Assembly (NCBI GenBank): GCA_050257975.1
Contig: JBLMXY010000024.1
Coordinates: forward strand, 15,844 to 79,843
Direction: 5' to 3'
Source: Acidobacteriota bacterium
GTDB lineage: Bacteria; Acidobacteriota; Thermoanaerobaculia; UBA5066; Gp7-AA6
Length of the DNA: 64,000 nt
Position 1 is the first letter of the stretch; each line of letters starts with the position of its first letter. Of this stretch, positions 1-64,000 are shown piece by piece. The notes beneath the pieces were generated by a model. That model ran no database searches, was not told the DNA's origin, and saw only the letters and a program-made list of their open reading frames with translations. Made by a program: the position numbers and the translations under genes.

Positions 1-1461
1 GGCCTTGTAGCGCAGCCGGGCCCCGGTGCGCGGGTCCTGGGAGGCGAGGAAAAGATGCGGCGTGGGCAGACGGCCCCCCTCGATCAGCGCCGAGAGGGCC
101 CGCGCGAGCTGAATCGGCGTGACGAGAACCGGGCCCTGGCCGATCGCGACGGAGATCGTCTCGCTCGGATACCAGCGCGCGTGGCGCTTGGAGAGGGCCC
201 ACTCCTCGGAGGGAACCAGTCCGCTCTTCTCGAACTGCAGGTCGACCCCGGTCGGCTCGCCGAAGCCGAACGCCTTCGAGATCTCGGCGATCCGGTCGAT
301 GCCGAGGCGGCGTCCCAGGTTGTAGAAGTAGACGTCGCAGGAGACCTTGATCGCGTCGCGCAGGTTGACCCACCCGTGGCCCTGCTTCTTGTGGCAGTGG
401 AAGGTGCGCCCGTAGAAGGTCGCGTAGCCCGGGCAGAAGACGCGGGCCGCCGGGTCCACGAGGCCCGCGGCGAGCGCCCCGTAGGCCAGAAAGACCTTGA
501 ACGTCGAGCCGGGCGAAAAGGCGTTCTGGATCGAGCGGTTCTGCAGGGGATGGTGCGGATCCGACAGCAGCCCCGACCACTCCGACCCCGTCACTCTCCG
601 CGTGAACCAGTTCGGGTCGTACGAAGGCGACGAAACGAGCGCGAGGATCTCGCCCGTCCTCGGGTCGAGAGCCACGGCGCTGCCCACCCGCTCGCGGAAA
701 TAGTCCTCGGCGATCCGCTGCAGGCCGAGGTCGAGGGTCACGAAGAGGTTCTGCCCGGGGCGCGCCGGGATCTGGCTCTGCTCGGCGATCTCGCGCCCGT
801 GCGAATCCACGACGACGCGCCGCTCCCCGTTGACGCCTGCGAGCAGCGGCTCGTAGGTCGCCTCGATCCCCTTCTGTCCGATCCAGTCGCCCATCGCGTA
901 GGCGTCGGGGGACGCCTTGATCTGCTCGGCGGTCGCCTCGGCGAGGTAGCCGAGGGCGTGTGCGGCCACGACGCCGTGGGCGTAGAGCCGCCGCTGCGAG
1001 ACCGCCACGGCGAACTCCGGGTGCTCGGGCGCCCGCGCCTCGACGGCCGCCACCTCGTCGATGCCGAGGTTCTCCGCGATCGGCACGGCCACGAACTCCG
1101 GATACCGCAGCGCCCGTTCCACGCGCGCGTGCACCTGCAGCGGGGGAAGCCGCAGCACCCCGGCCGCAAACTGCTCCGAGCCTTCCAGGTTCTTCGTTTC
1201 CCGGCGGTAGAGCTGCAGGTTGTACGCCGGCTCGTTCTCGACGAGCGCGACCCCGTTGCGGTCGAAGATGTACCCGCGCGGCGCCGTGATCTTGACCGAG
1301 CGGATGCGGTTGTTTTCCGAGAGCGCGAAGTAGTACTCCCCGCGCACGATCTGGACGTACCAGTAGGAGCTCGCCAGCAATGCGAAGACGCTCCCGACGG
1401 CGATCCGGGCGATCTCGACGCGCCGGGAGAGCTCGCGCCGGTTCTCGCGGGCCCGGAACAT
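1..1461 (-). CDS. mrdA: Penicillin-binding protein 2 (peptidoglycan D,D-transpeptidase), C-terminally truncated by the window edge
   Basis: The minus frame is open from the window edge to the ATG at 1461, so it is absent from the ORF track. Translation begins MFRARENRRELSRRVEIARIAVGSVFALLASSYWYVQIV and contains the SxxK transpeptidase motif (SPGSTFK). It lies directly downstream of mreBCD, as in the canonical cluster. Confidence 0.85.
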   Translation of the reverse strand, partial: MFRARENRRELSRRVEIARIAVGSVFALLASSYWYVQIVRGEYYFALSENNRIRSVKITAPRGYIFDRNGVALVENEPAYNLQLYRRETKNLEGSEQFAAGVLRLPPLQVHARVERALRYPEFVAVPIAENLGIDEVAAVEARAPEHPEFAVAVSQRRLYAHGVVAAHALGYLAEATAEQIKASPDAYAMGDWIGQKGIEATYEPLLAGVNGERRVVVDSHGREIAEQSQIPARPGQNLFVTLDLGLQRIAEDYFRERVGSAVALDPRTGEILALVSSPSYDPNWFTRRVTGSEWSGLLSDPHHPLQNRSIQNAFSPGSTFKVFLAYGALAAGLVDPAARVFCPGYATFYGRTFHCHKKQGHGWVNLRDAIKVSCDVYFYNLGRRLGIDRIAEISKAFGFGEPTGVDLQFEKSGLVPSEEWALSKRHARWYPSETISVAIGQGPVLVTPIQLARALSALIEGGRLPTPHLFLASQDPRTGARLRYKA

Positions 1462-1489
1462 CAGCGCACCTTCCGTCCCGTCGACCGCA

Positions 1490-1993
1490 TCACCGAAGCC
1501 TCCTCAGGCGCCTCTTGACCCACCACTCGCGCCACGGAAACTTCGCGGCGGCTTCGAGGGCCGCCGCCGTGATCCCGGTCGTCGCCGCGCGCCAGAGCGA
1601 CTCGCGCGAGCCGATGACGATCGGCGCCTGCATCAGAAGGGACGCGAGCACGGCCACGATCGCGTCGTTGGCGAGCGACGCCAGCGCCAGCGCCGCCCCC
1701 ACCGCGACCGATCCCCCGACGATCACGCGCACCGCGACCAGAGCCAGGCCGTAGCCGAGCGCCGATTTGGCGAACGCGTTGAAGCCGAGCATCGGCTGCG
1801 TGAGCGCGTCCTCGAGCAGCCCCGCCCCGGCCCCCGTCAGCACCGCCTTGACGAAGTTGCCTTCCCGGGCGACCGCCGCGACGGCGATCAGAAACCAGTC
1901 GACCGGCCACGCGCCGCGGTGCCCCGAGGCGCCGAAGAGAAACGAGAGAGCCGCCGCGGCCGCGAGCAGCATCGCGATGCGGCGCAGTCTCAC
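1490..1993 (-). CDS. mreD: Rod shape-determining protein MreD
   Basis: This is the C-terminal 160-167 aa of track ORF 1490..2791(-). It is a polytopic hydrophobic protein (MLLAAAAALSFLFG...WFLIAVAAVA...). A GTG at 1993 overlaps the mreC stop (GTGA); the alternative start is the ATG at 1972. Its position between mreC and mrdA supports the call. Confidence 0.75.
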   Translation of the reverse strand: MRLRRIAMLLAAAAALSFLFGASGHRGAWPVDWFLIAVAAVAREGNFVKAVLTGAGAGLLEDALTQPMLGFNAFAKSALGYGLALVAVRVIVGGSVAVGAALALASLANDAIVAVLASLLMQAPIVIGSRESLWRAATTGITAAALEAAAKFPWREWWVKRRLRRLR

Positions 1994-2874
1994 GGCACCG
2001 CACTCCCCGCCCCTCCCCGAACCTCCCCCGCCGCCGGCGAGGGAGCGAGCACGAGGACGTCCGTCAGCCGCGAGAAGTCGGCGGCCGGGCGGACGTGGAT
2101 CTCGAGAAACAGACTGTTGCCGCGGGCGACCGCGTCGACCCGGCCGATGGGCACGCCGCGCGGGTAGATGCCGTCGATCCCCGCCGACTCGACCGCGTCG
2201 CCGGCCCGAACGGAGGAGGTGATCGGCACGTTGTTCAGGCGAAGTCCCCCGCGCCCGTCTCCGCGCACGACGCCGAGCTCCCCGGTGCGCACGATGCGCG
2301 CGCCCGCGGCGGCCGATGCGTCGGTCAGAAACTGCGCGCGCGACATCGACCGCCCCGCCGTCACGATCCGCCCCACCAGCCCCTCCGGAACGGCCAGCGG
2401 CGAGCCCGACGTCGCCCCGTTCGCCGTCCCGGCCCCGACGAGCGCGCTCTGGAGCCCGGCCCGGCGCTCGATCAGCAGCACCGGCGCGGCCGCGAGCACG
2501 TTGGGCAGGGCGGGACCGGCGGTCGCGAGCAGCCTCTCGCGCTCGGCCTGCGCCACCATCGCGCGCAATCGAAAGAGCTCCCGCTCCCGATCCGCGAGGC
2601 GCTCCTTCAAGGCCGCGTTCTCGGCGGTCGCCTGCAGCATCCGCGCCCCCGAGTCGGCGGCGCCGGTCGCGGTCCGGGAGACCGCCGAGACGGCCTCGGC
2701 GGCCGGAGCCACCGCCGAGAGGATCCACGACTGAAGAACCGACCCCGGACGGTTGCGCGCCGGCGCCTGCGCCGAAAGAAGCAGCACGCACCCGACCAGC
2801 ACCGAGAGCAGCACCGTTCCCCCGCGGCGCGATCGGGCGCCGGGAATCTCGACGGCGGGGTTGGTGGCTCTCAC
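1990..2874 (-). CDS. mreC: Rod shape-determining protein MreC
   Basis: 294 aa with an N-terminal TM segment, a coiled-coil (ENAALKERLADRERELFRLRAM) and a beta-rich C-terminal domain. It lies immediately downstream of mreB. Confidence 0.85.
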   Translation of the reverse strand: MRATNPAVEIPGARSRRGGTVLLSVLVGCVLLLSAQAPARNRPGSVLQSWILSAVAPAAEAVSAVSRTATGAADSGARMLQATAENAALKERLADRERELFRLRAMVAQAERERLLATAGPALPNVLAAAPVLLIERRAGLQSALVGAGTANGATSGSPLAVPEGLVGRIVTAGRSMSRAQFLTDASAAAGARIVRTGELGVVRGDGRGGLRLNNVPITSSVRAGDAVESAGIDGIYPRGVPIGRVDAVARGNSLFLEIHVRPAADFSRLTDVLVLAPSPAAGEVRGGAGSAVP

Positions 2875-2979
2875 GGGAGGTCGGGGTCGAGGCCCGAGGG
2901 GTCGAAGCGAGCGCGGGGCATCGAGAAGTCCATTGGATCCGTTCTCCGCCCGAAGGTTACGCCCGACGCCTCACGCCGT

Positions 2980-4029
<1,050 letters not shown>

Positions 4030-4096
4030 TCAGTTATCAGTCATCAGTTTTCAGTTTCCGGAACTGAGAACTGACAACTGACAACTGACAACTGAC
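4030..4096. repeat. Heptamer-based palindromic intergenic element, copy A
   Basis: 4 x TCAGTTN (4030-4057), CCGG loop, then 5 x AACTGAC/G (4062-4096), giving a long imperfect hairpin. It lies between the stop of gene 4106..5545(-) and the mreB start. Confidence 0.85.
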
Positions 4097-4105
4097 GACC
4101 ACTAT

Positions 4106-5545
4106 TCACATCGACTCCACGAAAACCTTGATCCGTCGGACCGTCTCGTTGCCCGAGGCGTCGGCCGCTTTCACGATGAGCATCGCATAACCGTCTCGGT
4201 CGATCGTAATCGTCTTGCGGAAAGAGCCGTCGGAATCGACGTCGGCCGTCTCGCCGTTGACCGTCACCGTCGCCGCGGGGTCCGTCTTCCCAAAGACCAG
4301 GAAGAGATTTCCCATCTGCTGCGGGGGCGAGACGGTCAGTGGCGGCGGCGGCGCGTTGGCCCCGACTCGCGGCATCTCCGCCAGCATCTTGAAGCGGCGC
4401 ACGGCGCTCCAGTCCGAGGAGATGCCCTCCCGGGTGATCGTCGCGACGCGCCAGAAATACGCCCCCTCGCGCGAGACCTTCACGACGGCATAGGTCTCCG
4501 TGCGGTTGTCGAGGTCGACCTCGAGCGCGTCCGGCACGAAGAGCCGGGAGCGGGAGATCTGGAGCCGGTACCGCGTTGCCGCCGGAATGCTCGACCACCG
4601 AAGGTCGACCTGGTCGCCCGCCTTCAGGTCGTAGATCCGGTTGTCCGCAGGAAGCAACGGCTGCGGGGACTCGGGCAGCCGGACCTTGGAGGAGATCTCG
4701 CCCGTGGCCGCCCCCGCCGAGACCCTTTCGCGTTCCGCCAGCACGACGGTCTGGCGGCCGGTCGACACGGTCGTCTTGCCTCGGAAGCTCGTGACCTCGG
4801 TCTTCTGGCCCTTCTCGACGTCGAGGGCGGCCCGCGAGTCGCGGTCCACGTCCGCCGTGGCTGCGTCGGTCGCGATCTTGGACGTGGAGCCCGCGGTGAA
4901 CACGTTGATCAGGCCGGAAACGATCTTGACCTGGCTGCCGGCCGATTCCGAGAGCGAGGGGCGGTGCACCTCGAAGAGCGAGCCGGGGCGCAGCGTGTAG
5001 AGCGTGCCGTCGGCGAACATGATCTCGGCCGAGCCGTTGCGCCCCGTCTTGACGAAGTCGCCGTCGAAGAGGGCCTGCCGCTGCCGGGCCGGCTCGAAGG
5101 TCGAGCGACCCGCGCTTTGCATCGAAACGTCTCCCTCGATCGAGATGAAGGACGCGTCCCCGGTCTCCTCCGCGCCGGCTCCTCCGAGCGCGCGGCGCGA
5201 ATAGGACTGCGACTCGACGGCGAGGCGAAACGCTTCGTCGAACCGGCGTCCGCCGAAGGCGGCCTCGGCCGAACGCAGCGCGTCCCGGGCTTCGGCCACG
5301 TGCGAGCCGGGCCGCGCCGAACCGGAAGCGGCCGTCGCCTTGGTGAGCAGTGTCGTCGCACTGGCGATCTCCGAGCGCGCCTTGTCTTCGGGCGAGCGCC
5401 GCGAGCGGCTGTACAGAAAATAGCCGACCCCGCCCGCCACGAGGACGATCGCGACCACAAGGCTGACCTGCCGGATCCGCTCGATCGGAATGACAAACCA
5501 GTCGATATCCGATCCCACGGGCCGGCCGGGCTTCGGCTTCGCCAT
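4106..5545 (-). CDS. Membrane-anchored FecR-domain protein
   Basis: 479 aa with one N-terminal TM segment (VSLVVAIVLVAGGVGYFLY), a FecR-like segment (GDFVKTGRNGSAEIMFADGTLYTLRPGSLFEV) and Ig-like C-terminal repeats. Confidence 0.7.
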   Translation of the reverse strand: MAKPKPGRPVGSDIDWFVIPIERIRQVSLVVAIVLVAGGVGYFLYSRSRRSPEDKARSEIASATTLLTKATAASGSARPGSHVAEARDALRSAEAAFGGRRFDEAFRLAVESQSYSRRALGGAGAEETGDASFISIEGDVSMQSAGRSTFEPARQRQALFDGDFVKTGRNGSAEIMFADGTLYTLRPGSLFEVHRPSLSESAGSQVKIVSGLINVFTAGSTSKIATDAATADVDRDSRAALDVEKGQKTEVTSFRGKTTVSTGRQTVVLAERERVSAGAATGEISSKVRLPESPQPLLPADNRIYDLKAGDQVDLRWSSIPAATRYRLQISRSRLFVPDALEVDLDNRTETYAVVKVSREGAYFWRVATITREGISSDWSAVRRFKMLAEMPRVGANAPPPPLTVSPPQQMGNLFLVFGKTDPAATVTVNGETADVDSDGSFRKTITIDRDGYAMLIVKAADASGNETVRRIKVFVESM

Positions 5546-5742
5546 GAACCTCCGCTTTTACAGAGACTTATAGCATACGACAGCCCGAGGGATTTGACAC
5601 AGGCGACCTGCGCATCCCGATGACGGCGCGGCAGCTTCACCGCGTCCTGCCGGCGGCCAGCGCCCGGGCCGACCCCGCAAACCGGCCTCCGGCCGCGTTA
5701 TAGTCGCCCGTTCTCGATTTCGAGGGACGGAGGTCACCCGGA

Positions 5743-7695
5743 ATGCTCAAAACGATGCGCGACAGCTTCCACCAGCTCAAGTGGACGCTATGGGCCGTCG
5801 TCGCCGTCTTCATCCTGGGCTTCGTTTATTTCAGTGGCTCGAGCACCAACCCGAACGACCGGTCGTCGCAGGTGGTCGCCCGCATCGGCTCGACGGAAAT
5901 CAGCGGAGCCGAGTTCCAGCGCGCCTATCAAAACCGGCTGGACGCCTACCGGGAGCAATACCGCGGGAACCTGACGCCCGAGATGCTCCGATTCCTGGAC
6001 CTGCCGCGGCAGGTCCTCGACGGGATGATCCTGCGCAAGCTCGAGCTCGAGCAGGCGAGGCGGTTGAGTCTCGCCGTCTCCAACGAGGAAGTCGCCCGCG
6101 CGGTGATGTCCTATCCCGCCTTTCAACAGAACGGGCAGTTCATCGGGCGAGAGAAGTACGTTCAGCTTCTCGGCCGCTACGGGTACACGCCGGAGCGCTT
6201 CGAGGAGGACCTGCGCCAGGACCTGCTCGCCGGCAAGTACGCCGAGCTCGTCCGCGCTTCGATTCTCGTCCCCGACGCCGAGATCGCCCGCGAGTATTCG
6301 GTGCGCAACGACAAGGCCACCATCGAATACGTCCTGATCCCGGGAAGCCGCCTCGAAAGCGGCGTGCAGCCGACCGACCAGGACCTGAAGGCCTACTACG
6401 AGAAGCACCGCGAGCGCTACCGCAAGCCCGAGCAGCGCCGGATCAAGTACCTTCTGGTCGACCAGGCGAAGGTTCGCGCCAAGGTCGCGCCGACCGACGC
6501 CGAGCTTCGGGCCGAATACGCCGCGCGGCGCGACGCCCTCAAGGTTCCCGAGCAGATCGTGGCCGCGCACATCCTGATCAAGAGCGACCCGTCGCAGGGC
6601 CCCGAGGCGGACGCCGCCGCCCGAGCGAAGGCCGAGAAGATCCTCGCGCGGGCCAAGGCGGGCGAGGACTTCGGAAAGCTCGCCAGGGAGGCGAGCGAGG
6701 ACGCCTCGAACAAGGACAGCGGCGGGCAGCTGCCCCCCTTCTCCCGCGGCCAGATGGTTCCGGAGTTCGAGCAGGCCGCCTTCGCACTCTCGCCCGGCGA
6801 GATCGCGGGGCCGGTCAAGACGCAGTTCGGGTACCACGTCATCAAGCTGATCTCGAAGATCCCCGAGCACCTGCAGAGCTTCGAGGAAGCGCGGGGGGCG
6901 CTCGCCGCCGACCTCGCCCAGCGCAAGACCGAGGCCGAGACCAGCCGGCTCGCGCGCGAGCTCGTCGAGAAGGTCGGCAAGCTCTCCAGCGCCTCCGACG
7001 AAGAGCTCCGCAAGCTTCAGAGCGACGTCGTCACCTTCAACACCACGCCGTGGGTCGCGCGCGGCGAGCCGATACCGGGCGTGGGCGCCAACGCCCAGTT
7101 CTCCCAGGAGGCCTTCGGGCTCAAGCTCGGCAAGATCTCCAGGACGGCCGTGCCGACGGCGCGGGGGCCCGCGATCGCAAAGCCCGCCGAAGAGCGTCCG
7201 GCGGGAGTTCCGCCGCTCGAGGAGCTCAAGGAGCGCGTGACCGACGACTGGAAGGCGGACCGCCGGGAGAAGGAGGCGCTCGAAAAGCTGCAGCCGGCGG
7301 CTCAGGAGATCGCGTCGGGAACGCCGCTGCCGAAGATCGCCGCGCGGTACGACACCGAGGTGAAAACGACGCCCGAGTTCTCGCCGGGCGGGCCGATCCC
7401 CGAGATCGGCAACGCGCCGGAGCTGTCGGCCGCGGTTTTCAAGACGCCGCAGGGCCAGGCCGGCCCTCCGGTCTCGGTGCCGGGAGGATTCGTCCTCTTC
7501 CGGGTCATCGAGCGCAAGACCGCGGATCCAAAGGCGTTCGAGGCCCAGAAGGCGGAGCTCGCCGAGGCCATCCGCACGCGCGAAGGCGACAAGCTGCTGC
7601 GATCCTCGCTCCAGCAGCTGCGCGCCGAGCAAAGGGTCGAGGTCAACGAGGAGCTTCTCAAGTCCTTCCTGCCCGAAGAGGGGCGGAGGGGATGA
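5743..7695 (+). CDS. Periplasmic chaperone / peptidyl-prolyl isomerase, PpiD-like (SurA-N plus parvulin domain)
   Basis: 650 aa with an N-terminal TM anchor and a parvulin rotamase core (AAHILIK...GGQLPPFSRGQMVPEFEQAAFAL...GPVKTQFGYHVIKL). Confidence 0.85.
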   Translation: MLKTMRDSFHQLKWTLWAVVAVFILGFVYFSGSSTNPNDRSSQVVARIGSTEISGAEFQRAYQNRLDAYREQYRGNLTPEMLRFLDLPRQVLDGMILRKLELEQARRLSLAVSNEEVARAVMSYPAFQQNGQFIGREKYVQLLGRYGYTPERFEEDLRQDLLAGKYAELVRASILVPDAEIAREYSVRNDKATIEYVLIPGSRLESGVQPTDQDLKAYYEKHRERYRKPEQRRIKYLLVDQAKVRAKVAPTDAELRAEYAARRDALKVPEQIVAAHILIKSDPSQGPEADAAARAKAEKILARAKAGEDFGKLAREASEDASNKDSGGQLPPFSRGQMVPEFEQAAFALSPGEIAGPVKTQFGYHVIKLISKIPEHLQSFEEARGALAADLAQRKTEAETSRLARELVEKVGKLSSASDEELRKLQSDVVTFNTTPWVARGEPIPGVGANAQFSQEAFGLKLGKISRTAVPTARGPAIAKPAEERPAGVPPLEELKERVTDDWKADRREKEALEKLQPAAQEIASGTPLPKIAARYDTEVKTTPEFSPGGPIPEIGNAPELSAAVFKTPQGQAGPPVSVPGGFVLFRVIERKTADPKAFEAQKAELAEAIRTREGDKLLRSSLQQLRAEQRVEVNEELLKSFLPEEGRRG

Positions 7696-7701
7696 AGAGT
7701 C

Positions 7702-7774
7702 GTCAGTGGTCAGTCGTCAGTTTTCAGTTCTCAGCCCTCCGAACTGATGACTGACAACTGACAACTGACAACTG
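7702..7774. repeat. Heptamer-based palindromic intergenic element, copy B
   Basis: GTCAGTG GTCAGTC GTCAGTT TTCAGTT CTCAG, then loop ccctccg, then AACTGAT GACTGAC AACTGAC AACTGAC AACTG. It starts 7 nt after the ppiD-like stop and ends 3 nt before the ruvA ATG. Confidence 0.85.
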
Positions 7775-7777
7775 CTC

Positions 7778-8368
7778 ATGATCGGACGGCTCACCGGCAG
7801 ACTCGCATCCAGGGCGCCCGATCAGGTCCTCCTCGACGTCGGCGGCGTCGGCTACCAGGTCTTCATTCCGCTTTCGACCTTCTACGAGCTCCCGGAGGAA
7901 GAAAGCCCGGCCTCCCTCTGGATCCATACCCACGTGCGCGAGGACACCCTCGCCCTCTACGGGTTCCTGACCGAGCGGGAGCGCGGCCTCTTCCAGCTCC
8001 TTCTCGGGGTGGCGGGCATCGGCCCGAAGGTGGCGCTGACGGTGCTCTCGGGGATCCCCCCGGCGGAGCTGGTCGAGGCGCTTCGCCGGCAGGACGTCCG
8101 GCGCCTGATCGCCATCCCCGGTGTCGGCAAGAAGACCTCCGAACGGATGGTGCTCGAGCTCGCGGAGAAGGTCGCCGTCTTCGCCGCCGCGGCGCCGGCC
8201 GGGGCGCCGGCCGAGGTGGCCGCCGACGACGTCATCTCCGCGCTGGTCAACCTCGGCTACCGCCGGGCCGAGGCGGAGCGCGCGGTGGACGGCATCGCGC
8301 GGGGCGGGCCCCCGGCCGACTTCGGCGACTACCTGAAGCTCGCCCTGAAGAAGCTCACCGGAGGATAG
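7778..8368 (+). CDS. ruvA: Holliday junction DNA helicase subunit RuvA
   Basis: 196 aa, MIGRLTGRL...VLLDVGGVGYQV, with HhH motifs (GIGPKVAL, IPGVGKKTSERM). Confidence 0.95.
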   Translation: MIGRLTGRLASRAPDQVLLDVGGVGYQVFIPLSTFYELPEEESPASLWIHTHVREDTLALYGFLTERERGLFQLLLGVAGIGPKVALTVLSGIPPAELVEALRRQDVRRLIAIPGVGKKTSERMVLELAEKVAVFAAAAPAGAPAEVAADDVISALVNLGYRRAEAERAVDGIARGGPPADFGDYLKLALKKLTGG

Positions 8369-8386
8369 AGGCCGACTCGGTAAACT

Positions 8387-9421
8387 GTGGGCAGTTCCAT
8401 GACCGACGACAAGGATCTTCTCGCCAGCACGCCGCTCGAAGACGACATCGCCGTCGAGCCGAAGCTGCGGCCCCAGACGCTGTCCGAGTACATCGGCCAG
8501 CCGAAGATCCGCGAGAACCTCGCCGTCTTCCTGGCCGCCGCCCGCGGACGCGGCGAGCCGCTCGACCACGTGCTTTTGACGGGGCCGCCGGGCCTGGGCA
8601 AGACGACGCTCGCCCACATCGTCGCCCGGGAGATGGGCGCGGGTCTGCGCGTGACCTCCGGGCCGATGATCGCTCGCGCGGGAGACCTCGCCGGCATTCT
8701 GACCAACCTCCAACCGAAGGACGTGCTCTTCGTCGACGAGATCCACCGCCTCTCCCCGGCGGTCGAGGAGATTCTCTACCCCGCGATGGAGGACTATCGC
8801 CTGGACGTCCTGATCGGGGAGGGCCCGATGGCGCGCACGATGAAGGTGGACCTGCCGCCCTTCACGTTGATCGGCGCCACGACGCGCCCGGGCCTGCTGT
8901 CCCAACCGCTCCACGCGCGCTTCGGCATCGCGCTGCGCCTGGATTTCTACGACGTCGCGGCGCTGGCCCGGATCGTCCGGCGTTCGGCCGACATCCTCGG
9001 CATCCGCATCGACGAGGCGGCGGCACGGGAAATCGGCGCCCGAAGCCGCGGGACGCCGCGCATCGCCAACCGCCTTCTGCGCCGGCTGCGAGACTTCGCC
9101 GAGGTGGCCGGCAAGCGGGCCATCGATCTTGCGACCGCGCGCGAGGCGCTGACGCGCCTCGAGGTGGACGAGCACGGATTCGACGAGCTCGACCGCCGCA
9201 TCCTGACGACGATCATCGACAAGTTCGCCGGCGGCCCGGTCGGCATCGGGTCAATCGCTGCGTCGATCGGCGAAGACCGCGGCACCCTGGAAGACCTCTA
9301 CGAACCGTACCTGATCCAGGCCGGCTTCCTGCAGCGCACTCCGCGCGGGCGCGTGGCGTCCGCGGCGGCCTACCGGCATCTGGGCATCGTCCCGCCGCCG
9401 CGGGACGGATCGCTCTTCTAG
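8387..9421 (+). CDS. ruvB: Holliday junction DNA helicase RuvB
   Basis: 344 aa with Walker [10 protein letters not shown], Walker B LFVDEIH and typical RuvB N- and C-terminal domains. The alternative ATG start is at 8399. Confidence 0.95.
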
Positions 9422-9427
9422 CAGGTT

Positions 9428-9669
9428 GCCGAAAAAGGGTGTGGGATGGCGTTACGAGCGGGGCCAGATGCAAGGAAGCGCGACGACGGCGATGCCTGAG
9501 CATCGTCGAGGAGCGATGACGACGCGGATGGCCCCGCGCCGCCGTAACCCGAAGGGTGGCCGGCATTTTGCCGGCGCCCGCGAGGAAGAACCAACGGAGA
9601 GATTGGTAACGTTTCCGACGGGCGCCGTATGCAAAATGCCGGACACGACGCCTGCATCCATTTTTCGGC
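9428..9669 (+). ncRNA. Candidate structured RNA or leader of unknown class
   Basis: The 272-nt gap has no credible ORF. A long closing stem pairs GCCGAAAAA...(9428) with ...TTTTTCGGC (9669). Nested helices are 9451-9465/9530-9548, hairpin 9559-9575 and 9573-9580/9619-9626. A mutually exclusive pairing is CCGGCATTTTGC (9560) with GCAAAATGCCGG (9630). The strand is inferred only from G.U pairs. Confidence 0.3.
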
Positions 9670-9693
9670 ACCCTGCTGGGCGGGCCTGAAATC

Positions 9694-10647
9694 GTGAACA
9701 CGCGCCTGGAGGTCCCGACGACCGGCGAGCTTCTTCGGCCTCCGATCCCGTCGAGGCCGCCGATCCGAAAGGGCGTCCTCATCTACAACCCGACGGCCGG
9801 GCAGCGCGACCGGCGGCCCCAGATGGACGCGCTGATCGGGCGGATGCGCGCCGGAGGGATCACGCTGGTCAACGCGCCCACGATGGGGCCCGGCCACGCC
9901 ACGGCGATCGTGCGCGCGTTTCTTCCCCTCAAGCCTGACGTCATCGCCGTCTGCGGCGGCGACGGCACCGTCTCCGAGGTCGCGCGGGGCCTGTCGGGCT
10001 CCGGCATCCCGCTGGCGATGCTTCCGGGGGGCACGTCGAACGTCCTCGCGCGCGAGCTCGGAATCCCGCTCGATCCGGAGCGCGCCGGCGAGCTGCTCTG
10101 GAACGGCCGGCTCCGGTCCGTCCGCGTCCTGCTCGCCAACGACCGGCCTTTCCTGCTCTGGGCGGGCACGGGGCTCGACGCCCGCGTCATGGGCCACATG
10201 AGCCTCGCGCTCAAACGGCGGCTCGGCCGCTCCGGGATTTTCTTCACGGCGGCCTCCGAGTTCCTCCGATACGAGTTTCCCCGCCTCGCCGTTCGGATCG
10301 ACGGGGCGGACCACGAGGCGACCTTCGCGGTGGTCTGCCACGCGCGCCACTACGGCGGGGACTGGGTGATCGCGCCCGAGGCCTCGCTCGACTCCGAAGA
10401 GATGGACGTCCTGCTCTTCGCGCGGCGCAATCACTGGGATCTCTTTCGCCTCTTCCTGGCGATCAAGAGAGGCCGCAGCGCCCACCTCGCGCGCGGCCTC
10501 GCGCGGGTCGTGCGCGGGCGCCTCGTCGAGATCCGGTCCCGGGAAACCTATCCCGTCGAGGTGCACGCGGACGGGGACTGCGTCCTCGAGACGCCGGTGA
10601 CGTGCCGCGCCACGGCGGACACGGTGGAGGTTCTGGTTCCGGCCTAG
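9694..10647 (+). CDS. Diacylglycerol/lipid kinase family protein (YegS/BmrU-like)
   Basis: 317 aa with the DAGK catalytic motif (VIAVCGGDGTVSEV, LPGGTSN). GTG start. Confidence 0.85.
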   Translation: MNTRLEVPTTGELLRPPIPSRPPIRKGVLIYNPTAGQRDRRPQMDALIGRMRAGGITLVNAPTMGPGHATAIVRAFLPLKPDVIAVCGGDGTVSEVARGLSGSGIPLAMLPGGTSNVLARELGIPLDPERAGELLWNGRLRSVRVLLANDRPFLLWAGTGLDARVMGHMSLALKRRLGRSGIFFTAASEFLRYEFPRLAVRIDGADHEATFAVVCHARHYGGDWVIAPEASLDSEEMDVLLFARRNHWDLFRLFLAIKRGRSAHLARGLARVVRGRLVEIRSRETYPVEVHADGDCVLETPVTCRATADTVEVLVPA

Positions 10648-10662
10648 AGGCTCGGCGGCCCG

Positions 10663-12120
10663 CTATTGGCGTCCCGAAAGCACCGTCTTCTCGACGTCCG
10701 CGATCTCCCGCGGCGCCGAGCAGGAAAGGCATTCGGACCCGTCCCGGGTCACCAGGATCGTGTCCTCGATGCGCACGCCGATGTTCCACCACTTCGGATC
10801 GACGCCCGGTGCGTTCGACGGCACGTAGATGCCCGGCTCGATCGTGAAGACCATCCCCGGCTCGAGGACGCGGGAGGAGCCGCCGACCTCGTCGCGGCCC
10901 CGGTCGTGCACGTCGAGGCCAACCCAGTGCGAGACGCCGTGCAGCGTAAAGCGGCGGTAAGCCCTCTCCTTGAGGATCCTGTCGGCGTCTCCCGAGAGGA
11001 GCCCCAGCCGGAGGAGTCCCTCCGTCTGGACGCGCGCGCACTTCTCCTCGATCTCGCCGTGCCGCGCCCCCGGCTTCACCAAGGCGAGCGCCTGCTTCTG
11101 CGCGTCGAGAACGATCTCGTAGATCGCCCGCTGCTCGGCGGAAAACCGGCCGCTGACCGGGTAGGTCCGCGTGATGTCGGTCGCGTAATAGCCGTACTCG
11201 GCACCGGAGTCGTTGAGCACGACCTCGCCCGCCTCCATGCGCCGGTTGTTCTTGTCCCAGTGGAGGAAAACGCTGTCGGGCCCCGAGCCGACGATCGACG
11301 GATACGCCATCCGGCGGGCGCCGTTGGCGAAGCAGTAGCCCTCCAGGGCCTGCTGGATCTCGAACTCCCATTTTCCGGGCGCGGCGGCCTTCATCGCCAG
11401 GACGTGCCCCTGCGCGCTGATCTCGGCGGCGCGGCGCAGCATCCGGATCTCCTCCTCGTCCTTGACCAGGCGCATCCCGTGGAGGATTTCGCCCGCGTCC
11501 GCCACCGCCGCCGGGCCCGCGTCCCGGTCGCGAACGCTCCGATACGCGGCGCGAAACTTCTCGGCCCAGGCGCGGTCGTTGCCGTCGGAAAGCTCGAGCC
11601 GCTCGGCCTCCGCGAGATAGCCCGAGAAGCGGTAGGTGACCGGATCCCAGCTCGCGAGCCGGCTCGACAGCTCCGAGTCCGCGAAGGCGGCGTCGGCGCC
11701 GTACCGCGCGGCGGCGCCCTGCGGGCCGGGGCGCGGGCCCTCGTAGGACTCTCGCCGCGGGTCGCGGGGACGCACGAAGAGCACGTAGCGCTTGCCATCG
11801 GCCGGCTCGTTGCGCAGCACCGCCGTGGTGTCCGGCTCCTCGATGCCCGTCAGGTAGTAGAAGTCCGAGTCCTGCCGATAGAGGTACGCGGTGTCGTGGG
11901 ACATCACGCGCTCGGGTGCCGAATGGAGAACCGCGACGGACCGGGCCGGCAGCCTGGCCAGGAAGCGTTCGCGCCGGGCGCGCAGGACTTCGGGCGAGGG
12001 GGTCGGCGCAAGCTCCACGGCGAGCCAGGGCGGCGCGAGGGCGAGCAAGAGGGCGGCGAGAAGCGGCGCTCTCGTCCCGCGTCTCCTCTGGAGGAGGAAG
12101 CGGCCTCGACCGGACGCCAT
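10663..12120 (-). CDS. pepP: Xaa-Pro aminopeptidase (M24B), secreted
   Basis: This is the last 485 aa of track ORF 10663..14025(-), starting at MASGRGRFLL (ATG 12120) with a signal peptide. It has the AMP_N domain and the M24 metal ligands region (HGVSHWVGLDVHD, EPGIYV, IEDTILV). Confidence 0.9.
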   Translation of the reverse strand: MASGRGRFLLQRRRGTRAPLLAALLLALAPPWLAVELAPTPSPEVLRARRERFLARLPARSVAVLHSAPERVMSHDTAYLYRQDSDFYYLTGIEEPDTTAVLRNEPADGKRYVLFVRPRDPRRESYEGPRPGPQGAAARYGADAAFADSELSSRLASWDPVTYRFSGYLAEAERLELSDGNDRAWAEKFRAAYRSVRDRDAGPAAVADAGEILHGMRLVKDEEEIRMLRRAAEISAQGHVLAMKAAAPGKWEFEIQQALEGYCFANGARRMAYPSIVGSGPDSVFLHWDKNNRRMEAGEVVLNDSGAEYGYYATDITRTYPVSGRFSAEQRAIYEIVLDAQKQALALVKPGARHGEIEEKCARVQTEGLLRLGLLSGDADRILKERAYRRFTLHGVSHWVGLDVHDRGRDEVGGSSRVLEPGMVFTIEPGIYVPSNAPGVDPKWWNIGVRIEDTILVTRDGSECLSCSAPREIADVEKTVLSGRQ

Positions 12121-12122
12121 CG

Positions 12123-13697
12123 TCACCTCTTGGAAATGAAGGACCAGGGGGCCGTCTCGCCCTTGGGCGGCACCGACTCCGGGCGCACGACGGACGCGAT
12201 CCGGCCGCGGTGCCGCTTGACCAGAACGCGCACCGGCGTCCCCGCGGCCGCCTCTTCCAGGATGTCGGCGCCCGACTCGTCCATCTTGGCGAGATAGGCC
12301 TCCCAGACCGCTTCGGAAAGCGACATGCCCCGGAACTCCACGCTGCCCATCCGCTCGAACGCCCGCTGCAGAAAAGCGAGCTTGTCCTTGATGGACTCCT
12401 CCGGCGCGAGCGCTTCGTCCTCGTAGGGCGTGTGGGGCTTCGGGATGAAGGCGTTGACCGAAGCCACCAGCTTCGCGACCCGGCCGAAGGCGCGGCCTTC
12501 CGCGACCGCGATCTCCCGGAGGTCGGCGACCGTTCGGACGATGTCCTCGACATCCGCGTCGGTCTCCGTCGGGAGCCCCACCTGGAGGTAGAGCTTCAGG
12601 CGCGTGAAGCCGCGCGCGAACACGAGGCGCGCCTTTTCGCGCAGCATCGCGTCGGACACCTTCTTGTTGACGTGGCGCCGCAGCCGCTCGTTGCCGGCTT
12701 CCGGCGCGATCGCGAGGGACTTCTCGCCTTGCCGCGCCAGGACCTCGAGAATCGGATCCTCGATCGCGTCGATCTTGATCGAGGAGAGGGCGATGTGGTA
12801 GCCGAGTTCCGAGAGCCCCTGCAGGATCGGCGTGATCTCCGGATGGTCGCACACGGCGGTCGCGATCAGGCCCGCGCGGCCGGTCATGGGCCTCGCCTGC
12901 CGGGCGACGTTCAGGATCGACGCCGCCGGATACTGCTTGATCGGCGCCATGGCGTAAGCGGCCCAGCAGAAGCGGCACATCTCGGTGCAGCCGCGGGAAA
13001 TCTCGATCAGGAGCTTGTCGGCCAGCTCCGTGCGCGGCGTCAGGATCGTCGTGTGCGGCACCTCGAAACCGGCCCCGATCTCCGCGCGCGACATCGGCTG
13101 CTGGATCACGACCTTCCCGCGGTCGGCGGCTTCGGCGCGCGGCCCCTGCACGCCCGGAACGAAGAAGCCCGGAAGCTCCGCGGCGGATTGCAGGAACGCG
13201 TCGCGGGAGAAGCCCGACTTGAGGAGCTCGGCGATCCGCGGAACCAGCCGCTCGCCGTCCCCCAGCGCGAAGATGTCCACGAACGGCGAGAGGGCCGCCG
13301 GGTTCATGCGCGCGACGTCGCCCCCGACCAGCAGCAGCGGATGGCGCTCGTCGCGCTCGGCGCGGCGCAGCGGAATGCCCGCCGCGGCGAGAGCCTTGAG
13401 GATGTTGACCGCGTCCATCTCCCAGGACAGCGACCAGGCGAGCAGGCCGAAATCGGAGAGCGGCGCGCCGGACTCGAAGGACACCGCCGGCTCTCCCTCC
13501 TCGTGGAAAAAGCGCTCGCAGACGAGGTCGGGCACGCGGTTGAAGAGCCGGTAGACCCACTGAAAGCCGAGGTTGGACATCCCGACTTCGTAGGAATTGG
13601 GGAAACCGAGCGCGATCCGGTAGGCCCCGAAGCGTTTGGGCTCCTCGGTGAAGCGCTCGAGTCGGGCGAGCTCCCGGTTCCTGGACGTCGGACGCAT
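12123..13697 (-). CDS. B12-binding-domain radical SAM protein
   Basis: 524 aa with the CxxxCxxC cluster motif (GCTEMCRFC) preceded by a Rossmann-like B12-binding-type N-domain. Confidence 0.85.
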   Translation of the reverse strand: MRPTSRNRELARLERFTEEPKRFGAYRIALGFPNSYEVGMSNLGFQWVYRLFNRVPDLVCERFFHEEGEPAVSFESGAPLSDFGLLAWSLSWEMDAVNILKALAAAGIPLRRAERDERHPLLLVGGDVARMNPAALSPFVDIFALGDGERLVPRIAELLKSGFSRDAFLQSAAELPGFFVPGVQGPRAEAADRGKVVIQQPMSRAEIGAGFEVPHTTILTPRTELADKLLIEISRGCTEMCRFCWAAYAMAPIKQYPAASILNVARQARPMTGRAGLIATAVCDHPEITPILQGLSELGYHIALSSIKIDAIEDPILEVLARQGEKSLAIAPEAGNERLRRHVNKKVSDAMLREKARLVFARGFTRLKLYLQVGLPTETDADVEDIVRTVADLREIAVAEGRAFGRVAKLVASVNAFIPKPHTPYEDEALAPEESIKDKLAFLQRAFERMGSVEFRGMSLSEAVWEAYLAKMDESGADILEEAAAGTPVRVLVKRHRGRIASVVRPESVPPKGETAPWSFISKR

Positions 13698-13711
13698 GGG
13701 CGAACCGGCAA

Positions 13712-14896
13712 TTATAGGGGGGAACCTTCGCGGTCCGCCGGCTCTCGGCCGCGCCGACCCAGCCGCACGGCAAACACCCAGTCCGCGACGTTGGTACCCG
13801 TCGGGCCCGTGACCAGCAGGTCCGAGAGTCGCGCGAAGAAAGGCTCCGTCTCGTGGCGTCGAAAGGCCTCTTCGAAATCGAGGCCGCGGCGGCGCGCCCG
13901 AGCGATCGTCTGCCCGTCGGCAAAGGCGCCGGTCGCGCGCGAGCTGCCGTCGCGGCCATCGGAGCCGGCCGCGAGAAGCAGAAGGCCCTTCTCGCCCTCC
14001 ATCTGCCGCGCCGCGCCGAGGGCAAGCTCGAGATTGCGCCCCCCGCGGCCGGGACGGGACGGAAGGGCGACGGTCGTCTCGCCTCCGGCCAGAAGGACCT
14101 CGCCGGGAGAGAGCTTCCTGGCGCGCTGCGCGAGCCTCGCCCCCGCCTCGCGCGCCTCGCCGGAGAGCCTCCGCAGGGCGATTCGGGGGGAGAATCCCAG
14201 GCGGCGGGCTTCCCGCGCGGCGGCCTCGAGCCCCATCGCGTTGGTGCCGACGAGGCGAACCAGGTCGCCCCGGCGTCCGCGGATCGTGGGGCCCGAGCCC
14301 ACCAGGCCGGGCCGATCCCCCGGCACGTCGGAAATCACGAGGGTGACGAGCCGGGCCCTGGTGGCGCGGCCGAGAGCGCCGCCCTTCACGGACGACAGCG
14401 AGGTGCGCAGCCGGTTGATCTCCAGAATCGAAGCGCCGGAGCGCGCCAGCCGCGCCACGGCGCGCCGCTTCTGCCCGAGCGTCACGCCCGGCCGGGGAAG
14501 GGCGAGAAGGGACGAGGCCCCGCCCGACACGAGGCAGAGGAGGAGATCCTCCCTGCCGAAGGTTCGAAAGAATGCGAGCGCACGCCGGGCGGCGGAAACG
14601 CTCGAGCCGTCGGGCTGGGGGTGCGACGAGAGAACCGTCCCGACGCCCGGCGCGCGAACGCGGCCTGATCCCCGGGGCAGGACGGCGAGACCCCGCCGGT
14701 ACCGGCCGAGCGCCCCGCGGAGCATGCCCGCCGCGGCCTTGCCCACGGCGAAAACGCCGACCTCCCGCGCCTGCTCCAGCGCCCGCGTGATCTTGCGATC
14801 GCGCAGCGCCTCGGCCACGCGGCGCTCCGGATCCACCCCTTCCAGCGCCGCCCGGTAGAGACGCCGCGCCACCGTTCGTCCCAGCCCCGCGTTCAT
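13712..14896 (-). CDS. Glycerate 2-kinase / hydroxypyruvate reductase family (DUF4147 plus MOFRL)
   Basis: 394 aa with VFAVGKAAAGM, CLVSGGASSLL and C-terminal MOFRL-like LLAAGSDGRDG...TGPTGTNVAD. Confidence 0.85.
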   Translation of the reverse strand: MNAGLGRTVARRLYRAALEGVDPERRVAEALRDRKITRALEQAREVGVFAVGKAAAGMLRGALGRYRRGLAVLPRGSGRVRAPGVGTVLSSHPQPDGSSVSAARRALAFFRTFGREDLLLCLVSGGASSLLALPRPGVTLGQKRRAVARLARSGASILEINRLRTSLSSVKGGALGRATRARLVTLVISDVPGDRPGLVGSGPTIRGRRGDLVRLVGTNAMGLEAAAREARRLGFSPRIALRRLSGEAREAGARLAQRARKLSPGEVLLAGGETTVALPSRPGRGGRNLELALGAARQMEGEKGLLLLAAGSDGRDGSSRATGAFADGQTIARARRRGLDFEEAFRRHETEPFFARLSDLLVTGPTGTNVADWVFAVRLGRRGREPADREGSPL

Positions 14897-14978
14897 CTGC
14901 CGTTCACCATCCTGACGTATATGATCGCCGCCGCGGAGAGTCGGCCGAAAGCGGCCCTATACAAGAGGAGGTCGTTCG

Positions 14979-15326
14979 ATGAGGAAGACTACGTCTCGAA
15001 TCGTGATTGCGGTCTTGTTCGTGGCCGTCGCGAGCTTCGTGTTCGCGGCCGACATGGGCTCCTGGACGGGCTGGGTGACGGACACGTTGTGCGGGGCCAA
15101 GGGCGCCAGCGCCAGCCACGCGGCGTGCGCCGAGAAGTGCGTCAAGGAGAAAGGCGCCAAGTACGCCCTCTACAACGAGGCCGACAAGAGCGTCTGGGTT
15201 CTCTCGGATCAGGAAGGCGCCGCGAAGATGGCGGGCAAGATGGTGACGGTGAAGGGAACGGCCGACAAGGAGAAGAAGACGATCACGGTTTCCTCGATGG
15301 AGCCGGCCAGCCCCCACAAGATGTAA
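14979..15326 (+). CDS. Small secreted protein (hypothetical)
   Basis: 115 aa with a signal peptide (IVIAVLFVAVASFVFAA), AGGAGG 7 nt upstream, high GC3, and a clean terminator after it. Confidence 0.7.
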   Translation: MRKTTSRIVIAVLFVAVASFVFAADMGSWTGWVTDTLCGAKGASASHAACAEKCVKEKGAKYALYNEADKSVWVLSDQEGAAKMAGKMVTVKGTADKEKKTITVSSMEPASPHKM

Positions 15327-15352
15327 CGCGAGCGAACTCATCGCTCGAATCG

Positions 15353-15386
15353 AAAGGCCCCGGCTCGCCGGGGCCTTTCCTTTTTC
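15353..15386 (+). terminator. Rho-independent terminator
   Basis: AAAGGCCCCGG-ctcg-CCGGGGCCTTT (11-bp perfect stem) followed by CCTTTTTC. Confidence 0.85.
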
Positions 15387-15463
15387 GGGATCGAGACGGC
15401 CGACCCTCGCCGCGCGCGATCTGTCAGAATAGGCGGCTCCGGGGCGGTCCCCGGCAACGTGTC

Positions 15464-16480
15464 ATGAGCGCCAACCCCTCTGCGACCCCGACCCGGCCCG
15501 ACGAATACCCGCCTGCGGGCGGGGAGCACCATTGGGCGAAGGCCTCGCGGCCGCTGCGCCACCGCCTGACGCAGGCGGTGCCCCACGAGATCTTGAAGGA
15601 TCTTCACCGCAAGAGCCCGGCGCGGCACTTCGCCATCGCGATCCGCCAGTTCCTGCTGATCGCCGCGGCCTCCCTGATCTCCTGGAAGTTCCCCCAACCC
15701 TGGATCTGGATCCCGTCCGCCCTCGCGGCCGGATGGACGGCCTTCAACTTCACGGTGCTGCTCCACGAGGTCGTCCACCGGGCGGTCTGGAACGGGCCGC
15801 GGCCGCGCGCCGAGAGGCTGCTCGGGATTCTCTACGCGATCCCTTCCGGGATCTCGGCGCTGCAGTTCACGCGCTGGCACCTGACGCACCATGCCGAGCT
15901 GGGCGACGAGGAGGCCGACCCCAAGCGCCACTACCTCTCCCCGAAGATCAACAAGGCGTGGTACAAGCTGCTCTACTTCACGCCCGCGCTCTTCCCGATC
16001 TACTTCCGCGCGGCCCGCAAGGAGACCGCAAATTACCCGCCCGCTCTCCAGAAGCGAATCGCCCGCGAGCGGCTCGCGACGATCGCCATGCATCTGGCGG
16101 CGATGGCCTTGCTCTACCTCCTCGGCGGCTTCGGCGTGCTCGCGCGCGTCTACCTGGTGCCCTACTTCCTCGTCTTCCCGATCGCCTTCGCCTTGAACCG
16201 GCTCGGCCAGCACTACGCGATCGACCCGCAGGACCCCGCCAAGTGGGGCACGGTGATGAAGCCCTCCCGCTTCTGGGACTTCTGGTACCTCTACTCGGCC
16301 TACCACCTCGAGCACCACTACTTCACTGCCGTCCCGCTCTACAACCTGCGCCGCCTCCATTTCGCGCTGCGCCCCTTCTTCGACGAGATCGGCTGGAAGC
16401 CGGTGACCTACCGGCGCCTTCTCTACGGCTGGATCGTCGAGAACAAGGCGCCGCACACCGACTGGCACCTGGAAGGGTAG
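15464..16480 (+). CDS. Membrane fatty acid desaturase
   Basis: 338 aa from the ATG at 15464, within track ORF 14921..16480. It has three His boxes (HEVVH, HLTHH, HLEHH) and TM segments. Confidence 0.9.
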   Translation: MSANPSATPTRPDEYPPAGGEHHWAKASRPLRHRLTQAVPHEILKDLHRKSPARHFAIAIRQFLLIAAASLISWKFPQPWIWIPSALAAGWTAFNFTVLLHEVVHRAVWNGPRPRAERLLGILYAIPSGISALQFTRWHLTHHAELGDEEADPKRHYLSPKINKAWYKLLYFTPALFPIYFRAARKETANYPPALQKRIARERLATIAMHLAAMALLYLLGGFGVLARVYLVPYFLVFPIAFALNRLGQHYAIDPQDPAKWGTVMKPSRFWDFWYLYSAYHLEHHYFTAVPLYNLRRLHFALRPFFDEIGWKPVTYRRLLYGWIVENKAPHTDWHLEG

Positions 16481-16483
16481 TTG

Positions 16484-16527
16484 TCAGTCAGGTGTCAGTA
16501 GTCAGTTGTCAGTGGCCAGTGGTCAGC
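16484..16527. repeat. Heptamer repeat element, copy C (half element, one arm only)
   Basis: GTCAGTC..TCAGTAG TCAGTTG TCAGTGG CCAGTGG TCAGCGC is a direct heptamer run with no inverted arm. It fills the gap between the convergent stop codons at 16480 and 16523. Confidence 0.75.
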
Positions 16528-17041
16528 GCGCCCTTCGGAGAATCTCCTCCAGGGCTCTGACGTCTCCCCTCTCGCTCGCGGTTTCCCCCGCCCGGTTGTA
16601 GACCGTTTGCCCGCGGCGGTCGAGAAACGTGACGTGCGGGATGTAGCCGCCGAAGAAGCGGGAGACGAGCGCGCGCTGATCGGGCGACGGATGGTCGAGG
16701 TCGACGACCAGGAACCGCGCCTCCCCGCCGTGGCGGCGGTAGAGCTGGACGAACCGTTCCGCTTCGCGGTTGGTGTTCCAGCAGTGCGAGGTTCCAAAGA
16801 AGATGGCCGTCGGGCGGTCCGAGGCGATTCGGCCGTCGGAGAGGCTCTCGCCCCGGATCGGGAAGTTGCTGCTCGAGTCGTCGGTGAAGGAAAGGCCCGG
16901 GGCCAGGGTCAGGTTCATGGCGCCGCCCGGGCCGGCGGGCGCCACGGGGACGCCGCCGGCCGGGGGCCTGTCGCTCGCCACCAGAACTCCCAGGGCGAGA
17001 ACCGAAAGCAGAGCCGTCACGAGAGCCGGGATCTTCGTCAT
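16523..17041 (-). CDS. Secreted thioredoxin-fold protein (degenerate CxxC)
   Basis: 172 aa with a signal peptide and a TlpA/thioredoxin-like core, but with SHCWNT in place of WCxxC. Confidence 0.7.
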   Translation of the reverse strand: MTKIPALVTALLSVLALGVLVASDRPPAGGVPVAPAGPGGAMNLTLAPGLSFTDDSSSNFPIRGESLSDGRIASDRPTAIFFGTSHCWNTNREAERFVQLYRRHGGEARFLVVDLDHPSPDQRALVSRFFGGYIPHVTFLDRRGQTVYNRAGETASERGDVRALEEILRRAR

Positions 17042-17147
17042 GGCCTGATCTACGGCGCCCTGCGGCCGGCCGGTTCCGGCCTTCAGGATGTCTTGAGCCT
17101 TTTCCCCCCGACGCGGGCGCCGCCGGTTTCCGTATGATCAGGGCGGC

Positions 17148-18287
17148 TTGGAAGACACGGAAGACATCAACCGGCTCATCCGCGAGCTGAACACCGGCGT
17201 CCGGGCGGGCGTCGAGGCCGATGCGACCCGGCTCACGAGATGGCTCGCGGCCCTGACCGAGCGGGCCGGCAGCGACCTGCTTCTCGTGGCCGGCGCGCCC
17301 CCGTCGATTCGGGTCGACGGCGCGGTCCTTCCTCTCCCGGACGGGCCCCTTTCCGGCGACGAGATCGAGGAGGCGGTCCTGCCGGCCTTGAGCCCCTCGC
17401 TGCAGGCGCGCTTTGCCCGGGGGGAGATCGCCGACGGGTCCTACAAGGCGGCCGGGCTCGGCCGCTTCCGGGTCAACCTGCACCGCGAGCGCGGCCGGGC
17501 GGCCGCCGCGGTTCGCGCGCTGCCCGCAAAGCCCCCGCGCCTCGCCTCGCTCGGGCTTCCTCCCGGCGCCGAGGCGCTCACGAGGCTGCCGAGGGGCCTG
17601 GTTCTCATCGGGGGACCGACGGGCTCCGGCAAGACCACGACGCTCGCGGCGCTCGTCGAGGAGATCAACCTGCGCGAGGCTCGGCACATCGTCACGATCG
17701 AGGACCCGATCGAGTACGAGCACGCGCACAAGAAGAGCCTCGTCGAGCAGGTGGAGATCGGGGTCGACGCCCCGGACTTCCCGACCGCGCTGCGGGCGGC
17801 CGTGCGCCAGGCGCCCGACGTCATCGTCGTCGGCGAGATGCGCGACCCCGAGACGATGCGCATCGCGCTCGCGGCGGCCGAGACGGGCCACCTGGTCTTC
17901 TCGACCGTGCACACCGCGGACGTCGCTTCCGCCGTTTCGCGCGTGGCCGATTCGTTTCCGCCCGAGCGCCAGCCCACCATCCGTCAGGAGCTTTCGATGG
18001 CGCTCGCCGCGGTGCTGACCCAGACGCTCTTGCCCCGCAAGGGCGGCGGCCGGGCCGCGGCGGCGGAGCTTCTGCTTGTCGGCTACGGCGCGCGGCAGCA
18101 CATCCGAAAGAACGCCCTCCAGCACCTCCACCAGGAAATCACGCTCACCCGGCGCCAGGGGTCGGCGACCCTCGAGGAGTCGCTCGCGCGCCTCGCGCGG
18201 GAGGGCGTCGTCGAGACGGAGGAGGCACGCTCCCGCGCCTCCCACCCCGAGGACTTCGAAACGGCTCTGCGGGCCGCGCCGGGATAG
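17148..18287 (+). CDS. pilT: Type IV pilus retraction ATPase PilT family
   Basis: 379 aa with Walker A GPTGSGKTTT, Asp box, Walker B VIVVGEMRD and His box (TGHLVFSTVHT). TTG start. Confidence 0.9.
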   Translation: MEDTEDINRLIRELNTGVRAGVEADATRLTRWLAALTERAGSDLLLVAGAPPSIRVDGAVLPLPDGPLSGDEIEEAVLPALSPSLQARFARGEIADGSYKAAGLGRFRVNLHRERGRAAAAVRALPAKPPRLASLGLPPGAEALTRLPRGLVLIGGPTGSGKTTTLAALVEEINLREARHIVTIEDPIEYEHAHKKSLVEQVEIGVDAPDFPTALRAAVRQAPDVIVVGEMRDPETMRIALAAAETGHLVFSTVHTADVASAVSRVADSFPPERQPTIRQELSMALAAVLTQTLLPRKGGGRAAAAELLLVGYGARQHIRKNALQHLHQEITLTRRQGSATLEESLARLAREGVVETEEARSRASHPEDFETALRAAPG

Positions 18288-18296
18288 GGGCGCGGC

Positions 18297-19112
18297 CTGC
18301 TTTCCCTGCTCGCCCTCGCGCTCCAGGCCGCCAGTCCCGCTCCCGCCGCGCCGGCCCCGGCCCCGACACCGGCGACGATCGAAGCCGCCGAGCTCGGCTC
18401 CGTCCGCGCCGAAGTCTCCTGCGAGCCCGCGCGCGACCGCGCGGCCTTCTGCGCGCCCCGGCGCCTGACGATCGCCCGCGAGGGATCGCCGGCCTTCCAG
18501 GAGAGCTTCACCGGCGAAAGCGCCTTCCTCGCGCGAAGAGAGGGCGGGCGCAAGCCGCTCGAGGTCCTGGACCTGAACGGCGACGGCGAGCCGGAGGTCC
18601 TCTTGAATCTCTACTCCGGGGGCGCCCACTGCTGCGACTCGACACGGTTCTACTTCTTCGTGAAGGAGCCTCCCCACTACGGCTCGTTCCTTCACGACTG
18701 GGGCAACCCCGGCTACCGCCTCGAAGACCTCGACCGGGACGGAAAGGTCGAGCTCATCACGGGGGACGACCGCTTCGCCTACGCCTTCACCTCCTACGCC
18801 GCGTCGCGCCTGCCGCCTCGCGTCTGGCGCTACGCGGACGGAGGGCTCGTGGAGGTCACGCGCTCGTTTCCTTCCCTTCTCGAGGAAGACGGCGCGAGCT
18901 GCTGGAAGGCCTTCCTGGAAGGGTCGCCCGGAGATCCGACCGGCGACCGGACGCGGGGGCTTGCCGCGGCCTACCTCGCCGATGAGTGCCTGCTCGCGCG
19001 CTGCTCCGAAGGCTGGCGGAGCCTGATCGAGGGCTACAAGAAGCCCGATCGCAAGAAATTCTTCGCCGGGCTGAAGGAGCTTCTCGCGAAAGCCGGCTAC
19101 ACGTCTCGCTAG
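18297..19112 (+). CDS. Secreted hypothetical protein with two DxDGDG (FG-GAP/VCBS-like) motifs; start codon unresolved
   Basis: High-GC3 coding signal runs from just after the pilT TAG (same frame) to 19112. The N-terminus LLSLLALALQAAS looks like a signal peptide. Motifs are DLNGDGEPEV and DLDRDGKVEL. The first canonical start in frame is the TTG at 18603, so the CTG at 18297 is proposed. Confidence 0.5.
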   Translation: MLSLLALALQAASPAPAAPAPAPTPATIEAAELGSVRAEVSCEPARDRAAFCAPRRLTIAREGSPAFQESFTGESAFLARREGGRKPLEVLDLNGDGEPEVLLNLYSGGAHCCDSTRFYFFVKEPPHYGSFLHDWGNPGYRLEDLDRDGKVELITGDDRFAYAFTSYAASRLPPRVWRYADGGLVEVTRSFPSLLEEDGASCWKAFLEGSPGDPTGDRTRGLAAAYLADECLLARCSEGWRSLIEGYKKPDRKKFFAGLKELLAKAGYTSR

Positions 19113-19133
19113 CGTGGCGCGGAGCGCGCTCCG

Positions 19134-19787
19134 TTACGGAAACGCGATGCCAAGCCCGAAGAGACCGTGAAAGGCGACGTTGGACGTGCTGGCCTTGCCG
19201 CCCTCGACCGAGACCTTCGCGTGGGCGTAGGTCACCTTTCCCTCGAGCGCGCCGAAGAAGTGGCGCGTGAAGGGAAAGCGTCTGCCGACTCCGACCTGGA
19301 GCGCCGGGCCGGCGAGCTCGTACGAACCGGAGTCCCGCAGTCCCCGCACGGCGCTCTCCGTGTGCGCCACCAGGGCGCCGGCTCCGGCCCGGAACACCCA
19401 GCCGCTTCGGATCCAGGTCCGTTGCAGGGTCACCATGTTGAAGCCGTGCGTGATCTCGAACCGGGCGACCTCGGGGGTCGGGTTGTCGAGATAGATCTTG
19501 TGGTGCAGAAGCTCGAGCTCCCAGCCTCCCCGCGGACCGGACCGCCCCGCGCGCACGTTCCAGTAGAAGGGAGAGGTGAAGGGCCGCGTCGCCCAGCGCG
19601 CCGGCACCTCGAGCCCGGGCTGTCCCTCCTGGCGCACCGTGAGCGTCGTGTTCACGTTGGCGGCGGACCCTCCGAAGGCTTCCAACGTCCAGCGCGCGTC
19701 CTCCGCCCTGGCCAGGAAGGCCGCGCCGATCGTCCCGGCCGCGCAGGTCGCGGCGAGCCTCGCGGCCGCTCGGAGGCCGGAACGCAT
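19134..19787 (-). CDS. Small outer-membrane beta-barrel protein (hypothetical)
   Basis: 217 aa from the ATG at 19787, overlapping the permease stop. It has a signal peptide, alternating beta-strand pattern and an aromatic-rich C-terminus (FHGLFGLGIAFP). Confidence 0.6.
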   Translation of the reverse strand: MRSGLRAAARLAATCAAGTIGAAFLARAEDARWTLEAFGGSAANVNTTLTVRQEGQPGLEVPARWATRPFTSPFYWNVRAGRSGPRGGWELELLHHKIYLDNPTPEVARFEITHGFNMVTLQRTWIRSGWVFRAGAGALVAHTESAVRGLRDSGSYELAGPALQVGVGRRFPFTRHFFGALEGKVTYAHAKVSVEGGKASTSNVAFHGLFGLGIAFP

Positions 19788-20923
19788 CAGATCTCCCGGC
19801 GAAAGAGCACCCGCGTCAAGACGCCGCACACCAGCGCGAAGGTCAGCAGGAACACCCAGTCCGCGTAGACCGTGGACGGCGGGCTGCCCCGCAGCAAGAG
19901 ATCGCGAAGGGCGTTCAGGCCGTAGGTCAGCGGATCGATCCGAGAGATCGCCTGCAGCCACCGAGGGTAGGACTCGACGGGATAGAGCGCGCCGGACGGG
20001 AAGAAGAGCAGCGCGTTGATGATGCCGAACATGCCGCGGAGGATCGAGGCGCTGCGCGCGCGCGCGAAGAGCAGGAACCAGATCGCCGAGATCGCGAGCG
20101 ACGTCAGGAAGACCGTCGCCGCGCCCGCCGCCGCGGCGCGGCCGCCCGCTGCCGTGACCGGGGTCAGCAGCAGCACGGCCCCGAGCACGAGCATCCCCGC
20201 CAGAGAGGCGACCACCGTGCCCGCCAGCACGTTTCCCGTCACGAGGGCGCCCGTCGAGATCGGCGTGACGAGATACCCTTCGTGGTAGCCGTACATCCGG
20301 TCCTCCAGCACCTGAAGGCCCCCGGACACCATCGAGCCCATGAAGATCGACAGGCACACGACCGCCGGCCCCAGGTAGGTGAGGTAGTCGAGGTACGGAT
20401 ACGCCTCGAGCCGGACCGCCGCCTGGATCCCCTTGCTCTCCTCGCCGCGCGACACCTCGTCCCAGATCTGCCGCAGGGCGCCGTCGAGGGCGTCGAAGGA
20501 GAAGCGGTCGGTGTTGTCCCCGACGAACGCCGGCGCCGGCCCCTTCGGGGCGACGCGGAACGGGAGGATCCAGACCCCGCGATATCGGCCGCGCCGCAGC
20601 CCGCGCATCGCGTCGTCCCGGTCGGCGAGGAAGACCGCGTCCACCAGCTCCCGGCCCGTCTGGAGCGCCATGACGCCGCGGCGGCAGGAGGCGGAATACG
20701 CGTTTCCGGCCTCGTCCACCACGGCGAGCGGGATGTGGCGCAGCTGCCGGTTGAGCGAGTTGCCGAGGACGAGCAGGTAGACCAGCGGAAAGAGCATGGT
20801 CGAGATGATCAGGATCGGCTGACGCCAGAGGGTCAGGTACGCGCGCTGGCAGATCGCCGCGATTCCGAGCAGCGCCAGCCCGACCCCGCGCGCGGGCCGC
20901 GGCGGCCCGTCGGTCCGGCTCAT
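19787..20923 (-). CDS. ABC-2 type transporter permease
   Basis: 378 aa from the ATG at 20923 (ATGA overlap with the ATPase stop). It has an N-terminal TM segment, a large extracytoplasmic loop and 5 C-terminal TM segments. Confidence 0.85.
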   Translation of the reverse strand: MSRTDGPPRPARGVGLALLGIAAICQRAYLTLWRQPILIISTMLFPLVYLLVLGNSLNRQLRHIPLAVVDEAGNAYSASCRRGVMALQTGRELVDAVFLADRDDAMRGLRRGRYRGVWILPFRVAPKGPAPAFVGDNTDRFSFDALDGALRQIWDEVSRGEESKGIQAAVRLEAYPYLDYLTYLGPAVVCLSIFMGSMVSGGLQVLEDRMYGYHEGYLVTPISTGALVTGNVLAGTVVASLAGMLVLGAVLLLTPVTAAGGRAAAAGAATVFLTSLAISAIWFLLFARARSASILRGMFGIINALLFFPSGALYPVESYPRWLQAISRIDPLTYGLNALRDLLLRGSPPSTVYADWVFLLTFALVCGVLTRVLFRREI

Positions 20924-21957
20924 TCTCCGCGCAGCCCCCGTCCCGTGTAGGAGAAGAAGACGTCTTCGAGAGTCACCGGCGCGATCGTCAGGTGCCGGAC
21001 CCGGTGGCCCCGCTCCTCGAGCCGCTCCGCCGCGAGGCGCCCGACGCCCTCTCCAGGGCGGGACTGAAACTCGACGCCGTTGGCCGAGAGGACCCGCCAG
21101 TTGCGCGCGCCCAGGGCAAGGACCGCGTCGCGGTCCGCCGGCAGGAGCGCCCGCTCGGTCTCGATCTGCGTGCGCTCGCCCGTCTCGAGGGATCGCTTCA
21201 ACGCGGCGGGCGAGTCTTCGCACAGCAGGCGCCCCTGATCCAGGATCGCGACGCGGTCGCAGAGAACGTCGGCCTCGTCCATCGCGTGCGTCGTCAGGAT
21301 GATCGAGAGCTCTTCGTCGTCGGCCTTGAGCTCCCCCAGCATTTCCCAGATCGAGCGGCGGCTCTGCGGGTCGAGCCCGGTCGTGGGCTCGTCCAGGAAG
21401 AGCACGTGCGGAGAGTGGAGCACGCCGCGAGCGATCTCGAGCCGCCGCCGCATTCCGCCCGAAAGCCCCCGCGTGATCTGGCGCCGTCGCTCGGTCAGGC
21501 CGACCTGGGCCAGCCGGCGGTCGATCATGCGGCGCAAGCCCCGCCCCGACAGGCCGTACATCTTGCCCTGGACCGAGAGATTCTCCTCGACCGTGAGGTT
21601 CTCGTCCGTCGTGACGGCCTGGGACACGGTCCCGATCAACGCGCGCACGGCAGGCCGGTCCCGCACGATGTCGCGTCCCCGGATGCGGGCGGTGCCGGAA
21701 GTCGGCGGAAGCAGCGTCGTCAGCATCCGGATGAGGGTCGTCTTTCCCGCGCCGTTGGGGCCGAGGATTCCGTAGGTTTCGCCGACGGAGACGGAGAAGG
21801 AGACCGCGTCGTCGGCGGCGACCTCCTCGAACTTCTTGGTCAGCTTCTCGACCTCGATGGAGGCGGCCCGCCGCCGGGCGGCGGGCCGCGCCGTCTCGTC
21901 CAGGAAGGGGGGCGCGTCGAGGAGCGGTTCGAGGGAGCGGATCTCCCGCGCGGTCAA
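20920..21957 (-). CDS. ABC transporter ATP-binding protein
   Basis: Walker A GPNGAGKTT, signature LSGGMRRRL, Walker B VLFLDEPT. The proposed TTG start at 21957 overlaps the HlyD stop (TTGA). The long N-terminal part of track ORF 20920..22947 is a shadow frame. Confidence 0.88.
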   Translation of the reverse strand: MTAREIRSLEPLLDAPPFLDETARPAARRRAASIEVEKLTKKFEEVAADDAVSFSVSVGETYGILGPNGAGKTTLIRMLTTLLPPTSGTARIRGRDIVRDRPAVRALIGTVSQAVTTDENLTVEENLSVQGKMYGLSGRGLRRMIDRRLAQVGLTERRRQITRGLSGGMRRRLEIARGVLHSPHVLFLDEPTTGLDPQSRRSIWEMLGELKADDEELSIILTTHAMDEADVLCDRVAILDQGRLLCEDSPAALKRSLETGERTQIETERALLPADRDAVLALGARNWRVLSANGVEFQSRPGEGVGRLAAERLEERGHRVRHLTIAPVTLEDVFFSYTGRGLRGE

Positions 21958-22862
21958 CTCTTCCCCGCTTCGACGATGAAGGTCTGTCCGCTGATCACCG
22001 TGGCGCCCTGCGGGGCGAGGCGCACGGAGAAGGTCTTCAGATCGCGGCTCTGGAGCCCCCAGTTGCGCCGCGTCGCGTACTCCGAGCGAGGCTTGACCGA
22101 GACGATGCGTGCCGGGAAGCGCTCCTGCGGGCGGGCCTGCGGCCAGACATGAACGCTGCCCCCGATCGGGAACGTGGACAGGCGCTCCTCGGGGACCTCG
22201 ACGCGCAGATACGGCGCGCCGACCTGCAGCGTGACGATCGGCTGCCCGGCCTCGACCCACTCTCCCTCGCGGTGGTGCCGCGTCAAGACGGTGCCGGCCA
22301 CCGGCGAGAGGAGCGTGCCCTGGTTCTCGAACTCCCTGACCTTGGCGACCCGCACCTTGAGGGTATCGTCCTGCGCCTCGAGCTGCCGCTTCTCGGTCTC
22401 GAGCGCCCGGATCCCCGCCTCGGTCGCCTCGCGCCGGTGGCGCAGGGACTCGAGGTCGGCCGCGGGCGCGATCCCATCGCGCACCAGGCGCGCCATTCGC
22501 TTCTCGTCGCTCACGATCTGGGCGAGCTCCGCCTTGGCCTTCTCCACGTTCTGGCGCCGGGTCAGCTCGCGGGCCATGATCTCGGCCCTCTGTCGCTGAT
22601 AGTCGGCCGCGTCCTCGGCGAGGCCCGGTTGCTCGACCCGGGCGACGACGTCCGCGCGAGCAACCGCCTCCCCTTCGTCGGGAACGCGGGTCAGGATGCG
22701 GCCCGCGCGAGACAGGGAGAGATCGAGCGTCTGGTCCTCGGCGATCGCGAGCAGCCGCACCCGGAGCCCGCTGTCGTCTTCCTGGCGGACCAGGGCGCCG
22801 TATCCCCAGGCCCCTGCCACCGCGATCACGATCGCCACCCCGACCCAGGCCGCCCTTCTCAT
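21954..22862 (-). CDS. HlyD-family membrane fusion protein
   Basis: 302 aa with an N-terminal TM segment, coiled-coil hairpin and beta-barrel C-domain. It is the first gene of the exporter operon. Confidence 0.85.
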   Translation of the reverse strand: MRRAAWVGVAIVIAVAGAWGYGALVRQEDDSGLRVRLLAIAEDQTLDLSLSRAGRILTRVPDEGEAVARADVVARVEQPGLAEDAADYQRQRAEIMARELTRRQNVEKAKAELAQIVSDEKRMARLVRDGIAPAADLESLRHRREATEAGIRALETEKRQLEAQDDTLKVRVAKVREFENQGTLLSPVAGTVLTRHHREGEWVEAGQPIVTLQVGAPYLRVEVPEERLSTFPIGGSVHVWPQARPQERFPARIVSVKPRSEYATRRNWGLQSRDLKTFSVRLAPQGATVISGQTFIVEAGKS

Positions 22863-22946
22863 TGAAGCCTTTCGCCAGCACAGATCTTAGCGCCAATCGA
22901 GCGCAAGGGATCGGTGCCCCCGAAGACCCGGGGTTAGACTCCGCCA

Positions 22947-23432
22947 ATGGACGGCCCTCTGGTCGGCATCATCATGGGCAGCAAGTCGGACTGGGAGACG
23001 ATGCGCCACGCCTCCGAGACGCTGCTGCAGTTCGGGGTCTCCCACGAGTGCCGCATCGTTTCGGCCCACCGGACCCCCGGCTGGATGACGGAATACGCGT
23101 CTCGAGCGGCGGAGCGGGGCCTCGAGGTGCTCATCGCCGGGGCCGGGGGCGCCGCGCACCTGCCCGGCATGACCGCCGCGCACACGACGCTTCCGGTTCT
23201 CGGCGTGCCCGTCGAGAGCGCGGCGTTGAAAGGGCTCGACTCGCTGCTTTCGATCGTCCAGATGCCGGGCGGGGTTCCCGTGGCCACCTTCGCCATCGGC
23301 AAGGCCGGCGCCACCAATGCCGCCCTCTTCGCCGTCTCGATCCTCGCCGCCAAGCGGCCGGATCTGGCCGACCGCCTGCGCCGCTTCCGCGAGGAGCAGA
23401 CGCAGAAGGTGCTGGGAGAAACCCTGCCTTGA
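22947..23432 (+). CDS. purE: N5-carboxyaminoimidazole ribonucleotide mutase
   Basis: 161 aa with [15 protein letters not shown] and [10 protein letters not shown]. Confidence 0.95.
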
Positions 23433-24571
23433 CGGCGGCCGTGCTCCCGGGCGGCACGGTCGGCGTGCTCGGGAGCGGGCAACTCGGGCGCATGTTCGCG
23501 ATCGCGGCGCGCCGCATGGGCTATCGCGTCCACACCTATTCGCCCGAGTACGACACGCCCACCGGCCAGGTGGCCGACGTCGAGGTGGCGGCGCCGTACG
23601 AGGATCTGGCCGCCGTCCGCGATTTCGCGCGCAACGTCGACGTCGTGACCTTCGAGTTCGAGAACGTGCCGGCGGCGGCGGTGGACGCGGCGGCGCAGCG
23701 GGCGCCGGTGCGTCCCGACGGCTCGATCCTCCACACGACGCAGCATCGCCTCCGCGAGAAGACGTTCCTCGCGAAGGCGGGCTTCCCGGTCACTTCCTTC
23801 GCCGAGGTCCGCTCGCCGGCGGATCTCGACCTCGCGCTCGGCCGGATCGGCTACCCGGCGGTCCTGAAGGCTTCCACGATGAGCTACGACGGCAAGGGGC
23901 AATCGCGGATCGACGCGCCCGGGGACGCCGCGAAGGCCTGGGAGACGCTCGCCGGCCGCGAGGCGATCCTCGAGGGGTTCGTGCCCTTCGAGAGGGAGGC
24001 CTCCGTCGTCGTCGCGCGCTCGCTCGATGGCCGGCTCGCCGATTTCGGCCTGATCGAGAACACCCACACGCGCCACATCCTCGACTACTCGGTCGCCACG
24101 GGCGACCCGGACGCCCCGGCCGCGCGCGAGGCGGTGCGGCTGGCCCGCGCCGTCGCCGAGGCGCTCGGCGTCGTCGGCGTCCTCTGCGTCGAGCTCTTCG
24201 TGGCGCCGGAAGGCAGGCTCCTGATCAACGAGCTCGCACCGCGCCCGCACAACTCGGGCCATTTGACCGTGGACGCCTGCGTGACGAGCCAGTTCGAGCA
24301 GCAGCTCCGGGCGGTATGCGGCCTTCCGCTCGGCTCGACGCGATACCTCCAGGCCGCGGCGATGGCGAATCTCCTGGGCGATCTCTGGGAGAAAGGCGAG
24401 CCCGCCTGGCCGGCCGTTTGTGCCTTTCCCGACGTGAAGCTGCACCTCTACGGCAAGAGCGAGGCGCGGCCGCGCCGGAAGATGGGCCACCTGACGGCGT
24501 TGGCCGACTCGGCGCACCAGGCGCTGGCGCGCGTGCTCGCCGCGCGCGAGGCTCTGACGCCGCCGGCGTGA
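23429..24571 (+). CDS. purK: N5-carboxyaminoimidazole ribonucleotide synthase (ATP-grasp)
   Basis: A TTG at 23429 overlaps the purE stop (TTGA); the alternative GTG is at 23441. It has [12 protein letters not shown], an ATP-grasp core and the C-terminal KMGHLT motif. Confidence 0.9.
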
Positions 24572-24699
24572 TCCCCGCCGCTCGGCATGCGGGTCATCTT
24601 CGGAGCGAGTCCCGAGCGACGGCGAGTGAACCCGGACCCGGCAGGCCTCGAGCCGGCCGGCAACCGGGATCCGCCGCCCCGCTCAGGACGATGCCCGGA

Positions 24700-25377
24700 T
24701 CACAGGCGAGCCCGCCCTCCCTCGCGCGATCGTCCGGAGCCGTTCCCCGGCCGCGCAGGCCTGGCCATCTTCCGACGGGCCTGTTTCGCGCGGGCGGCGC
24801 CGATCGCGGTCTTGACGTCCTTCTTTTCCTCGGGCGGGGGAAGGACCGCGGGCATGCCCAGGGACTCGATCCAGAGCTCCCGGCACCATCCGGTCGTGTG
24901 GTACAGGTGCTCGTCCTCTTCGTCCTCGACCTGCCCATGCGCCTCCTCGAGGGGGTCCTTCTCCTCGCCCTTCGACTTCTTCGCGCACTCGCCGATCAGC
25001 TCCCAGTTCAGGTGATCCTTGGTTTCGGCCAGGACGACGCACTCCGCCGCCACGACCTGCGCCGCGTCCGGGCCGCCGGCGTCGCGCGCCATCTTCATCG
25101 CCGCGACCAGCGACTCGCCGATGTGGCGAACGACGGCTCGTCCCGGCGTCTCCCGCTTCGGATCGAGACCCCTCGCCTGAAGGATTTCGCGCACGATCTC
25201 GACGTGTCTCTGGGTCTGGTCCAGATACTCCTCCCACTCCTTCTTCAGATCCGGATTGACCGCGCAAGAGACCGCGGTCCGATAGATCTGGACGCCGCCC
25301 AACTCCGTTTCGAGCGCCTGGTACAGGAGCTCGTTCAACTGCCTTTTGTCCGGGCCGCCGTTCTTCTCAGCTTTCAT
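24700..25377 (-). CDS. Ferritin-like domain protein
   Basis: 225 aa, helical, with LYQALETELGGVQIYR...EWEEYLDQTQRHVEIV. GGAGGTG lies 7 nt upstream of the ATG. Confidence 0.75.
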   Translation of the reverse strand: MKAEKNGGPDKRQLNELLYQALETELGGVQIYRTAVSCAVNPDLKKEWEEYLDQTQRHVEIVREILQARGLDPKRETPGRAVVRHIGESLVAAMKMARDAGGPDAAQVVAAECVVLAETKDHLNWELIGECAKKSKGEEKDPLEEAHGQVEDEEDEHLYHTTGWCRELWIESLGMPAVLPPPEEKKDVKTAIGAARAKQARRKMARPARPGNGSGRSREGGRARL

Positions 25378-25401
25378 CGCGACACCTCCGCGCGGCGACG
25401 T

Positions 25402-25417
25402 TGCACTCCCCGTGCCA
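25402..25417 (-). promoter_or_regulatory. sigma54-type -24/-12 promoter candidate (ferritin-like gene)
   Basis: The minus strand reads TGGCACGGGGAGTGCA (GG-N10-GC). It ends 24 nt upstream of the ATG at 25377. Confidence 0.65.
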
Positions 25418-25507
25418 TCGCGACGGCGCGCTCCGCGAGCCTCTCGATCCGTGGCCGGAAGGGCCGCGGATCGGCCTCGAGCGGGCGCGGGGCCGCCCCG
25501 CGCGCCG

Positions 25508-25726
25508 TCACTTCCTCTTGCGAGATCCGCTCGACCGCTTCGGCACCTTGGCGCCGGATCGTCGCGCCTCGGAAAGACCGATCGCGATCGCCTGCTTGCG
25601 GCTCGTCACTTTCTTGCCGGACCGGCCGGAGCGAAGCGTGCCGCGCTTTCGCTCGCGCATCGCCCTCTCCACCTTCTCTTGCGCCTTCGGGCCGTAACGG
25701 CGCCTGCCCGATTTCGTCCTTGCCAT
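25508..25726 (-). CDS. DUF6496-like small basic protein
   Basis: MARTKSGRRRYGPKAQEKVERAMRERKRGTLRSGRSGKKVTSRKQAIAIGLSEARRSGAKVP. AGGAGG precedes it. The alternative ATG is at 25732. Confidence 0.7.
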   Translation of the reverse strand: MARTKSGRRRYGPKAQEKVERAMRERKRGTLRSGRSGKKVTSRKQAIAIGLSEARRSGAKVPKRSSGSRKRK

Positions 25727-25751
25727 GTCCATGCCTCCTTCGCGAAACTCG

Positions 25752-25767
25752 TGCAAGAGACGCGCCG
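25752..25767 (-). promoter_or_regulatory. sigma54-type promoter candidate (DUF6496 gene)
   Basis: The minus strand reads CGGCGCGTCTCTTGCA. It lies 19-25 nt upstream of the two candidate ATGs. Confidence 0.5.
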
Positions 25768-25851
25768 CGGTAGCGAGCCGCCGCGCGGCCCCCTGAAGGC
25801 AAGGAGCCTCCGGCGGGCCGTGGCTCACCGGAGCTGCCCTGCTCGACGCGA

Positions 25852-26094
25852 CTACTCGGCCTCCCGGCTTCCCGACGGGCCGCTGCCGCGCGAGGGCTCG
25901 TTCTGGCCGCTCTCCTCGCGGCCCGATGGCATGCCCGTGCCGCGCCCGGAACCGGGCTCTCGAGAGCCGGGCGCTTGACCCTCGCGTCCGTACTTGTCCC
26001 TCTCCCGCTCCTCCGACGGCTCGGTCGTTCCCGGCTTCCTGTCGCGGGGGTCTTCGCGTCTGATGTCCCGATCGCGATCCTCGAAATTCGGCAT
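25852..26094 (-). CDS. Small hydrophilic, low-complexity (hydrophilin-like) protein, paralogue 1
   Basis: 80 aa, MPNFEDRDRDIRREDPRDRKPGTTEPSEERERDKYGREGQAPGSREPGSG..., from the ATG at 26094. A paralogue lies at 45671..45922. Confidence 0.6.
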   Translation of the reverse strand: MPNFEDRDRDIRREDPRDRKPGTTEPSEERERDKYGREGQAPGSREPGSGRGTGMPSGREESGQNEPSRGSGPSGSREAE

Positions 26095-26145
26095 GGGTAT
26101 TCCCTTTTCCCGTCTGCCGGGCGTGATTGCCCGACTCTTCGCGAG

Positions 26146-26161
26146 CGCAGAATCCATGCCG
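26146..26161 (-). promoter_or_regulatory. sigma54-type promoter candidate (hydrophilin 1)
   Basis: The minus strand reads CGGCATGGATTCTGCG. It is near-identical to the site in front of the paralogue (GGGCATGGATCCTGCA) and lies 51 nt upstream of the ATG. Confidence 0.45.
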
Positions 26162-26182
26162 TTGCTTGCCCGCGGCCGTGCC

Positions 26183-26198
26183 TGGCAGCCGAATTGCT
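26183..26198 (+). promoter_or_regulatory. sigma54-type promoter candidate (ku)
   Basis: TGGCAGCCGAATTGCT, 31 nt upstream of the ku ATG. It is divergent from the site at 26146-26161. Confidence 0.65.
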
Positions 26199-26229
26199 GC
26201 TCGATTCCGATGGAAGAACAGGAGGTCTC

Positions 26230-27057
26230 ATGCGCCCCATGTGGAGCGGACACATTGCCTTCGGGTTGATCTCGATTCCCATCTCGCTAACCTCGGCGAT
26301 CGAGGCGTCCGAAAGAATCTCTTTTCGCCTGCTGCATCGCAAAGACCGCGCGCCGATCAAGTTCAAGAAGTTCTGCAGCAAGGAGAACGTGGAGGTCGAC
26401 AACGACGAGATCGTGCGGGGCTTTCAGACCGCGAAGGGCCGATTCGCCCTGGTCGAGAAGGAAGAGCTCGAGAAGGCCGCGGAGGAGGCGATCGGAGAGG
26501 ACGAGGAGGGAGCCGTGCAGGTGCTCGAATTCGTCCCGGCCGAGTCGCTCGATCCGGTCTCTCTCGACCACCCGTACTTCGTGCTGCCGCGCAAGGGAGG
26601 CGAGCGCGCGTACGCGGTCCTTCGGGCCGCGCTCTCCGAGTCCGACCGCGTGGGCGTGGCGCGGCTGCCGCTGCGCGGCCGCCCGACGCTGGCGGCGCTG
26701 CTTCCCGAACCCCGCGTGATCGCTCTGGTCACCCTGCGCCCCTTCGAGGAGCTGCGCGATCCGCAGGAGCTGTCCCTGCCCGCCTCCCGCGTCAATGCGG
26801 GCGAGGTCAAGATGGCGAAGCTCTTGATCGATCAGCTCTCTTCGGAAGGCTGGAAGCCCGCCGAACACCCCAGCGCCTACCACCGCGCCCTGCGCAGGCT
26901 CCTCTCGGCGAAGACTCCTTTCGACCTGAAGGCGGTGGCGCCGGAAAAGAAGGAGAAGGAGAACGTGATCGACCTGATGTCGGCGCTGCGTCAGAGCCTG
27001 GATCGGGCCAGGGAAAAGCCGCGGCGGGCCGCTTCGCGCCGGCGCGGCGCAGCGTGA
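26230..27057 (+). CDS. ku: Non-homologous end joining protein Ku
   Basis: 275 aa from the ATG at 26230 (GGAGG at 26221). It reads MRPMWSGHIAFGLISIPISL...FRLLHRKDRAPIKFKKFC, a typical bacterial Ku core with a basic C-terminal tail. Confidence 0.93.
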   Translation: MRPMWSGHIAFGLISIPISLTSAIEASERISFRLLHRKDRAPIKFKKFCSKENVEVDNDEIVRGFQTAKGRFALVEKEELEKAAEEAIGEDEEGAVQVLEFVPAESLDPVSLDHPYFVLPRKGGERAYAVLRAALSESDRVGVARLPLRGRPTLAALLPEPRVIALVTLRPFEELRDPQELSLPASRVNAGEVKMAKLLIDQLSSEGWKPAEHPSAYHRALRRLLSAKTPFDLKAVAPEKKEKENVIDLMSALRQSLDRAREKPRRAASRRRGAA

Positions 27058-27071
27058 CCCCGGACGCCCCT

Positions 27072-27227
27072 TCAGGCGCTGAGCCTTCTCAACCCCGCGA
27101 TCAGGAAGAGCGAAGACACCGCCGCCGAAAGAGTGGCGAGCCAGCCAGCCAGCGGGCCCGCCGTCAAGAGACCCAGTGCCGCCAGCAGGACGGCAGCGGC
27201 GAAGAAGGCGAGCGAAACTCGAAACAT
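27072..27227 (-). CDS. Small membrane protein (51 aa, below ORF-track cutoff)
   Basis: MFRVSLAFFAAAVLLAALGLLTAGPLAGWLATLSAAVSSLFLIAGLRRLSA has two TM helices. GGAGG lies 7 nt upstream. Confidence 0.5.
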   Translation of the reverse strand: MFRVSLAFFAAAVLLAALGLLTAGPLAGWLATLSAAVSSLFLIAGLRRLSA

Positions 27228-27256
27228 TGCGGCCTCCGTTCGTTCGGAATCGATCT

Positions 27257-27272
27257 TGCGAAAGACATGCCC
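27257..27272 (-). promoter_or_regulatory. sigma54-type promoter candidate (small membrane protein)
   Basis: The minus strand reads GGGCATGTCTTTCGCA, 29 nt upstream of the ATG at 27227. Confidence 0.45.
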
Positions 27273-27424
27273 GGCTGCGAACCGCTCACCGGCCCTTCCC
27301 GCCTCGCCGGCGCCAGGCCGCGGAGGGAGGGCGTCGAAACTCGCGCACGGCCAGGCGCGCCCCGGGCGCCTCGCGCGAGAAGCCGTCCCCGCCGAGCGCG
27401 TCCGGGACGACCCGGCTCCGTGAC

Positions 27425-28168
27425 TCAGGAAGCGAGCAGTGCGTCGATTTCCGGCAGGGAGATCTCGGCGCGCTCCGCGATCGCCAGGTCGACGCCGTCC
27501 GATGCGCCGGTCGCCTCGGGGTTGATCTCCGCGGTGAAGGCGCCGCGTCGGCGCGCCTCCGCGAAGAAGCCCGCCGCGGGATAGACGACCGAGGAGGTTC
27601 CCACCAGGAGGCACACGTCGCAGTCGAGCGCCGCGAGGGACCGCCGGAAGACCTCGGGGTCGATCGCCTCGCCGAACCAGACGACCCCGGGGCGCAGGAG
27701 CCCGCCGCAGTGCGGGCAGCGCGGCGGCATCTCCGGAAACGGCATGCGCTCGTCGCTCCACCGCACGGGCGACTTCTCGCAGGACTCCCAGCAGCCCACC
27801 TCCCAGAGGGAGCCGTGGAAGCGGATGACGCCGGAGGTTCCGGCGCGCTCGTGCAGGCCGTCCACGTTCTGCGTGATGAGCGCGAACCCCGGGAACCGGC
27901 GGCTCCAGGCCGCCAGCACCTCGTGGGCGCGGTTGGGCCGCGCGCGGGCCACGAGCTCGCGGCGCCAGGCGTACCACTCCCAGACGGTCCCGGGATTTCT
28001 CGCGAACGCTTCGGGGGTCGCGAGCTCTTCCGGGCGGAAGTCCTTCCAGAGACCGCCGGCGCCGCGGAAGGTCGGAATGCCGCTCGCGGCCGAAACGCCC
28101 GCGCCGGTGAGCACGGTGACGCGGCGGGCGCCGCGCAGGCGGGCCGCGAGCCGCTCGGCGGGCTTCAC
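27425..28168 (-). CDS. cobB: NAD-dependent protein deacylase (sirtuin, CobB/Sir2 family)
   Basis: A GTG at 28168 overlaps the GNAT stop (GTGA). It has GAGVSAASGIPTFRG, TQNVDGLH and the zinc ribbon CxxC...CPHCGG. Confidence 0.9.
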   Translation of the reverse strand: MKPAERLAARLRGARRVTVLTGAGVSAASGIPTFRGAGGLWKDFRPEELATPEAFARNPGTVWEWYAWRRELVARARPNRAHEVLAAWSRRFPGFALITQNVDGLHERAGTSGVIRFHGSLWEVGCWESCEKSPVRWSDERMPFPEMPPRCPHCGGLLRPGVVWFGEAIDPEVFRRSLAALDCDVCLLVGTSSVVYPAAGFFAEARRRGAFTAEINPEATGASDGVDLAIAERAEISLPEIDALLAS

Positions 28169-28884
28169 GGCTCGGCGCGCCGGAAGACGGCCAGCTCGTC
28201 CACCGGGGCAAACCCCAGGCTCTTCGCCATCGTCCGCGAGGCCACGTTCTCCTCGAGCGCGCCCCACACCGGCTCCTTGCCGTGGCGGCTCATGTGCTCG
28301 ATCAGGAACTCGCAGCACGCCCTGGCGAGGCCCTTGCCCCGATGCGCCTCGAGAGTGTCGATCGAGATGTCCCAGAGCCCCTCGGTCTCGTAGACGGCGT
28401 AGCAGAAGGAGACCGGCCGTTGCTCGACGAAGGCGGCGGCCACGTGCGAAAAGCCGAGCGCGGTCGAGATCTCCTCCCGAAGCGGCTCGGGCACGTGCGA
28501 GAGCGACGCGGCGTCGCGCCCGGAGAGCATCTCGACGCGCGCGGTCGAAGAGTCGGACGGGCCCGCGGAAACTCCTCCGCCTCTGCGCGAATGAATCACC
28601 GCCCGCGCGCGGGTCCAGCCCGGGAGCGCCGCGGCGAGGCTTTCGCTGGCGTCCGCCGCGCAGAGAACCGCGGTTGCGCCGAACCGCCGGGCGGCCGCTT
28701 CGAGCCCGGGCAAGGCCGGGTTGCCGGACACGCAGATGAGGCCGAAGTCCGTGCCGCGGGCGATGAAGTCGACCGGACCGGGTCCCGGCGCCTCCAGCAA
28801 CTCGGATCGGCCCGAGAGCAGCATCCCGCGCGTCTCGACCAGCCGCGGCAGATCCGGAAGCAGGGCCGCGAGCTTCGAGAGCAT
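28165..28884 (-). CDS. GNAT-family N-acetyltransferase
   Basis: 239 aa from the ATG at 28884. The C-terminal GNAT core reads HRGKGLARACCEFLIEHMSRHGKEPVWGALEENVASRTMAKSLGF. Confidence 0.8.
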   Translation of the reverse strand: MLSKLAALLPDLPRLVETRGMLLSGRSELLEAPGPGPVDFIARGTDFGLICVSGNPALPGLEAAARRFGATAVLCAADASESLAAALPGWTRARAVIHSRRGGGVSAGPSDSSTARVEMLSGRDAASLSHVPEPLREEISTALGFSHVAAAFVEQRPVSFCYAVYETEGLWDISIDTLEAHRGKGLARACCEFLIEHMSRHGKEPVWGALEENVASRTMAKSLGFAPVDELAVFRRAEP

Positions 28885-28947
28885 CCCTCGATTCTCTCGC
28901 AACGTCGCGTTGACCCCGCAGGCGGGGCGGGAATACGCTGCCCGGAC

Positions 28948-29697
28948 TTGTTCGAGTACCAAGCCCTCTTCGACGCGCGGGGCGCTTTCTACAACCGCGC
29001 CAACCGGCTCTACCCGGAAGCCCGAGCGGAAGAAGCCCGCGCGATGCTGCGCCATCTGGCGCTCTCGGCCGCCTCCCGCTGGCTCGACACCTGCGCCGGG
29101 GGCGGCTACCTGTCCGCGCGCGCGCAGGCGGAGGGACTGCCGTCCGCGCGGCTCGCCTGCGACGGGTCGCTCCAGTTTCTCCGATCCTCCAATCGCGCGC
29201 AGCCGGCCTGCGTGGCGAGCGGCGCGATCCTGCCTTTTCCGGACTTGAGCTTCGACGCGGCCGCCTGTCTCGCGGCGCTTCATCACGCCGAGGATCCGGC
29301 GGCCGTCTGCCGGGAGCTCCTGCGCGTCACCCGGCCCGGCGGCCGCGCCGCTCTGGGAGACGTCGCGGAAGGCTCCGCGGCATCGCGATTCCTGAACGGC
29401 TTCGTCGACCGGAGCACCGGGACCGGACACCGGGGCCGCTTCGACTCCCTCGAGGCGCTCGCCGCCTTCTTCCGTGGGGCGGGCGGCCGCGGGATCTGGT
29501 GCGAGCGCGTCGAGATCGCCTGGCGGTTTGCGTCGAGAGAGGACGCGCTCCGCTTTTGTCGGGACCTCTTCGGACTCGAGCCCTCGACTCGCGATTCGGA
29601 GATCCGGCAGTCGCTGCTCGAGCTCGGAGGCGGTCCGGAGGACGGGGGCTTCCGGATTCCCTGGACCATGCACTACGTTTCGGCGCGACGCGAGTGA
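28948..29697 (+). CDS. Class I SAM-dependent methyltransferase
   Basis: A TTG at 28948 is the most upstream start that does not overlap the divergent GNAT gene. Motif I is WLDTCAGGGYL, and the post-I/II region is LAALHHAEDP...LLRVTRPGGRA. Confidence 0.78.
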   Translation: MFEYQALFDARGAFYNRANRLYPEARAEEARAMLRHLALSAASRWLDTCAGGGYLSARAQAEGLPSARLACDGSLQFLRSSNRAQPACVASGAILPFPDLSFDAAACLAALHHAEDPAAVCRELLRVTRPGGRAALGDVAEGSAASRFLNGFVDRSTGTGHRGRFDSLEALAAFFRGAGGRGIWCERVEIAWRFASREDALRFCRDLFGLEPSTRDSEIRQSLLELGGGPEDGGFRIPWTMHYVSARRE

Positions 29698-30476
29698 GGG
29701 TGGCAGACCTCCTTCCGCAATCCCTCCTTCCTCCTCTCTCCGCGGCGCTCACGCGCCCGGGCCGAGAGAGCGGGATCTCGCGCGATACCGGCTTGTCGCG
29801 CGAGCAGTGGCGCGACCTCGGGCGCGCCTTTCCGGCGCTCGGTCCCGACCCGGGCCCCGCCGCCGCCCGAGCGCGCCGGAGGCTCCAGTTCCTGGTCGGC
29901 CGCGCTCTTGCCACCGAGCGCCACGGTCCTCGATTCCGTCCCGCTCCTCCTCCGGCGGAGCCGGCCGTCTACGTCACCGCCCACCTGGGGGACCTCCGGA
30001 GTCTCCGGTACCTGCTGCGCCGCCACATCCCGGTCGCGACGGTCGTGCTGACGACGGAAGAAGAACGCGAAGCGATCGCGCGAGAGGACCGGGCCTTCGA
30101 CGCGCGAACCCCCCGAGACTTCCCGCACGCCTTCTCTTCCCGGCGCCCGCATCGCCTGCGCCGGGCGCTCTCCCGCGGCAGTCTCGTCTTCGCGGCCGAC
30201 CTGCCGGCGGTCGAGGGCGCGGCGTTTCCCTGCCTGGGCGGCCGGATTTCGCTCGACCCGCGGCCCATCCGCCTCGCGAAAATTGCGAAGGTTCCCAGCC
30301 GGCCGGTCTTCCTGACCGCCCCGCGAGGGCGCCTGACGATCACGGTGGGGGGCGACCTGCCTCGGGAGGAGGACGCGGCGCTTCAGGACTTCGCCGGGGT
30401 GCTCGAGCGCGTCGCCGGGGAATCTCCCTTCGAGATCGACGGACCGACCTGGTGGAGCCGGCTCGGCTTGCGATGA
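29694..30476 (+). CDS. LpxL/HtrB-like (lipid A biosynthesis-type) acyltransferase family protein
   Basis: The GTG at 29694 makes a GTGA overlap. It has VYVTAHLGDLRSL (HLGNWE-like) and LSRGSLVFAADLPAVEGAAFPCLGGRISLDPRPIRLAKIAKVPSRPVF (LK.G..v....DQ...G..v.FfG-like). Confidence 0.65.
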   Translation: MRVADLLPQSLLPPLSAALTRPGRESGISRDTGLSREQWRDLGRAFPALGPDPGPAAARARRRLQFLVGRALATERHGPRFRPAPPPAEPAVYVTAHLGDLRSLRYLLRRHIPVATVVLTTEEEREAIAREDRAFDARTPRDFPHAFSSRRPHRLRRALSRGSLVFAADLPAVEGAAFPCLGGRISLDPRPIRLAKIAKVPSRPVFLTAPRGRLTITVGGDLPREEDAALQDFAGVLERVAGESPFEIDGPTWWSRLGLR

Positions 30477-31783
30477 CCCCGACCGAAGCCCTCCAGGAGC
30501 TCTCGCGCCGGCAGCCGCGTGGCCCGGCCCTGCGCCGGGGGACGGAGGCTCTCGACCGGGAGGCGCTCCGGGCGCGGATCGCGGCGCGCTCCGAGTCGCT
30601 CCTGCGGGAGGCTCCGCATCGACCTCTCTCGCTCGACGCCTCGGACGCTTTCGCGCTGGTGGTCGACTTCTTCGCCGCGCGCGGGCTGGGCCGGACGGCC
30701 GTGGTCCATGCCGAAGGCGTGACCTCGCTTCTTCGGCAGGAGCGCGAGGAGCTCCTTCGCGGAAAGGTTCCCCCCTTCTCCTCGGAGACGGTCTTCTACT
30801 CCTCGGGAAGCGTCGGCCGCGGCAAGGCGATCCCGCTCTCCGACGAACAGCTGCTGACGGCGGCCCTCGCCTATCCGGGGCGCACGGGCATCGCCCCGGC
30901 CGACCGGGTCGCCGTGGCCGTGCCGCTCGGCCAGATCTTCGGCTTCATGCGCGGGGTCTTGAACTCCCTGCTCGTCGGCGCCGAAGTCCTCTTCTTCTCC
31001 CCGAAGCGCGATCCCCTGGGCGAGGCCGCGGCGGCCGGCGCGACGGTCGTCCTGCTTTCCCCGGAGCAGGCGCGTCTCTCCGCCCGGTTCCCCGGATCAA
31101 CCGGCCTGCGCGGCGCGCTCTCGGCCGGCGGGCCGATGGCCGACGCCGCGGCGGAGCGGATCGAATCCGAGCGCGGCGTCCCGGTGCGTCTCGGATACGG
31201 AATGACCGAGTCGTCGGGCCTGGGGACCCGTCAGCATTTCGACCGCCCCCGCCGCCCGGGCGGCTCGGGCCTTCCCGCGGCGGGGCTCTCGATCGAGATC
31301 GTCGCGACGGGCGGCCACGCCGCCGCGCCCGGCGAGACCGGCGAAATCCGCCTGTCGGGCAAGCCGGTCTTTCGCGGCTACGCGGACCCAGGCGAGGTCG
31401 CTCCGTTCGACGAGCGGGGACGCCTGCGCTCGGGCGACCTCGGCTTCTTCGACGAGGAAGGGGAGCTCCACGTGCGCGGCCGGGAGGCCTCGAGCATCGC
31501 GGCGCACGGGCGGTACCTGTGCGCCGAAGAGCTCGAAGGCGCCGTGCTCGAGAAGGCGGGCGTTGCGGAGGCCGCGGCGGTTCCGCTGGGCGACGCCTTC
31601 GGAATGCTGCTCGTCGCGGAAGACTCCTCGGAGGCCTTCCTGCGGGAGGTCCGCGACCACCTCGCGGCGCGCCTGCCACTCTTCGCGCGCCCGAGGCGGG
31701 TGCGGCGCGTCGAGGCGATCCCCCGCTCCCCCTCCGGCAAGCTGGATCGTCTGGCGGCGGCCAGGTGCTTCGAGACGTCCTGA
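30473..31783 (+). CDS. AMP-dependent synthetase/ligase (acyl-CoA or acyl-carrier ligase)
   Basis: ATGA overlap with the upstream gene. It has the AMP-binding motif FYSSGSVGRGKAI, GYGMTESSG, GDLGFFDEEGELHVRGRE and the C-terminal PRSPSGKLDR. Confidence 0.88.
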   Translation: MTPTEALQELSRRQPRGPALRRGTEALDREALRARIAARSESLLREAPHRPLSLDASDAFALVVDFFAARGLGRTAVVHAEGVTSLLRQEREELLRGKVPPFSSETVFYSSGSVGRGKAIPLSDEQLLTAALAYPGRTGIAPADRVAVAVPLGQIFGFMRGVLNSLLVGAEVLFFSPKRDPLGEAAAAGATVVLLSPEQARLSARFPGSTGLRGALSAGGPMADAAAERIESERGVPVRLGYGMTESSGLGTRQHFDRPRRPGGSGLPAAGLSIEIVATGGHAAAPGETGEIRLSGKPVFRGYADPGEVAPFDERGRLRSGDLGFFDEEGELHVRGREASSIAAHGRYLCAEELEGAVLEKAGVAEAAAVPLGDAFGMLLVAEDSSEAFLREVRDHLAARLPLFARPRRVRRVEAIPRSPSGKLDRLAAARCFETS

Positions 31784-32931
31784 ACCGCCGCGTCCTCGCC
31801 GCGGCCGCCCGCCAGGCGCGGGCGCGCGGGACGCCGTTCTATCTCTTCGACGAATCGCAGCTCGTCCGCCAGGCGCGCGCGTGGCGCCGGGCCGCCGAGG
31901 CGGTTGCGCCCGCGGAAGTCTTCTATCCCTACAAGTGCAACCGGACGGCGCCGGTCGTCGATCTTCTCTCGCGCGAGGGCTTCGGCGCGGAGGTCGCTTC
32001 TTCCGCCGATTTCGACGCCGCCTCCGGGCGGGGGTTGAGCGGAGAGCGAATCGTCATCCAGGGACCTGCGAAGGAGACGCACCTGATCGACGCCGGCCTC
32101 GGAGCCGGCGCGCTCCTCGTGGCCGACGGACGAGAGGACGCCCGGGCGATCCTCTTGCGAGCCCGCGCGCTCGGTATCGAACCCCGATATTTGCTGCGCC
32201 TTGCGCCATCGAGCGCTGCGCGGGAGCAGCGCCGGTTCGGTCTCGCGGCCTCCGAGCTTCTGGCGCTCGCGCGCGAGATTTCCCGGCGGCGCGCCCCACG
32301 GCCCGAAGGGCTCGCCTTCCACCTCGGCACCGGGATCGCGTCGGCGCAGCCCTATCTTCGAGCGCTGCGGGAGGCCGGGAAGGTCTCCGCCGCGCTTGCC
32401 CGTCTCGGAATCCCCGTCCGGACGCTCGATCTTGGCGGCGGCTTTGCCGCAGAAACCGAGTCGCGCCTCGATGAGCGCGGACAGCCGCGCGCCGCCGGAA
32501 GAATCCCCTCGGACCGCCTTCCCCGCCTCGCGCGCGAGGCGCGCCGCCGGATCGGACCGGGCCTGCGCCTGCTCCTCGAGCCGGGCCGCGCGCTCGTGTC
32601 GGGAAGCTTCCACCTCGTTTCGCGCGTCGTGCGGGTCAAGCGGTCGCGGCCGCGCGCCACCATCTACCTCGACGCCTCGTGCGTGTCGCACGCCTTCTTC
32701 GTCGCGCATGGGAGGCACCCGACTGCGGTGATCCCGCGGCGCCGGGGGACGACGCGATCCGTCGCTCTGGCCGGCCCTCTCGGCGTCGGGTTCGACCTCT
32801 TTGCGCCGTCGGTGGCTCTCACGCCGGTGGCGCCCGGCGATCTCGTCGTGATCGGCTCGGTCGGAGCCTACAACCAGAACGCCGCGAGTGCCTGGGCGGG
32901 GCCCGTCCCGGGCTCAAGGCGCATCATGTAG
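31765..32931 (+). CDS. PLP-dependent decarboxylase, Orn/DAP/Arg decarboxylase family (fold III)
   Basis: GTG start at 31765 (19-nt overlap). It has the PLP-lysine motif FYPYKCN, HLGTGI and LDLGGGF. Confidence 0.88.
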   Translation: MLRDVLNRRVLAAAARQARARGTPFYLFDESQLVRQARAWRRAAEAVAPAEVFYPYKCNRTAPVVDLLSREGFGAEVASSADFDAASGRGLSGERIVIQGPAKETHLIDAGLGAGALLVADGREDARAILLRARALGIEPRYLLRLAPSSAAREQRRFGLAASELLALAREISRRRAPRPEGLAFHLGTGIASAQPYLRALREAGKVSAALARLGIPVRTLDLGGGFAAETESRLDERGQPRAAGRIPSDRLPRLAREARRRIGPGLRLLLEPGRALVSGSFHLVSRVVRVKRSRPRATIYLDASCVSHAFFVAHGRHPTAVIPRRRGTTRSVALAGPLGVGFDLFAPSVALTPVAPGDLVVIGSVGAYNQNAASAWAGPVPGSRRIM

Positions 32932-33340
32932 ACCCGACCCGGCAGGCAGGATCCGCTTGCTCTCCGCGATGAAAGACATTCCGCCCCAGGCGAACTGGAC
33001 ATAGGGGATCAGGCGCCAGTCGGGATTGGCGTCGAAGAGCTCGACGCAGGCTCTCCGGGCTCCGGACACCTGCGCTCTCGGCGGCGGTCCGAGGCGCCGG
33101 CAGGCCCCGGAAGGAATCGAGCGCCCAGAAGAAGCGATTCTGCCTCTCCCGATGACTCAGAAACGCCAGCTGCCGGGCGGCCTTCCCGTTCTCCTCCCAG
33201 GCCAGCCCGAACGTCGTACCGGTCTCACAGCCGAACTCGGCGTAGTCGCCGGAGATGCCGTTGAAGCCGAGCGTCAGGAACGCCTTCCGGAAGAATTCGC
33301 GGCGGTCCTCGAGGTAGTGATCGACGCCGTAGGCGCTCAT
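32924..33340 (-). pseudogene. TylF-like SAM methyltransferase-family fragment with probable frameshift
   Basis: The N-terminal part reads GDYAEFGCETGTTFGLAW...FFWALDSFRGLPAP (TylF-type). Downstream of about 33047, third positions in this frame become A/T-rich. An alternative frame (stop at 32914) keeps high GC3 and reads CVELFDANPDWRLIPYVQFAWGGMSFIAESKRIL. Confidence 0.45.
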
Positions 33341-35067
33341 TGCAGGTACCCGAGCGCCCTCAACCGGCGGACTTGCTCCGCGACGTCCGGGGCCTGACCG
33401 GCCCGGCGCCCGGCCGTCGCGGTCCAGCTCGCCCACCCCGAAGCCAGAGGATTCGTCTGGGCAACGGGCAGGAGGCGCTCTCCGTCCGCGGACAGATCCG
33501 CCGAGGAGACACCGAGGTCGGTCCGGTCCGGCACGAGCCAGGCGCGCACGGCGCCGTCGTCCCGAATCGAGACGCGCACCTGGTCGCGCGAGAAGGCGAA
33601 GGTCTCGCCGTCGCGCGGGAAGAAAGGGACCAGCCGCGTCAGAAGGCCCGAGTAGCGGACGGTTCCCTCGATTCGCCCCCCCGCGCCCGGCCCGCGCAGC
33701 GCAACCCAGCGGCCGGGCAGCGCCTCCGAGAAGGACCGCAGCACGACGTCGCGGGCGGCGCGAAGCGCGGGTCCCGCCCCGGCGGCCGAGGCGAGGTTCG
33801 AATTCTCCTTCGGGTCCCCGGCGAGGTCGAAAAGGGCTTCGCGCGGAAGAAGCGCTCGCACCCGTTCCTCGCCGAAAGTGTGGTCGGTCACCGGGCCGAG
33901 CTCGCCCGGGCCCTTGTTGAAAAAGATCGCCTTCTGCATGCCCCGCTGCACCGCCACACGGAGAGGGCCGTAGTGGTAAGTCTCCGCGAGAAAGGTCCGG
34001 TCGGGCGGAACCGTCCCGCCCGACAGAGCGCGGGAGAGATCGACGCCCCGCCAGGAGCCGGCCGCCGCGCCCGGCTCGAGCCGGGCGAGCCCGGCGATCG
34101 TCGGGAGAACGTCGATCAGACCGACCGGTCCGGAGATCACGCGGCCGGCCGGGATTCCCGGGCCGGCGACGACGAGAGGGACCTTCAGCAGCTCGTCGTA
34201 GAGGGACCAGCCATGCCCGAGGAAGCCGTGTTCCATGAACTCCTCTCCGTGATCGGCCACGAAGACGACGTAGGTTCGCTTCCGGACGGAAGGCTCGATC
34301 GCGTCGAGCACGCGGGCGAGCCCCCGGTCGACCAGAGCGACCTCCTCGGCGTAGAGCCGCCGCCACTGCCCGAGCGTCGCGGCGTCGGGCAGGGGGCGCT
34401 TCCCGTAGAAGGAGAGGCTCATGTCGCCCGGGACCGGGGCGGCGGGATCCTTCGGTCGCCGGTCGGGCGGGCAGTAGGGCGAGTGGGGATCGACGAAGTG
34501 GACGTAGGCGAAGAAGGGACGCTCCTCGTGGCCGTGCAGCCATTCGGCCGCGCGGCCGGCCGTCGTCAACGCGTCGGTCCACATGGAAGCCTCGGTCGGA
34601 GGCGCCCAGAACGTGTCGAAGCCCTGCGCGAAGCCGTCGTCGCGGTTGATCAGAACGTTGGCGGAGAAGGCCGCGGTCTGGTAGCCCTTCGCCCGGAAGA
34701 GCTCCGCCATCGTGACCGCCTCCTCCGGGAGCCGCTGCGGCAGGTCCGCCCAGTCGGTCACCTCGTGGCACCAGCGCGAGGTGAAGAGGGAGGCGACCGA
34801 CGGAAGCGTCCAGGAAGACTGGGCGCGCGCCTGGGCGAATCGCGCTCCGGAAGCGGCCAGCGCGTCGATCGCCGGCGTGCTGCCGCGGGGCGCTCCGTAG
34901 GCGCCGACGGCGTCCTGGCGCACCGTGTCCCCGAGGACGATCAGGACGTTGGGAGGAGGAGGCGGCGCGCGCCGGCAGGCGGGCAGCGTGGCCGCCGCCA
35001 GAAGGAAGGCGAAAACGCCTGGCCGCGTCGTCCGCTTCCCTGGAGCCGCCTGCCGTTTGCGCTGCAT
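33337..35067 (-). CDS. Sulfatase-like hydrolase/transferase (alkaline phosphatase superfamily), probable lipoprotein
   Basis: 576 aa with lipobox LPAC and metal/nucleophile regions NVLIVLGDTVRQD and SSWTLPSVASLFT (Thr/Ser nucleophile type rather than CxPxR). Confidence 0.85.
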   Translation of the reverse strand: MQRKRQAAPGKRTTRPGVFAFLLAAATLPACRRAPPPPPNVLIVLGDTVRQDAVGAYGAPRGSTPAIDALAASGARFAQARAQSSWTLPSVASLFTSRWCHEVTDWADLPQRLPEEAVTMAELFRAKGYQTAAFSANVLINRDDGFAQGFDTFWAPPTEASMWTDALTTAGRAAEWLHGHEERPFFAYVHFVDPHSPYCPPDRRPKDPAAPVPGDMSLSFYGKRPLPDAATLGQWRRLYAEEVALVDRGLARVLDAIEPSVRKRTYVVFVADHGEEFMEHGFLGHGWSLYDELLKVPLVVAGPGIPAGRVISGPVGLIDVLPTIAGLARLEPGAAAGSWRGVDLSRALSGGTVPPDRTFLAETYHYGPLRVAVQRGMQKAIFFNKGPGELGPVTDHTFGEERVRALLPREALFDLAGDPKENSNLASAAGAGPALRAARDVVLRSFSEALPGRWVALRGPGAGGRIEGTVRYSGLLTRLVPFFPRDGETFAFSRDQVRVSIRDDGAVRAWLVPDRTDLGVSSADLSADGERLLPVAQTNPLASGWASWTATAGRRAGQAPDVAEQVRRLRALGYLQ

Positions 35068-35112
35068 CCTCTTCTCGCCCGGAGGATAAACGATCGGTGA
35101 GAGAGGCCCCCG

Positions 35113-35132
35113 CTATATCAAGACTGATATAG
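35113..35132. promoter_or_regulatory. AT-rich perfect inverted repeat (possible operator)
   Basis: CTATATCA-agac-TGATATAG lies in the divergent gap between the sulfatase-like gene (ATG 35067) and ORF 35219. Confidence 0.25.
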
Positions 35133-35218
35133 AGAAGAAGGCGCATGGCACTTTCGTGCCTTCCCGGTAGCACCCCGCGGCCATTGGCCTGGATTCGGCG
35201 GGCGCCTAACCTGACTCG

Positions 35219-35617
35219 ATGTCATCGAGAGAGAGTGAGGTCCTTGCCGTGACGCCTTCGACCAAGCCGGACGCGCGCTCCCCCGCAAAAACGCCGCTGT
35301 CCCACGAGGCTCCGGCCCCGGGGCCGGCCGCTTCGGTTCGCCCGGCCGTCACGGAGCGAGGCGTTTCCGTCCCGATCGAAACGACCCGCGACCGGGAGGC
35401 AGACCGAAACATCCTCTACGAGAGGCTGACGGGCGAGGCCGCCCGCCGGCGCGCCACGGCCCCCGAGCCGCAGGGCGCGGGCATGACGCCCGAGGACGTC
35501 GAGAAGGTCGAATACGTCGAAGTCTGGAGCACATCCGCCCCCGCCGACGGGTACGACTTCCGCATGTATACCTTCGGCGGCGCCCTGATCGCTTCCCGCA
35601 CGACACGCGGTCACTGA
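35219..35617 (+). CDS. Hypothetical protein
   Basis: 132 aa with high GC3 throughout and no recognisable domain. Confidence 0.45.
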   Translation: MSSRESEVLAVTPSTKPDARSPAKTPLSHEAPAPGPAASVRPAVTERGVSVPIETTRDREADRNILYERLTGEAARRRATAPEPQGAGMTPEDVEKVEYVEVWSTSAPADGYDFRMYTFGGALIASRTTRGH

Positions 35618-35649
35618 GAATCGCGCGGGCTCGCGGCTGCGGAGGCCCC

Positions 35650-36279
35650 TCAGCCGTTCGCGGCGACGAGGGCCGGCGCGGTTTCGCTGACCGCGCGATA
35701 GCGCTCGCCGATGTCCTCCCAGTCCCAGACGCTCCAGACGGCCTCGAAGAACTCCTTCTTGCGATTCTGGTACTGCAAGTAATACGCGTGCTCCCAGGCG
35801 TCGAGCACCATGATCGGCAACCCGCCCTGGGGGAGATTGGACTGGTGATCGTAGATCTGTGAGGCCAGGAGGCGCTGGGCGACCGGCTCCCAGATGAGGG
35901 CGGCCCATCCCGAGCCCATCACCGTCGCGGCGGTCTCCGTCATCTGGCGCCGGAACTTCTCGAAGCCTCCAAAGTCGCGGTCGATCGCGCGGGCGAGCTC
36001 CCCCTGCGGCTGGCCGCCGCCGTTGGGCGCGAGGTTTTGCCAGAAGAGCGAGTGCAGGACGTGACCCGACAGGTGGAAGGCGAGCGCCTTGTCCAGCGCC
36101 GCCAGCCGCGAGGAGTCCTCCTTCTCCCTCGCCTCGTCGAGCTTCTCCAGCGTCTCGTTGGCGCCCTTGACGTAGGCCGCGTGGTGCTTGTCGTGGTGGA
36201 GCTGCGTGATGCGGCCCGAAATGTGGGGCTCGAGCGCGCCGTAGTCGTATTCGAGGTCGGGCAATCGGTAGACGGCCAT
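35650..36279 (-). CDS. Fe/Mn superoxide dismutase
   Basis: MAVYRLPDLEYDYGALEPHISGRITQLHHDKHHAAYV...DAWEHAYYLQYQNR. The second ATG (36279) is preferred because of GGAGGAGG spacing. Confidence 0.95.
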   Translation of the reverse strand: MAVYRLPDLEYDYGALEPHISGRITQLHHDKHHAAYVKGANETLEKLDEAREKEDSSRLAALDKALAFHLSGHVLHSLFWQNLAPNGGGQPQGELARAIDRDFGGFEKFRRQMTETAATVMGSGWAALIWEPVAQRLLASQIYDHQSNLPQGGLPIMVLDAWEHAYYLQYQNRKKEFFEAVWSVWDWEDIGERYRAVSETAPALVAANG

Positions 36280-36304
36280 GGACATCCTCCTCCGAGTCTC
36301 CCGA

Positions 36305-36320
36305 AGCACGATCCGTGCCT
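36305..36320 (-). promoter_or_regulatory. sigma54-type promoter candidate (SOD)
   Basis: The minus strand reads AGGCACGGATCGTGCT, 25 nt upstream of the ATG at 36279. Confidence 0.5.
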
Positions 36321-36372
36321 CGACCGGGACGCCCCCTCGCCCCTCCGCCCCTTGCCAAACCTCACCTTCTCT

Positions 36373-36388
36373 TGGCATCGGCGTTGCT
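36373..36388 (+). promoter_or_regulatory. sigma54-type promoter candidate (hybrid histidine kinase)
   Basis: TGGCATCGGCGTTGCT, 32 nt upstream of the ATG at 36421. Confidence 0.65.
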
Positions 36389-36420
36389 AACTCCGATTCG
36401 CAGGCCGCTCGCGAAGCCAT

Positions 36421-39354
36421 ATGCTCAAGAGACCGATGAAACCCGGGGCCGGCGTCCGCACCGCGTTCGGCGTCACGCTCACGGCGATCCTACTGGTCGG
36501 CCTGGCCGTGGTCACCTACCAGAACGTCGTGCGACTGATCGAGGCGCGCGACCGGCTGGCGCACACGAACGACGTCCTGGACCAGGTCAACCGGCTGATG
36601 GCCGGCCTTCAGGATGCCGAGGTGGCGCAGCGCGACTACTTCCTGACGGGAAGCGAGGAGCGCCGGCTCGATTTCGACGCGAGCCGGGAGGCCCTCCCCG
36701 TTGAGCTGGGGCGCCTGCGGGAGCTCGTGCGCGACAACCCGGCACAGATTGGCCGCGTCACCCGGCTGGAGAGCCTCGTCTCCGAACGCATACGGCTGAT
36801 GCAGTCGAATGTCGCCCTGCGCCGGGAAAAGGGCCTCGACGCCGTCGCCACGGTCCTGTCCGGCAGTCTTTCCCGCAGCCAGGCGGGGAGCATCCGCGAC
36901 GTCGCCGCCCAGATCGAGGGCGAGGAGCGCCAGCTGCTCCAATTGCAGGGCACAGAGGCAGAGCGAACGGCCCGGGCCACGCTGATCTGGCTCGCCCTCG
37001 GGGGCGCCCTCCTCTTCCTCTTCCTCGGCCTGATCTGGGCCCTGATCCGGCTCGACCTTTTGAAACGGTGGGCGGCCGAAGAGGAGTCGCGTCGCGGCGA
37101 GGCCGAGCTGCGAACCACGCTGCGCAGCATCGGCGACGCGGTGCTGGCAACGGACGCCGCCGGCCGCGTGGCGTTCGTGAACCCCGTTGCGGAGCGCCTG
37201 ACCGGCTGGACGGAGTCCGAGGCCCTCGGCCGGAACGTGGGCGAAATCTTCCGGATCGTCAACGAGATCGACGGGAAGCCCGGCGGCGAGCTGGTCGAAC
37301 GGGTTCTGCGCGACGGCCGCGCCGTCGACCTGGGAAATCACATGACGCTGCTCGCCCGGGACGGCGAGGCGTGCCCGATCGCCGACAGCGCCGCGCCGAT
37401 CCGGGGGGGGGACGGGCGGATGCTCGGGGCCGTCATCGTCTTCCGCGACATCCGCGACAAACGCCAGGCCGATCGGGAGCTGCAACGGCTCGCTTCGATC
37501 GTTTCTTCCTCCGGCGACGCCATCATCGCGGAGGCCCTCGACACGACCATCACCGCTTGGAACGCGGGCGCCGAGCATCTCTTCGGCTACACGGCCGACG
37601 AGGTCCTGGGAAAGTCCGTCGCCATCCTCGAGCCGTCCGGAGACGAAGACAGCACCCTGTCGCGTCTCGCTCGAATCCGCCAGGGAAAGAGAATTCAGCA
37701 GTTCGACACAACGCGGATGCACAAGGACGGCCACCTCGTCGCCGTGTCGGTGTCCGTCTCGCCCATACGGGACGCGGAGGGAACCGTCGTCGGCGCTTCC
37801 AAGATCATCCGGGACATCACCGAGCGCAAGAAGGCGGAGCTCGCTCTGCGGGCGAGCGAGGAGCGATTCCGCGTGCTCTCGGATGCCGTCACCTCCCTGG
37901 TCTGGGCCTGCGACGACCAGGGAGCCGCCACCTACCTGAACCGGCGCTGGAGCGAGTACACGGGCCTCGACCCGGAGGACCTCCTGGGCGACGCCTGGAC
38001 CAGGGCCGTGCATCCGGAGGACCTGCCGGGCTGCCTCGAGCGCTGGCAATACAGCCTCGCAAGCGGTCAGCCTTACGAAGCCGACCTGCGGTTGCGCCGC
38101 CGCGACGGCTACTACCGCTGGTACGTGTGGCGCGCCGAGCGGATCCACTCCGAATCCGGCCCCCTCTGGATCGCCACGGCGACCGACATCGACGACCTGA
38201 AGAACACCGCCGCCGCGCTGCGCGAGGCCAAGGAAGCCGCGGAGGAGGCCAGCCGGGCGAAGGACCGGTTCCTCGCGGTCCTCTCCCACGAGCTGAGGAC
38301 GCCGCTGACGCCGGCGCTGGCGACCTCGCAGCTGCTGGAGCGACGGCGCGACATCTCCGAGGACGTCCGCCGGTCCCTGGAGCTGATCCGGCGAAACGTC
38401 GAGCTCGAAACGCTGCTCGTCGACGACCTGCTCGACCTGACCAAGATCAGCCGGGGGACGATCGAGCTGCGGCGCAAGCCCGAGGATCTCCACGCGGTGA
38501 TCCATCGCGTCGTCGACATCTGCCGCAGCGACCTGCTCGGGAAGCGGCAGCGGCTCACCCTGGATCTTCTCGCCGCCGAGCACCACGCGGAGGTCGATCC
38601 CGCCCGGATCCAGCAGGTCTTCTGGAATCTGCTGAAGAACGCGGTGAAGTTCACGCCGCAGGGGGGCGCCATCGCGATCCGGAGCGAGAACCCGGAGGCC
38701 GGCCGGATCCGGATCTCCGTCGCCGACAACGGAATGGGGATCCCGGCCGGCGTTCTGCCGAGAATCTTCGAACCCTTCGAGCAGGGGCCGCGCTCGATCA
38801 GTCCGCGCGTGGGCGGCCTGGGGCTGGGTCTCTCCATCTCCCGCACCCTCGTCGATCTGCACGGAGGCCGCATTCGGGCCGAGAGCGAGGGAGAGGGCAA
38901 GGGCGCAACGCTCTCCGTCGAGCTCGAGGCCTTCGAGGAGAAGCGGCTGACCTCCGCGGACGACGAGACCGGACGGCGCGCGCGCCCGAGGCGCCCCCTC
39001 GCGATCCTCCTCGTGGAAGACCATGCGGACACGGCCGGCGCCCTGACCCAGCTGCTGCGCGAGGAGGGGCACCGCGTGAAGTGCGTCGCGTCCGTCTCGG
39101 AGGCGGTCGACCTCTTCCGGAAAGAGACGTTCGACCTGCTCGTCACCGACCTTGGACTTCCAGACGGCAGCGGCCACGAGCTGCTCGGCGTTCTGCGCGC
39201 CATTCGGCCGATCCGCGGGATCGTCCTGTCCGGTTACGGAATGGACGCCGATGTCGCGCGAAGCCGGGCGGCGGGCTTTGCCGAGCATCTGACCAAGCCC
39301 GTGCAGATCTCGCTCCTTCTCGCGGCGATCGACCGGACCGGCGCCGAAGGCTGA
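36421..39354 (+). CDS. Hybrid sensor histidine kinase (CHASE3, multiple PAS, HisKA, HATPase, receiver)
   Basis: 977 aa with a TM-CHASE3-TM N-terminus, three PAS/PAC units, H-box FLAVLSHELRTPL, G-boxes, and a C-terminal REC domain (ILLVEDHADT...DLLVTDLGLPDGSG). Confidence 0.93.
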   Translation: MLKRPMKPGAGVRTAFGVTLTAILLVGLAVVTYQNVVRLIEARDRLAHTNDVLDQVNRLMAGLQDAEVAQRDYFLTGSEERRLDFDASREALPVELGRLRELVRDNPAQIGRVTRLESLVSERIRLMQSNVALRREKGLDAVATVLSGSLSRSQAGSIRDVAAQIEGEERQLLQLQGTEAERTARATLIWLALGGALLFLFLGLIWALIRLDLLKRWAAEEESRRGEAELRTTLRSIGDAVLATDAAGRVAFVNPVAERLTGWTESEALGRNVGEIFRIVNEIDGKPGGELVERVLRDGRAVDLGNHMTLLARDGEACPIADSAAPIRGGDGRMLGAVIVFRDIRDKRQADRELQRLASIVSSSGDAIIAEALDTTITAWNAGAEHLFGYTADEVLGKSVAILEPSGDEDSTLSRLARIRQGKRIQQFDTTRMHKDGHLVAVSVSVSPIRDAEGTVVGASKIIRDITERKKAELALRASEERFRVLSDAVTSLVWACDDQGAATYLNRRWSEYTGLDPEDLLGDAWTRAVHPEDLPGCLERWQYSLASGQPYEADLRLRRRDGYYRWYVWRAERIHSESGPLWIATATDIDDLKNTAAALREAKEAAEEASRAKDRFLAVLSHELRTPLTPALATSQLLERRRDISEDVRRSLELIRRNVELETLLVDDLLDLTKISRGTIELRRKPEDLHAVIHRVVDICRSDLLGKRQRLTLDLLAAEHHAEVDPARIQQVFWNLLKNAVKFTPQGGAIAIRSENPEAGRIRISVADNGMGIPAGVLPRIFEPFEQGPRSISPRVGGLGLGLSISRTLVDLHGGRIRAESEGEGKGATLSVELEAFEEKRLTSADDETGRRARPRRPLAILLVEDHADTAGALTQLLREEGHRVKCVASVSEAVDLFRKETFDLLVTDLGLPDGSGHELLGVLRAIRPIRGIVLSGYGMDADVARSRAAGFAEHLTKPVQISLLLAAIDRTGAEG

Positions 39355-39604
39355 GCGCCACGCGGGCGCGCCATCCTCCGCGCCGCAAAGGCAGGATCCC
39401 GGCCCGCGCTGCCGGCTGGCGGGCCGCCCCGATGGGCAGGGGCGGCGAGGTCAGCGACCTCCGCGGGCGGGAAGGGCGGGTGGCGGGCTCCCCATGCCAG
39501 AGCGCAAGACCGCTCCTGCGGAGGAGTTGTCGGCGGGACGGTTCGAGTCTTCCATAGAACCCTGCCGCGAGGAAAAGCAAGACGGGTGCCAGCTGCGGAA
39601 GCCC

Positions 39605-39620
39605 TGGAACGGGACTTGCT
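39605..39620 (+). promoter_or_regulatory. sigma54-type promoter candidate (iron-permease-family gene)
   Basis: TGGAACGGGACTTGCT, 27 nt upstream of the ATG at 39648. Confidence 0.55.
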
Positions 39621-39647
39621 CTGCTTGCCCTCGAGGAAGCCTGGACG

Positions 39648-40115
39648 ATGCCGACCAGACCGAAGCAGGAGCCGCTGCTCGAAAGATTTTCCCTGCGCGC
39701 GACGCAGTGGGCGGGAAGCTCCCGCGCGTTTGCCGCGGCCTGTGTGACCATCGCGCTCTGGGCCCTGACGGGCCCCCTCTTCCGCTACTCGGACACCTGG
39801 CAGCTCGTCATCAACACGGGAACGACGATCGTCACGTTCCTGATGGTGTTCCTCATTCAACGCGCCCAGAACAAGGAGGCTCGCGCCACCCAGCTCAAGT
39901 TGAACGAGCTGCTCGCGGCGCTGCAAGGCGCGAGCAATCGCCTCCTGAACGCGGAGGACCTGACGGAAGAGGATCTCGAGAATCTCCGAAAGCGCTACGA
40001 GAAGCTTTCGCGCCTGGCCGAGCGCGAACCGACGCCGACGCGGTCTCACTCGATCGATGAGTCCGCGCGCCGGACCGCGCGAAAGCCGGGCCGTCCGACG
40101 CCCGAGAAGACGTAG
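39648..40115 (+). CDS. Low-affinity iron permease family protein
   Basis: 155 aa with WQLVINTGTTIVTFLMVFLIQRAQNKEARATQLKLNELL, typical of the family. Confidence 0.85.
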   Translation: MPTRPKQEPLLERFSLRATQWAGSSRAFAAACVTIALWALTGPLFRYSDTWQLVINTGTTIVTFLMVFLIQRAQNKEARATQLKLNELLAALQGASNRLLNAEDLTEEDLENLRKRYEKLSRLAEREPTPTRSHSIDESARRTARKPGRPTPEKT

Positions 40116-40116
40116 C

Positions 40117-40132
40117 TGGCACGCGCCATGCT
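40117..40132 (+). promoter_or_regulatory. sigma54-type promoter candidate (BON/DUF1328 operon)
   Basis: TGGCACGCGCCATGCT starts 2 nt after the upstream stop and lies 97 nt upstream of the ATG at 40230. Confidence 0.65.
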
Positions 40133-40229
40133 TTCTCAGGGGCGAGAGGCCTCGCTCCCGGCGCACGATGCGCCGGCGGCAGATCAAACACGGCGGGCCG
40201 AGGCCCCGCGATCACCGAGGAGGAAGCCC

Positions 40230-40550
40230 ATGCTTCGTTTCAAATCCCTGGTCTCTTGTCTGGCGGTCGTTCTCGCGGCGGCGCTGGCCGCCGGATGCAC
40301 GACCACGCAAAGCGCCGGCCGGCAGATCGACGACGCCTCGATCCACACGGCGGTGAAGGCCAAGCTCACCGCGGATCGCTTCTCCAACATCGTCAACATC
40401 GACGTCAACGTGACCAACGGCGTCGTGACGCTCGCCGGCGAGGTCCCCAACGCGATGGTCAAGGCGGACGCCGAGAGCGAGGCGCGCTCGGTCGACGGCG
40501 TCGTCCGGGTCGTCAACAACCTTCAGGTCAAGAGCCCGCCGGTCTCCTGA
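40230..40550 (+). CDS. BON-domain lipoprotein (OsmY-like)
   Basis: 106 aa with lipobox LAAGC and a BON core (DASIHTAVKAKL...VNVTNGVVTLAGEVPN...A..V.GV..V.N.L). GAGGAGG lies upstream. Confidence 0.85.
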   Translation: MLRFKSLVSCLAVVLAAALAAGCTTTQSAGRQIDDASIHTAVKAKLTADRFSNIVNIDVNVTNGVVTLAGEVPNAMVKADAESEARSVDGVVRVVNNLQVKSPPVS

Positions 40551-40585
40551 GCCGCGCGGGAACGATGAAAAAGGAGGGACGCATC

Positions 40586-40765
40586 ATGCTTCGATACGCG
40601 CTCATCTTCTTCGTGGTTGGACTGGTCGCAGCGCTGCTCGGTTTCACCGGAATCGCCGGCGCCTCCTTCGCGATCGCGAAGGTCCTCGCCCTCGTCTTCG
40701 GGCTTCTGTTTCTGCTGTTTCTGATCCTGGGACTGGCCGGCGCAAGCCGGGTCGCCGGCCCCTGA
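40586..40765 (+). CDS. DUF1328 family small membrane protein
   Basis: 59 aa, MLRYALIFFVVGLVAALLGFTGIAGASFAIAKVLALVFGLLFLLFLILGL. AAGGAGG lies upstream. Confidence 0.8.
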   Translation: MLRYALIFFVVGLVAALLGFTGIAGASFAIAKVLALVFGLLFLLFLILGLAGASRVAGP

Positions 40766-40797
40766 AGCAGCGGCTTCGCGAGCCGCTCGGAACAAGG

Positions 40798-40834
40798 AAG
40801 GAGCCTCGACCGGAAAGTTCCGGCGAGGCTCCTT
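40798..40834. terminator. Strong hairpin between convergent genes (possible bidirectional terminator, no U-tract)
   Basis: AAGGAGCCTCG-(15 nt)-CGAGGCTCCTT, an 11-bp perfect stem. Confidence 0.45.
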
Positions 40835-40867
40835 ACCGTTGGGAGTCCGCAGACCCCGGAACCGCCT

Positions 40868-41068
40868 TCAGGGCGTCGGAGTCGTCACGGGCGAGGACGT
40901 GGTCGTGGTCGTGGTGGTCTGAGTCTCGACGCTCGAAGGGGTCGTCGTGTAAGCGCCGCCTTCCGTCTTCTTCTCCGTTTCCGTGGTCGTGACCTCCTTC
41001 TTCTGACAACCCGCCAGGAGAACGGAGCCGAGCGCGACGGCTCCCGCCAGCCGAAGCATCTTCCTCAT
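40868..41068 (-). CDS. Small Thr-rich lipoprotein
   Basis: 66 aa, MRKMLRLAGAVALGSVLLAGC..., with lipobox LLAGC. AAGGAGG lies 6 nt upstream. Confidence 0.6.
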   Translation of the reverse strand: MRKMLRLAGAVALGSVLLAGCQKKEVTTTETEKKTEGGAYTTTPSSVETQTTTTTTTSSPVTTPTP

Positions 41069-41138
41069 GGATTCCTCCTTCGTTGGGCCCGACCCGGGAA
41101 CCGGGACGGCGTCCTTGAACAGGCTCCTGCAGGAGGCA

Positions 41139-41154
41139 TGCCTGTTCTCTGCCC
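41139..41154 (-). promoter_or_regulatory. Weak sigma54-type promoter candidate (Thr-rich lipoprotein)
   Basis: The minus strand reads GGGCAGAGAACAGGCA. The GG/GC spacing is correct but the -12 element is poor. It lies 70 nt upstream of the ATG and back-to-back with the site at 41174. Confidence 0.3.
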
Positions 41155-41173
41155 CGAGCCGCCGCCGCGTTCG

Positions 41174-41189
41174 CGGCACGGTCCTTGCT
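41174..41189 (+). promoter_or_regulatory. sigma54-type promoter candidate (secreted protein 41248)
   Basis: CGGCACGGTCCTTGCT, 58 nt upstream of the ATG at 41248. Confidence 0.6.
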
Positions 41190-41247
41190 GCATCCTGCTG
41201 TTCCGGGTCGCAATGAAGCGACACCGGGTAATCGAAAGGAGCGGGGT

Positions 41248-41538
41248 ATGAAGAAGGCTCTCGGGGTGGCGCTGGCGGCGGTGATCGTGTTGTCGGCCGT
41301 TGCGATGGCGACGGGCGACAAGGCGGTCAGCGGAACGATCTCCCGGCTGGACACGGCGTCGAAGTCGATGGTGATCAAGGACACCACCGGCAAGGAGGTC
41401 ACGGTGTTCTGGGATGACGCGACGCGTGTGACCGGCGGGGAGCTCCGCGAAGGCTCTCAGGTCGAGGTCCAGACCAAGGATCAGGACGGAAAGAACTTCG
41501 CGACGTCGATCCAGATCCGCGCCACAAAGCCCTACTAA
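41248..41538 (+). CDS. Small secreted beta-rich protein (hypothetical)
   Basis: 96 aa with a signal peptide. It resembles each half of the 44666..45322 protein. Confidence 0.7.
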   Translation: MKKALGVALAAVIVLSAVAMATGDKAVSGTISRLDTASKSMVIKDTTGKEVTVFWDDATRVTGGELREGSQVEVQTKDQDGKNFATSIQIRATKPY

Positions 41539-41562
41539 TCCGCCGGCGCTCGGTTTCCCGCC

Positions 41563-41605
41563 CCGGGGAGGAGGTCCTCCGAGGACCTCTCCCCGGCTTT
41601 TTTTT
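41563..41605 (+). terminator. Rho-independent terminator
   Basis: CCGGGGAGGAGGTCCTC-c-GAGGACCTCTCCCCGG followed by CTTTTTTTT. Confidence 0.88.
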
Positions 41606-42007
41606 GGCTGCCGACGTTGACGGGCGCCGGGATCGAGGAAGGAGTCGAGAGTTCCCGAGGGGCCGATCGGCCTCCCGCGATCAAGCGAGGGCCCTCGGCC
41701 CGGCCGATCCAGCGGCCACCGCGGTCCTGCCGAAGCGCCGTGATGAGCCCTCCGTTGCCCGGCTCGACGCCCCGCGTTCCGGCTTCGTCCCGCGCGAGGG
41801 CGAACGGGAGACGACGATCCGATTCATCCGGCCCTCCGGACGGCGCGGTCCCGAAGGGCCCCGCGAGAGTTCACGGCCCTGCGCCAGCGTCTCAGAAAAT
41901 CCGCAGCTCATCGGGGGGATGGAGCGCGCCTCCTCCGGCGGAAAGGGTGAAAAGCCATCGGGTTCCTGTCGTGCAGAAAACGTGCCGGGCGGAGGTCGCC
42001 TCGACTC

Positions 42008-42023
42008 TGGCAGGCGAATTGCT
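42008..42023 (+). promoter_or_regulatory. sigma54-type promoter candidate (metallothionein / PRC-barrel)
   Basis: TGGCAGGCGAATTGCT, 23 nt upstream of the ATG at 42047. It is nearly identical to the ku site. Confidence 0.7.
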
Positions 42024-42046
42024 CATTTCCTGCGCGATAGGAGGAG

Positions 42047-42205
42047 ATGCCGATGAGCTGTCAACACCGAGGTTGCCGCTGCCAGGAGACGAACGTGGAG
42101 CGGGAGGGCCGCAAATTCTGCAGCGAGACGTGCGCGGAGATGGAGACGACGGGAGCCCATCGCGAACACTGCACGTGCGGCCACCTGGATTGCGCCGCGG
42201 TCTGA
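42047..42205 (+). CDS. Bacterial metallothionein-like protein (SmtA/BmtA type), 52 aa, below ORF-track cutoff
   Basis: MPMSCQHRGCRCQETNVEREGRKFCSETCAEMETTGAHREHCTCGHLDCAAV has 8 Cys and 4 His. The segment G-x-x-F-C-S-E-T-C-A parallels SmtA NGLYYCSEACA. GGAGGAG precedes it, and the alternative ATG is at 42053. Confidence 0.6.
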   Translation: MPMSCQHRGCRCQETNVEREGRKFCSETCAEMETTGAHREHCTCGHLDCAAV

Positions 42206-42307
42206 GCCTGCCACGAGCGACCCGCCCGATCCGGAATCGAAGAGAGTCGAAGCAACGCTGCGGGCTCGCCGCAGCGACACATTGACAACGTTCCAAGGAG
42301 GTACGTG

Positions 42308-42673
42308 ATGAAAACCGTTCTCGACGAGCCGCGCGTCTTGTCCTCGACCACGCTCAAGGGCGATCTGGTCCGCAACGGCGCGGGCGAGAAGCTCGGGAAG
42401 ATCGAGGAGATCATGATCGACCTGCCGACCGGGCGCGTCGGCTACGCGGTTCTCTCGTTCGGGGGATTCCTCGGCGTCGGAGACAAGCTGTTCGCGATTC
42501 CCTGGGAGGCTCTTGCGCTCGACACCGAGAGCCATGAGTTCATCCTGAACGTGGACCGGAAGGTGCTCGAAAACGCGCCCGGCTTCGACAAGAATGACTG
42601 GCCCGACTTCGCCGACCGAACCTGGGGCGCCGGGATCTACGGCTACTACGGCTACAAGCCCTACTGGCAGTAG
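42308..42673 (+). CDS. PRC-barrel domain protein
   Basis: LKGDLVRNGAGEKLGKIEEIMIDLPTGRVGYAVLSFGGFLGVGDKLFAIPWEAL. AAGGAGG lies upstream. The track start at GTG 42305 is the alternative. Confidence 0.88.
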   Translation: MKTVLDEPRVLSSTTLKGDLVRNGAGEKLGKIEEIMIDLPTGRVGYAVLSFGGFLGVGDKLFAIPWEALALDTESHEFILNVDRKVLENAPGFDKNDWPDFADRTWGAGIYGYYGYKPYWQ

Positions 42674-42677
42674 CCTG

Positions 42678-42712
42678 GGCGGCGGCGCCGACGGCGGCGC
42701 CGCCTTCTTCGA
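42678..42712 (+). terminator. Probable Rho-independent terminator
   Basis: GGCGGCGCC-gacggc-GGCGCCGCC followed by TTCTTCGATCTGTTTC. Confidence 0.55.
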
Positions 42713-42737
42713 TCTGTTTCGGGCGGCAATTTCTCTC

Positions 42738-42887
42738 TCAGACGACCGTTCTCCCCTGCAGCAGGCGGATCACCAGGACGATGATCGCGAGCACGAGAAG
42801 AATGTGGATGAAGCCCGAGATCGTGTAGCCGGAAACCAGGCCTAGCAACCAGAGCACGAGCAGGATCACGAAGATCGTCCACAGCAT
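42738..42887 (-). CDS. lmo0937-family small membrane protein (49 aa, below ORF-track cutoff)
   Basis: MLWTIFVILLVLWLLGLVSGYTISGFIHILLVLAIIVLVIRLLQGRTVV. Confidence 0.75.
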   Translation of the reverse strand: MLWTIFVILLVLWLLGLVSGYTISGFIHILLVLAIIVLVIRLLQGRTVV

Positions 42888-42947
42888 AGGGCTTTCCTTC
42901 TCTCTGCGGGCGGCCGACGCGGCCGTGCGCTTCCGCCGAGAGAGAAG

Positions 42948-42963
42948 AGCGAAAACCGTGCCA
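42948..42963 (-). promoter_or_regulatory. sigma54-type promoter candidate (lmo0937-like gene)
   Basis: The minus strand reads TGGCACGGTTTTCGCT, 60 nt upstream of the ATG at 42887. Confidence 0.6.
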
Positions 42964-43034
42964 CGCGAGGAATCTTCTTGCGGCCGGGAGAAGGGCGCCC
43001 CGGGATGGGAACGGTTCCTGTCGAGGACGGACGG

Positions 43035-44297
43035 CTAGCCGGCCCGGCGCGCTCCGCGGGCCGGCCCCCTCGGCCCGGCCGACTTCGGCTTCTTCGTCTC
43101 GGACCCTCCGGCCTGTCTTGCTTGAGCCGGAGCGGATGGAAGCAGCTTTTCGACCACTTCGGCCAGAATCGTGTCGCCCTCGGTCATGATGTAGGCGCGG
43201 TGCACCATGTTCCGCAGCTCCCGGACGTTGCCCGGCCACTCGGATCGCTGAAGGAGCTCCATCGCCCGCGGCTCGAACCGGAGCACGCCCTGCTTTTCCT
43301 GCTCCTCGACTTCCCTGCGAAAGTGCTCCGCCAGCAGCGGGATGTCCTCCGGGCGCTCCTTGAGCGCCGGAAGGCTCAGCGGAAAGACGTTCAGCCGATA
43401 GAAGAGATCCTCGCGGAGCTTGCCCTCCCGCACGCCCTCCCGCGGGTCGCGGTTGGTCGCCGAGAGCAGACGCACGTCGGTCGCGATATCCTGCGAGCCA
43501 CCCACGCGCCGGAGGGTTCGCTCCTCGAGCACCCGAAGCAGCCGCACCTGCAGCTCGGCGCTCATCTCGGTGATCTCGTCGAGAAAGAGAGTTCCCCCGT
43601 TGGCCTCCTCGAAGTACCCGACGCGCCGCCGGTCCGCTCCGGTGAAGGATCCGCGCTCGTGGCCGAACAACTCGCTCTCGATCAGCGTCGGCGAGACGGC
43701 GCCGCAGTTGAAGGCCACGAAGGGTTTGCCCGCGCGCCGGGAGAGCCGGTGAATCGTTCGCGCGGCGACCTCCTTGCCGCTGCCCGAGGGACCCGTGATC
43801 AGGACGGGCGCGTTCGTTCGGGCGACGCGGCGCAGCTCTTCGAAGACTCTCTGCATGGCCTCGGACCGCCCCACCATCTCGCCCAGGCGGCCGGTCTCCT
43901 GAAGCTCGCTGCGCAGCGTGTCGACTTCGAGTTCCAGCCGACGGCGCTCGGAGATCCGCTGGTAGACGGCCTCGAGCTGCGCGGGCCGCAGGGGCTTGAG
44001 CAGATAGTCCGCGGCGCCGGCGCGAAGGGCCTCGATGGCGTGATCGATCGAGCTCGATCCCGTCAGGACGACGGCCTCGAGCTCCGGCTGCGCCTCGCGG
44101 GCGGCCCTCAGGATCTCCAGGCCGTCCCCGTCGGGGAGAGCGATGTCCACGATCAGCAGGTGCGGCTGAAACCGGGATAGCTCGGCCTGCGCCTGCTTCG
44201 CCGTGCCGACCGCGCGCGGTTCTCCCCCGTACCCCTGGACCGCCTCTGCCAGGCCGCGGCGGGTGCCGGGATCGTCTTCGACGATCAGAGTCTTCAT
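43035..44297 (-). CDS. sigma54-dependent response regulator (receiver plus AAA+ activator) without a recognisable DNA-binding domain
   Basis: 420 aa with REC (LLIVDIALPDGDG), Walker A GPSGSGKE, the sigma54-contact loop ESELFGHERGSFTGA, and sensor II PGNVRELRN. About 55 low-complexity residues follow and no Fis-type HTH. Confidence 0.92.
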   Translation of the reverse strand: MKTLIVEDDPGTRRGLAEAVQGYGGEPRAVGTAKQAQAELSRFQPHLLIVDIALPDGDGLEILRAAREAQPELEAVVLTGSSSIDHAIEALRAGAADYLLKPLRPAQLEAVYQRISERRRLELEVDTLRSELQETGRLGEMVGRSEAMQRVFEELRRVARTNAPVLITGPSGSGKEVAARTIHRLSRRAGKPFVAFNCGAVSPTLIESELFGHERGSFTGADRRRVGYFEEANGGTLFLDEITEMSAELQVRLLRVLEERTLRRVGGSQDIATDVRLLSATNRDPREGVREGKLREDLFYRLNVFPLSLPALKERPEDIPLLAEHFRREVEEQEKQGVLRFEPRAMELLQRSEWPGNVRELRNMVHRAYIMTEGDTILAEVVEKLLPSAPAQARQAGGSETKKPKSAGPRGPARGARRAG

Positions 44298-44551
44298 CGC
44301 GGCGCGGATCCCCCGGCGGCCGAGGGCTCGCCCAGCATCTCGGCTCTCCCGCGCTCGAACAGGTCGAAGGCTCGGGTCAGCTCCCGCCGGGCGCTCGCAA
44401 GAGCGTCGGTGGGATCCTCCCCCTTCGCGACACGGCGGGTCGCCGTCTCGAGCTGCAGCGCAACAGCCGAGAGGGGAGCCGCCAGATCGTGCAGGAACCG
44501 GCGAAGCCTCCCTGCGGGATCCGGCTCGGGCGCCTTCTGGTCTCGTCTCAT
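44294..44551 (-). CDS. Stand-alone DHp/HisKA-like protein (85 aa)
   Basis: It has the H-box-like FLHDLAAPLSAV followed by a second helix, with no ATPase domain. The stop overlaps the activator start (ATGA). Confidence 0.55.
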   Translation of the reverse strand: MRRDQKAPEPDPAGRLRRFLHDLAAPLSAVALQLETATRRVAKGEDPTDALASARRELTRAFDLFERGRAEMLGEPSAAGGSAPR

Positions 44552-44606
44552 CGAGACTTCATCCTATTCCAGTCCGCGCATCGAGGACTCGCGCCGCTCC
44601 GGCGGA

Positions 44607-44638
44607 ACAAAGAAAAAGCCCCCGCGGCGCGAGGGCTC
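44607..44638 (-). terminator. Rho-independent terminator
   Basis: The minus strand reads AGCCCTCGCG-c-CGCGGGGGCT followed by TTTTTCTTTG. It lies downstream of gene 44666..45322. Confidence 0.65.
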
Positions 44639-44665
44639 CTTCCGGCCGGGCCGAGGAAGACCGCG

Positions 44666-45322
44666 CTACGCCTTGCCCTTGTAGCGGGCCACGACGGTCA
44701 CCTGGTTTCCGGCATCCCCCTTTCGATACGAGACCTTCACGCGGTCCCCCACGGCCACGGGACCGGCCATGGACGCGTTCTCGTCCAGATCGAAGCGGTA
44801 CTCCTTGTTGTCGGGACCGGTCACGACGATTTTCTTGCCCGGGTCGAACTCCTTGACGACGCCGACGACGGTCTCCGTCTTCACCTTCGTGTCGGCCGCT
44901 CCGGGCACCTTGTGCTTGACCGTCGTCTCGGAATGCGAACGGGGCATCGTGGCGGCGCCCATGGCCTCTTCGGAAGCCGCCGAAATCACGGTCACGTGCT
45001 CGCGGCCGTCGGCGTCCTTGCGATAGGAGACGTCCGCCATCTGGCCCTCGACGATCGTCCCCTCGACCTTCGCGCCCTCGTCGAGATCGAAGGAGTAGGT
45101 CTTGTCGTTCGGCCCGGAGATCTTGATCTTCTTGCCGGACTCGTACTCCTTGACCGTCCCGTGCACCTTCTCGATCTTGACCTTGTCGTTGGGGCCGGGC
45201 CCCGTGTGCTTGACGACCGACTCCGTATGCGTCTTCGTCTGCGGGGAACTCGCGTCTTGAGCGAGAACGAGTGCCCCGGCGCCGAGCAACAGAGCCGCCG
45301 ATGCGCCGATGATGCGTTTCAT
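44666..45322 (-). CDS. Secreted protein made of two tandem ~90-aa beta-rich repeats
   Basis: 218 aa with a signal peptide. Repeat 1 is HTESVVKHTGPGPNDKVKIEKVHGTVKEYESGKKIKISGPNDKTYSFDLDE and repeat 2 is HSETTVKHKVPGAADTKVKTETVVGVVKEFDPGKKIVVTGPDNKEYRFDLDE. Confidence 0.7.
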   Translation of the reverse strand: MKRIIGASAALLLGAGALVLAQDASSPQTKTHTESVVKHTGPGPNDKVKIEKVHGTVKEYESGKKIKISGPNDKTYSFDLDEGAKVEGTIVEGQMADVSYRKDADGREHVTVISAASEEAMGAATMPRSHSETTVKHKVPGAADTKVKTETVVGVVKEFDPGKKIVVTGPDNKEYRFDLDENASMAGPVAVGDRVKVSYRKGDAGNQVTVVARYKGKA

Positions 45323-45394
45323 TGAAGACTCCTTTCGTAGGGCCCCGTCGCCGGGACCATCTCCAAAGACTTGTGACGAACCTCTAACCGGCGC

Positions 45395-45589
45395 TCAGGC
45401 GGTCGGCCGCCGGCGCACCAGGACGAGACTCAAGAGCCCGGCCGTCAACGCCAGCACGATGTGCATCAGGCCGGACACGCCGTAAAGAACGACCAGACCG
45501 AGGATCGAGAGAATCAGCAGCGACGCGATCAGATCCCGCAGCAAATCGATCGAGCCTCCCGACAAGAGCCAAAGCAAATTGCCTGCCAT
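45395..45589 (-). CDS. Small membrane protein (hypothetical)
   Basis: 64 aa with two hydrophobic helices. Confidence 0.45.
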   Translation of the reverse strand: MAGNLLWLLSGGSIDLLRDLIASLLILSILGLVVLYGVSGLMHIVLALTAGLLSLVLVRRRPTA

Positions 45590-45613
45590 CGCGGCGAATC
45601 CTTCTGTTCGCCC

Positions 45614-45648
45614 CGAAAAACAAGTCCGGCGGGCTCGAGGCCCGCCGG
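45614..45648 (-). terminator. Rho-independent terminator
   Basis: The minus strand reads CCGGCGGGC-ctcga-GCCCGCCGG followed by ACTTGTTTTTCG. It lies downstream of hydrophilin 2. Confidence 0.7.
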
Positions 45649-45670
45649 ATCGATTCGCCGGGGAGCAGTC

Positions 45671-45922
45671 CTACCGCTCTTCTTCGGCGTCGGAAGAGCC
45701 CTGGCCGCTCGAGCCGGAACGCTGCCCGGTCCGGCCGCCCCGCTCCCGCTCGCGGCCCGAGGAACCCGATTCCTCGCCCGGGATCCCCGACGTGCTCTTG
45801 TCTCGCCCCTCGCGGGAATACTCGTCGCTTCCCTGGTGCGGACCGGGAGTCGTCTGCTTCTCTTTTTCCCCGGGATCACCACGCCTCAAGGACTCGCGAT
45901 TGCGATCGCTCTCATTCGCCAT
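45671..45922 (-). CDS. Small hydrophilic, low-complexity (hydrophilin-like) protein, paralogue 2
   Basis: 83 aa, MANESDRNRESLRRGDPGEKEKQTTPGPHQGSDEYSREGRDKSTSGIPGEESGSSGRERERGGRTGQ. GGAAGGAG lies upstream. Confidence 0.6.
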   Translation of the reverse strand: MANESDRNRESLRRGDPGEKEKQTTPGPHQGSDEYSREGRDKSTSGIPGEESGSSGRERERGGRTGQRSGSSGQGSSDAEEER

Positions 45923-46280
45923 GACGGTCTCCTTCCGAATGTCGGGCTCCATTGCCCGGGGCCCGGGAGGCTGCAGGATCCATGCCCGTGGGGGCGCGAG
46001 GGATCCCCTCCAGACGGAGAGACGAACGCGGTCTGCGCCCCCGAAGAATCTCGACGTCCGTCTGATCGGCGCCGCGCTTCGCCAGCACGTCGATCGTTTC
46101 CTCGCCGACCCGCAGGTCTTCCAGCTTCACCCAATCGACAAAGGACGGCAGGAACGGGCGATCGGACTGGATCGGCCGCCGCGCTGCCCGAATGGAGATC
46201 CCCGGGCAGGCCTGCAGCGTCAAGAAGACCGCGCCGGCCCGGCGTTCGAAACCGCAGAGAACCTCCGGCATGCCGAGCAT
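45912..46280 (-). CDS. Doubtful hypothetical ORF
   Basis: The frame is open with moderate GC3 and no recognisable domain. Its 3' third contains the hydrophilin-2 promoter candidate, so it may be shorter or non-coding. Confidence 0.25.
   Translation of the reverse strand: MLGMPEVLCGFERRAGAVFLTLQACPGISIRAARRPIQSDRPFLPSFVDWVKLEDLRVGEETIDVLAKRGADQTDVEILRGRRPRSSLRLEGIPRAPTGMDPAASRAPGNGARHSEGDRHGE
45972..45987 (-). promoter_or_regulatory. sigma54-type promoter candidate (hydrophilin 2)
   Basis: The minus strand reads GGGCATGGATCCTGCA, 49 nt upstream of the ATG at 45922. Confidence 0.5.
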
Positions 46281-46332
46281 GCCCGAAAGACCGCAGGCTC
46301 GAGCAGACCGAGGTAGGGAAGCGCGGTTCCTC

Positions 46333-47358
46333 TCAGCCCGCGACCGTGATGAGAACCTTGCCCGTCGTGCCCCGCCCGGCAAGAGCGCGGTGGGCGTCGG
46401 GAAGGCGCTCAAAGGAAAACCGCGGCCCGAGGACCGGCCGGATTCGCCCCGCCTGCCACGCGCCGAAGATTTCCTCGGCCGCGCGCGTCAGCTCGCCGGT
46501 CCGCCCCGGAAGAAGCGACAGGTTGAAGCCGATCAGCGTCCGGCAGGACTGCACGAATCCGTAGGGCGAGAAGAGTCCCATCGCGAGCAGCTCGCGGGCG
46601 GCCGACAGGGGCGCAACTCCGCGCCCGCCCGAGGCGGCGGCGAAGCCGTACAGGACGTAGCGCCCGCCGCGGTCCAACCGCCGCCAGAGCCGGCGGAAGA
46701 CGCGCCCTCCGACGGCATCGATCACGACGTCCGCGCGGCCGCCGAACCCGCGATCGAGCGCCTCCCCCGCCGATTCGTACGATCCCGTGTCGGCCGCGCC
46801 GAGCTGCCGGCACAGGGACCGCTTCGTGTCCGAACCTGCGAGCGCGAACGTCTTCGCGCCGCGCGCCGCCAGAAGTTGCAGCAGCGCCGTGCCGACGCCG
46901 CCCGCGGCAGCCGTCACGACGACGCGCTCCGCCGCGGCCACCTCGGCCCGCGCCAGGGCGTACGAGGCGGTCAGAAAGGCCACGGGCACGGCGGCCGCCT
47001 CGACCAGATCGACGCCGTCCGGAAGGGGAAAGACGCGCGCGGCGGGAACGAGGACTTTTTCGGCATGGCCGCCGAAGATCGGCACGGCGGCGACGGGCCG
47101 GCCCGGCCCGACGGCGGTCACACCCTGCCCGACCGCCTCGACCGTGCCCGAGATCTCCATGCCCGGCACGAACGGCGCCCGGGGGGTTCCCGGGTAGACG
47201 CCCGCACGCACGAAGAGATCGGCGAAGTTCAGGCCGATCGCGGCCGTCCGAACGAGCACCTCGCCCGGACCCGGCTCGGGATCCGGCCGCGCGCGCAGCG
47301 TGAGCCGCTCGGGACCGCCGACACGGTCGACGAACCATGCGCGCGACTGCCGGAACAT
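46333..47358 (-). CDS. NADPH:quinone oxidoreductase / zinc-type alcohol dehydrogenase-like (MDR) protein
   Basis: 341 aa with GEVLVRTAAIGLNFAD, PGMEISGTVEAVG and the nucleotide-binding VTAAAGGVGTA. Confidence 0.9.
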   Translation of the reverse strand: MFRQSRAWFVDRVGGPERLTLRARPDPEPGPGEVLVRTAAIGLNFADLFVRAGVYPGTPRAPFVPGMEISGTVEAVGQGVTAVGPGRPVAAVPIFGGHAEKVLVPAARVFPLPDGVDLVEAAAVPVAFLTASYALARAEVAAAERVVVTAAAGGVGTALLQLLAARGAKTFALAGSDTKRSLCRQLGAADTGSYESAGEALDRGFGGRADVVIDAVGGRVFRRLWRRLDRGGRYVLYGFAAASGGRGVAPLSAARELLAMGLFSPYGFVQSCRTLIGFNLSLLPGRTGELTRAAEEIFGAWQAGRIRPVLGPRFSFERLPDAHRALAGRGTTGKVLITVAG

Positions 47359-47553
47359 CGCCGGCGATTATCTCCGAGGGAAACCAGACCGACGCAAGAC
47401 CGTTGCGTCGTCCGTCCTCTCGCGACGGCGGCTCGTCAAAAAGAAGCCGCGGGCGTCGCCGCCGGAGCATTCCCGAAGGAGCGGGCGGCACTGGAATCGG
47501 CATAAGATTCGTCGCGGTTCCGAGGCCCGGACGCCTGGAACCCGGAGCCGCCG

Positions 47554-48051
47554 ATGACGCCCTCGAAGCCGCCACCGCTTCGGCCCTTGCTCTTCGCGCT
47601 CTACGGCGCGGCATCGCTCGTCCTTGCGCCTTCGATCCTCGCGCAGAAGCCCGATGTCCGGGCGAAGGTCGTCGCGCCGTCCCGCCTCGCCGCCGGTTCG
47701 AAGGCAACCCTCGCCGTCGAGGTGGCGATCGGGCCGGACTGGCACGTCAACAGCCACACGCCTTCCGAGACGTTCCTCATCCCAACCGACCTCGTCCTCG
47801 CGGCGTCGGCCGGTACGCTCTCCCCCGTCCGGTATCCGAAGGACGTGGAGAAGCGATTCGCGTTCTCCGACAAGCCGCTGCGGGTCTACGCGGGAACCGT
47901 CCGTTTCGAAACGGATCTCGAGCTGCCGCCCGGCGCGAGCGGCAAGGTCAAAGTCGGCGGGAACCTCTCCTACCAGGCCTGCAACGACCGGCAGTGCTAC
48001 GCGCCGGCGAAGATCCCCCTCGAGGCGAGCCTCGACATCTCGGCGAAGTAG
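47554..48051 (+). CDS. DsbD N-terminal-domain-like (DsbC/DsbD_N) secreted protein
   Basis: 165 aa with a signal peptide and WHVNSH...LSYQACNDRQCYAP, typical of the thiol:disulfide interchange DsbD_N fold. Confidence 0.78.
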   Translation: MTPSKPPPLRPLLFALYGAASLVLAPSILAQKPDVRAKVVAPSRLAAGSKATLAVEVAIGPDWHVNSHTPSETFLIPTDLVLAASAGTLSPVRYPKDVEKRFAFSDKPLRVYAGTVRFETDLELPPGASGKVKVGGNLSYQACNDRQCYAPAKIPLEASLDISAK

Positions 48052-48063
48052 CGGGTCGGGACC

Positions 48064-49086
48064 CTACCGGCGGATCGGTTCGGGCCGCATGGCGCGCTCG
48101 AACTCCTCCAGCAGTCGGTCCGCGACGCTCGACGAGGAAAAGCGGCGGGCCTCGAGGGGCCCGAGCCGGGAGAGCTCGCGCCGCCGCGCCGGATTCTCCA
48201 GGAGAGCCCCGAGGGCCCTTTCGAGCGCGTCCGGGTCGCCGCACCGAAAGTAGTCCGCGGCCTCGCGCGCGATGTGCCGGTGGCCGGGCGTGTCGGACAG
48301 CAGAACCGGCAGGCCCGACGCGAGGGCCTCCAGCACGGGCAGCCCGAAGCCCTCCTCGGGATGACACGCCGCGATCAGCAGATCCGCCGCCCGATAGGCC
48401 GCCGACATCTGGGCCGGCGTCAGAGACGTCTCGTACCTCGGAGCCAGCCCGAACGCCTCTTCCTCGGCGCCGAGCGGCAGCGTCGAGATCCGCCACAGGC
48501 GGAACTCCCGGCCCCGACGCCGCGACGCGCGCAGGGCGACGAGCGTCTCGCGAATCCCTTTCACGTCCGCCTCGAACGGGCCCACGAGCAGGATCCAGGG
48601 CACCGCGACGTCGAAGGACCGGTCCTCGCGGCGGGGGAACTCGGCGGGGTCGAAGCACTGGCCGACGAGCGACACGGGCCGATATCCAGCGCGCTCCAGC
48701 CGCTCCGCAAGATGCGGGGCGACGACGAGCTTGCGCGTCGGCATCCGGTACGCCTCGAGGATCTCCTCGCGAACTCCGGCATAGAAGGAGTGGTCGGCCT
48801 CGTACCCCTGGCAGAGGTGAAAGACGGGCCCGCGCGCGCCCTCGACGGCCGCTCGAACCGTCGTCCAGAAGGTCGCGACGCGAATGTCCGCCGACTGAAG
48901 GGCCGCGGAGGCTCGGAAGTCCGACCGTTCCCACCGCGCCGCCTTCAATGCGAACCAGGTCGGCGACGGCGCGGGCGAAACGACCGTGACGTCGAGGCCA
49001 CGGCGCGCGAGCTCGTCCGCCTGCTGGAAGATGACCCGCTGGCCGCCGGCGATGCTGCTGTCCGGCGCGAGGTAGGCGACCCTCAC
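48064..49086 (-). CDS. Glycosyltransferase family 4 (GT-B)
   Basis: 340 aa with the C-terminal EEGFGLPVLEALASGLPVL motif. Confidence 0.88.
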   Translation of the reverse strand: MRVAYLAPDSSIAGGQRVIFQQADELARRGLDVTVVSPAPSPTWFALKAARWERSDFRASAALQSADIRVATFWTTVRAAVEGARGPVFHLCQGYEADHSFYAGVREEILEAYRMPTRKLVVAPHLAERLERAGYRPVSLVGQCFDPAEFPRREDRSFDVAVPWILLVGPFEADVKGIRETLVALRASRRRGREFRLWRISTLPLGAEEEAFGLAPRYETSLTPAQMSAAYRAADLLIAACHPEEGFGLPVLEALASGLPVLLSDTPGHRHIAREAADYFRCGDPDALERALGALLENPARRRELSRLGPLEARRFSSSSVADRLLEEFERAMRPEPIRR

Positions 49087-49388
49087 GGCGCCACGGGCGG
49101 AACGCTCAGGAAATCGCTCGGCGGCCGAGCCGCTTTGCCGGGATTCAAACGGAGCTCCGGAGCGAATGTTATCCAGACTTTCAGAGCCGCGAAACCTACC
49201 ACGACCGCGACCGGGGCGATGGAACGCCTCGGCCGACGGCGAATCTAACCTGAAGCTAAATCGGCGCGCCGATGCGATCTTCGCAGGGGACAGCGTTGAC
49301 TCCCGGCGAGGTCAGGCATCGCCGTCACGGCTCCCTGGCGGCGGACAGGAGACGCCGTTTTCTCGCGCTTTGAGATCGTCTCGTCGGC

Positions 49389-50177
49389 GTGCAAGCCCTG
49401 GCCCGACGTTTGCTGATCTTCGCGTCGCGGAGGCACCCGACAATCGAGAAGGCAAGGTTCTTCGCCTCGACGTTCGCCCGATGCCCCGGGCGCCGGCGGC
49501 TTTCCGTCGCTCTCTTCTTCTTCATCCTGGCCGGCGCCGCGGCCGGGCTCGATCGCGCTCCCGCCGTGAAGATCCAGGACCTGGACGGGAGACCCTTCTC
49601 GCTCGATTCCTTGAAAGGCAAGGTCGTCGTGCTCGACTTCTGGGCGTCCTGGTGCGTCCCCTGCCGGACGAGCTTTCCCTTCCTCGACACCCTGCAGGCG
49701 AGGTACGGCGCGCAGGGACTGGCCGCCGTCGGGCTGACCCTCGAGGAGGATGGCGATGCCGTGCGCGCCTTTCTCGAGCAGGTGCCTGTCCGCTTTCCGA
49801 TCGTCCGCGATCCCACGGGGCGGGCGGGAGAGGCGTTCCGGGTCGTCGCGATGCCGACGACCTTTCTTCTCGATCGGGAGGGGCGCGTCGCCGCGCGGTT
49901 CGAGGGAGGAGACCGGCGCACGCACGCGGGAATCGCGGCGGCGGTTCCGATTCTTCTGTCGGGACGGCCCCTGCCGGAGGGCACCGGCGTGCGCGTCGGG
50001 GCCGGTCTGGAGGCGACGAGCCGGGTCAAGGCGTGGCAGCGCGGCTACCTGGCGGACCCCTCCATGAACCTCGACGGCGACCCCATCACGCGGGTCCTGC
50101 GCGAGCACATCCACGCCAGCAAGGAGGCGGCGGCCGGCGACGGCGGCGCGGCCGGGGGCGGTTGTGGCTGCAACTGA
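49389..50177 (+). CDS. TlpA-like thiol-disulfide oxidoreductase fused to a C-terminal DUF4266-like module
   Basis: It has a TM/signal segment, the thioredoxin core VVLDFWASWCVPCRTSFP, and a C-terminal KAWQRGYLADPSMNLDGDPITRVLREHIHASKEAAAGDGGAAGGGCGCN, which matches the DUF4266 signature ending GGGCGCN. GTG start. Confidence 0.78.
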   Translation: MQALARRLLIFASRRHPTIEKARFFASTFARCPGRRRLSVALFFFILAGAAAGLDRAPAVKIQDLDGRPFSLDSLKGKVVVLDFWASWCVPCRTSFPFLDTLQARYGAQGLAAVGLTLEEDGDAVRAFLEQVPVRFPIVRDPTGRAGEAFRVVAMPTTFLLDREGRVAARFEGGDRRTHAGIAAAVPILLSGRPLPEGTGVRVGAGLEATSRVKAWQRGYLADPSMNLDGDPITRVLREHIHASKEAAAGDGGAAGGGCGCN

Positions 50178-51405
50178 TCGCGCCGCCCGGCGGCGGGCGC
50201 GGCGTCGAGGCTCGCGCCTTCTCCGCGAGCTTCCCTGGCTCGCCACGGGTCTCGGCGCGCTGGCCGCCCGCGACGCGCTCGGGCAGACGGCCGTCGACAC
50301 GCGCTTTCTCTTCTACAAGGAGTCGGACGCCCGCACACAGGTCATCAACCCGATCATTCTCCTTCAGCAGAATCTCGGCGACGCCTACGGTCAGCTCGAT
50401 CTTCTGCTCGGCTACGACTCCATCTCGGGCGCCTCGCCGACGGGGGGATACCCGACCTCCGACGTGACGACCTCGGCGTCGGGGCACCTGATCGCGAGCG
50501 GCAGCTTTCCGCAGGCGCAATACACGGACTCGCGCAAGTCGGCGTCCCTCTCCTACGGCCGGAAGTTCGGAGCCCATCTGCCGTCGGTGGACGTCTCGTA
50601 CGCCCGGGAGAACGACTACACCGCGCGAGCCATCGGCTTCTCCGATTCCTGGACGATGGTTCACGGCCTGGGCGCGCTTCACTTCGCCGCGTCGTTCGCG
50701 CGAGACATCGTCGAGCCCGTGAAGAATCCCGAGACCAACCCCGAGGGGCTCGCCCTGCATCTTCCCAAGTCGACCAACGGTTTCTCCCTCGGCTGGACCT
50801 GGATTCTGGGCGAGCGCGACCTGCTCGACGTCTCCGCGTCCCTGATGAACCTCTCCGGCTACCTCGACGATCCCTACAAGATCGTGCCCATCGGAGCGGA
50901 CGCGGCGACGACGGTCCCGGAGCACCGCCCGGACACGCGCTCACGGCGCGCCCTCGTCCTGAAGTACGGCCACCATTACTTGTGGGACGGCGCCGTTCGC
51001 GTGACCTATCGTTACTACAACGACAGCTGGTCGATCCAGGCGCACACCCTCGAGGTCTCTTACGACCAGCACGTGCTTTCCGACTGGATCGTGACTCCGC
51101 AAGTCCGGCTGTACACGCAGACCGGCGCGTCGTTCTATGCGAGCTCCCTTCCGGCACCCCGCGCGTACATGTCCGCCGACTACCGGCTGTCTCCGCTGAG
51201 CAGCATCCTGGGAGGCCTCACGATCACGCGCGTGCTCGACCCGAAGCTCGCCGTCAGCCTCGGCGCGACGATTCAGACGCAGTCGGGGCGCGACCGGGTC
51301 GTCCCGATCTCCACTTCTCCCGGCGAGGAAGGCGGAATCCCGGCCGTGTCCGCGGCCGACATGACCGTGCTGACCATCATCGGCGGTCTCACCTGGCATC
51401 CCTGA
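50164..51405 (+). CDS. DUF3570-like predicted outer-membrane beta-barrel protein
   Basis: 413 aa with a signal-like N-terminus and FLFYKESD...LLLGYDSISGASPTGG...SYGRKF, ending in a beta-strand with aromatic residues. The GTG start overlaps the upstream gene by 14 nt. Confidence 0.78.
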   Translation: MAATDRAARRRARRRGSRLLRELPWLATGLGALAARDALGQTAVDTRFLFYKESDARTQVINPIILLQQNLGDAYGQLDLLLGYDSISGASPTGGYPTSDVTTSASGHLIASGSFPQAQYTDSRKSASLSYGRKFGAHLPSVDVSYARENDYTARAIGFSDSWTMVHGLGALHFAASFARDIVEPVKNPETNPEGLALHLPKSTNGFSLGWTWILGERDLLDVSASLMNLSGYLDDPYKIVPIGADAATTVPEHRPDTRSRRALVLKYGHHYLWDGAVRVTYRYYNDSWSIQAHTLEVSYDQHVLSDWIVTPQVRLYTQTGASFYASSLPAPRAYMSADYRLSPLSSILGGLTITRVLDPKLAVSLGATIQTQSGRDRVVPISTSPGEEGGIPAVSAADMTVLTIIGGLTWHP

Positions 51406-51443
51406 GAGAAGGCGACGTCCTCTACACGACGCGCTTTCCCCTG

Positions 51444-52370
51444 ATGGGCGGAGGCGCGCTGGTGCAGTTCGTCGACGACCGCGGGCGGGAGCGCGCCGAA
51501 CGCATCGCGCGCGCCATCGAAGGCGAGGCCCGCCGGATCGAGGTCAAGTTCTCGCGGTACCGCGAGTCGAGCGTCGTTTCGGAGATCAATCGCAACGCCG
51601 GCCGGACTCCGGTCGCCGTCGACGAGGAGACCGACATGCTCCTCGAATCGGCGCTCGAGCTCTCGCGGCAGACGGGCGGCCGGTTCGATCCCACCGTCGG
51701 CGCCCTGCGGCGCGTCTGGGACTTCAAGTCGGGCCGCGTGCCTTCGGACGAGGACATCGAGGCTCTCCTGCCCCTCGTCGACGCCGCGGCCGTCTCCCGC
51801 CGCAACCGGACGGTTTTTCTGCGGCGCGCCGGAATGGAAATCGATCTCGGCGGCGTCGGAAAGGAGTACGCGGTCGATCGCGCCGCGAGCTTCCTGCGCG
51901 AAGAGGGGATCCGATCGGCCGTCGTCAACTTCGCCGGAGACGTTCGCACCGTCGGCAGCCGCGGGGACGGACGCCCGTGGAAGATCGGGGTCATCGACCC
52001 GAGAGCGCGCGGACACTGCCGGTTCGCCGTGCGCCCGATCTCCGACGCCGGCATCGCGACCTCCGGCGACTACGAGCGCGGCTTCGTGAAGGACGGCATC
52101 CGCTACCACCACATCCTCGACGCGAGGACGGGACGGCCCGCTCGTGGCGTCGCTTCGGCGACGGCGATCGCCGAATCCGCCTTCCGCGCCGGATGCCTCG
52201 CCACGACCGCCCTTCTCCTGGGACCGGAGGCCGGCCTCGCGCTGCTCGAAGAGGCCTCGGGCGTGGAAGGAGCCGTGATCACCGAGGCCGGCGAGATCCG
52301 GGCGACGTCCGGGATGAGATTTCTCTCCGATCTTCCCGGAAGTGCCTGGGACGGGTGCCGCGACGCCTGA
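51444..52370 (+). CDS. apbE: FAD:protein FMN transferase (ApbE family); start uncertain
   Basis: It has FPLMGG(G) (the MGT-type motif), DPTVGALRRVW, DLGGVGKEYAVD and TSGDYERGF. The only canonical in-frame start is the ATG at 51444, inside the conserved motif. A CTG at 51402 overlaps the upstream stop as CTGA. Confidence 0.85.
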   Translation: MGGGALVQFVDDRGRERAERIARAIEGEARRIEVKFSRYRESSVVSEINRNAGRTPVAVDEETDMLLESALELSRQTGGRFDPTVGALRRVWDFKSGRVPSDEDIEALLPLVDAAAVSRRNRTVFLRRAGMEIDLGGVGKEYAVDRAASFLREEGIRSAVVNFAGDVRTVGSRGDGRPWKIGVIDPRARGHCRFAVRPISDAGIATSGDYERGFVKDGIRYHHILDARTGRPARGVASATAIAESAFRAGCLATTALLLGPEAGLALLEEASGVEGAVITEAGEIRATSGMRFLSDLPGSAWDGCRDA

Positions 52371-52396
52371 TCGGCGAGCCTCGGAGAGCTCCCGGC

Positions 52397-52594
52397 CTAC
52401 CAGCCCCAGTCCATGTCGCGCAGACCCGGCAAGCGGATGACGTATCCGCCCTGCGGTCGGGGACTCCGTCCGCCGCTCCCGTCGTTCTCTTCCCGGTACC
52501 CGGGGGGAACGTCGAGCGTCGGATCATCGTCGTCCGGCTGGCGGCTCGGCCGCCTCACGGGGATCTCTTCGTCGAGAACGTCGTACTCGTGCAT
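52397..52594 (-). CDS. Small acidic hypothetical protein
   Basis: 65 aa from the ATG at 52594, with GAGGAGGAGG upstream. It lies downstream of the DUF3309 gene. Confidence 0.4.
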   Translation of the reverse strand: MHEYDVLDEEIPVRRPSRQPDDDDPTLDVPPGYREENDGSGGRSPRPQGGYVIRLPGLRDMDWGW

Positions 52595-52626
52595 GAGCGC
52601 CTCCTCCTCTTCTGCCGGCGCGCCGC

Positions 52627-52779
52627 CTACACCCGGCCCGTCAGGACCAGGATCACCACGATGAGCAGGACCAGACCGAGCACGCCGCTCGGCCAGTAGC
52701 CCCAGCTCCGGTTGTAGGGCCACGCGGGAACCGCTCCCACCAGCAGGAGGATCAGAAGGATCAGGAGTATCAGACCCAT
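52627..52779 (-). CDS. DUF3309-family small membrane protein (50 aa, below ORF-track cutoff)
   Basis: MGLILLILLILLLVGAVPAWPYNRSWGYWPSGVLGLVLLIVVILVLTGRV. AAGGAGG lies upstream. Confidence 0.75.
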   Translation of the reverse strand: MGLILLILLILLLVGAVPAWPYNRSWGYWPSGVLGLVLLIVVILVLTGRV

Positions 52780-52815
52780 GCTCGCCTCCTTTCACTCGAG
52801 GCCATCGCAGGCAAA

Positions 52816-52831
52816 TGCGGGATCCGTGCCA
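52816..52831 (-). promoter_or_regulatory. sigma54-type promoter candidate (DUF3309 operon)
   Basis: The minus strand reads TGGCACGGATCCCGCA, 36 nt upstream of the ATG at 52779. Confidence 0.55.
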
Positions 52832-52841
52832 CCGCTCCAGG

Positions 52842-52857
52842 TGGCACGCCGCTTGCG
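52842..52857 (+). promoter_or_regulatory. Orphan sigma54-type promoter candidate with no downstream ORF
   Basis: TGGCACGCCGCTTGCG is an exact TGGCAC-N5-TTGC match. It lies 10 nt from the divergent site at 52816-52831 and points into the 3' end of the minus-strand AI-2E gene. Confidence 0.4.
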
Positions 52858-52992
52858 GCGTGGGGCTGTCGGACGCCTGCTCGGGAGCAGGCCGCGGCCA
52901 GCGCCCGTTTTCACCGTTTCCGGGCGCGAAGCGGGATCCCAAGCGCAACGGTGTCAGGATCCGGCGGTGCGGCTGCTCCCGGGCCGGGCGCT

Positions 52993-54285
52993 TCAATCCG
53001 CGGCGGCTCGCGCCCGTCGCCCCGAGACCCCGTGGACCGGATCCGCGGAATGTCTTTCTCCGCGTAGCACCTTCTCGACGACCCGATCGCTCTTCCCGTC
53101 CAGGGCGGCCGCTTCCAGCGCGGAATGGTCTTTCAGGACCTCGTCGCTCAAGGAGTCCTTCAGCCAGACCCGCTCGACGATCGGGTAGGCCGCGACGACC
53201 GGCAGGACGAGCAGCACCCCGGGAATGCCGAAGAGGCTCCCGCCGACAATCAGGGTCACGAGCACGGCCAGGCCCGACAGCCGCAGCCGCTTGCCGTACA
53301 CCCTCGGGATGATCACGTAGTTCTCGAGCAGGTGGTAGAGGCTGTAGAGGACGATCACGACGCCTGCGGTCAGCGGGGAAACCGTCAAGGCCAGAAGCGC
53401 GGCCGGCGCGGCGGAGACGATGAAGCCGAGGACCGGGATGACGTCGCCCGCCGCCGCAAGCAGCGCCAGCGGCACGGACGCCGGGACTCGCAGGATCGTC
53501 AGCACGGTGAAGGCGAAGAGCCCGTAGAGGAACGACGTCAGGATCTGTCCCTGAACGTACGCCACGACCACGTCCGAGACTTCCGGGATCGTCTCCGCCA
53601 TTTTCTTGCGATGCTCGCGGGGAACGTAGGCGAGAAGCCACGCGTAGACGCTCTTGCCGTCGAGCAGCAGATACAGCACCAGAACGAGCAGGAGCGCGCC
53701 GCCGGTCAGACCGACGACGGCCGCGCGGCCCCAGGCGAGCGGCCTCTTCAGGGACGCCGCGACCTCGGGAGACGAGGGGAGATCCAGGATCTGGACCGCG
53801 ACCTGCTTCAAGAAGGGATATTGCGTCGCGAGCTGGCCTTCGACGCGCTCGCGGTAGACGCGATAGTTGGACGCGAGCGCGGAGACCTGCGCCGTCAGGG
53901 ACGGAAGCACGAGCGCGAGGAATCCTCCGACGGCGGCGAGAAGGAGAACGCCGATGACGCCGACCGCGACCGCTCGCGACAGACCGCGCCGCTCCAGAAA
54001 GGAAACCGCAGGCGCCAGAGTGATTCCAAGCAGAATCGCCAGAACGAAGAGGAAGAGCTCGGGCAGAAGCCGCACCACGGCCCAGGCGAGAGTGACCGTC
54101 AGGAGGACCTTCACGATCGTGACCAGGGGCACGCGGATCTCGACCCGCCGCACGGGCCGCCCGGGGAGAGCTTCGACAGGGAGTTCGGACACGAGTTTCT
54201 TGCCCACGAGCGTCCGTGAAGCAAGAGCCGGGCCGGCTTTGAAGCGATCCTGGGTCCCTCGGTCGTCCTCGCCGAAGAATGGCAT
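52993..54285 (-). CDS. AI-2E family transporter (PerM/UPF0118)
   Basis: It is polytopic (8 TM segments) with typical AI-2E topology. The ATG at 54285 is the most upstream plausible start, and an internal GTG start is possible. Confidence 0.82.
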   Translation of the reverse strand: MPFFGEDDRGTQDRFKAGPALASRTLVGKKLVSELPVEALPGRPVRRVEIRVPLVTIVKVLLTVTLAWAVVRLLPELFLFVLAILLGITLAPAVSFLERRGLSRAVAVGVIGVLLLAAVGGFLALVLPSLTAQVSALASNYRVYRERVEGQLATQYPFLKQVAVQILDLPSSPEVAASLKRPLAWGRAAVVGLTGGALLLVLVLYLLLDGKSVYAWLLAYVPREHRKKMAETIPEVSDVVVAYVQGQILTSFLYGLFAFTVLTILRVPASVPLALLAAAGDVIPVLGFIVSAAPAALLALTVSPLTAGVVIVLYSLYHLLENYVIIPRVYGKRLRLSGLAVLVTLIVGGSLFGIPGVLLVLPVVAAYPIVERVWLKDSLSDEVLKDHSALEAAALDGKSDRVVEKVLRGERHSADPVHGVSGRRARAAAD

Positions 54286-54321
54286 GGCGAGCTTGTGCGT
54301 CGCGCCGACAGGCGCATCGGG

Positions 54322-54337
54322 TGGCACTGCGATTGCA
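54322..54337 (+). promoter_or_regulatory. sigma54-type promoter candidate (DUF11-like lipoprotein)
   Basis: TGGCACTGCGATTGCA is an exact consensus match, 44 nt upstream of the ATG at 54382. Confidence 0.7.
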
Positions 54338-54381
54338 CCCGGAGAGTCGCCGGCGGCCGTTCCCGCCGCCGAGGAGGTTCC

Positions 54382-54855
54382 ATGAGGTTCCCTGGATTGG
54401 CTCGTGTCGCGCTTCCCGCCGTTCTGCTCGCCGCCGCCGTGTCCTGCAAGGACAACAACGACGTGACGGGCGCCCCGGGCGCGTTCGGCTCCCTGACCGT
54501 GACCTGCCCCGACTCGGCCGTCTCCGGTCACGCCTTCAACGTGGACGTCAAGGCCCTGAACGTCGGGATCTCCGGCATCCACAACGGAATGGTCCAGATC
54601 ACGCTGCCGGCTCCTCTCTCGGTCAACGGTGTGACCGCTTCGCCCGGCACCTCGGCGACCTTCACGGCCGGCAGCGCGACCTGGACCCTGAACACGCTCG
54701 ACTCCAACACGCAGTCGACGCTCGCGATCGCGACGGTCGGCACTCTGCCGGCAGGCTCCCCCGCCCAGACGGCGAGGATCTCCGCGACGATGACGGCCGA
54801 CGGGATCAAGCCGGGAGACGCGACGGCCTTCAAGGACGTCCAGATCACGCCGTAG
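54382..54855 (+). CDS. Probable lipoprotein with DUF11-like Ig-fold domain
   Basis: 157 aa from the ATG at 54382 (GAGGAGG upstream), with a signal peptide ending AAAVSC and a beta-sandwich-like repeat pattern. Confidence 0.62.
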   Translation: MRFPGLARVALPAVLLAAAVSCKDNNDVTGAPGAFGSLTVTCPDSAVSGHAFNVDVKALNVGISGIHNGMVQITLPAPLSVNGVTASPGTSATFTAGSATWTLNTLDSNTQSTLAIATVGTLPAGSPAQTARISATMTADGIKPGDATAFKDVQITP

Positions 54856-55153
54856 GAGGGCGCGCGGTCCGGCCGTCGCGGACGATACCGCGATTCTTCA
54901 CCCTCTTCGGGCGCTCCTGAGCCTCGAGTCCCGGGCGATCGGGAGCGCGCGAAGAGATCCCGCAACAGCCTCATTCCTCCCGATTTTCCCGGCCGCACGC
55001 CGCGCTCGTCGATTCCTTCTCCGCCTGCCGGCCTTTCGGATCTCGGGCGAGCACGGCGACTTCTGATTCGTTCGCATCATGCCGCTCCCTCGAAGGCCCC
55101 GGAGACTCGGGAGTCGGGCAGCGCCGCAGAGCGCCTGCCCGGAGAGGGGTGGC

Positions 55154-56935
55154 ATGTCATCCAGGGATGTGACGGTCGCGATCGTCGGTTCCGGAGGAGA
55201 CGGTGTCGTGACGCTCGGAGACCTCGTGGCCCAGGTCGCGGCGCAGCAGGGTCTCCACGTCATCAAGACCGAGGCCTACGGGCCTCAGATTCGGGGAGGC
55301 GAGTCGTCCTGCACGGTCCGACTTTCCGCCCACGAGATTTTCTCGCAGGGCGGGACCGTGGACGTGCTCGCCGTATTCGGATGGGCGAACTACGCCCGGT
55401 TCCGCGGCGAGATCGCCGTCGCGCCGGACGCGCTGGTCCTGTACGAGGCCGCGGAACAACAGCCGCCGCCCGAGGAACTCGGCCTCCTGGGCGGCGAAAG
55501 CCTCCAGTGGCACCCGGTGCCCTTTGCCGAAATCGCCCGGACCGCGGCCGGATCGCCGGGCTCGAAGAACATCGTCACGCTGGGCATTCTCGGGGAGATG
55601 CTGGGTCTTCCCGCCGAAAGCCTGAAAAGGGCGATGGCCCGCCGGTTCGGCAAGAAGAAGGCGACGCTCCTCGAAGCAAACGAGCGGGCCCTGGAGGCCG
55701 GGCGGCAGTTCGCCGGCACGCAGGCCGAGTCCCTCTTCCGCCGGAAGCTCGACTACACGCCGTCCTCGCCGCGCCTGTTTCTCTCCGGCAACGAGGCGGC
55801 GGCGATCGGCGCGCTTCACGCCGGCTGCCGGTTCTTCGCCGGATACCCGATCACGCCGTCCTCCGAGATCCTCCACTTCCTGGCGGAGTGGATGCCCCGC
55901 GCGGGAGGCTCGGTTCTCCAGACGGAGGACGAGCTCGCGGCGATCGGGGCGATCATCGGCGCCTCCTTCGCCGGGGTCAAGTCCATGACGGCGACCTCGG
56001 GCCCGGGTCTCTCGCTCATGAGCGAGATGCTCGGCCTCTCCGCGATGGCGGAAGTGCCGATCGTCATCACCGACGTGCAGCGCGGCGGTCCCTCGACGGG
56101 AAACCCCACCAAGAGCGAGCAGTCGGATCTGATGCAGGCCCTGCACGGCACGCACGGCGACGCGCCCCGGGTCGTCCTCGCTTGCACCGACGTCGAGGAC
56201 TGCTTCCATGCCACGGTCGAGGCGTTCAACATCTCCGAGGAATTCCAGCTGCCGGTTCTCGTCCTCTCCGACCAGGCGGTCGGCCAGCGCAAGGAGACGG
56301 TCTCGGCCGACCGCTTCGTGCACGAGGTGCGCGACCGCATCCAGCCCGCCACGGAGGACCTCGAGACCTATGAGCGCTATCGCGACACGCCGAGCGGCGT
56401 CTCGCCGATGAGCATTCCCGGCACCCGCAAGGGCATGTACCAGACCAACGGGCTCGAGCACAATGCGCAGGGCCGGCCGGACTCCCAGTACCTCACCCAC
56501 GAGACCATGAACGCAAAGCGCTTCCGCAAGCTCTGGCCGGTCCGGGAGCGGTACCACACCTGCTGGCGGTACGGGCCGGAGCACGCGGAGGTCGGCGTCC
56601 TCTGCTGGGGCTCCTCCAAGGGAGCCGTTCGGGAGGCCGTCGCCGCCGCCAACGCGGGCGGCGCGAAGGTCGCCGCCTTCGTTCCGCAGGTGCTCTATCC
56701 CTTCCCGAAGAAAGACTTCGAACAGTTCCTGGCGAGCGTCGATTCGCTGCTCGTCGTCGAGCTGTCCTACACGGCGCAGTTCTACAAGTACCTGCGAACC
56801 TTCCTCGACCTTCCCGAGGGGCGAACGCGCGTCTTCAAACGATCCGGAGGAAAGGACCTGACCATGGAGGAGGTGGCCGGGGAGATCGAAAAGGCGCGGG
56901 CGGGGACGGCCGAGCGCGAGGAGGTGATCGCATGA
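55154..56935 (+). CDS. korA: 2-oxoglutarate (2-oxoacid):ferredoxin oxidoreductase subunit alpha
   Basis: 593 aa with fused gamma and alpha domains (VAIVGSGGDGVVTLGD...GGESSC; GYPITPSSEI; QRGGPSTGNPTKSEQSD). Confidence 0.92.
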   Translation: MSSRDVTVAIVGSGGDGVVTLGDLVAQVAAQQGLHVIKTEAYGPQIRGGESSCTVRLSAHEIFSQGGTVDVLAVFGWANYARFRGEIAVAPDALVLYEAAEQQPPPEELGLLGGESLQWHPVPFAEIARTAAGSPGSKNIVTLGILGEMLGLPAESLKRAMARRFGKKKATLLEANERALEAGRQFAGTQAESLFRRKLDYTPSSPRLFLSGNEAAAIGALHAGCRFFAGYPITPSSEILHFLAEWMPRAGGSVLQTEDELAAIGAIIGASFAGVKSMTATSGPGLSLMSEMLGLSAMAEVPIVITDVQRGGPSTGNPTKSEQSDLMQALHGTHGDAPRVVLACTDVEDCFHATVEAFNISEEFQLPVLVLSDQAVGQRKETVSADRFVHEVRDRIQPATEDLETYERYRDTPSGVSPMSIPGTRKGMYQTNGLEHNAQGRPDSQYLTHETMNAKRFRKLWPVRERYHTCWRYGPEHAEVGVLCWGSSKGAVREAVAAANAGGAKVAAFVPQVLYPFPKKDFEQFLASVDSLLVVELSYTAQFYKYLRTFLDLPEGRTRVFKRSGGKDLTMEEVAGEIEKARAGTAEREEVIA

Positions 56936-57807
56936 GCGAAGTCGAACTGCCGGTTCTCCAGCCGGCCGACTACAAGTCGGATCTGAAGCCCGTGTGGTGC
57001 GCCGGATGCGGCGACTACGGCGCGCTCGCGTCGCTGCACCGGGCCATGGCGAAGCTCCAGCTCGCTCCCTGGGACACGGTCGTGATCTCCGGGATCGGCT
57101 GCTCGTCGCGTCTGCCGGGCTACGTCTCGACCTACGGGTTCAACGGCGTTCACGGCCGCGCGTTGACACTCGCCAGCGGCGTCAAGGTCGCGCGGCCCGA
57201 GCTGAACGTCATCGCCGTCGGCGGCGACGGCGACGGCATCGCGATCGGCGGCAACCACTTCCTCCACGCGGCGCGGCGAAACCTCGACATCGCCTACTTC
57301 ATGATGGACAACGAGATCTATGGCCTCACGAAGGGCCAGGCGGCGCCGACCACGCCGGCGGGAGACAAGACCAAGTCGACCTACTGGGGCAACCCCGAGC
57401 CGCCGGTCGATCCGTGCGAGCTCGCGATCTCCTTCGGCGCGACCTGGGTCGGCCGCGGATTCTCGGGCGACCCGAAGACCCTCACCGAGCTGATGGCTCG
57501 CGCGATGCAGCATCGCGGTTTCGCCTTCCTGAACGTCCTCTCCCCGTGCGTGACGTGGCGCGGCGACGAGCAGTTCAAGCAGCTGAAGGCGAAGCTCGCC
57601 TTCGTCCCCGCGACGCACGATGTGGCGGACCGGACCGCGGCCCTGCGCTTCACGCGGGAGACCGACGTCCTGACGACCGGGGTTCTGTACGAAGTGAGGC
57701 AGCCGACGCTCCTCGAGCGCATGGAGGAAGTCCGCAAGAAGGCGGCGGAGGTCGGCGAGGTGACGAGCACGGCCCAGATTCTGGCGGCGTTCGCGCCGCC
57801 CGGCTGA
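56932..57807 (+). CDS. korB: 2-oxoglutarate (2-oxoacid):ferredoxin oxidoreductase subunit beta (TPP-binding)
   Basis: 291 aa with WCAGCGDYG, GIGCSSR and GGDGDGIAIGGNH...MDNEIYGLTKGQ. ATGA overlap with korA. Confidence 0.93.
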   Translation: MSEVELPVLQPADYKSDLKPVWCAGCGDYGALASLHRAMAKLQLAPWDTVVISGIGCSSRLPGYVSTYGFNGVHGRALTLASGVKVARPELNVIAVGGDGDGIAIGGNHFLHAARRNLDIAYFMMDNEIYGLTKGQAAPTTPAGDKTKSTYWGNPEPPVDPCELAISFGATWVGRGFSGDPKTLTELMARAMQHRGFAFLNVLSPCVTWRGDEQFKQLKAKLAFVPATHDVADRTAALRFTRETDVLTTGVLYEVRQPTLLERMEEVRKKAAEVGEVTSTAQILAAFAPPG

Positions 57808-57915
57808 GCCGGCGCTGGCCGCTCTTCTCCCTCCTTCCGGCGGGAGAGGGTCCGAACCGAAAAGGGTCGAGCGGATCGCTTGACCCCCTCGCCGGCGGGT
57901 AGACTTCCAGGCCGG

Positions 57916-58617
57916 ATGCCTTCCGATTCCGTTCTTTCGCTCGTCGTCTATGCGCCCGTCGTGGCAGGCGCAATCCTCGCGATTTTGTCGCCGACGAAGA
58001 AGGCCGCGAGGTGGGCGTGGGGGCTCCTCTTCGTCCTGATGGGAGTCGCGGCGTACCTCGCGCAGGCCGAGCAGGGCAGGCGAAGAGACGAGGCGGCGGC
58101 GAAGAACCGGGGCGAGCTGTCGAGCCAGATCGCCGGTCTGCGAGACCAGAACTCCAGGCTGCTCGGCGACCTCGAGAACGCTCGCAAAGAGATTGCCGCC
58201 CTCAAGGACAAGATCGAGGCCGAGCTGCCGAATCCACGACGGCTGTCAAAGAAGCAGACCGAGACGCTCGTCGCGGCGCTGCGTTCACACACTTCGATCG
58301 TCGTGATCCGGCATGCCCGGACAGCCGAGGCCCAGGAATACGCGGGGCAGCTCTCCGACGCGCTGACCAAGGCGGGCTGGATCCCCGGATTCGCAAGATT
58401 CGATCCTCGGCAGACCGACGCGGCCGGTGTGTACGTCGTCACGCATGCCGGGGCCGAGTCTTCGCCGGGCGCACTCGCTCTCACTCGGGCCCTGCGGCGA
58501 GCAGGGATCGCGGTGAAGACTCGCGTCGACGAGGAGAACATCGAGCCGTTGACCCTTTACGTCGGCATCCAGTCGGCGAGAGCGAAAAACGCCAACGTGA
58601 CTTCGGCGACGAGATAG
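57916..58617 (+). CDS. Hypothetical membrane protein with coiled-coil
   Basis: It has two N-terminal TM helices and then the coiled-coil NRGELSSQIAGLRDQNSRLLGDLENARKEIAALKDKIE. The track start at TTG 57880 is the alternative. Confidence 0.5.
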   Translation: MPSDSVLSLVVYAPVVAGAILAILSPTKKAARWAWGLLFVLMGVAAYLAQAEQGRRRDEAAAKNRGELSSQIAGLRDQNSRLLGDLENARKEIAALKDKIEAELPNPRRLSKKQTETLVAALRSHTSIVVIRHARTAEAQEYAGQLSDALTKAGWIPGFARFDPRQTDAAGVYVVTHAGAESSPGALALTRALRRAGIAVKTRVDEENIEPLTLYVGIQSARAKNANVTSATR

Positions 58618-58639
58618 CGGAGCCGGGCGCGCGCCGCCG

Positions 58640-61600
58640 TCAGCCGAGCACGACCGCGATCCGATGTTCGCGGCCATCGTCGGCGAGCGGGATCTCGCGG
58701 CCCGAGACGGGTCCGCCGTCGAGCGTGATACTCGTCACGCCGCGCATCGCGCCGCGGGGATTCTCGACCGACAGCCGGTAGCGGGCGGAGTGGTAGCGAA
58801 AGACGATCTCGTACCGGGGCCATGGGCGCGGAATGCAGGGATCCACGTGCAGCACCGCGCCGCGCAAGCGGAAGCCCAGGATCCACTCCACCCCGGCGCG
58901 ATACATCCAGCCGGCAGAGCCCGTGTACCAGCTCCAGCCGCCGCGCCCCGCGTGCGGACGCTCCGAATAGACATCGCCGGCCGTCACGTACGGCTCGACC
59001 TTGTAGCGATAGAGACCGGACCGCGTGCTCGCGTGGTTGATGGGGTTCAAGATCGCGAAGAGCTCGCCGGCCTTGTCTCCGTCGCCCAGGGCCGCGAATG
59101 CGATCATGGCCCAGACCGCGGCGTGCGTGTACTGGCCCCCGTTTTCCCGAACACCGGGCGCGTATCCCTTGATGTAGCCCGGCTCGAGCTTCGTTCGGTC
59201 GAACGGAGGCTTGAAGAGCAGAACGAGCCCGTCTCCCCGCCGGATCAGATGCTCGTCGACGGCCGCCATGGCCCGCCGGCCCCGCTCCGGATCGGCGGCG
59301 CCCGAGATGACTCCCCAGGACTGCGCGATCGAGTCGATCCGGCACTCGTCGTTGGTCGCGGATCCGAGCGGGGTCCCGTCGTCGAAGAAGGCGCGGCGAT
59401 ACCAGTCGCCGTCCCAACCCTCGCGATCGAGGGCGCTCTTCAATGATGCGGCGTGGCCGAGCCACGCGCTGGCGCGCTCGCTCTCTCCGCGGCGGGCGGC
59501 CAGTGCGGCGAACTCGACCAGGTTGGTGTGCAGGAACCAACCGAGCCAGACACTTTCGCCCCGACCCCCGACACCGACTCGATTCATCCCGTCGTTCCAA
59601 TCGCCGGTCCCCATCAAGGGCAGACCGTGGCGACCGACCGCGAGACTGCGGTCCAGGGCACGGGCGCAGTGCTCGAAGAGCGAGGCAACCTGGTCGGAGA
59701 TCTTCGGCTCGAAGTACCGATCGGTCTCCTCCTGCTCCAGAGGCGGGGCCGTGAGAAACGACACCGACTCGTCGAGCACGCCGTCATCGCCCGTGACCTC
59801 GACGTAGTGGCGCGTCGCATAGGGAAGCCAGAGGAGGTCGTCCGAGATTCGGGTCCGCACGCCCTTTCCGTCCGGGCCGTGCCACCAGTGCTGCACGTCT
59901 CCCTCCACGAACTGCCGTGACGCCGCGCGCAGCAGATGCTCGCGCGCCAGCTCGCGCCGCGCGACCGTGAACGCCATCGCGTCCTGCAGCTGGTCCCGGA
60001 AGCCCCAGGCGCCCGCCGCCTGATAGAAGCCGGAGCGGGCCCGGTAACGACAGGCGAGCGCCTGGTAGAGGAGCCAACGATTCAGCATCAGGTCCATCGA
60101 ACGATCCGGCGTGCGGACCTGAAGAGCGGACAGCGTGTCCTCCCATTCGCGACGAACCGCCGCCAGCTCCGCGTCGAGGTCGGCCGACCGGTAGCGCGCG
60201 ACCAGCCGCCGGGCGTCCTGCGTGTCGGCGCCCTGACCCAACAAGAATCGGATCTGCGCGCGCTCTCCCGGGTCCAGCCGCAGCCGCACCTGGAGAACGG
60301 CGCAGGGATCCAGGCGCGCACCGTCGCTCTGGGACAGCGCCAGTCCGGGAGCGAGCCCCGCCGGAGCATCCAGGCCGCCATTGCGCCCCAGGAACTCGGT
60401 TCGGTCGGCCGTCCACCCCGCCTGGCGGCCTCCGGCGTCCGCGAACGCGACGCGTCCCGCGTACGGCTCGTTCCAGAAGTTCCGCGCGAAGAGCGCTCCG
60501 GTCTCGTCGAGCTCGGTCACGATGAACGGGGCGCCAACACTGCGCTGCGGACCGAGAACCCACTCGGTGTAGGCGGTCACCGTCAGCGTCCGCGCCTGCC
60601 CCGATCGGTTCTCTAGGTTGAGGCGGGAGATCTTGACGGGATCTTCGCGAGGGACGAAGACGAGAAGCTCTGTCCCGATTCCGCGATGCTCGTGCTCGAA
60701 ACGGCTATACCCCTGACCGTGACGAACGACGTGCGAGCCTTCGTCCCGGATCGGGAGCGGCGTGGGGCACCAGATCTCCCCGTCTTGCTCGTCACGCACG
60801 AAGAAGGCCTCGCCGGACGAGTCGCTGACGGGGTCGTTCGACCATGGCGTGAGCTGGTTCTGGCGGCTGTTGCCCGACCACGTGTAACCCGCCCCGGATT
60901 CCGACACGAGACAGCCGAAGGTCGAGTTGGCCAGAACATTGATCCAGGGGGCCGGCGTCCATTGCCCCTCTCTCAGGATCGTGACGTATTCGGCGCCGTC
61001 GTCGGAGAAGCCGCCCAGACCGTTGAAGAACTCCAGGGGAATGCGCGGCGGAGGGACGTCCGTGGCAGGCGGCCGGGAGAGGATCGCCCGGGCGGGCCCC
61101 GTCGCGGGAGCGCGCCCCAGGAGACGGATGACCTGCTCCGACAACGTCCCGTGGCGTGAGAGCAGGATGGCCCGCGCGGCCGCGGCGAGCGCGTCGCGCT
61201 CTTCGCCGGAGAGCAGCTCGCCGCGCAGGACGAACACGTCGCCGGTCGGATTCTCCGCGGCGGCGCCCGACACCCGGGTCCCCGCGCGGACCAGAGACTC
61301 GAGCGCCGAGCCTAGCTCCGGAGAGTACGAGACAGGCTGCTCGTTGATGATGACCAGATCCACGCCCAGGCCCTTCAATCTCCAGTACTCGTGGGCGCGC
61401 AGAAGCTGGCGGACGATGCCCTGGTCCTCGACCTGGTCGATCCGGACGAGCACGATCGGCCGATCGCCGGAAATTCCGTGTCTCCAGAGAGCCGAAGGCC
61501 CCTTGCGATTGCGCTCGAGCGTCTCGGCGGGCGCCCGCAACGTGGGATCGGAGTACAGGATGCGGGTTCCCAGGCGCTGAAACAAATGCGCCTCGTCGCT

Positions 61601-64000
61601 GGTGACGCCGAGATGGCGCAATTGGACCTGCGCCTGCGTCCAGGCGAGGCTGGATACCCGATCGAACGTGCCTGGATCCCGGTACTTGTCGGCCAGAGCC
61701 AGCGCGCGCTCGCGTGACCCGGCGACGATCAGGGCGAGCTGGATGCGGACGGTCGCCCCGGGGGCCAGCCGCACGCGCCGACGGATGCTGAAGATCGGAT
61801 CCAGAACCGTGCCCACCGTGTTCGAAAGGGGCCGACGCTCCGAGATGGCGCTCGGATTTCGGATGCCACGGCCGCGCCCCAGGAAGCGGCCGCGATCCGT
61901 CTCGTACTGCAGCGTGCCCGTCACCTCGCCCTGCACCGTCATCACGTGCGCCGCCCAGACCGGTTCCTCCCGATCGCGAGGCCGACGAAAGGCGAGCAAC
62001 GCTTCGGTCGTGGAAACGAACTCGGTCTGGATGAAGAGGTTCGAGAACGCGGGATGCGCCGCATCGGCCGCCGGCGGCGCGAGAACGACCTCGGCGTAGG
62101 AGGTGATCTCGATCTCTCGCACGCGCGCACCGTAGTTGGTCAATGAGATCCGCCGCATTTCGGCGTCGTCCTCCGTCGAGACGAGGACCTGAAGACTCGT
62201 CGCGATCGGCCCGTCTCGCCGATGAATCTCCACGCGGTCTTCCGAATAGACCGCCTCGTAGACGTCGGCCTCGACTCCCGCCGGCTGGTAACCGGCAGAC
62301 CAGGTCTTTCCCGATTCCGTGTCGGTCAGGAAGACGTAGGTTCCCCACGCATCGCAGGTCGTGTCCTCACGCCATCGCGTCACGTCGAGGCCCCGCCAGC
62401 GGCTGTAGCCGGAACCCGCGGCGGTCATCATCACGCAGTACTGTCCGTTGGACAGGAGGTGCGTGCGGGGCGTCGGATCGTGGGGCGAGCGAAAGCGGCG
62501 CAACACGGCCGGGACCTCAACGCGGACCTGGAGCCGCGTGGGTTCCTCTGCGGTCACCGGCCGCGCCACGGCGACCGTGCGCGGCGTGCGCTCCTGAAGG
62601 AGAAGGTCGGTGGCCTGGACGGTCGGGTCGGCGCCAAAACGGCGGCGCATCGTCGATTCGAGGAGCAGGTTCGTCAGCGCCACGATCGTCATCCCCTGGT
62701 GGTGTGCCATGTAGGCCTTCACGACCGCGAAGGACTCGCCTTCGGGCAGCCGCGACGCGGTGTAGTCGATCGACTCGTAGAAGCCGTAGTGGCCAAGGGC
62801 GCCGATCGACGCCAGACGCTCGAAGTTTTGAAGCGCCGCGACCGGCTCGACCATGGCGGCCAGGGCCGTGGCGTACGGCGCCACGACGAGATCCTCCGAG
62901 AGGCCGCGCTTCAACCCAAGACTACTGACGCCGAAGTTGGAGTACTGGTAGGTGAAGTTCACATCCCACGCGTTGTAGGCGGCTTCGGAGATTCCCCATG
63001 GGACTTTGCGTTCCTCTCCGTAGCGGATCTGACGCCGCACGGCGAGACGGTTGGTCTGCTCGAGCAGGCTGCCCGACGGCGCCTCGAGCACGAGGTCGGG
63101 CATCAGGTACTCGAACATGGATCCGGACCAGGACATCAACGCGGACCCACGGCCGACGGGGGTGAGGGGGCGGCTCAAGTGGAACCAGTGCTCCACGGGC
63201 GCGTCCCCGCGCGCGATCGCAACGAAGCTCGCCAGCCGTGCCTCCGACGCGAGGAGGTCGTAGTGTCCGGAGTCCAGCGTCCAATCCGACAGACGGTACC
63301 CGATCGAAAAGAGTTCGCGGTGTCGATCGAAAAGAAACGTGAAGTCCATCTCCTCCGCGATGCGGCCGGCGTCGGCGGCCACCGAAGAAAGCCTCCGGGC
63401 GAAGGCCTCGGCGGCATCGTCCAGCCCCCGCATGGCCTCGCAATCGCGCGCATGGCTCGAAACGCAGTCCCGCAAGGCCTTCGCCCATTCGAGCGCGGGC
63501 CCGGTCTGCGACCCGTCGCCTTCCTGTTCGAGAGCGAGCACGATGTCCGCCAGCGTCTCGGCGTGCCTGGACAGGAGACCCAGACGCTCTTCCCATTCGG
63601 AGAGCGAGCCGGGCACGGGCGCGAGCAATGCCCGGGCTTCCTGGAGGGCGTCCTCGAGCTGGCGGGCGGTGACGATGCGGCCCCGACTGCGCCCCGCGGC
63701 GACCATCGCGGATTCGCGCAACAGCTCCAGCGCATCGGCGATGCCGTCGAACGCCCGCTCCATCTGGACCGGCTCGTCCAGCCGCTCCAAACAGGCTTGC
63801 CGAAGCGCGATCAGGTGGGCCGCGAGATTGCCGCTGTCGACTGTCGAGACGTATCGGGGCTCGAGCGGCTCGAGATCGGCCGTGCCGTACCAGTTGTAGA
63901 AGTGTCCTCGGAAGCGCGCCAGGCGCCCCATCGTGGCGAGCGTGGCTTCGAGACGCTGCACCATGTCGCCGGTCCCGATCCACCCGAGGTCGTTGGCGGC
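58640..64000 (-). CDS. NdvB/ChvB-like cyclic beta-1,2-glucan synthase family protein (GH94 phosphorylase-type C-terminal region), N-terminus outside window
   Basis: The frame is open to the window edge ([15 protein letters not shown]... precedes the track Met at 63964). The 1786 aa show typical GH94/glucoamylase-like (alpha/alpha)6 regions ([30 protein letters not shown]). Confidence 0.85.

Follow-up and report, generated by a model that had tools for sequence, protein, structure and literature searches.

In the small genomes of Helicobacter pylori and Chlamydia, FlgR and CtcC are the respective sole sigma-54 activators, so promoter specificity is no issue for these proteins. FlgR and CtcC are sigma-54 activators without a DNA-binding domain, known as type Ic (Francke et al. 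2011, PMC3162934), and the CtcC regulon accompanies the change to a cell form that is resistant and does not grow (PMC7482065). Both are phosphorylated by a cognate kinase, and one activator serves many sigma-54 promoters, those of flagellar or developmental genes, without an enhancer. A second point of comparison is the rpoN2 locus of Ralstonia solanacearum (activators RSp1667 and RSp1668; RpoN2, RSp1671), which has equivalents in Burkholderiales. No role in metabolism or virulence was found for rpoN2 in R. solanacearum (PMC4676750), and no description of its regulon was found in the literature searched. In rpoN2-type loci, a hybrid kinase gene and a DUF1328 gene adjoin the activators, and dense sigma-54 sites, assigned partly by eye, precede OtsA-like, DUF883, CsbD-like, KGG-like, BON, and PRC genes. 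The general stress regulons of Alphaproteobacteria (PhyR-NepR-EcfG), Firmicutes (SigB), and Gammaproteobacteria (RpoS) use a sigma-70-family factor that is released by partner switching or subject to proteolysis control.

The window analyzed here, a 64,000-nucleotide stretch of DNA from a soil acidobacterium with Thermoanaerobaculia-like relatives, probably contains one sigma-54-dependent stress-protection regulon that is controlled by a phosphorelay and run by an enhancer-independent local activator. This suggests a general-stress-type program that would operate via sigma-54 and an ATP-dependent activator instead of a dedicated stress sigma factor; with such wiring, the genes would be off without phosphorylation of the activator. 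About fifteen strong candidate sigma-54 sites and up to five weaker ones were identified, mostly before very small genes. The strong sites that precede a gene are as follows, each with the gap to the start codon.

25402..25417, minus strand: strong -24/-12 site TGGCACGGGGAGTGCA; ferritin-like/DUF892-like gene 24700-25377(-), gap 24 nt (weak Pfam COQ7/DUF892 matches)
26183..26198, plus strand: strong site TGGCAGCCGAATTGCT; ku 26230-27057(+), gap 31 nt (Pfam Ku)
36305..36320, minus strand: strong site AGGCACGGATCGTGCT; gene 35650-36285(-) for Fe/Mn superoxide dismutase, gap 19 nt (Pfam Sod_Fe_N/C)
36373..36388, plus strand: strong site TGGCATCGGCGTTGCT; hybrid histidine kinase gene 36421..39354, gap 32 nt
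39605..39620, plus strand: strong site TGGAACGGGACTTGCT; Iron_permease-family gene 39648-40115(+), gap 27 nt (Pfam)
40117..40132, plus strand: strong site TGGCACGCGCCATGCT; BON lipoprotein gene 40230-40550(+), gap 97 nt (Pfam BON), with the DUF1328 gene 40565-40765(+) after it (Pfam DUF1328)
41174..41189, plus strand: strong site CGGCACGGTCCTTGCT; gene 41248-41538(+) for a 96-aa secreted protein, gap 58 nt
42008..42023, plus strand: strong site TGGCAGGCGAATTGCT; Cys-rich metallothionein-like gene 42047-42205(+), gap 23 nt, with the PRC-barrel gene 42305-42673(+) (Pfam PRC) also behind it
42948..42963, minus strand: strong site TGGCACGGTTTTCGCT; DUF5670 gene 42738-42887(-), gap 60 nt
45573..45588, minus strand: strong site TGGCAGGCAATTTGCT; gene 45395-45544(-) for a 49-aa membrane protein, gap 28 nt
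52816..52831, minus strand: strong site TGGCACGGATCCCGCA; DUF3309 gene 52627-52779(-), gap 36 nt (Pfam)
54322..54337, plus strand: perfect site TGGCACTGCGATTGCA; DUF11 lipoprotein gene 54382-54855(+), gap 44 nt (Pfam DUF11)

The putative regulon comprises genes for Ku, Fe/Mn superoxide dismutase (SOD), a ferritin-like protein, the BON lipoprotein with DUF1328, the PRC-barrel protein with the metallothionein-like peptide, and the Iron_permease-family protein, together with tiny membrane proteins (DUF5670, DUF3309, and others), two hydrophilins, and several proteins that are either lipoproteins or secreted. Pfam upheld most of the families named in the original prediction (Ku, DUF6496, Fe/Mn SOD, Iron_permease, BON, DUF1328, PRC, DUF5670, DUF3309, and DUF11), but the ferritin-like and metallothionein assignments returned weak matches only. 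When the Pfam results for the window were set beside the EcfG, SigB, and RpoS regulons, the overlap in gene content included Ku, BON/OsmY-like, PRC-barrel, DUF1328, SOD, and ferritin-like proteins, lmo0937/DUF5670-type tiny membrane proteins, and hydrophilins. The label "general stress or desiccation" is drawn from gene content only (Ku, SOD, BON, PRC, DUF1328, DUF3309, DUF5670, and hydrophilins), and the trigger may be stationary phase, osmotic stress, or desiccation.

Three genes within the region are candidates for the signaling pathway.

36421..39354, plus strand: hybrid sensor kinase with CHASE3, three PAS domains, HisKA, HATPase_c, and a C-terminal receiver (Pfam)
44294..44551, minus strand: 85-aa DHp-only open reading frame (ORF) with the H-box FLHDLAAPLSAV and a 4-nt overlap with the activator's start codon
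43035..44297, minus strand: sigma-54 activator with a receiver domain, Sigma54_activat (AAA+) with a GSFTGA loop, and AAA_lid_14

We propose that the CHASE3-PAS hybrid kinase is the sensor and phosphodonor of the system. Phosphate would pass via its own receiver domain to the DHp-only protein and from there to the receiver domain of the activator, which would remodel promoter-bound sigma-54 holoenzyme without a specific upstream enhancer. The hybrid kinase gene has its own predicted sigma-54 promoter and the activator operon probably does too, so positive feedback would arise. Genes 44666-45322 and 44294-44551 and the activator, on the same strand after 45395-45544, may be co-transcribed. Judged by homology, the 85-aa ORF is the remnant of a small soluble histidine kinase that is intact in other relatives: full HisKA and HATPase_c kinases homologous to it occupy the same position in six related loci (L002, L003, L006, L007, L087, and L088), and His21 is invariant. 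In the window protein itself, the HisKA match (E=0.008) is below Pfam's threshold, and a PDB sequence search with it returned nothing meaningful. Because the homologous intact kinases share its position and a hybrid kinase is present, the 85-aa protein is proposed to act as a histidine phosphotransferase. Spo0B and ChpT are histidine phosphotransferases derived from histidine kinases. Like them, the 85-aa protein has a dimerization/histidine-phosphotransfer domain but no working kinase domain, and it would likewise stand between two receiver domains; the catalytic-like domain, which survives in degenerate form in Spo0B and ChpT, is gone entirely from the window protein.

The activator is encoded mid-cluster, has intact Walker motifs, and ends in a 27-aa Lys/Arg/Pro/Ala-rich tail, with no Fis-type helix-turn-helix (HTH) or HTH_8 DNA-binding domain detected by Pfam. 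A Lys/Arg-rich tail without a DNA-binding domain is likewise present in 13/13 orthologues with a complete C-terminus; the more distant homologues in genome loci L008-L080, 73 in total, all carry LGIS.KTLYNRL. Since the protein has only a basic tail in place of a DNA-binding domain, it would act without enhancers, and one protein could therefore serve many promoters, including back-to-back pairs. FlgR and CtcC have the same receiver and AAA+ architecture without an HTH, and enhancer independence would be a further likeness. Unlike them, the window activator carries the basic tail, is preceded by the gene for the DHp-only protein, and would target stress-protection genes. The RSp1667/RSp1668-type activators are ∼50% identical to it and share the GSFTGA loop (PMC4676750) but retain the Fis-type HTH. 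A dedicated second sigma-54 is encoded in 30/161 fetched loci, often behind its own sigma-54 site; unlike rpoN2-type loci, the acidobacterial activators have no rpoN nearby. Neither the window nor the 14 orthologous loci encode rpoN, and its presence in this genome is therefore assumed.

A soil acidobacterium probably has several further sigma-54 activators, and one without a DNA-binding domain would then act on the promoters of the others unless specificity comes from elsewhere. The sites could be real sigma-54 promoters that form no single regulon, with subsets controlled by different enhancer-binding activators encoded elsewhere that have their own upstream sites, and with the local activator restricted to immediate neighbors such as DUF5670. 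We regard this as unlikely. It is consistent with orthologous loci, where, apart from DUF5670, only the genes immediately upstream of the activator adjoin it consistently, and with the unrelated genes (Sir2, GNAT, an AMP-binding enzyme, and a sulfatase) interspersed among the promoter-bearing ones. It also gains from the simplicity of the enhancer search, a crude k-mer count that could miss degenerate or promoter-specific sites. In that count, no k-mer in the 160 nt upstream of 15 promoters was common beyond random controls, which favors the enhancer-independent reading. The DNA-binding domain is absent from the activator and from all 13 of those orthologues, and the five divergent site pairs have only 10-21 nt between sites, which leaves no space for an enhancer between them. 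Moreover, in other loci and phyla the motif near homologous activators again precedes the same families (metallothionein-like, Ku, BON, hydrophilins, lipoprotein, OtsA, PRC, and DUF1328). We therefore favor a single regulon, in which the link of the activator to all promoters is inferred from proximity and conservation.

The best conserved promoter of the set is that of DUF5670 (42948..42963, minus strand). A -24/-12 element is kept 30-69 nt upstream of this gene in 14 of 16 related loci while the flanks diverge, and in eight acidobacterial loci it is the only conserved block upstream besides the ribosome-binding site and ATG. The metallothionein-like gene has the same site in locus L082 and near-identical ones in L004 and L005. 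Together, the 14 orthologous loci contain 26 strong sites versus 4.5 expected, and relatives' genes behind the same motif add trehalose-6-phosphate synthase and a BON hydrophilin. Synteny around the site at 45573..45588(-) was seen in L004 and L005. The conservation of these two promoters, the excess of sites, and the GSFTGA loop of the activator support the original prediction's sigma-54 reading. It is highly improbable that the motif is no promoter element but the binding site of another DNA-binding protein, such as a dimeric regulator on inverted GTGCCA...TGGCAC. Six sites found as inverted pairs, and the palindrome GGCAC-TTTC-GTGCC at 35146-35161, would suit such a regulator, but pair spacing is variable (10, 13, 19, 20, 21, and 52 nt), about half of the sites are unpaired, and the palindrome, which follows a gene end, is wrongly spaced. 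The GG to GC spacing, in contrast, is exactly 10 nt in every site, the sequences fit TGGCAC-N5-TTGCW, and the sites sit on the coding strand at promoter distance.

The window contains 14 matches to TGGCAC-N5-TTGC with ≤1 mismatch, versus 1.89±1.53 per shuffle (maximum, 7) in 100 dinucleotide-preserving shuffles of the window. Thirteen of the 14 are intergenic and confined to 25.4-54.3 kb, and intergenic DNA makes up 12% of the window. By a weighted consensus score (cut-off, ≥11), 17 matches were found versus 1.7 expected from Markov simulations; 16 of the 17 are intergenic, all within 25.4-54.3 kb, and 12 of these 16 lie 19-97 nt 5′ of a start codon on the coding strand. The earlier expectation of few chance matches, with the sites concentrated in intergenic DNA, agrees with these counts and with the comparison of intergenic, coding, and shuffled sequence, in which strong matches are enriched in intergenic DNA. 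A chance origin in GC-rich DNA, or from copies of a repeated intergenic element, has a negligible probability: although the window is 70% G+C and weak matches (score 8-11) are equally dense in coding and intergenic DNA (∼1.4 per kb), 0/100 shuffles reach 14 matches, nearly all of which fall in that 12% of the sequence, the flanks are dissimilar with no repeat family found over the sites, and sites are conserved in other genomes, so that for the strong sites this origin is refuted by the match counts.

All 17 sites of the original prediction were found at their coordinates and strands; the recomputed gaps to start codons span the same 19-97 nt, and its count of ten sites within one mismatch was correct. 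Of the 17, five (25767-, 26161-, 27272-, 41154-, and 45987-) are too weak on motif statistics alone, and reading by eye had missed three good sites (39591-, 41987-, and 45588-). The five are weak candidates because their scores fall where coding and intergenic match densities are equal; only position and orientation argue for them, and none is individually significant.

25752..25767, minus strand: weak site CGGCGCGTCTCTTGCA, score 10.8; DUF6496 gene 25508-25732(-), gap 19 nt (Pfam DUF6496)
26146..26161, minus strand: weak site CGGCATGGATTCTGCG, score 8.4; 80-aa hydrophilin gene 25852-26094(-), gap 51 nt; site and Ku promoter are back to back
27257..27272, minus strand: weak site GGGCATGTCTTTCGCA, score 9.2; gene 27072-27227(-) for a 51-aa membrane protein, gap 29 nt
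41139-41154, minus strand: weak site GGGCAGAGAACAGGCA, score 9.6, before the Thr-rich lipoprotein gene 40868-41068(-)
41128-41143, minus strand: better overlapping candidate AGGCATGCCTCCTGCA, before the same lipoprotein gene
45972..45987, minus strand: weak site GGGCATGGATCCTGCA, score 9.6; 83-aa hydrophilin gene 45671-45922(-), gap 49 nt, paralogous to 25852-26094

The L005 orthologue of the Thr-rich lipoprotein locus carries AGGAACGGATCTTGCA. A redoxin gene has no possible start codons other than those overlapped by a further match, 49399(+), which is probably due to chance.

Three strong sites have no intact gene.

39576..39591, minus strand: perfect site TGGCACCCGTCTTGCT, no convincing ORF downstream (fold z -0.6)
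41972..41987, minus strand: strong site CGGCACGTTTTCTGCA, sole downstream coding remnant a 42-aa relic at 41697-41813(-)
52842..52857, plus strand: perfect site TGGCACGCCGCTTGCG, no ORF, 10 nt from the opposite-strand DUF3309 site

The first of these is back to back with the promoter at 39605(+), with a gap of 13 nt between the two. The 42-aa relic is what remains of a trehalose-6-phosphate synthase gene; the L004 protein is a Glyco_transf_20. The site at 52842(+) had already been described as lacking an ORF, and there is indeed none downstream of this perfect motif. The 128 nt downstream of it have an unusually good fold (z -3.7).

The original prediction held that 17 sigma-54 sites lie between positions 25,402 and 54,337, all but one of them in front of general-stress genes, and all 17 were located at their positions. 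The gene map was drawn from codon usage, and the genes were then named by Pfam; intergenic DNA makes up approximately 12% of the window (18% within 25 to 55 kb), and the G+C content is 70% along its entire length. Matches to TGGCAC-N5-TTGC with at most one mismatch numbered 14, compared to 1.89 ± 1.53 in dinucleotide-preserving shuffles, none of which reached 14, and 13 of the 14 are intergenic. By a weighted consensus score, 17 positions scored ≥11 versus 1.7 in simulations; 16 of the 17 are intergenic, and all 16 are located between 25,402 and 54,337. When at most two mismatches to TGGCAC-N5-TTGCW were allowed and GG and GC had to be exactly 10 nt apart, 15 sites were obtained, with 5 further weak ones. 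Neither a window self-BLAST nor a repeat search identified a repeat family that covers the sites, which argues against a repeated or mobile element as their source. The sigma-54 site cluster is real, and chance, a repeated element, or another DNA-binding protein is effectively excluded as an explanation of the strong sites.

The predicted excess of the motif in intergenic sequence over coding and shuffled sequence was present in the window at high scores but not at scores of 8 to 11, where the coding and intergenic densities are equal. Because of this equality, five of the original sites that score 8 to 11 (25767(-), 26161(-), 27272(-), 41154(-), and 45987(-), named by coordinate and strand) are not individually significant as promoters, whereas the strong ones stand. 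A better candidate, at 41128-41143, overlaps 41154(-). The original list was also incomplete, having overlooked 39591(-), a perfect match, as well as 41987(-) and 45588(-). Twelve of the 16 strong sites are on the coding strand with a start codon 19 to 97 nt downstream; the gaps claimed for the original sites were recomputed as 19 to 97 nt.

Several candidates were rejected individually. The redoxin gene has just two in-frame start codons (GTG at 49389 and TTG at 49410); the match at 49399(+) overlaps them and is probably due to chance. A site before the AI-2E transporter gene, at 54220-54235 on the minus strand, was excluded because only 12 nt separate its end from the presumed start, and the perfect palindrome GGCAC-TTTC-GTGCC at 35146-35161 resembles a sigma-54 site but has a GG-GC spacing of 9 nt. 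The palindrome sits just upstream of the sulfatase start codon, between that gene and the divergent one at 35249. The intergenic region at 49087-49400 is unusually long (∼310 nt), has a lower GC content, and precedes a redoxin-DUF4266/DUF3570/ApbE operon. Near the end of the window, a 1,774-aa protein (58640-63964, minus strand) combines two GH94 supersandwich domains, a GH94 catalytic domain, and a glucoamylase-like domain.

The genes on which the remaining analysis centers are as follows.

36421-39354, plus strand: hybrid kinase (CHASE3-PAS)
42047-42205, plus strand: metallothionein-like gene, with its site at 42008-42023 (plus)
42738-42887, minus strand: DUF5670 gene, with its site at 42948-42963 (minus)
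43035-44297, minus strand: activator (receiver and AAA+ domains)
44294-44551, minus strand: 85-aa ORF that consists of a dimerization/phosphotransfer (DHp) part only

The sites are conserved in related loci. Among the 161 loci fetched with activator homologues, the 14 orthologous, acidobacterial ones contain 26 strong sites, compared to 4.5 expected. When the DUF5670 upstream DNA of the window was aligned with that of seven orthologous loci, conserved blocks were confined to TGGCA(C/T)-N-T(C/T)GC, the start codon, and the ribosome-binding site; across the window and all fetched loci, 14 of 16 DUF5670 copies have a site scoring ≥10 located 30 to 69 nt upstream. The metallothionein-like gene is preceded by TGGCAGGCGAATTGCT in both the window and L082 and by near-identical sites in L004 and L005, where it is followed by ku. 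The same motif in L004/L005 precedes genes for a BON-domain hydrophilin, a 71-aa hydrophilin, a Thr-rich lipoprotein, a receiver protein, and a Glyco_transf_20 trehalose-6-phosphate synthase. Within the window, two paralogous 49-aa membrane proteins (42738-42887 and 45395-45544) are alike upstream of their −24 elements (aagaagattcctcgcg and cagaaggattcgccgcga), and this similarity upstream of the sites at 42948-42963 and 45573-45588 suggests a joint duplication of gene and promoter. The sites of the hydrophilin genes at 25852-26094 and 45671-45922 have GGCATGGAT.CTGC in common.

Stress-type genes assigned by Pfam comprise Ku, SOD, BON, DUF1328, PRC, DUF5670, DUF3309, and Iron_permease; hydrophilins were assigned by composition, and relatives add OtsA and the BON hydrophilin. 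Such gene content is typical of EcfG, SigB, or RpoS regulons. In contrast to systems in which partner switching governs a stress sigma factor of the sigma-70 family, the promoters here are of the −24/−12 type; no sigma-70-like promoter was found in 38 to 55 kb, and no anti-sigma or PhyR-like gene was present among the annotated genes. The 64-kb window contains no rpoN gene; the intact sigma-54 interaction domain of the activator indirectly supports one elsewhere in the genome. On the strength of site enrichment, conserved sites, a local activator, and the Pfam gene families, the original proposal of a sigma-54-wired stress regulon holds. Also amid the stress genes, Sir2-family deacetylase and GNAT acetyltransferase genes (27425-28884, minus strand) overlap by 4 nt, and neither has a sigma-54 site.

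The activator matches Pfam Sigma54_activat (E = 8.9e-70) and has a receiver domain, an AAA lid, and the motifs GPSGSGKE, LFLDEI, and a GSFTGA loop. Its nearest relatives (67 to 79% identity) come from metagenome-assembled genomes labeled Acidobacteriota or Thermoanaerobaculia, mostly from soil. Pfam detected no HTH_8/Fis-type domain in the protein, which terminates in a 27-residue tail rich in Lys, Arg, Pro, and Ala. A Lys/Arg-rich tail also ends all 13 orthologues with a complete C terminus (seven from genomes and six from metagenomes), whereas a Fis-type HTH, LGIS.KTLYNRL, is present in 73/73 more distant homologues from genome loci (about 50% identity). Thus, the activator belongs to a clade whose members lack a DNA-binding domain, an activator class termed type Ic by Francke et al. 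(PMC3162934).

The receiver of the activator (Response_reg) retains the DD, D51, T, and K positions. Its start codon is overlapped by 4 nt by the 85-aa ORF, which carries the H-box FLHDLAAPLSAV. At the position of this ORF, six fetched loci (L002, L003, L006, L007, L087, and L088) have an intact, homologous kinase of approximately 210 to 230 aa, and Pfam identified HisKA and HATPase_c in the two that were scanned (L002 and L088). The DHp part alone is present in the window, L001, L004, L005, L082, and L083. The histidine is invariant in this family, of which the window ORF by itself falls below the Pfam threshold; a PDB sequence search with the DHp alignment returned chance matches only. The hybrid kinase contains HisKA, HATPase_c, and a C-terminal Response_reg by Pfam. 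Judging from these domains, a phosphorelay would fit, in which phosphate may pass from the hybrid kinase to its own receiver, then to the DHp protein, and finally to the activator receiver. A strong site is located 32 nt upstream of the hybrid kinase gene, and the activator is the last gene of a same-strand string that starts at the 45588(-) site; together, these arrangements suggest positive feedback.

Six divergent site pairs stand back to back, separated by 10, 13, 19, 20, 21, and 52 nt. In five of them, the intervening 10 to 21 nt are too few to hold an enhancer. A crude test compared 6- to 8-mer counts in the 160-nt stretches preceding 15 promoters with those in random windows; none exceeded the controls, and these counts gave no support to a shared enhancer. 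The close pairs and the absence of a common k-mer agree with activation from solution, a fit rather than proof. The best-supported reading of the sequence is a sigma-54 regulon of stress-protection genes that would be driven, via the phosphorelay, by the local activator lacking a DNA-binding domain. The chief competing explanation is that these promoters are shared among several activators. The genome probably encodes several other activators, which, for one lacking a DNA-binding domain, raises the question of promoter specificity.

The HTH-bearing homologues occur mostly in Burkholderiales, with some in Binatia, Myxococcota-like metagenome-assembled genomes, and Usitatibacter. Around the homologues in the first 80 loci, 251 sigma-54 sites were found, compared to about 36 expected. 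Behind the sites in homologue loci are genes for PRC, BON, DUF1328, Iron_permease, DUF883, CsbD-like, KGG-like, and OtsA-like proteins and glycosyltransferases; DUF3309 and Ku occur near HTH-bearing activators, not directly behind a scored site. In total, 30 of the 161 fetched loci contain a second sigma-54 (rpoN) gene within 10 kb, often behind its own sigma-54 site. In the following Burkholderiales loci, which encode an HTH-bearing homologue, this second rpoN gene is itself preceded by a strong sigma-54 site.

L025, 5815-7314, minus strand
L028, L036, L056, L058
L061, L064, L074, L079, L081

One of the 30 is the Ralstonia solanacearum megaplasmid locus, which includes a hybrid kinase, rpoN2, two activators, and DUF1328. 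Deletion of rpoN2 had no phenotype in metabolism or virulence, and GSFTGA loops were noted in RSp1667 and RSp1668 (Lundgren et al., PMC4676750). The GSFTGA loop is shared by the activator of the window and 126 of 162 homologues. The literature searchable here yielded no description of the rpoN2 regulon of Burkholderiales, including for rpoN2 in combination with stress.

Acidobacteria are among the most abundant soil phyla, and no defined general stress regulator is known for them; our search of the available literature returned no description of a sigma-54 general stress regulon, in Acidobacteria or otherwise. Because sigma-54 promoters stay silent without an activator, a stress regulon that relies on them would act as an all-or-none, ATP-gated switch with positive feedback, which differs in kind from the graded sigma competition of RpoS, SigB, or EcfG. 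Sigma-54 regulons and activators without a DNA-binding domain are already known. What is new is the proposed use of both, in a soil phylum that is free-living, for genes of a general-stress type, along with the DHp-only protein, a putative relay component, and the link to RpoN2 loci. A joint reading is conceivable, if on balance somewhat doubtful: Acidobacteria of this lineage would lack a dedicated stress sigma factor and would run a general stress/dormancy program through sigma-54, with a phosphorelay-fed activator, its DNA-binding domain lost, acting at dozens of promoters without enhancers, and the same ancestral module in Burkholderiales and other phyla would consist of an HTH-bearing activator with a private RpoN2. 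If true, this reading would account for what RpoN2 does in Ralstonia and its relatives. Comparison of the loci predicts that the second rpoN gene in Ralstonia and other, related Burkholderiales serves to survive drying, osmotic stress, or stationary phase, a function open to test.

Three strong sites, 41987(-), 39591(-), and 52842(+), lack an intact gene. Downstream of 41987(-), a 42-aa remnant (41697-41813, minus strand) is 60% identical to the N terminus of the intact trehalose-6-phosphate synthase of L004; 41987(-) is a promoter that has survived its decayed otsA gene. The perfect site 39591(-) faces a 220-nt gap after the hybrid kinase gene (39355-39591), where no conserved ORF was found and the predicted fold was no better than that of shuffles. 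A GC-rich hairpin at approximately 39413-39440 could terminate a ∼150-nt transcript from this site. Rfam matched zero families in the window. The 128 nt following 52842(+) (52868-52995) have a fold z score of −3.7, with 0 of 200 shuffles as good. They lie immediately past the point where the convergent AI-2E transporter gene ends, overlapping the region where that gene must terminate, and could represent a small RNA, an antisense transcript, or a terminator.
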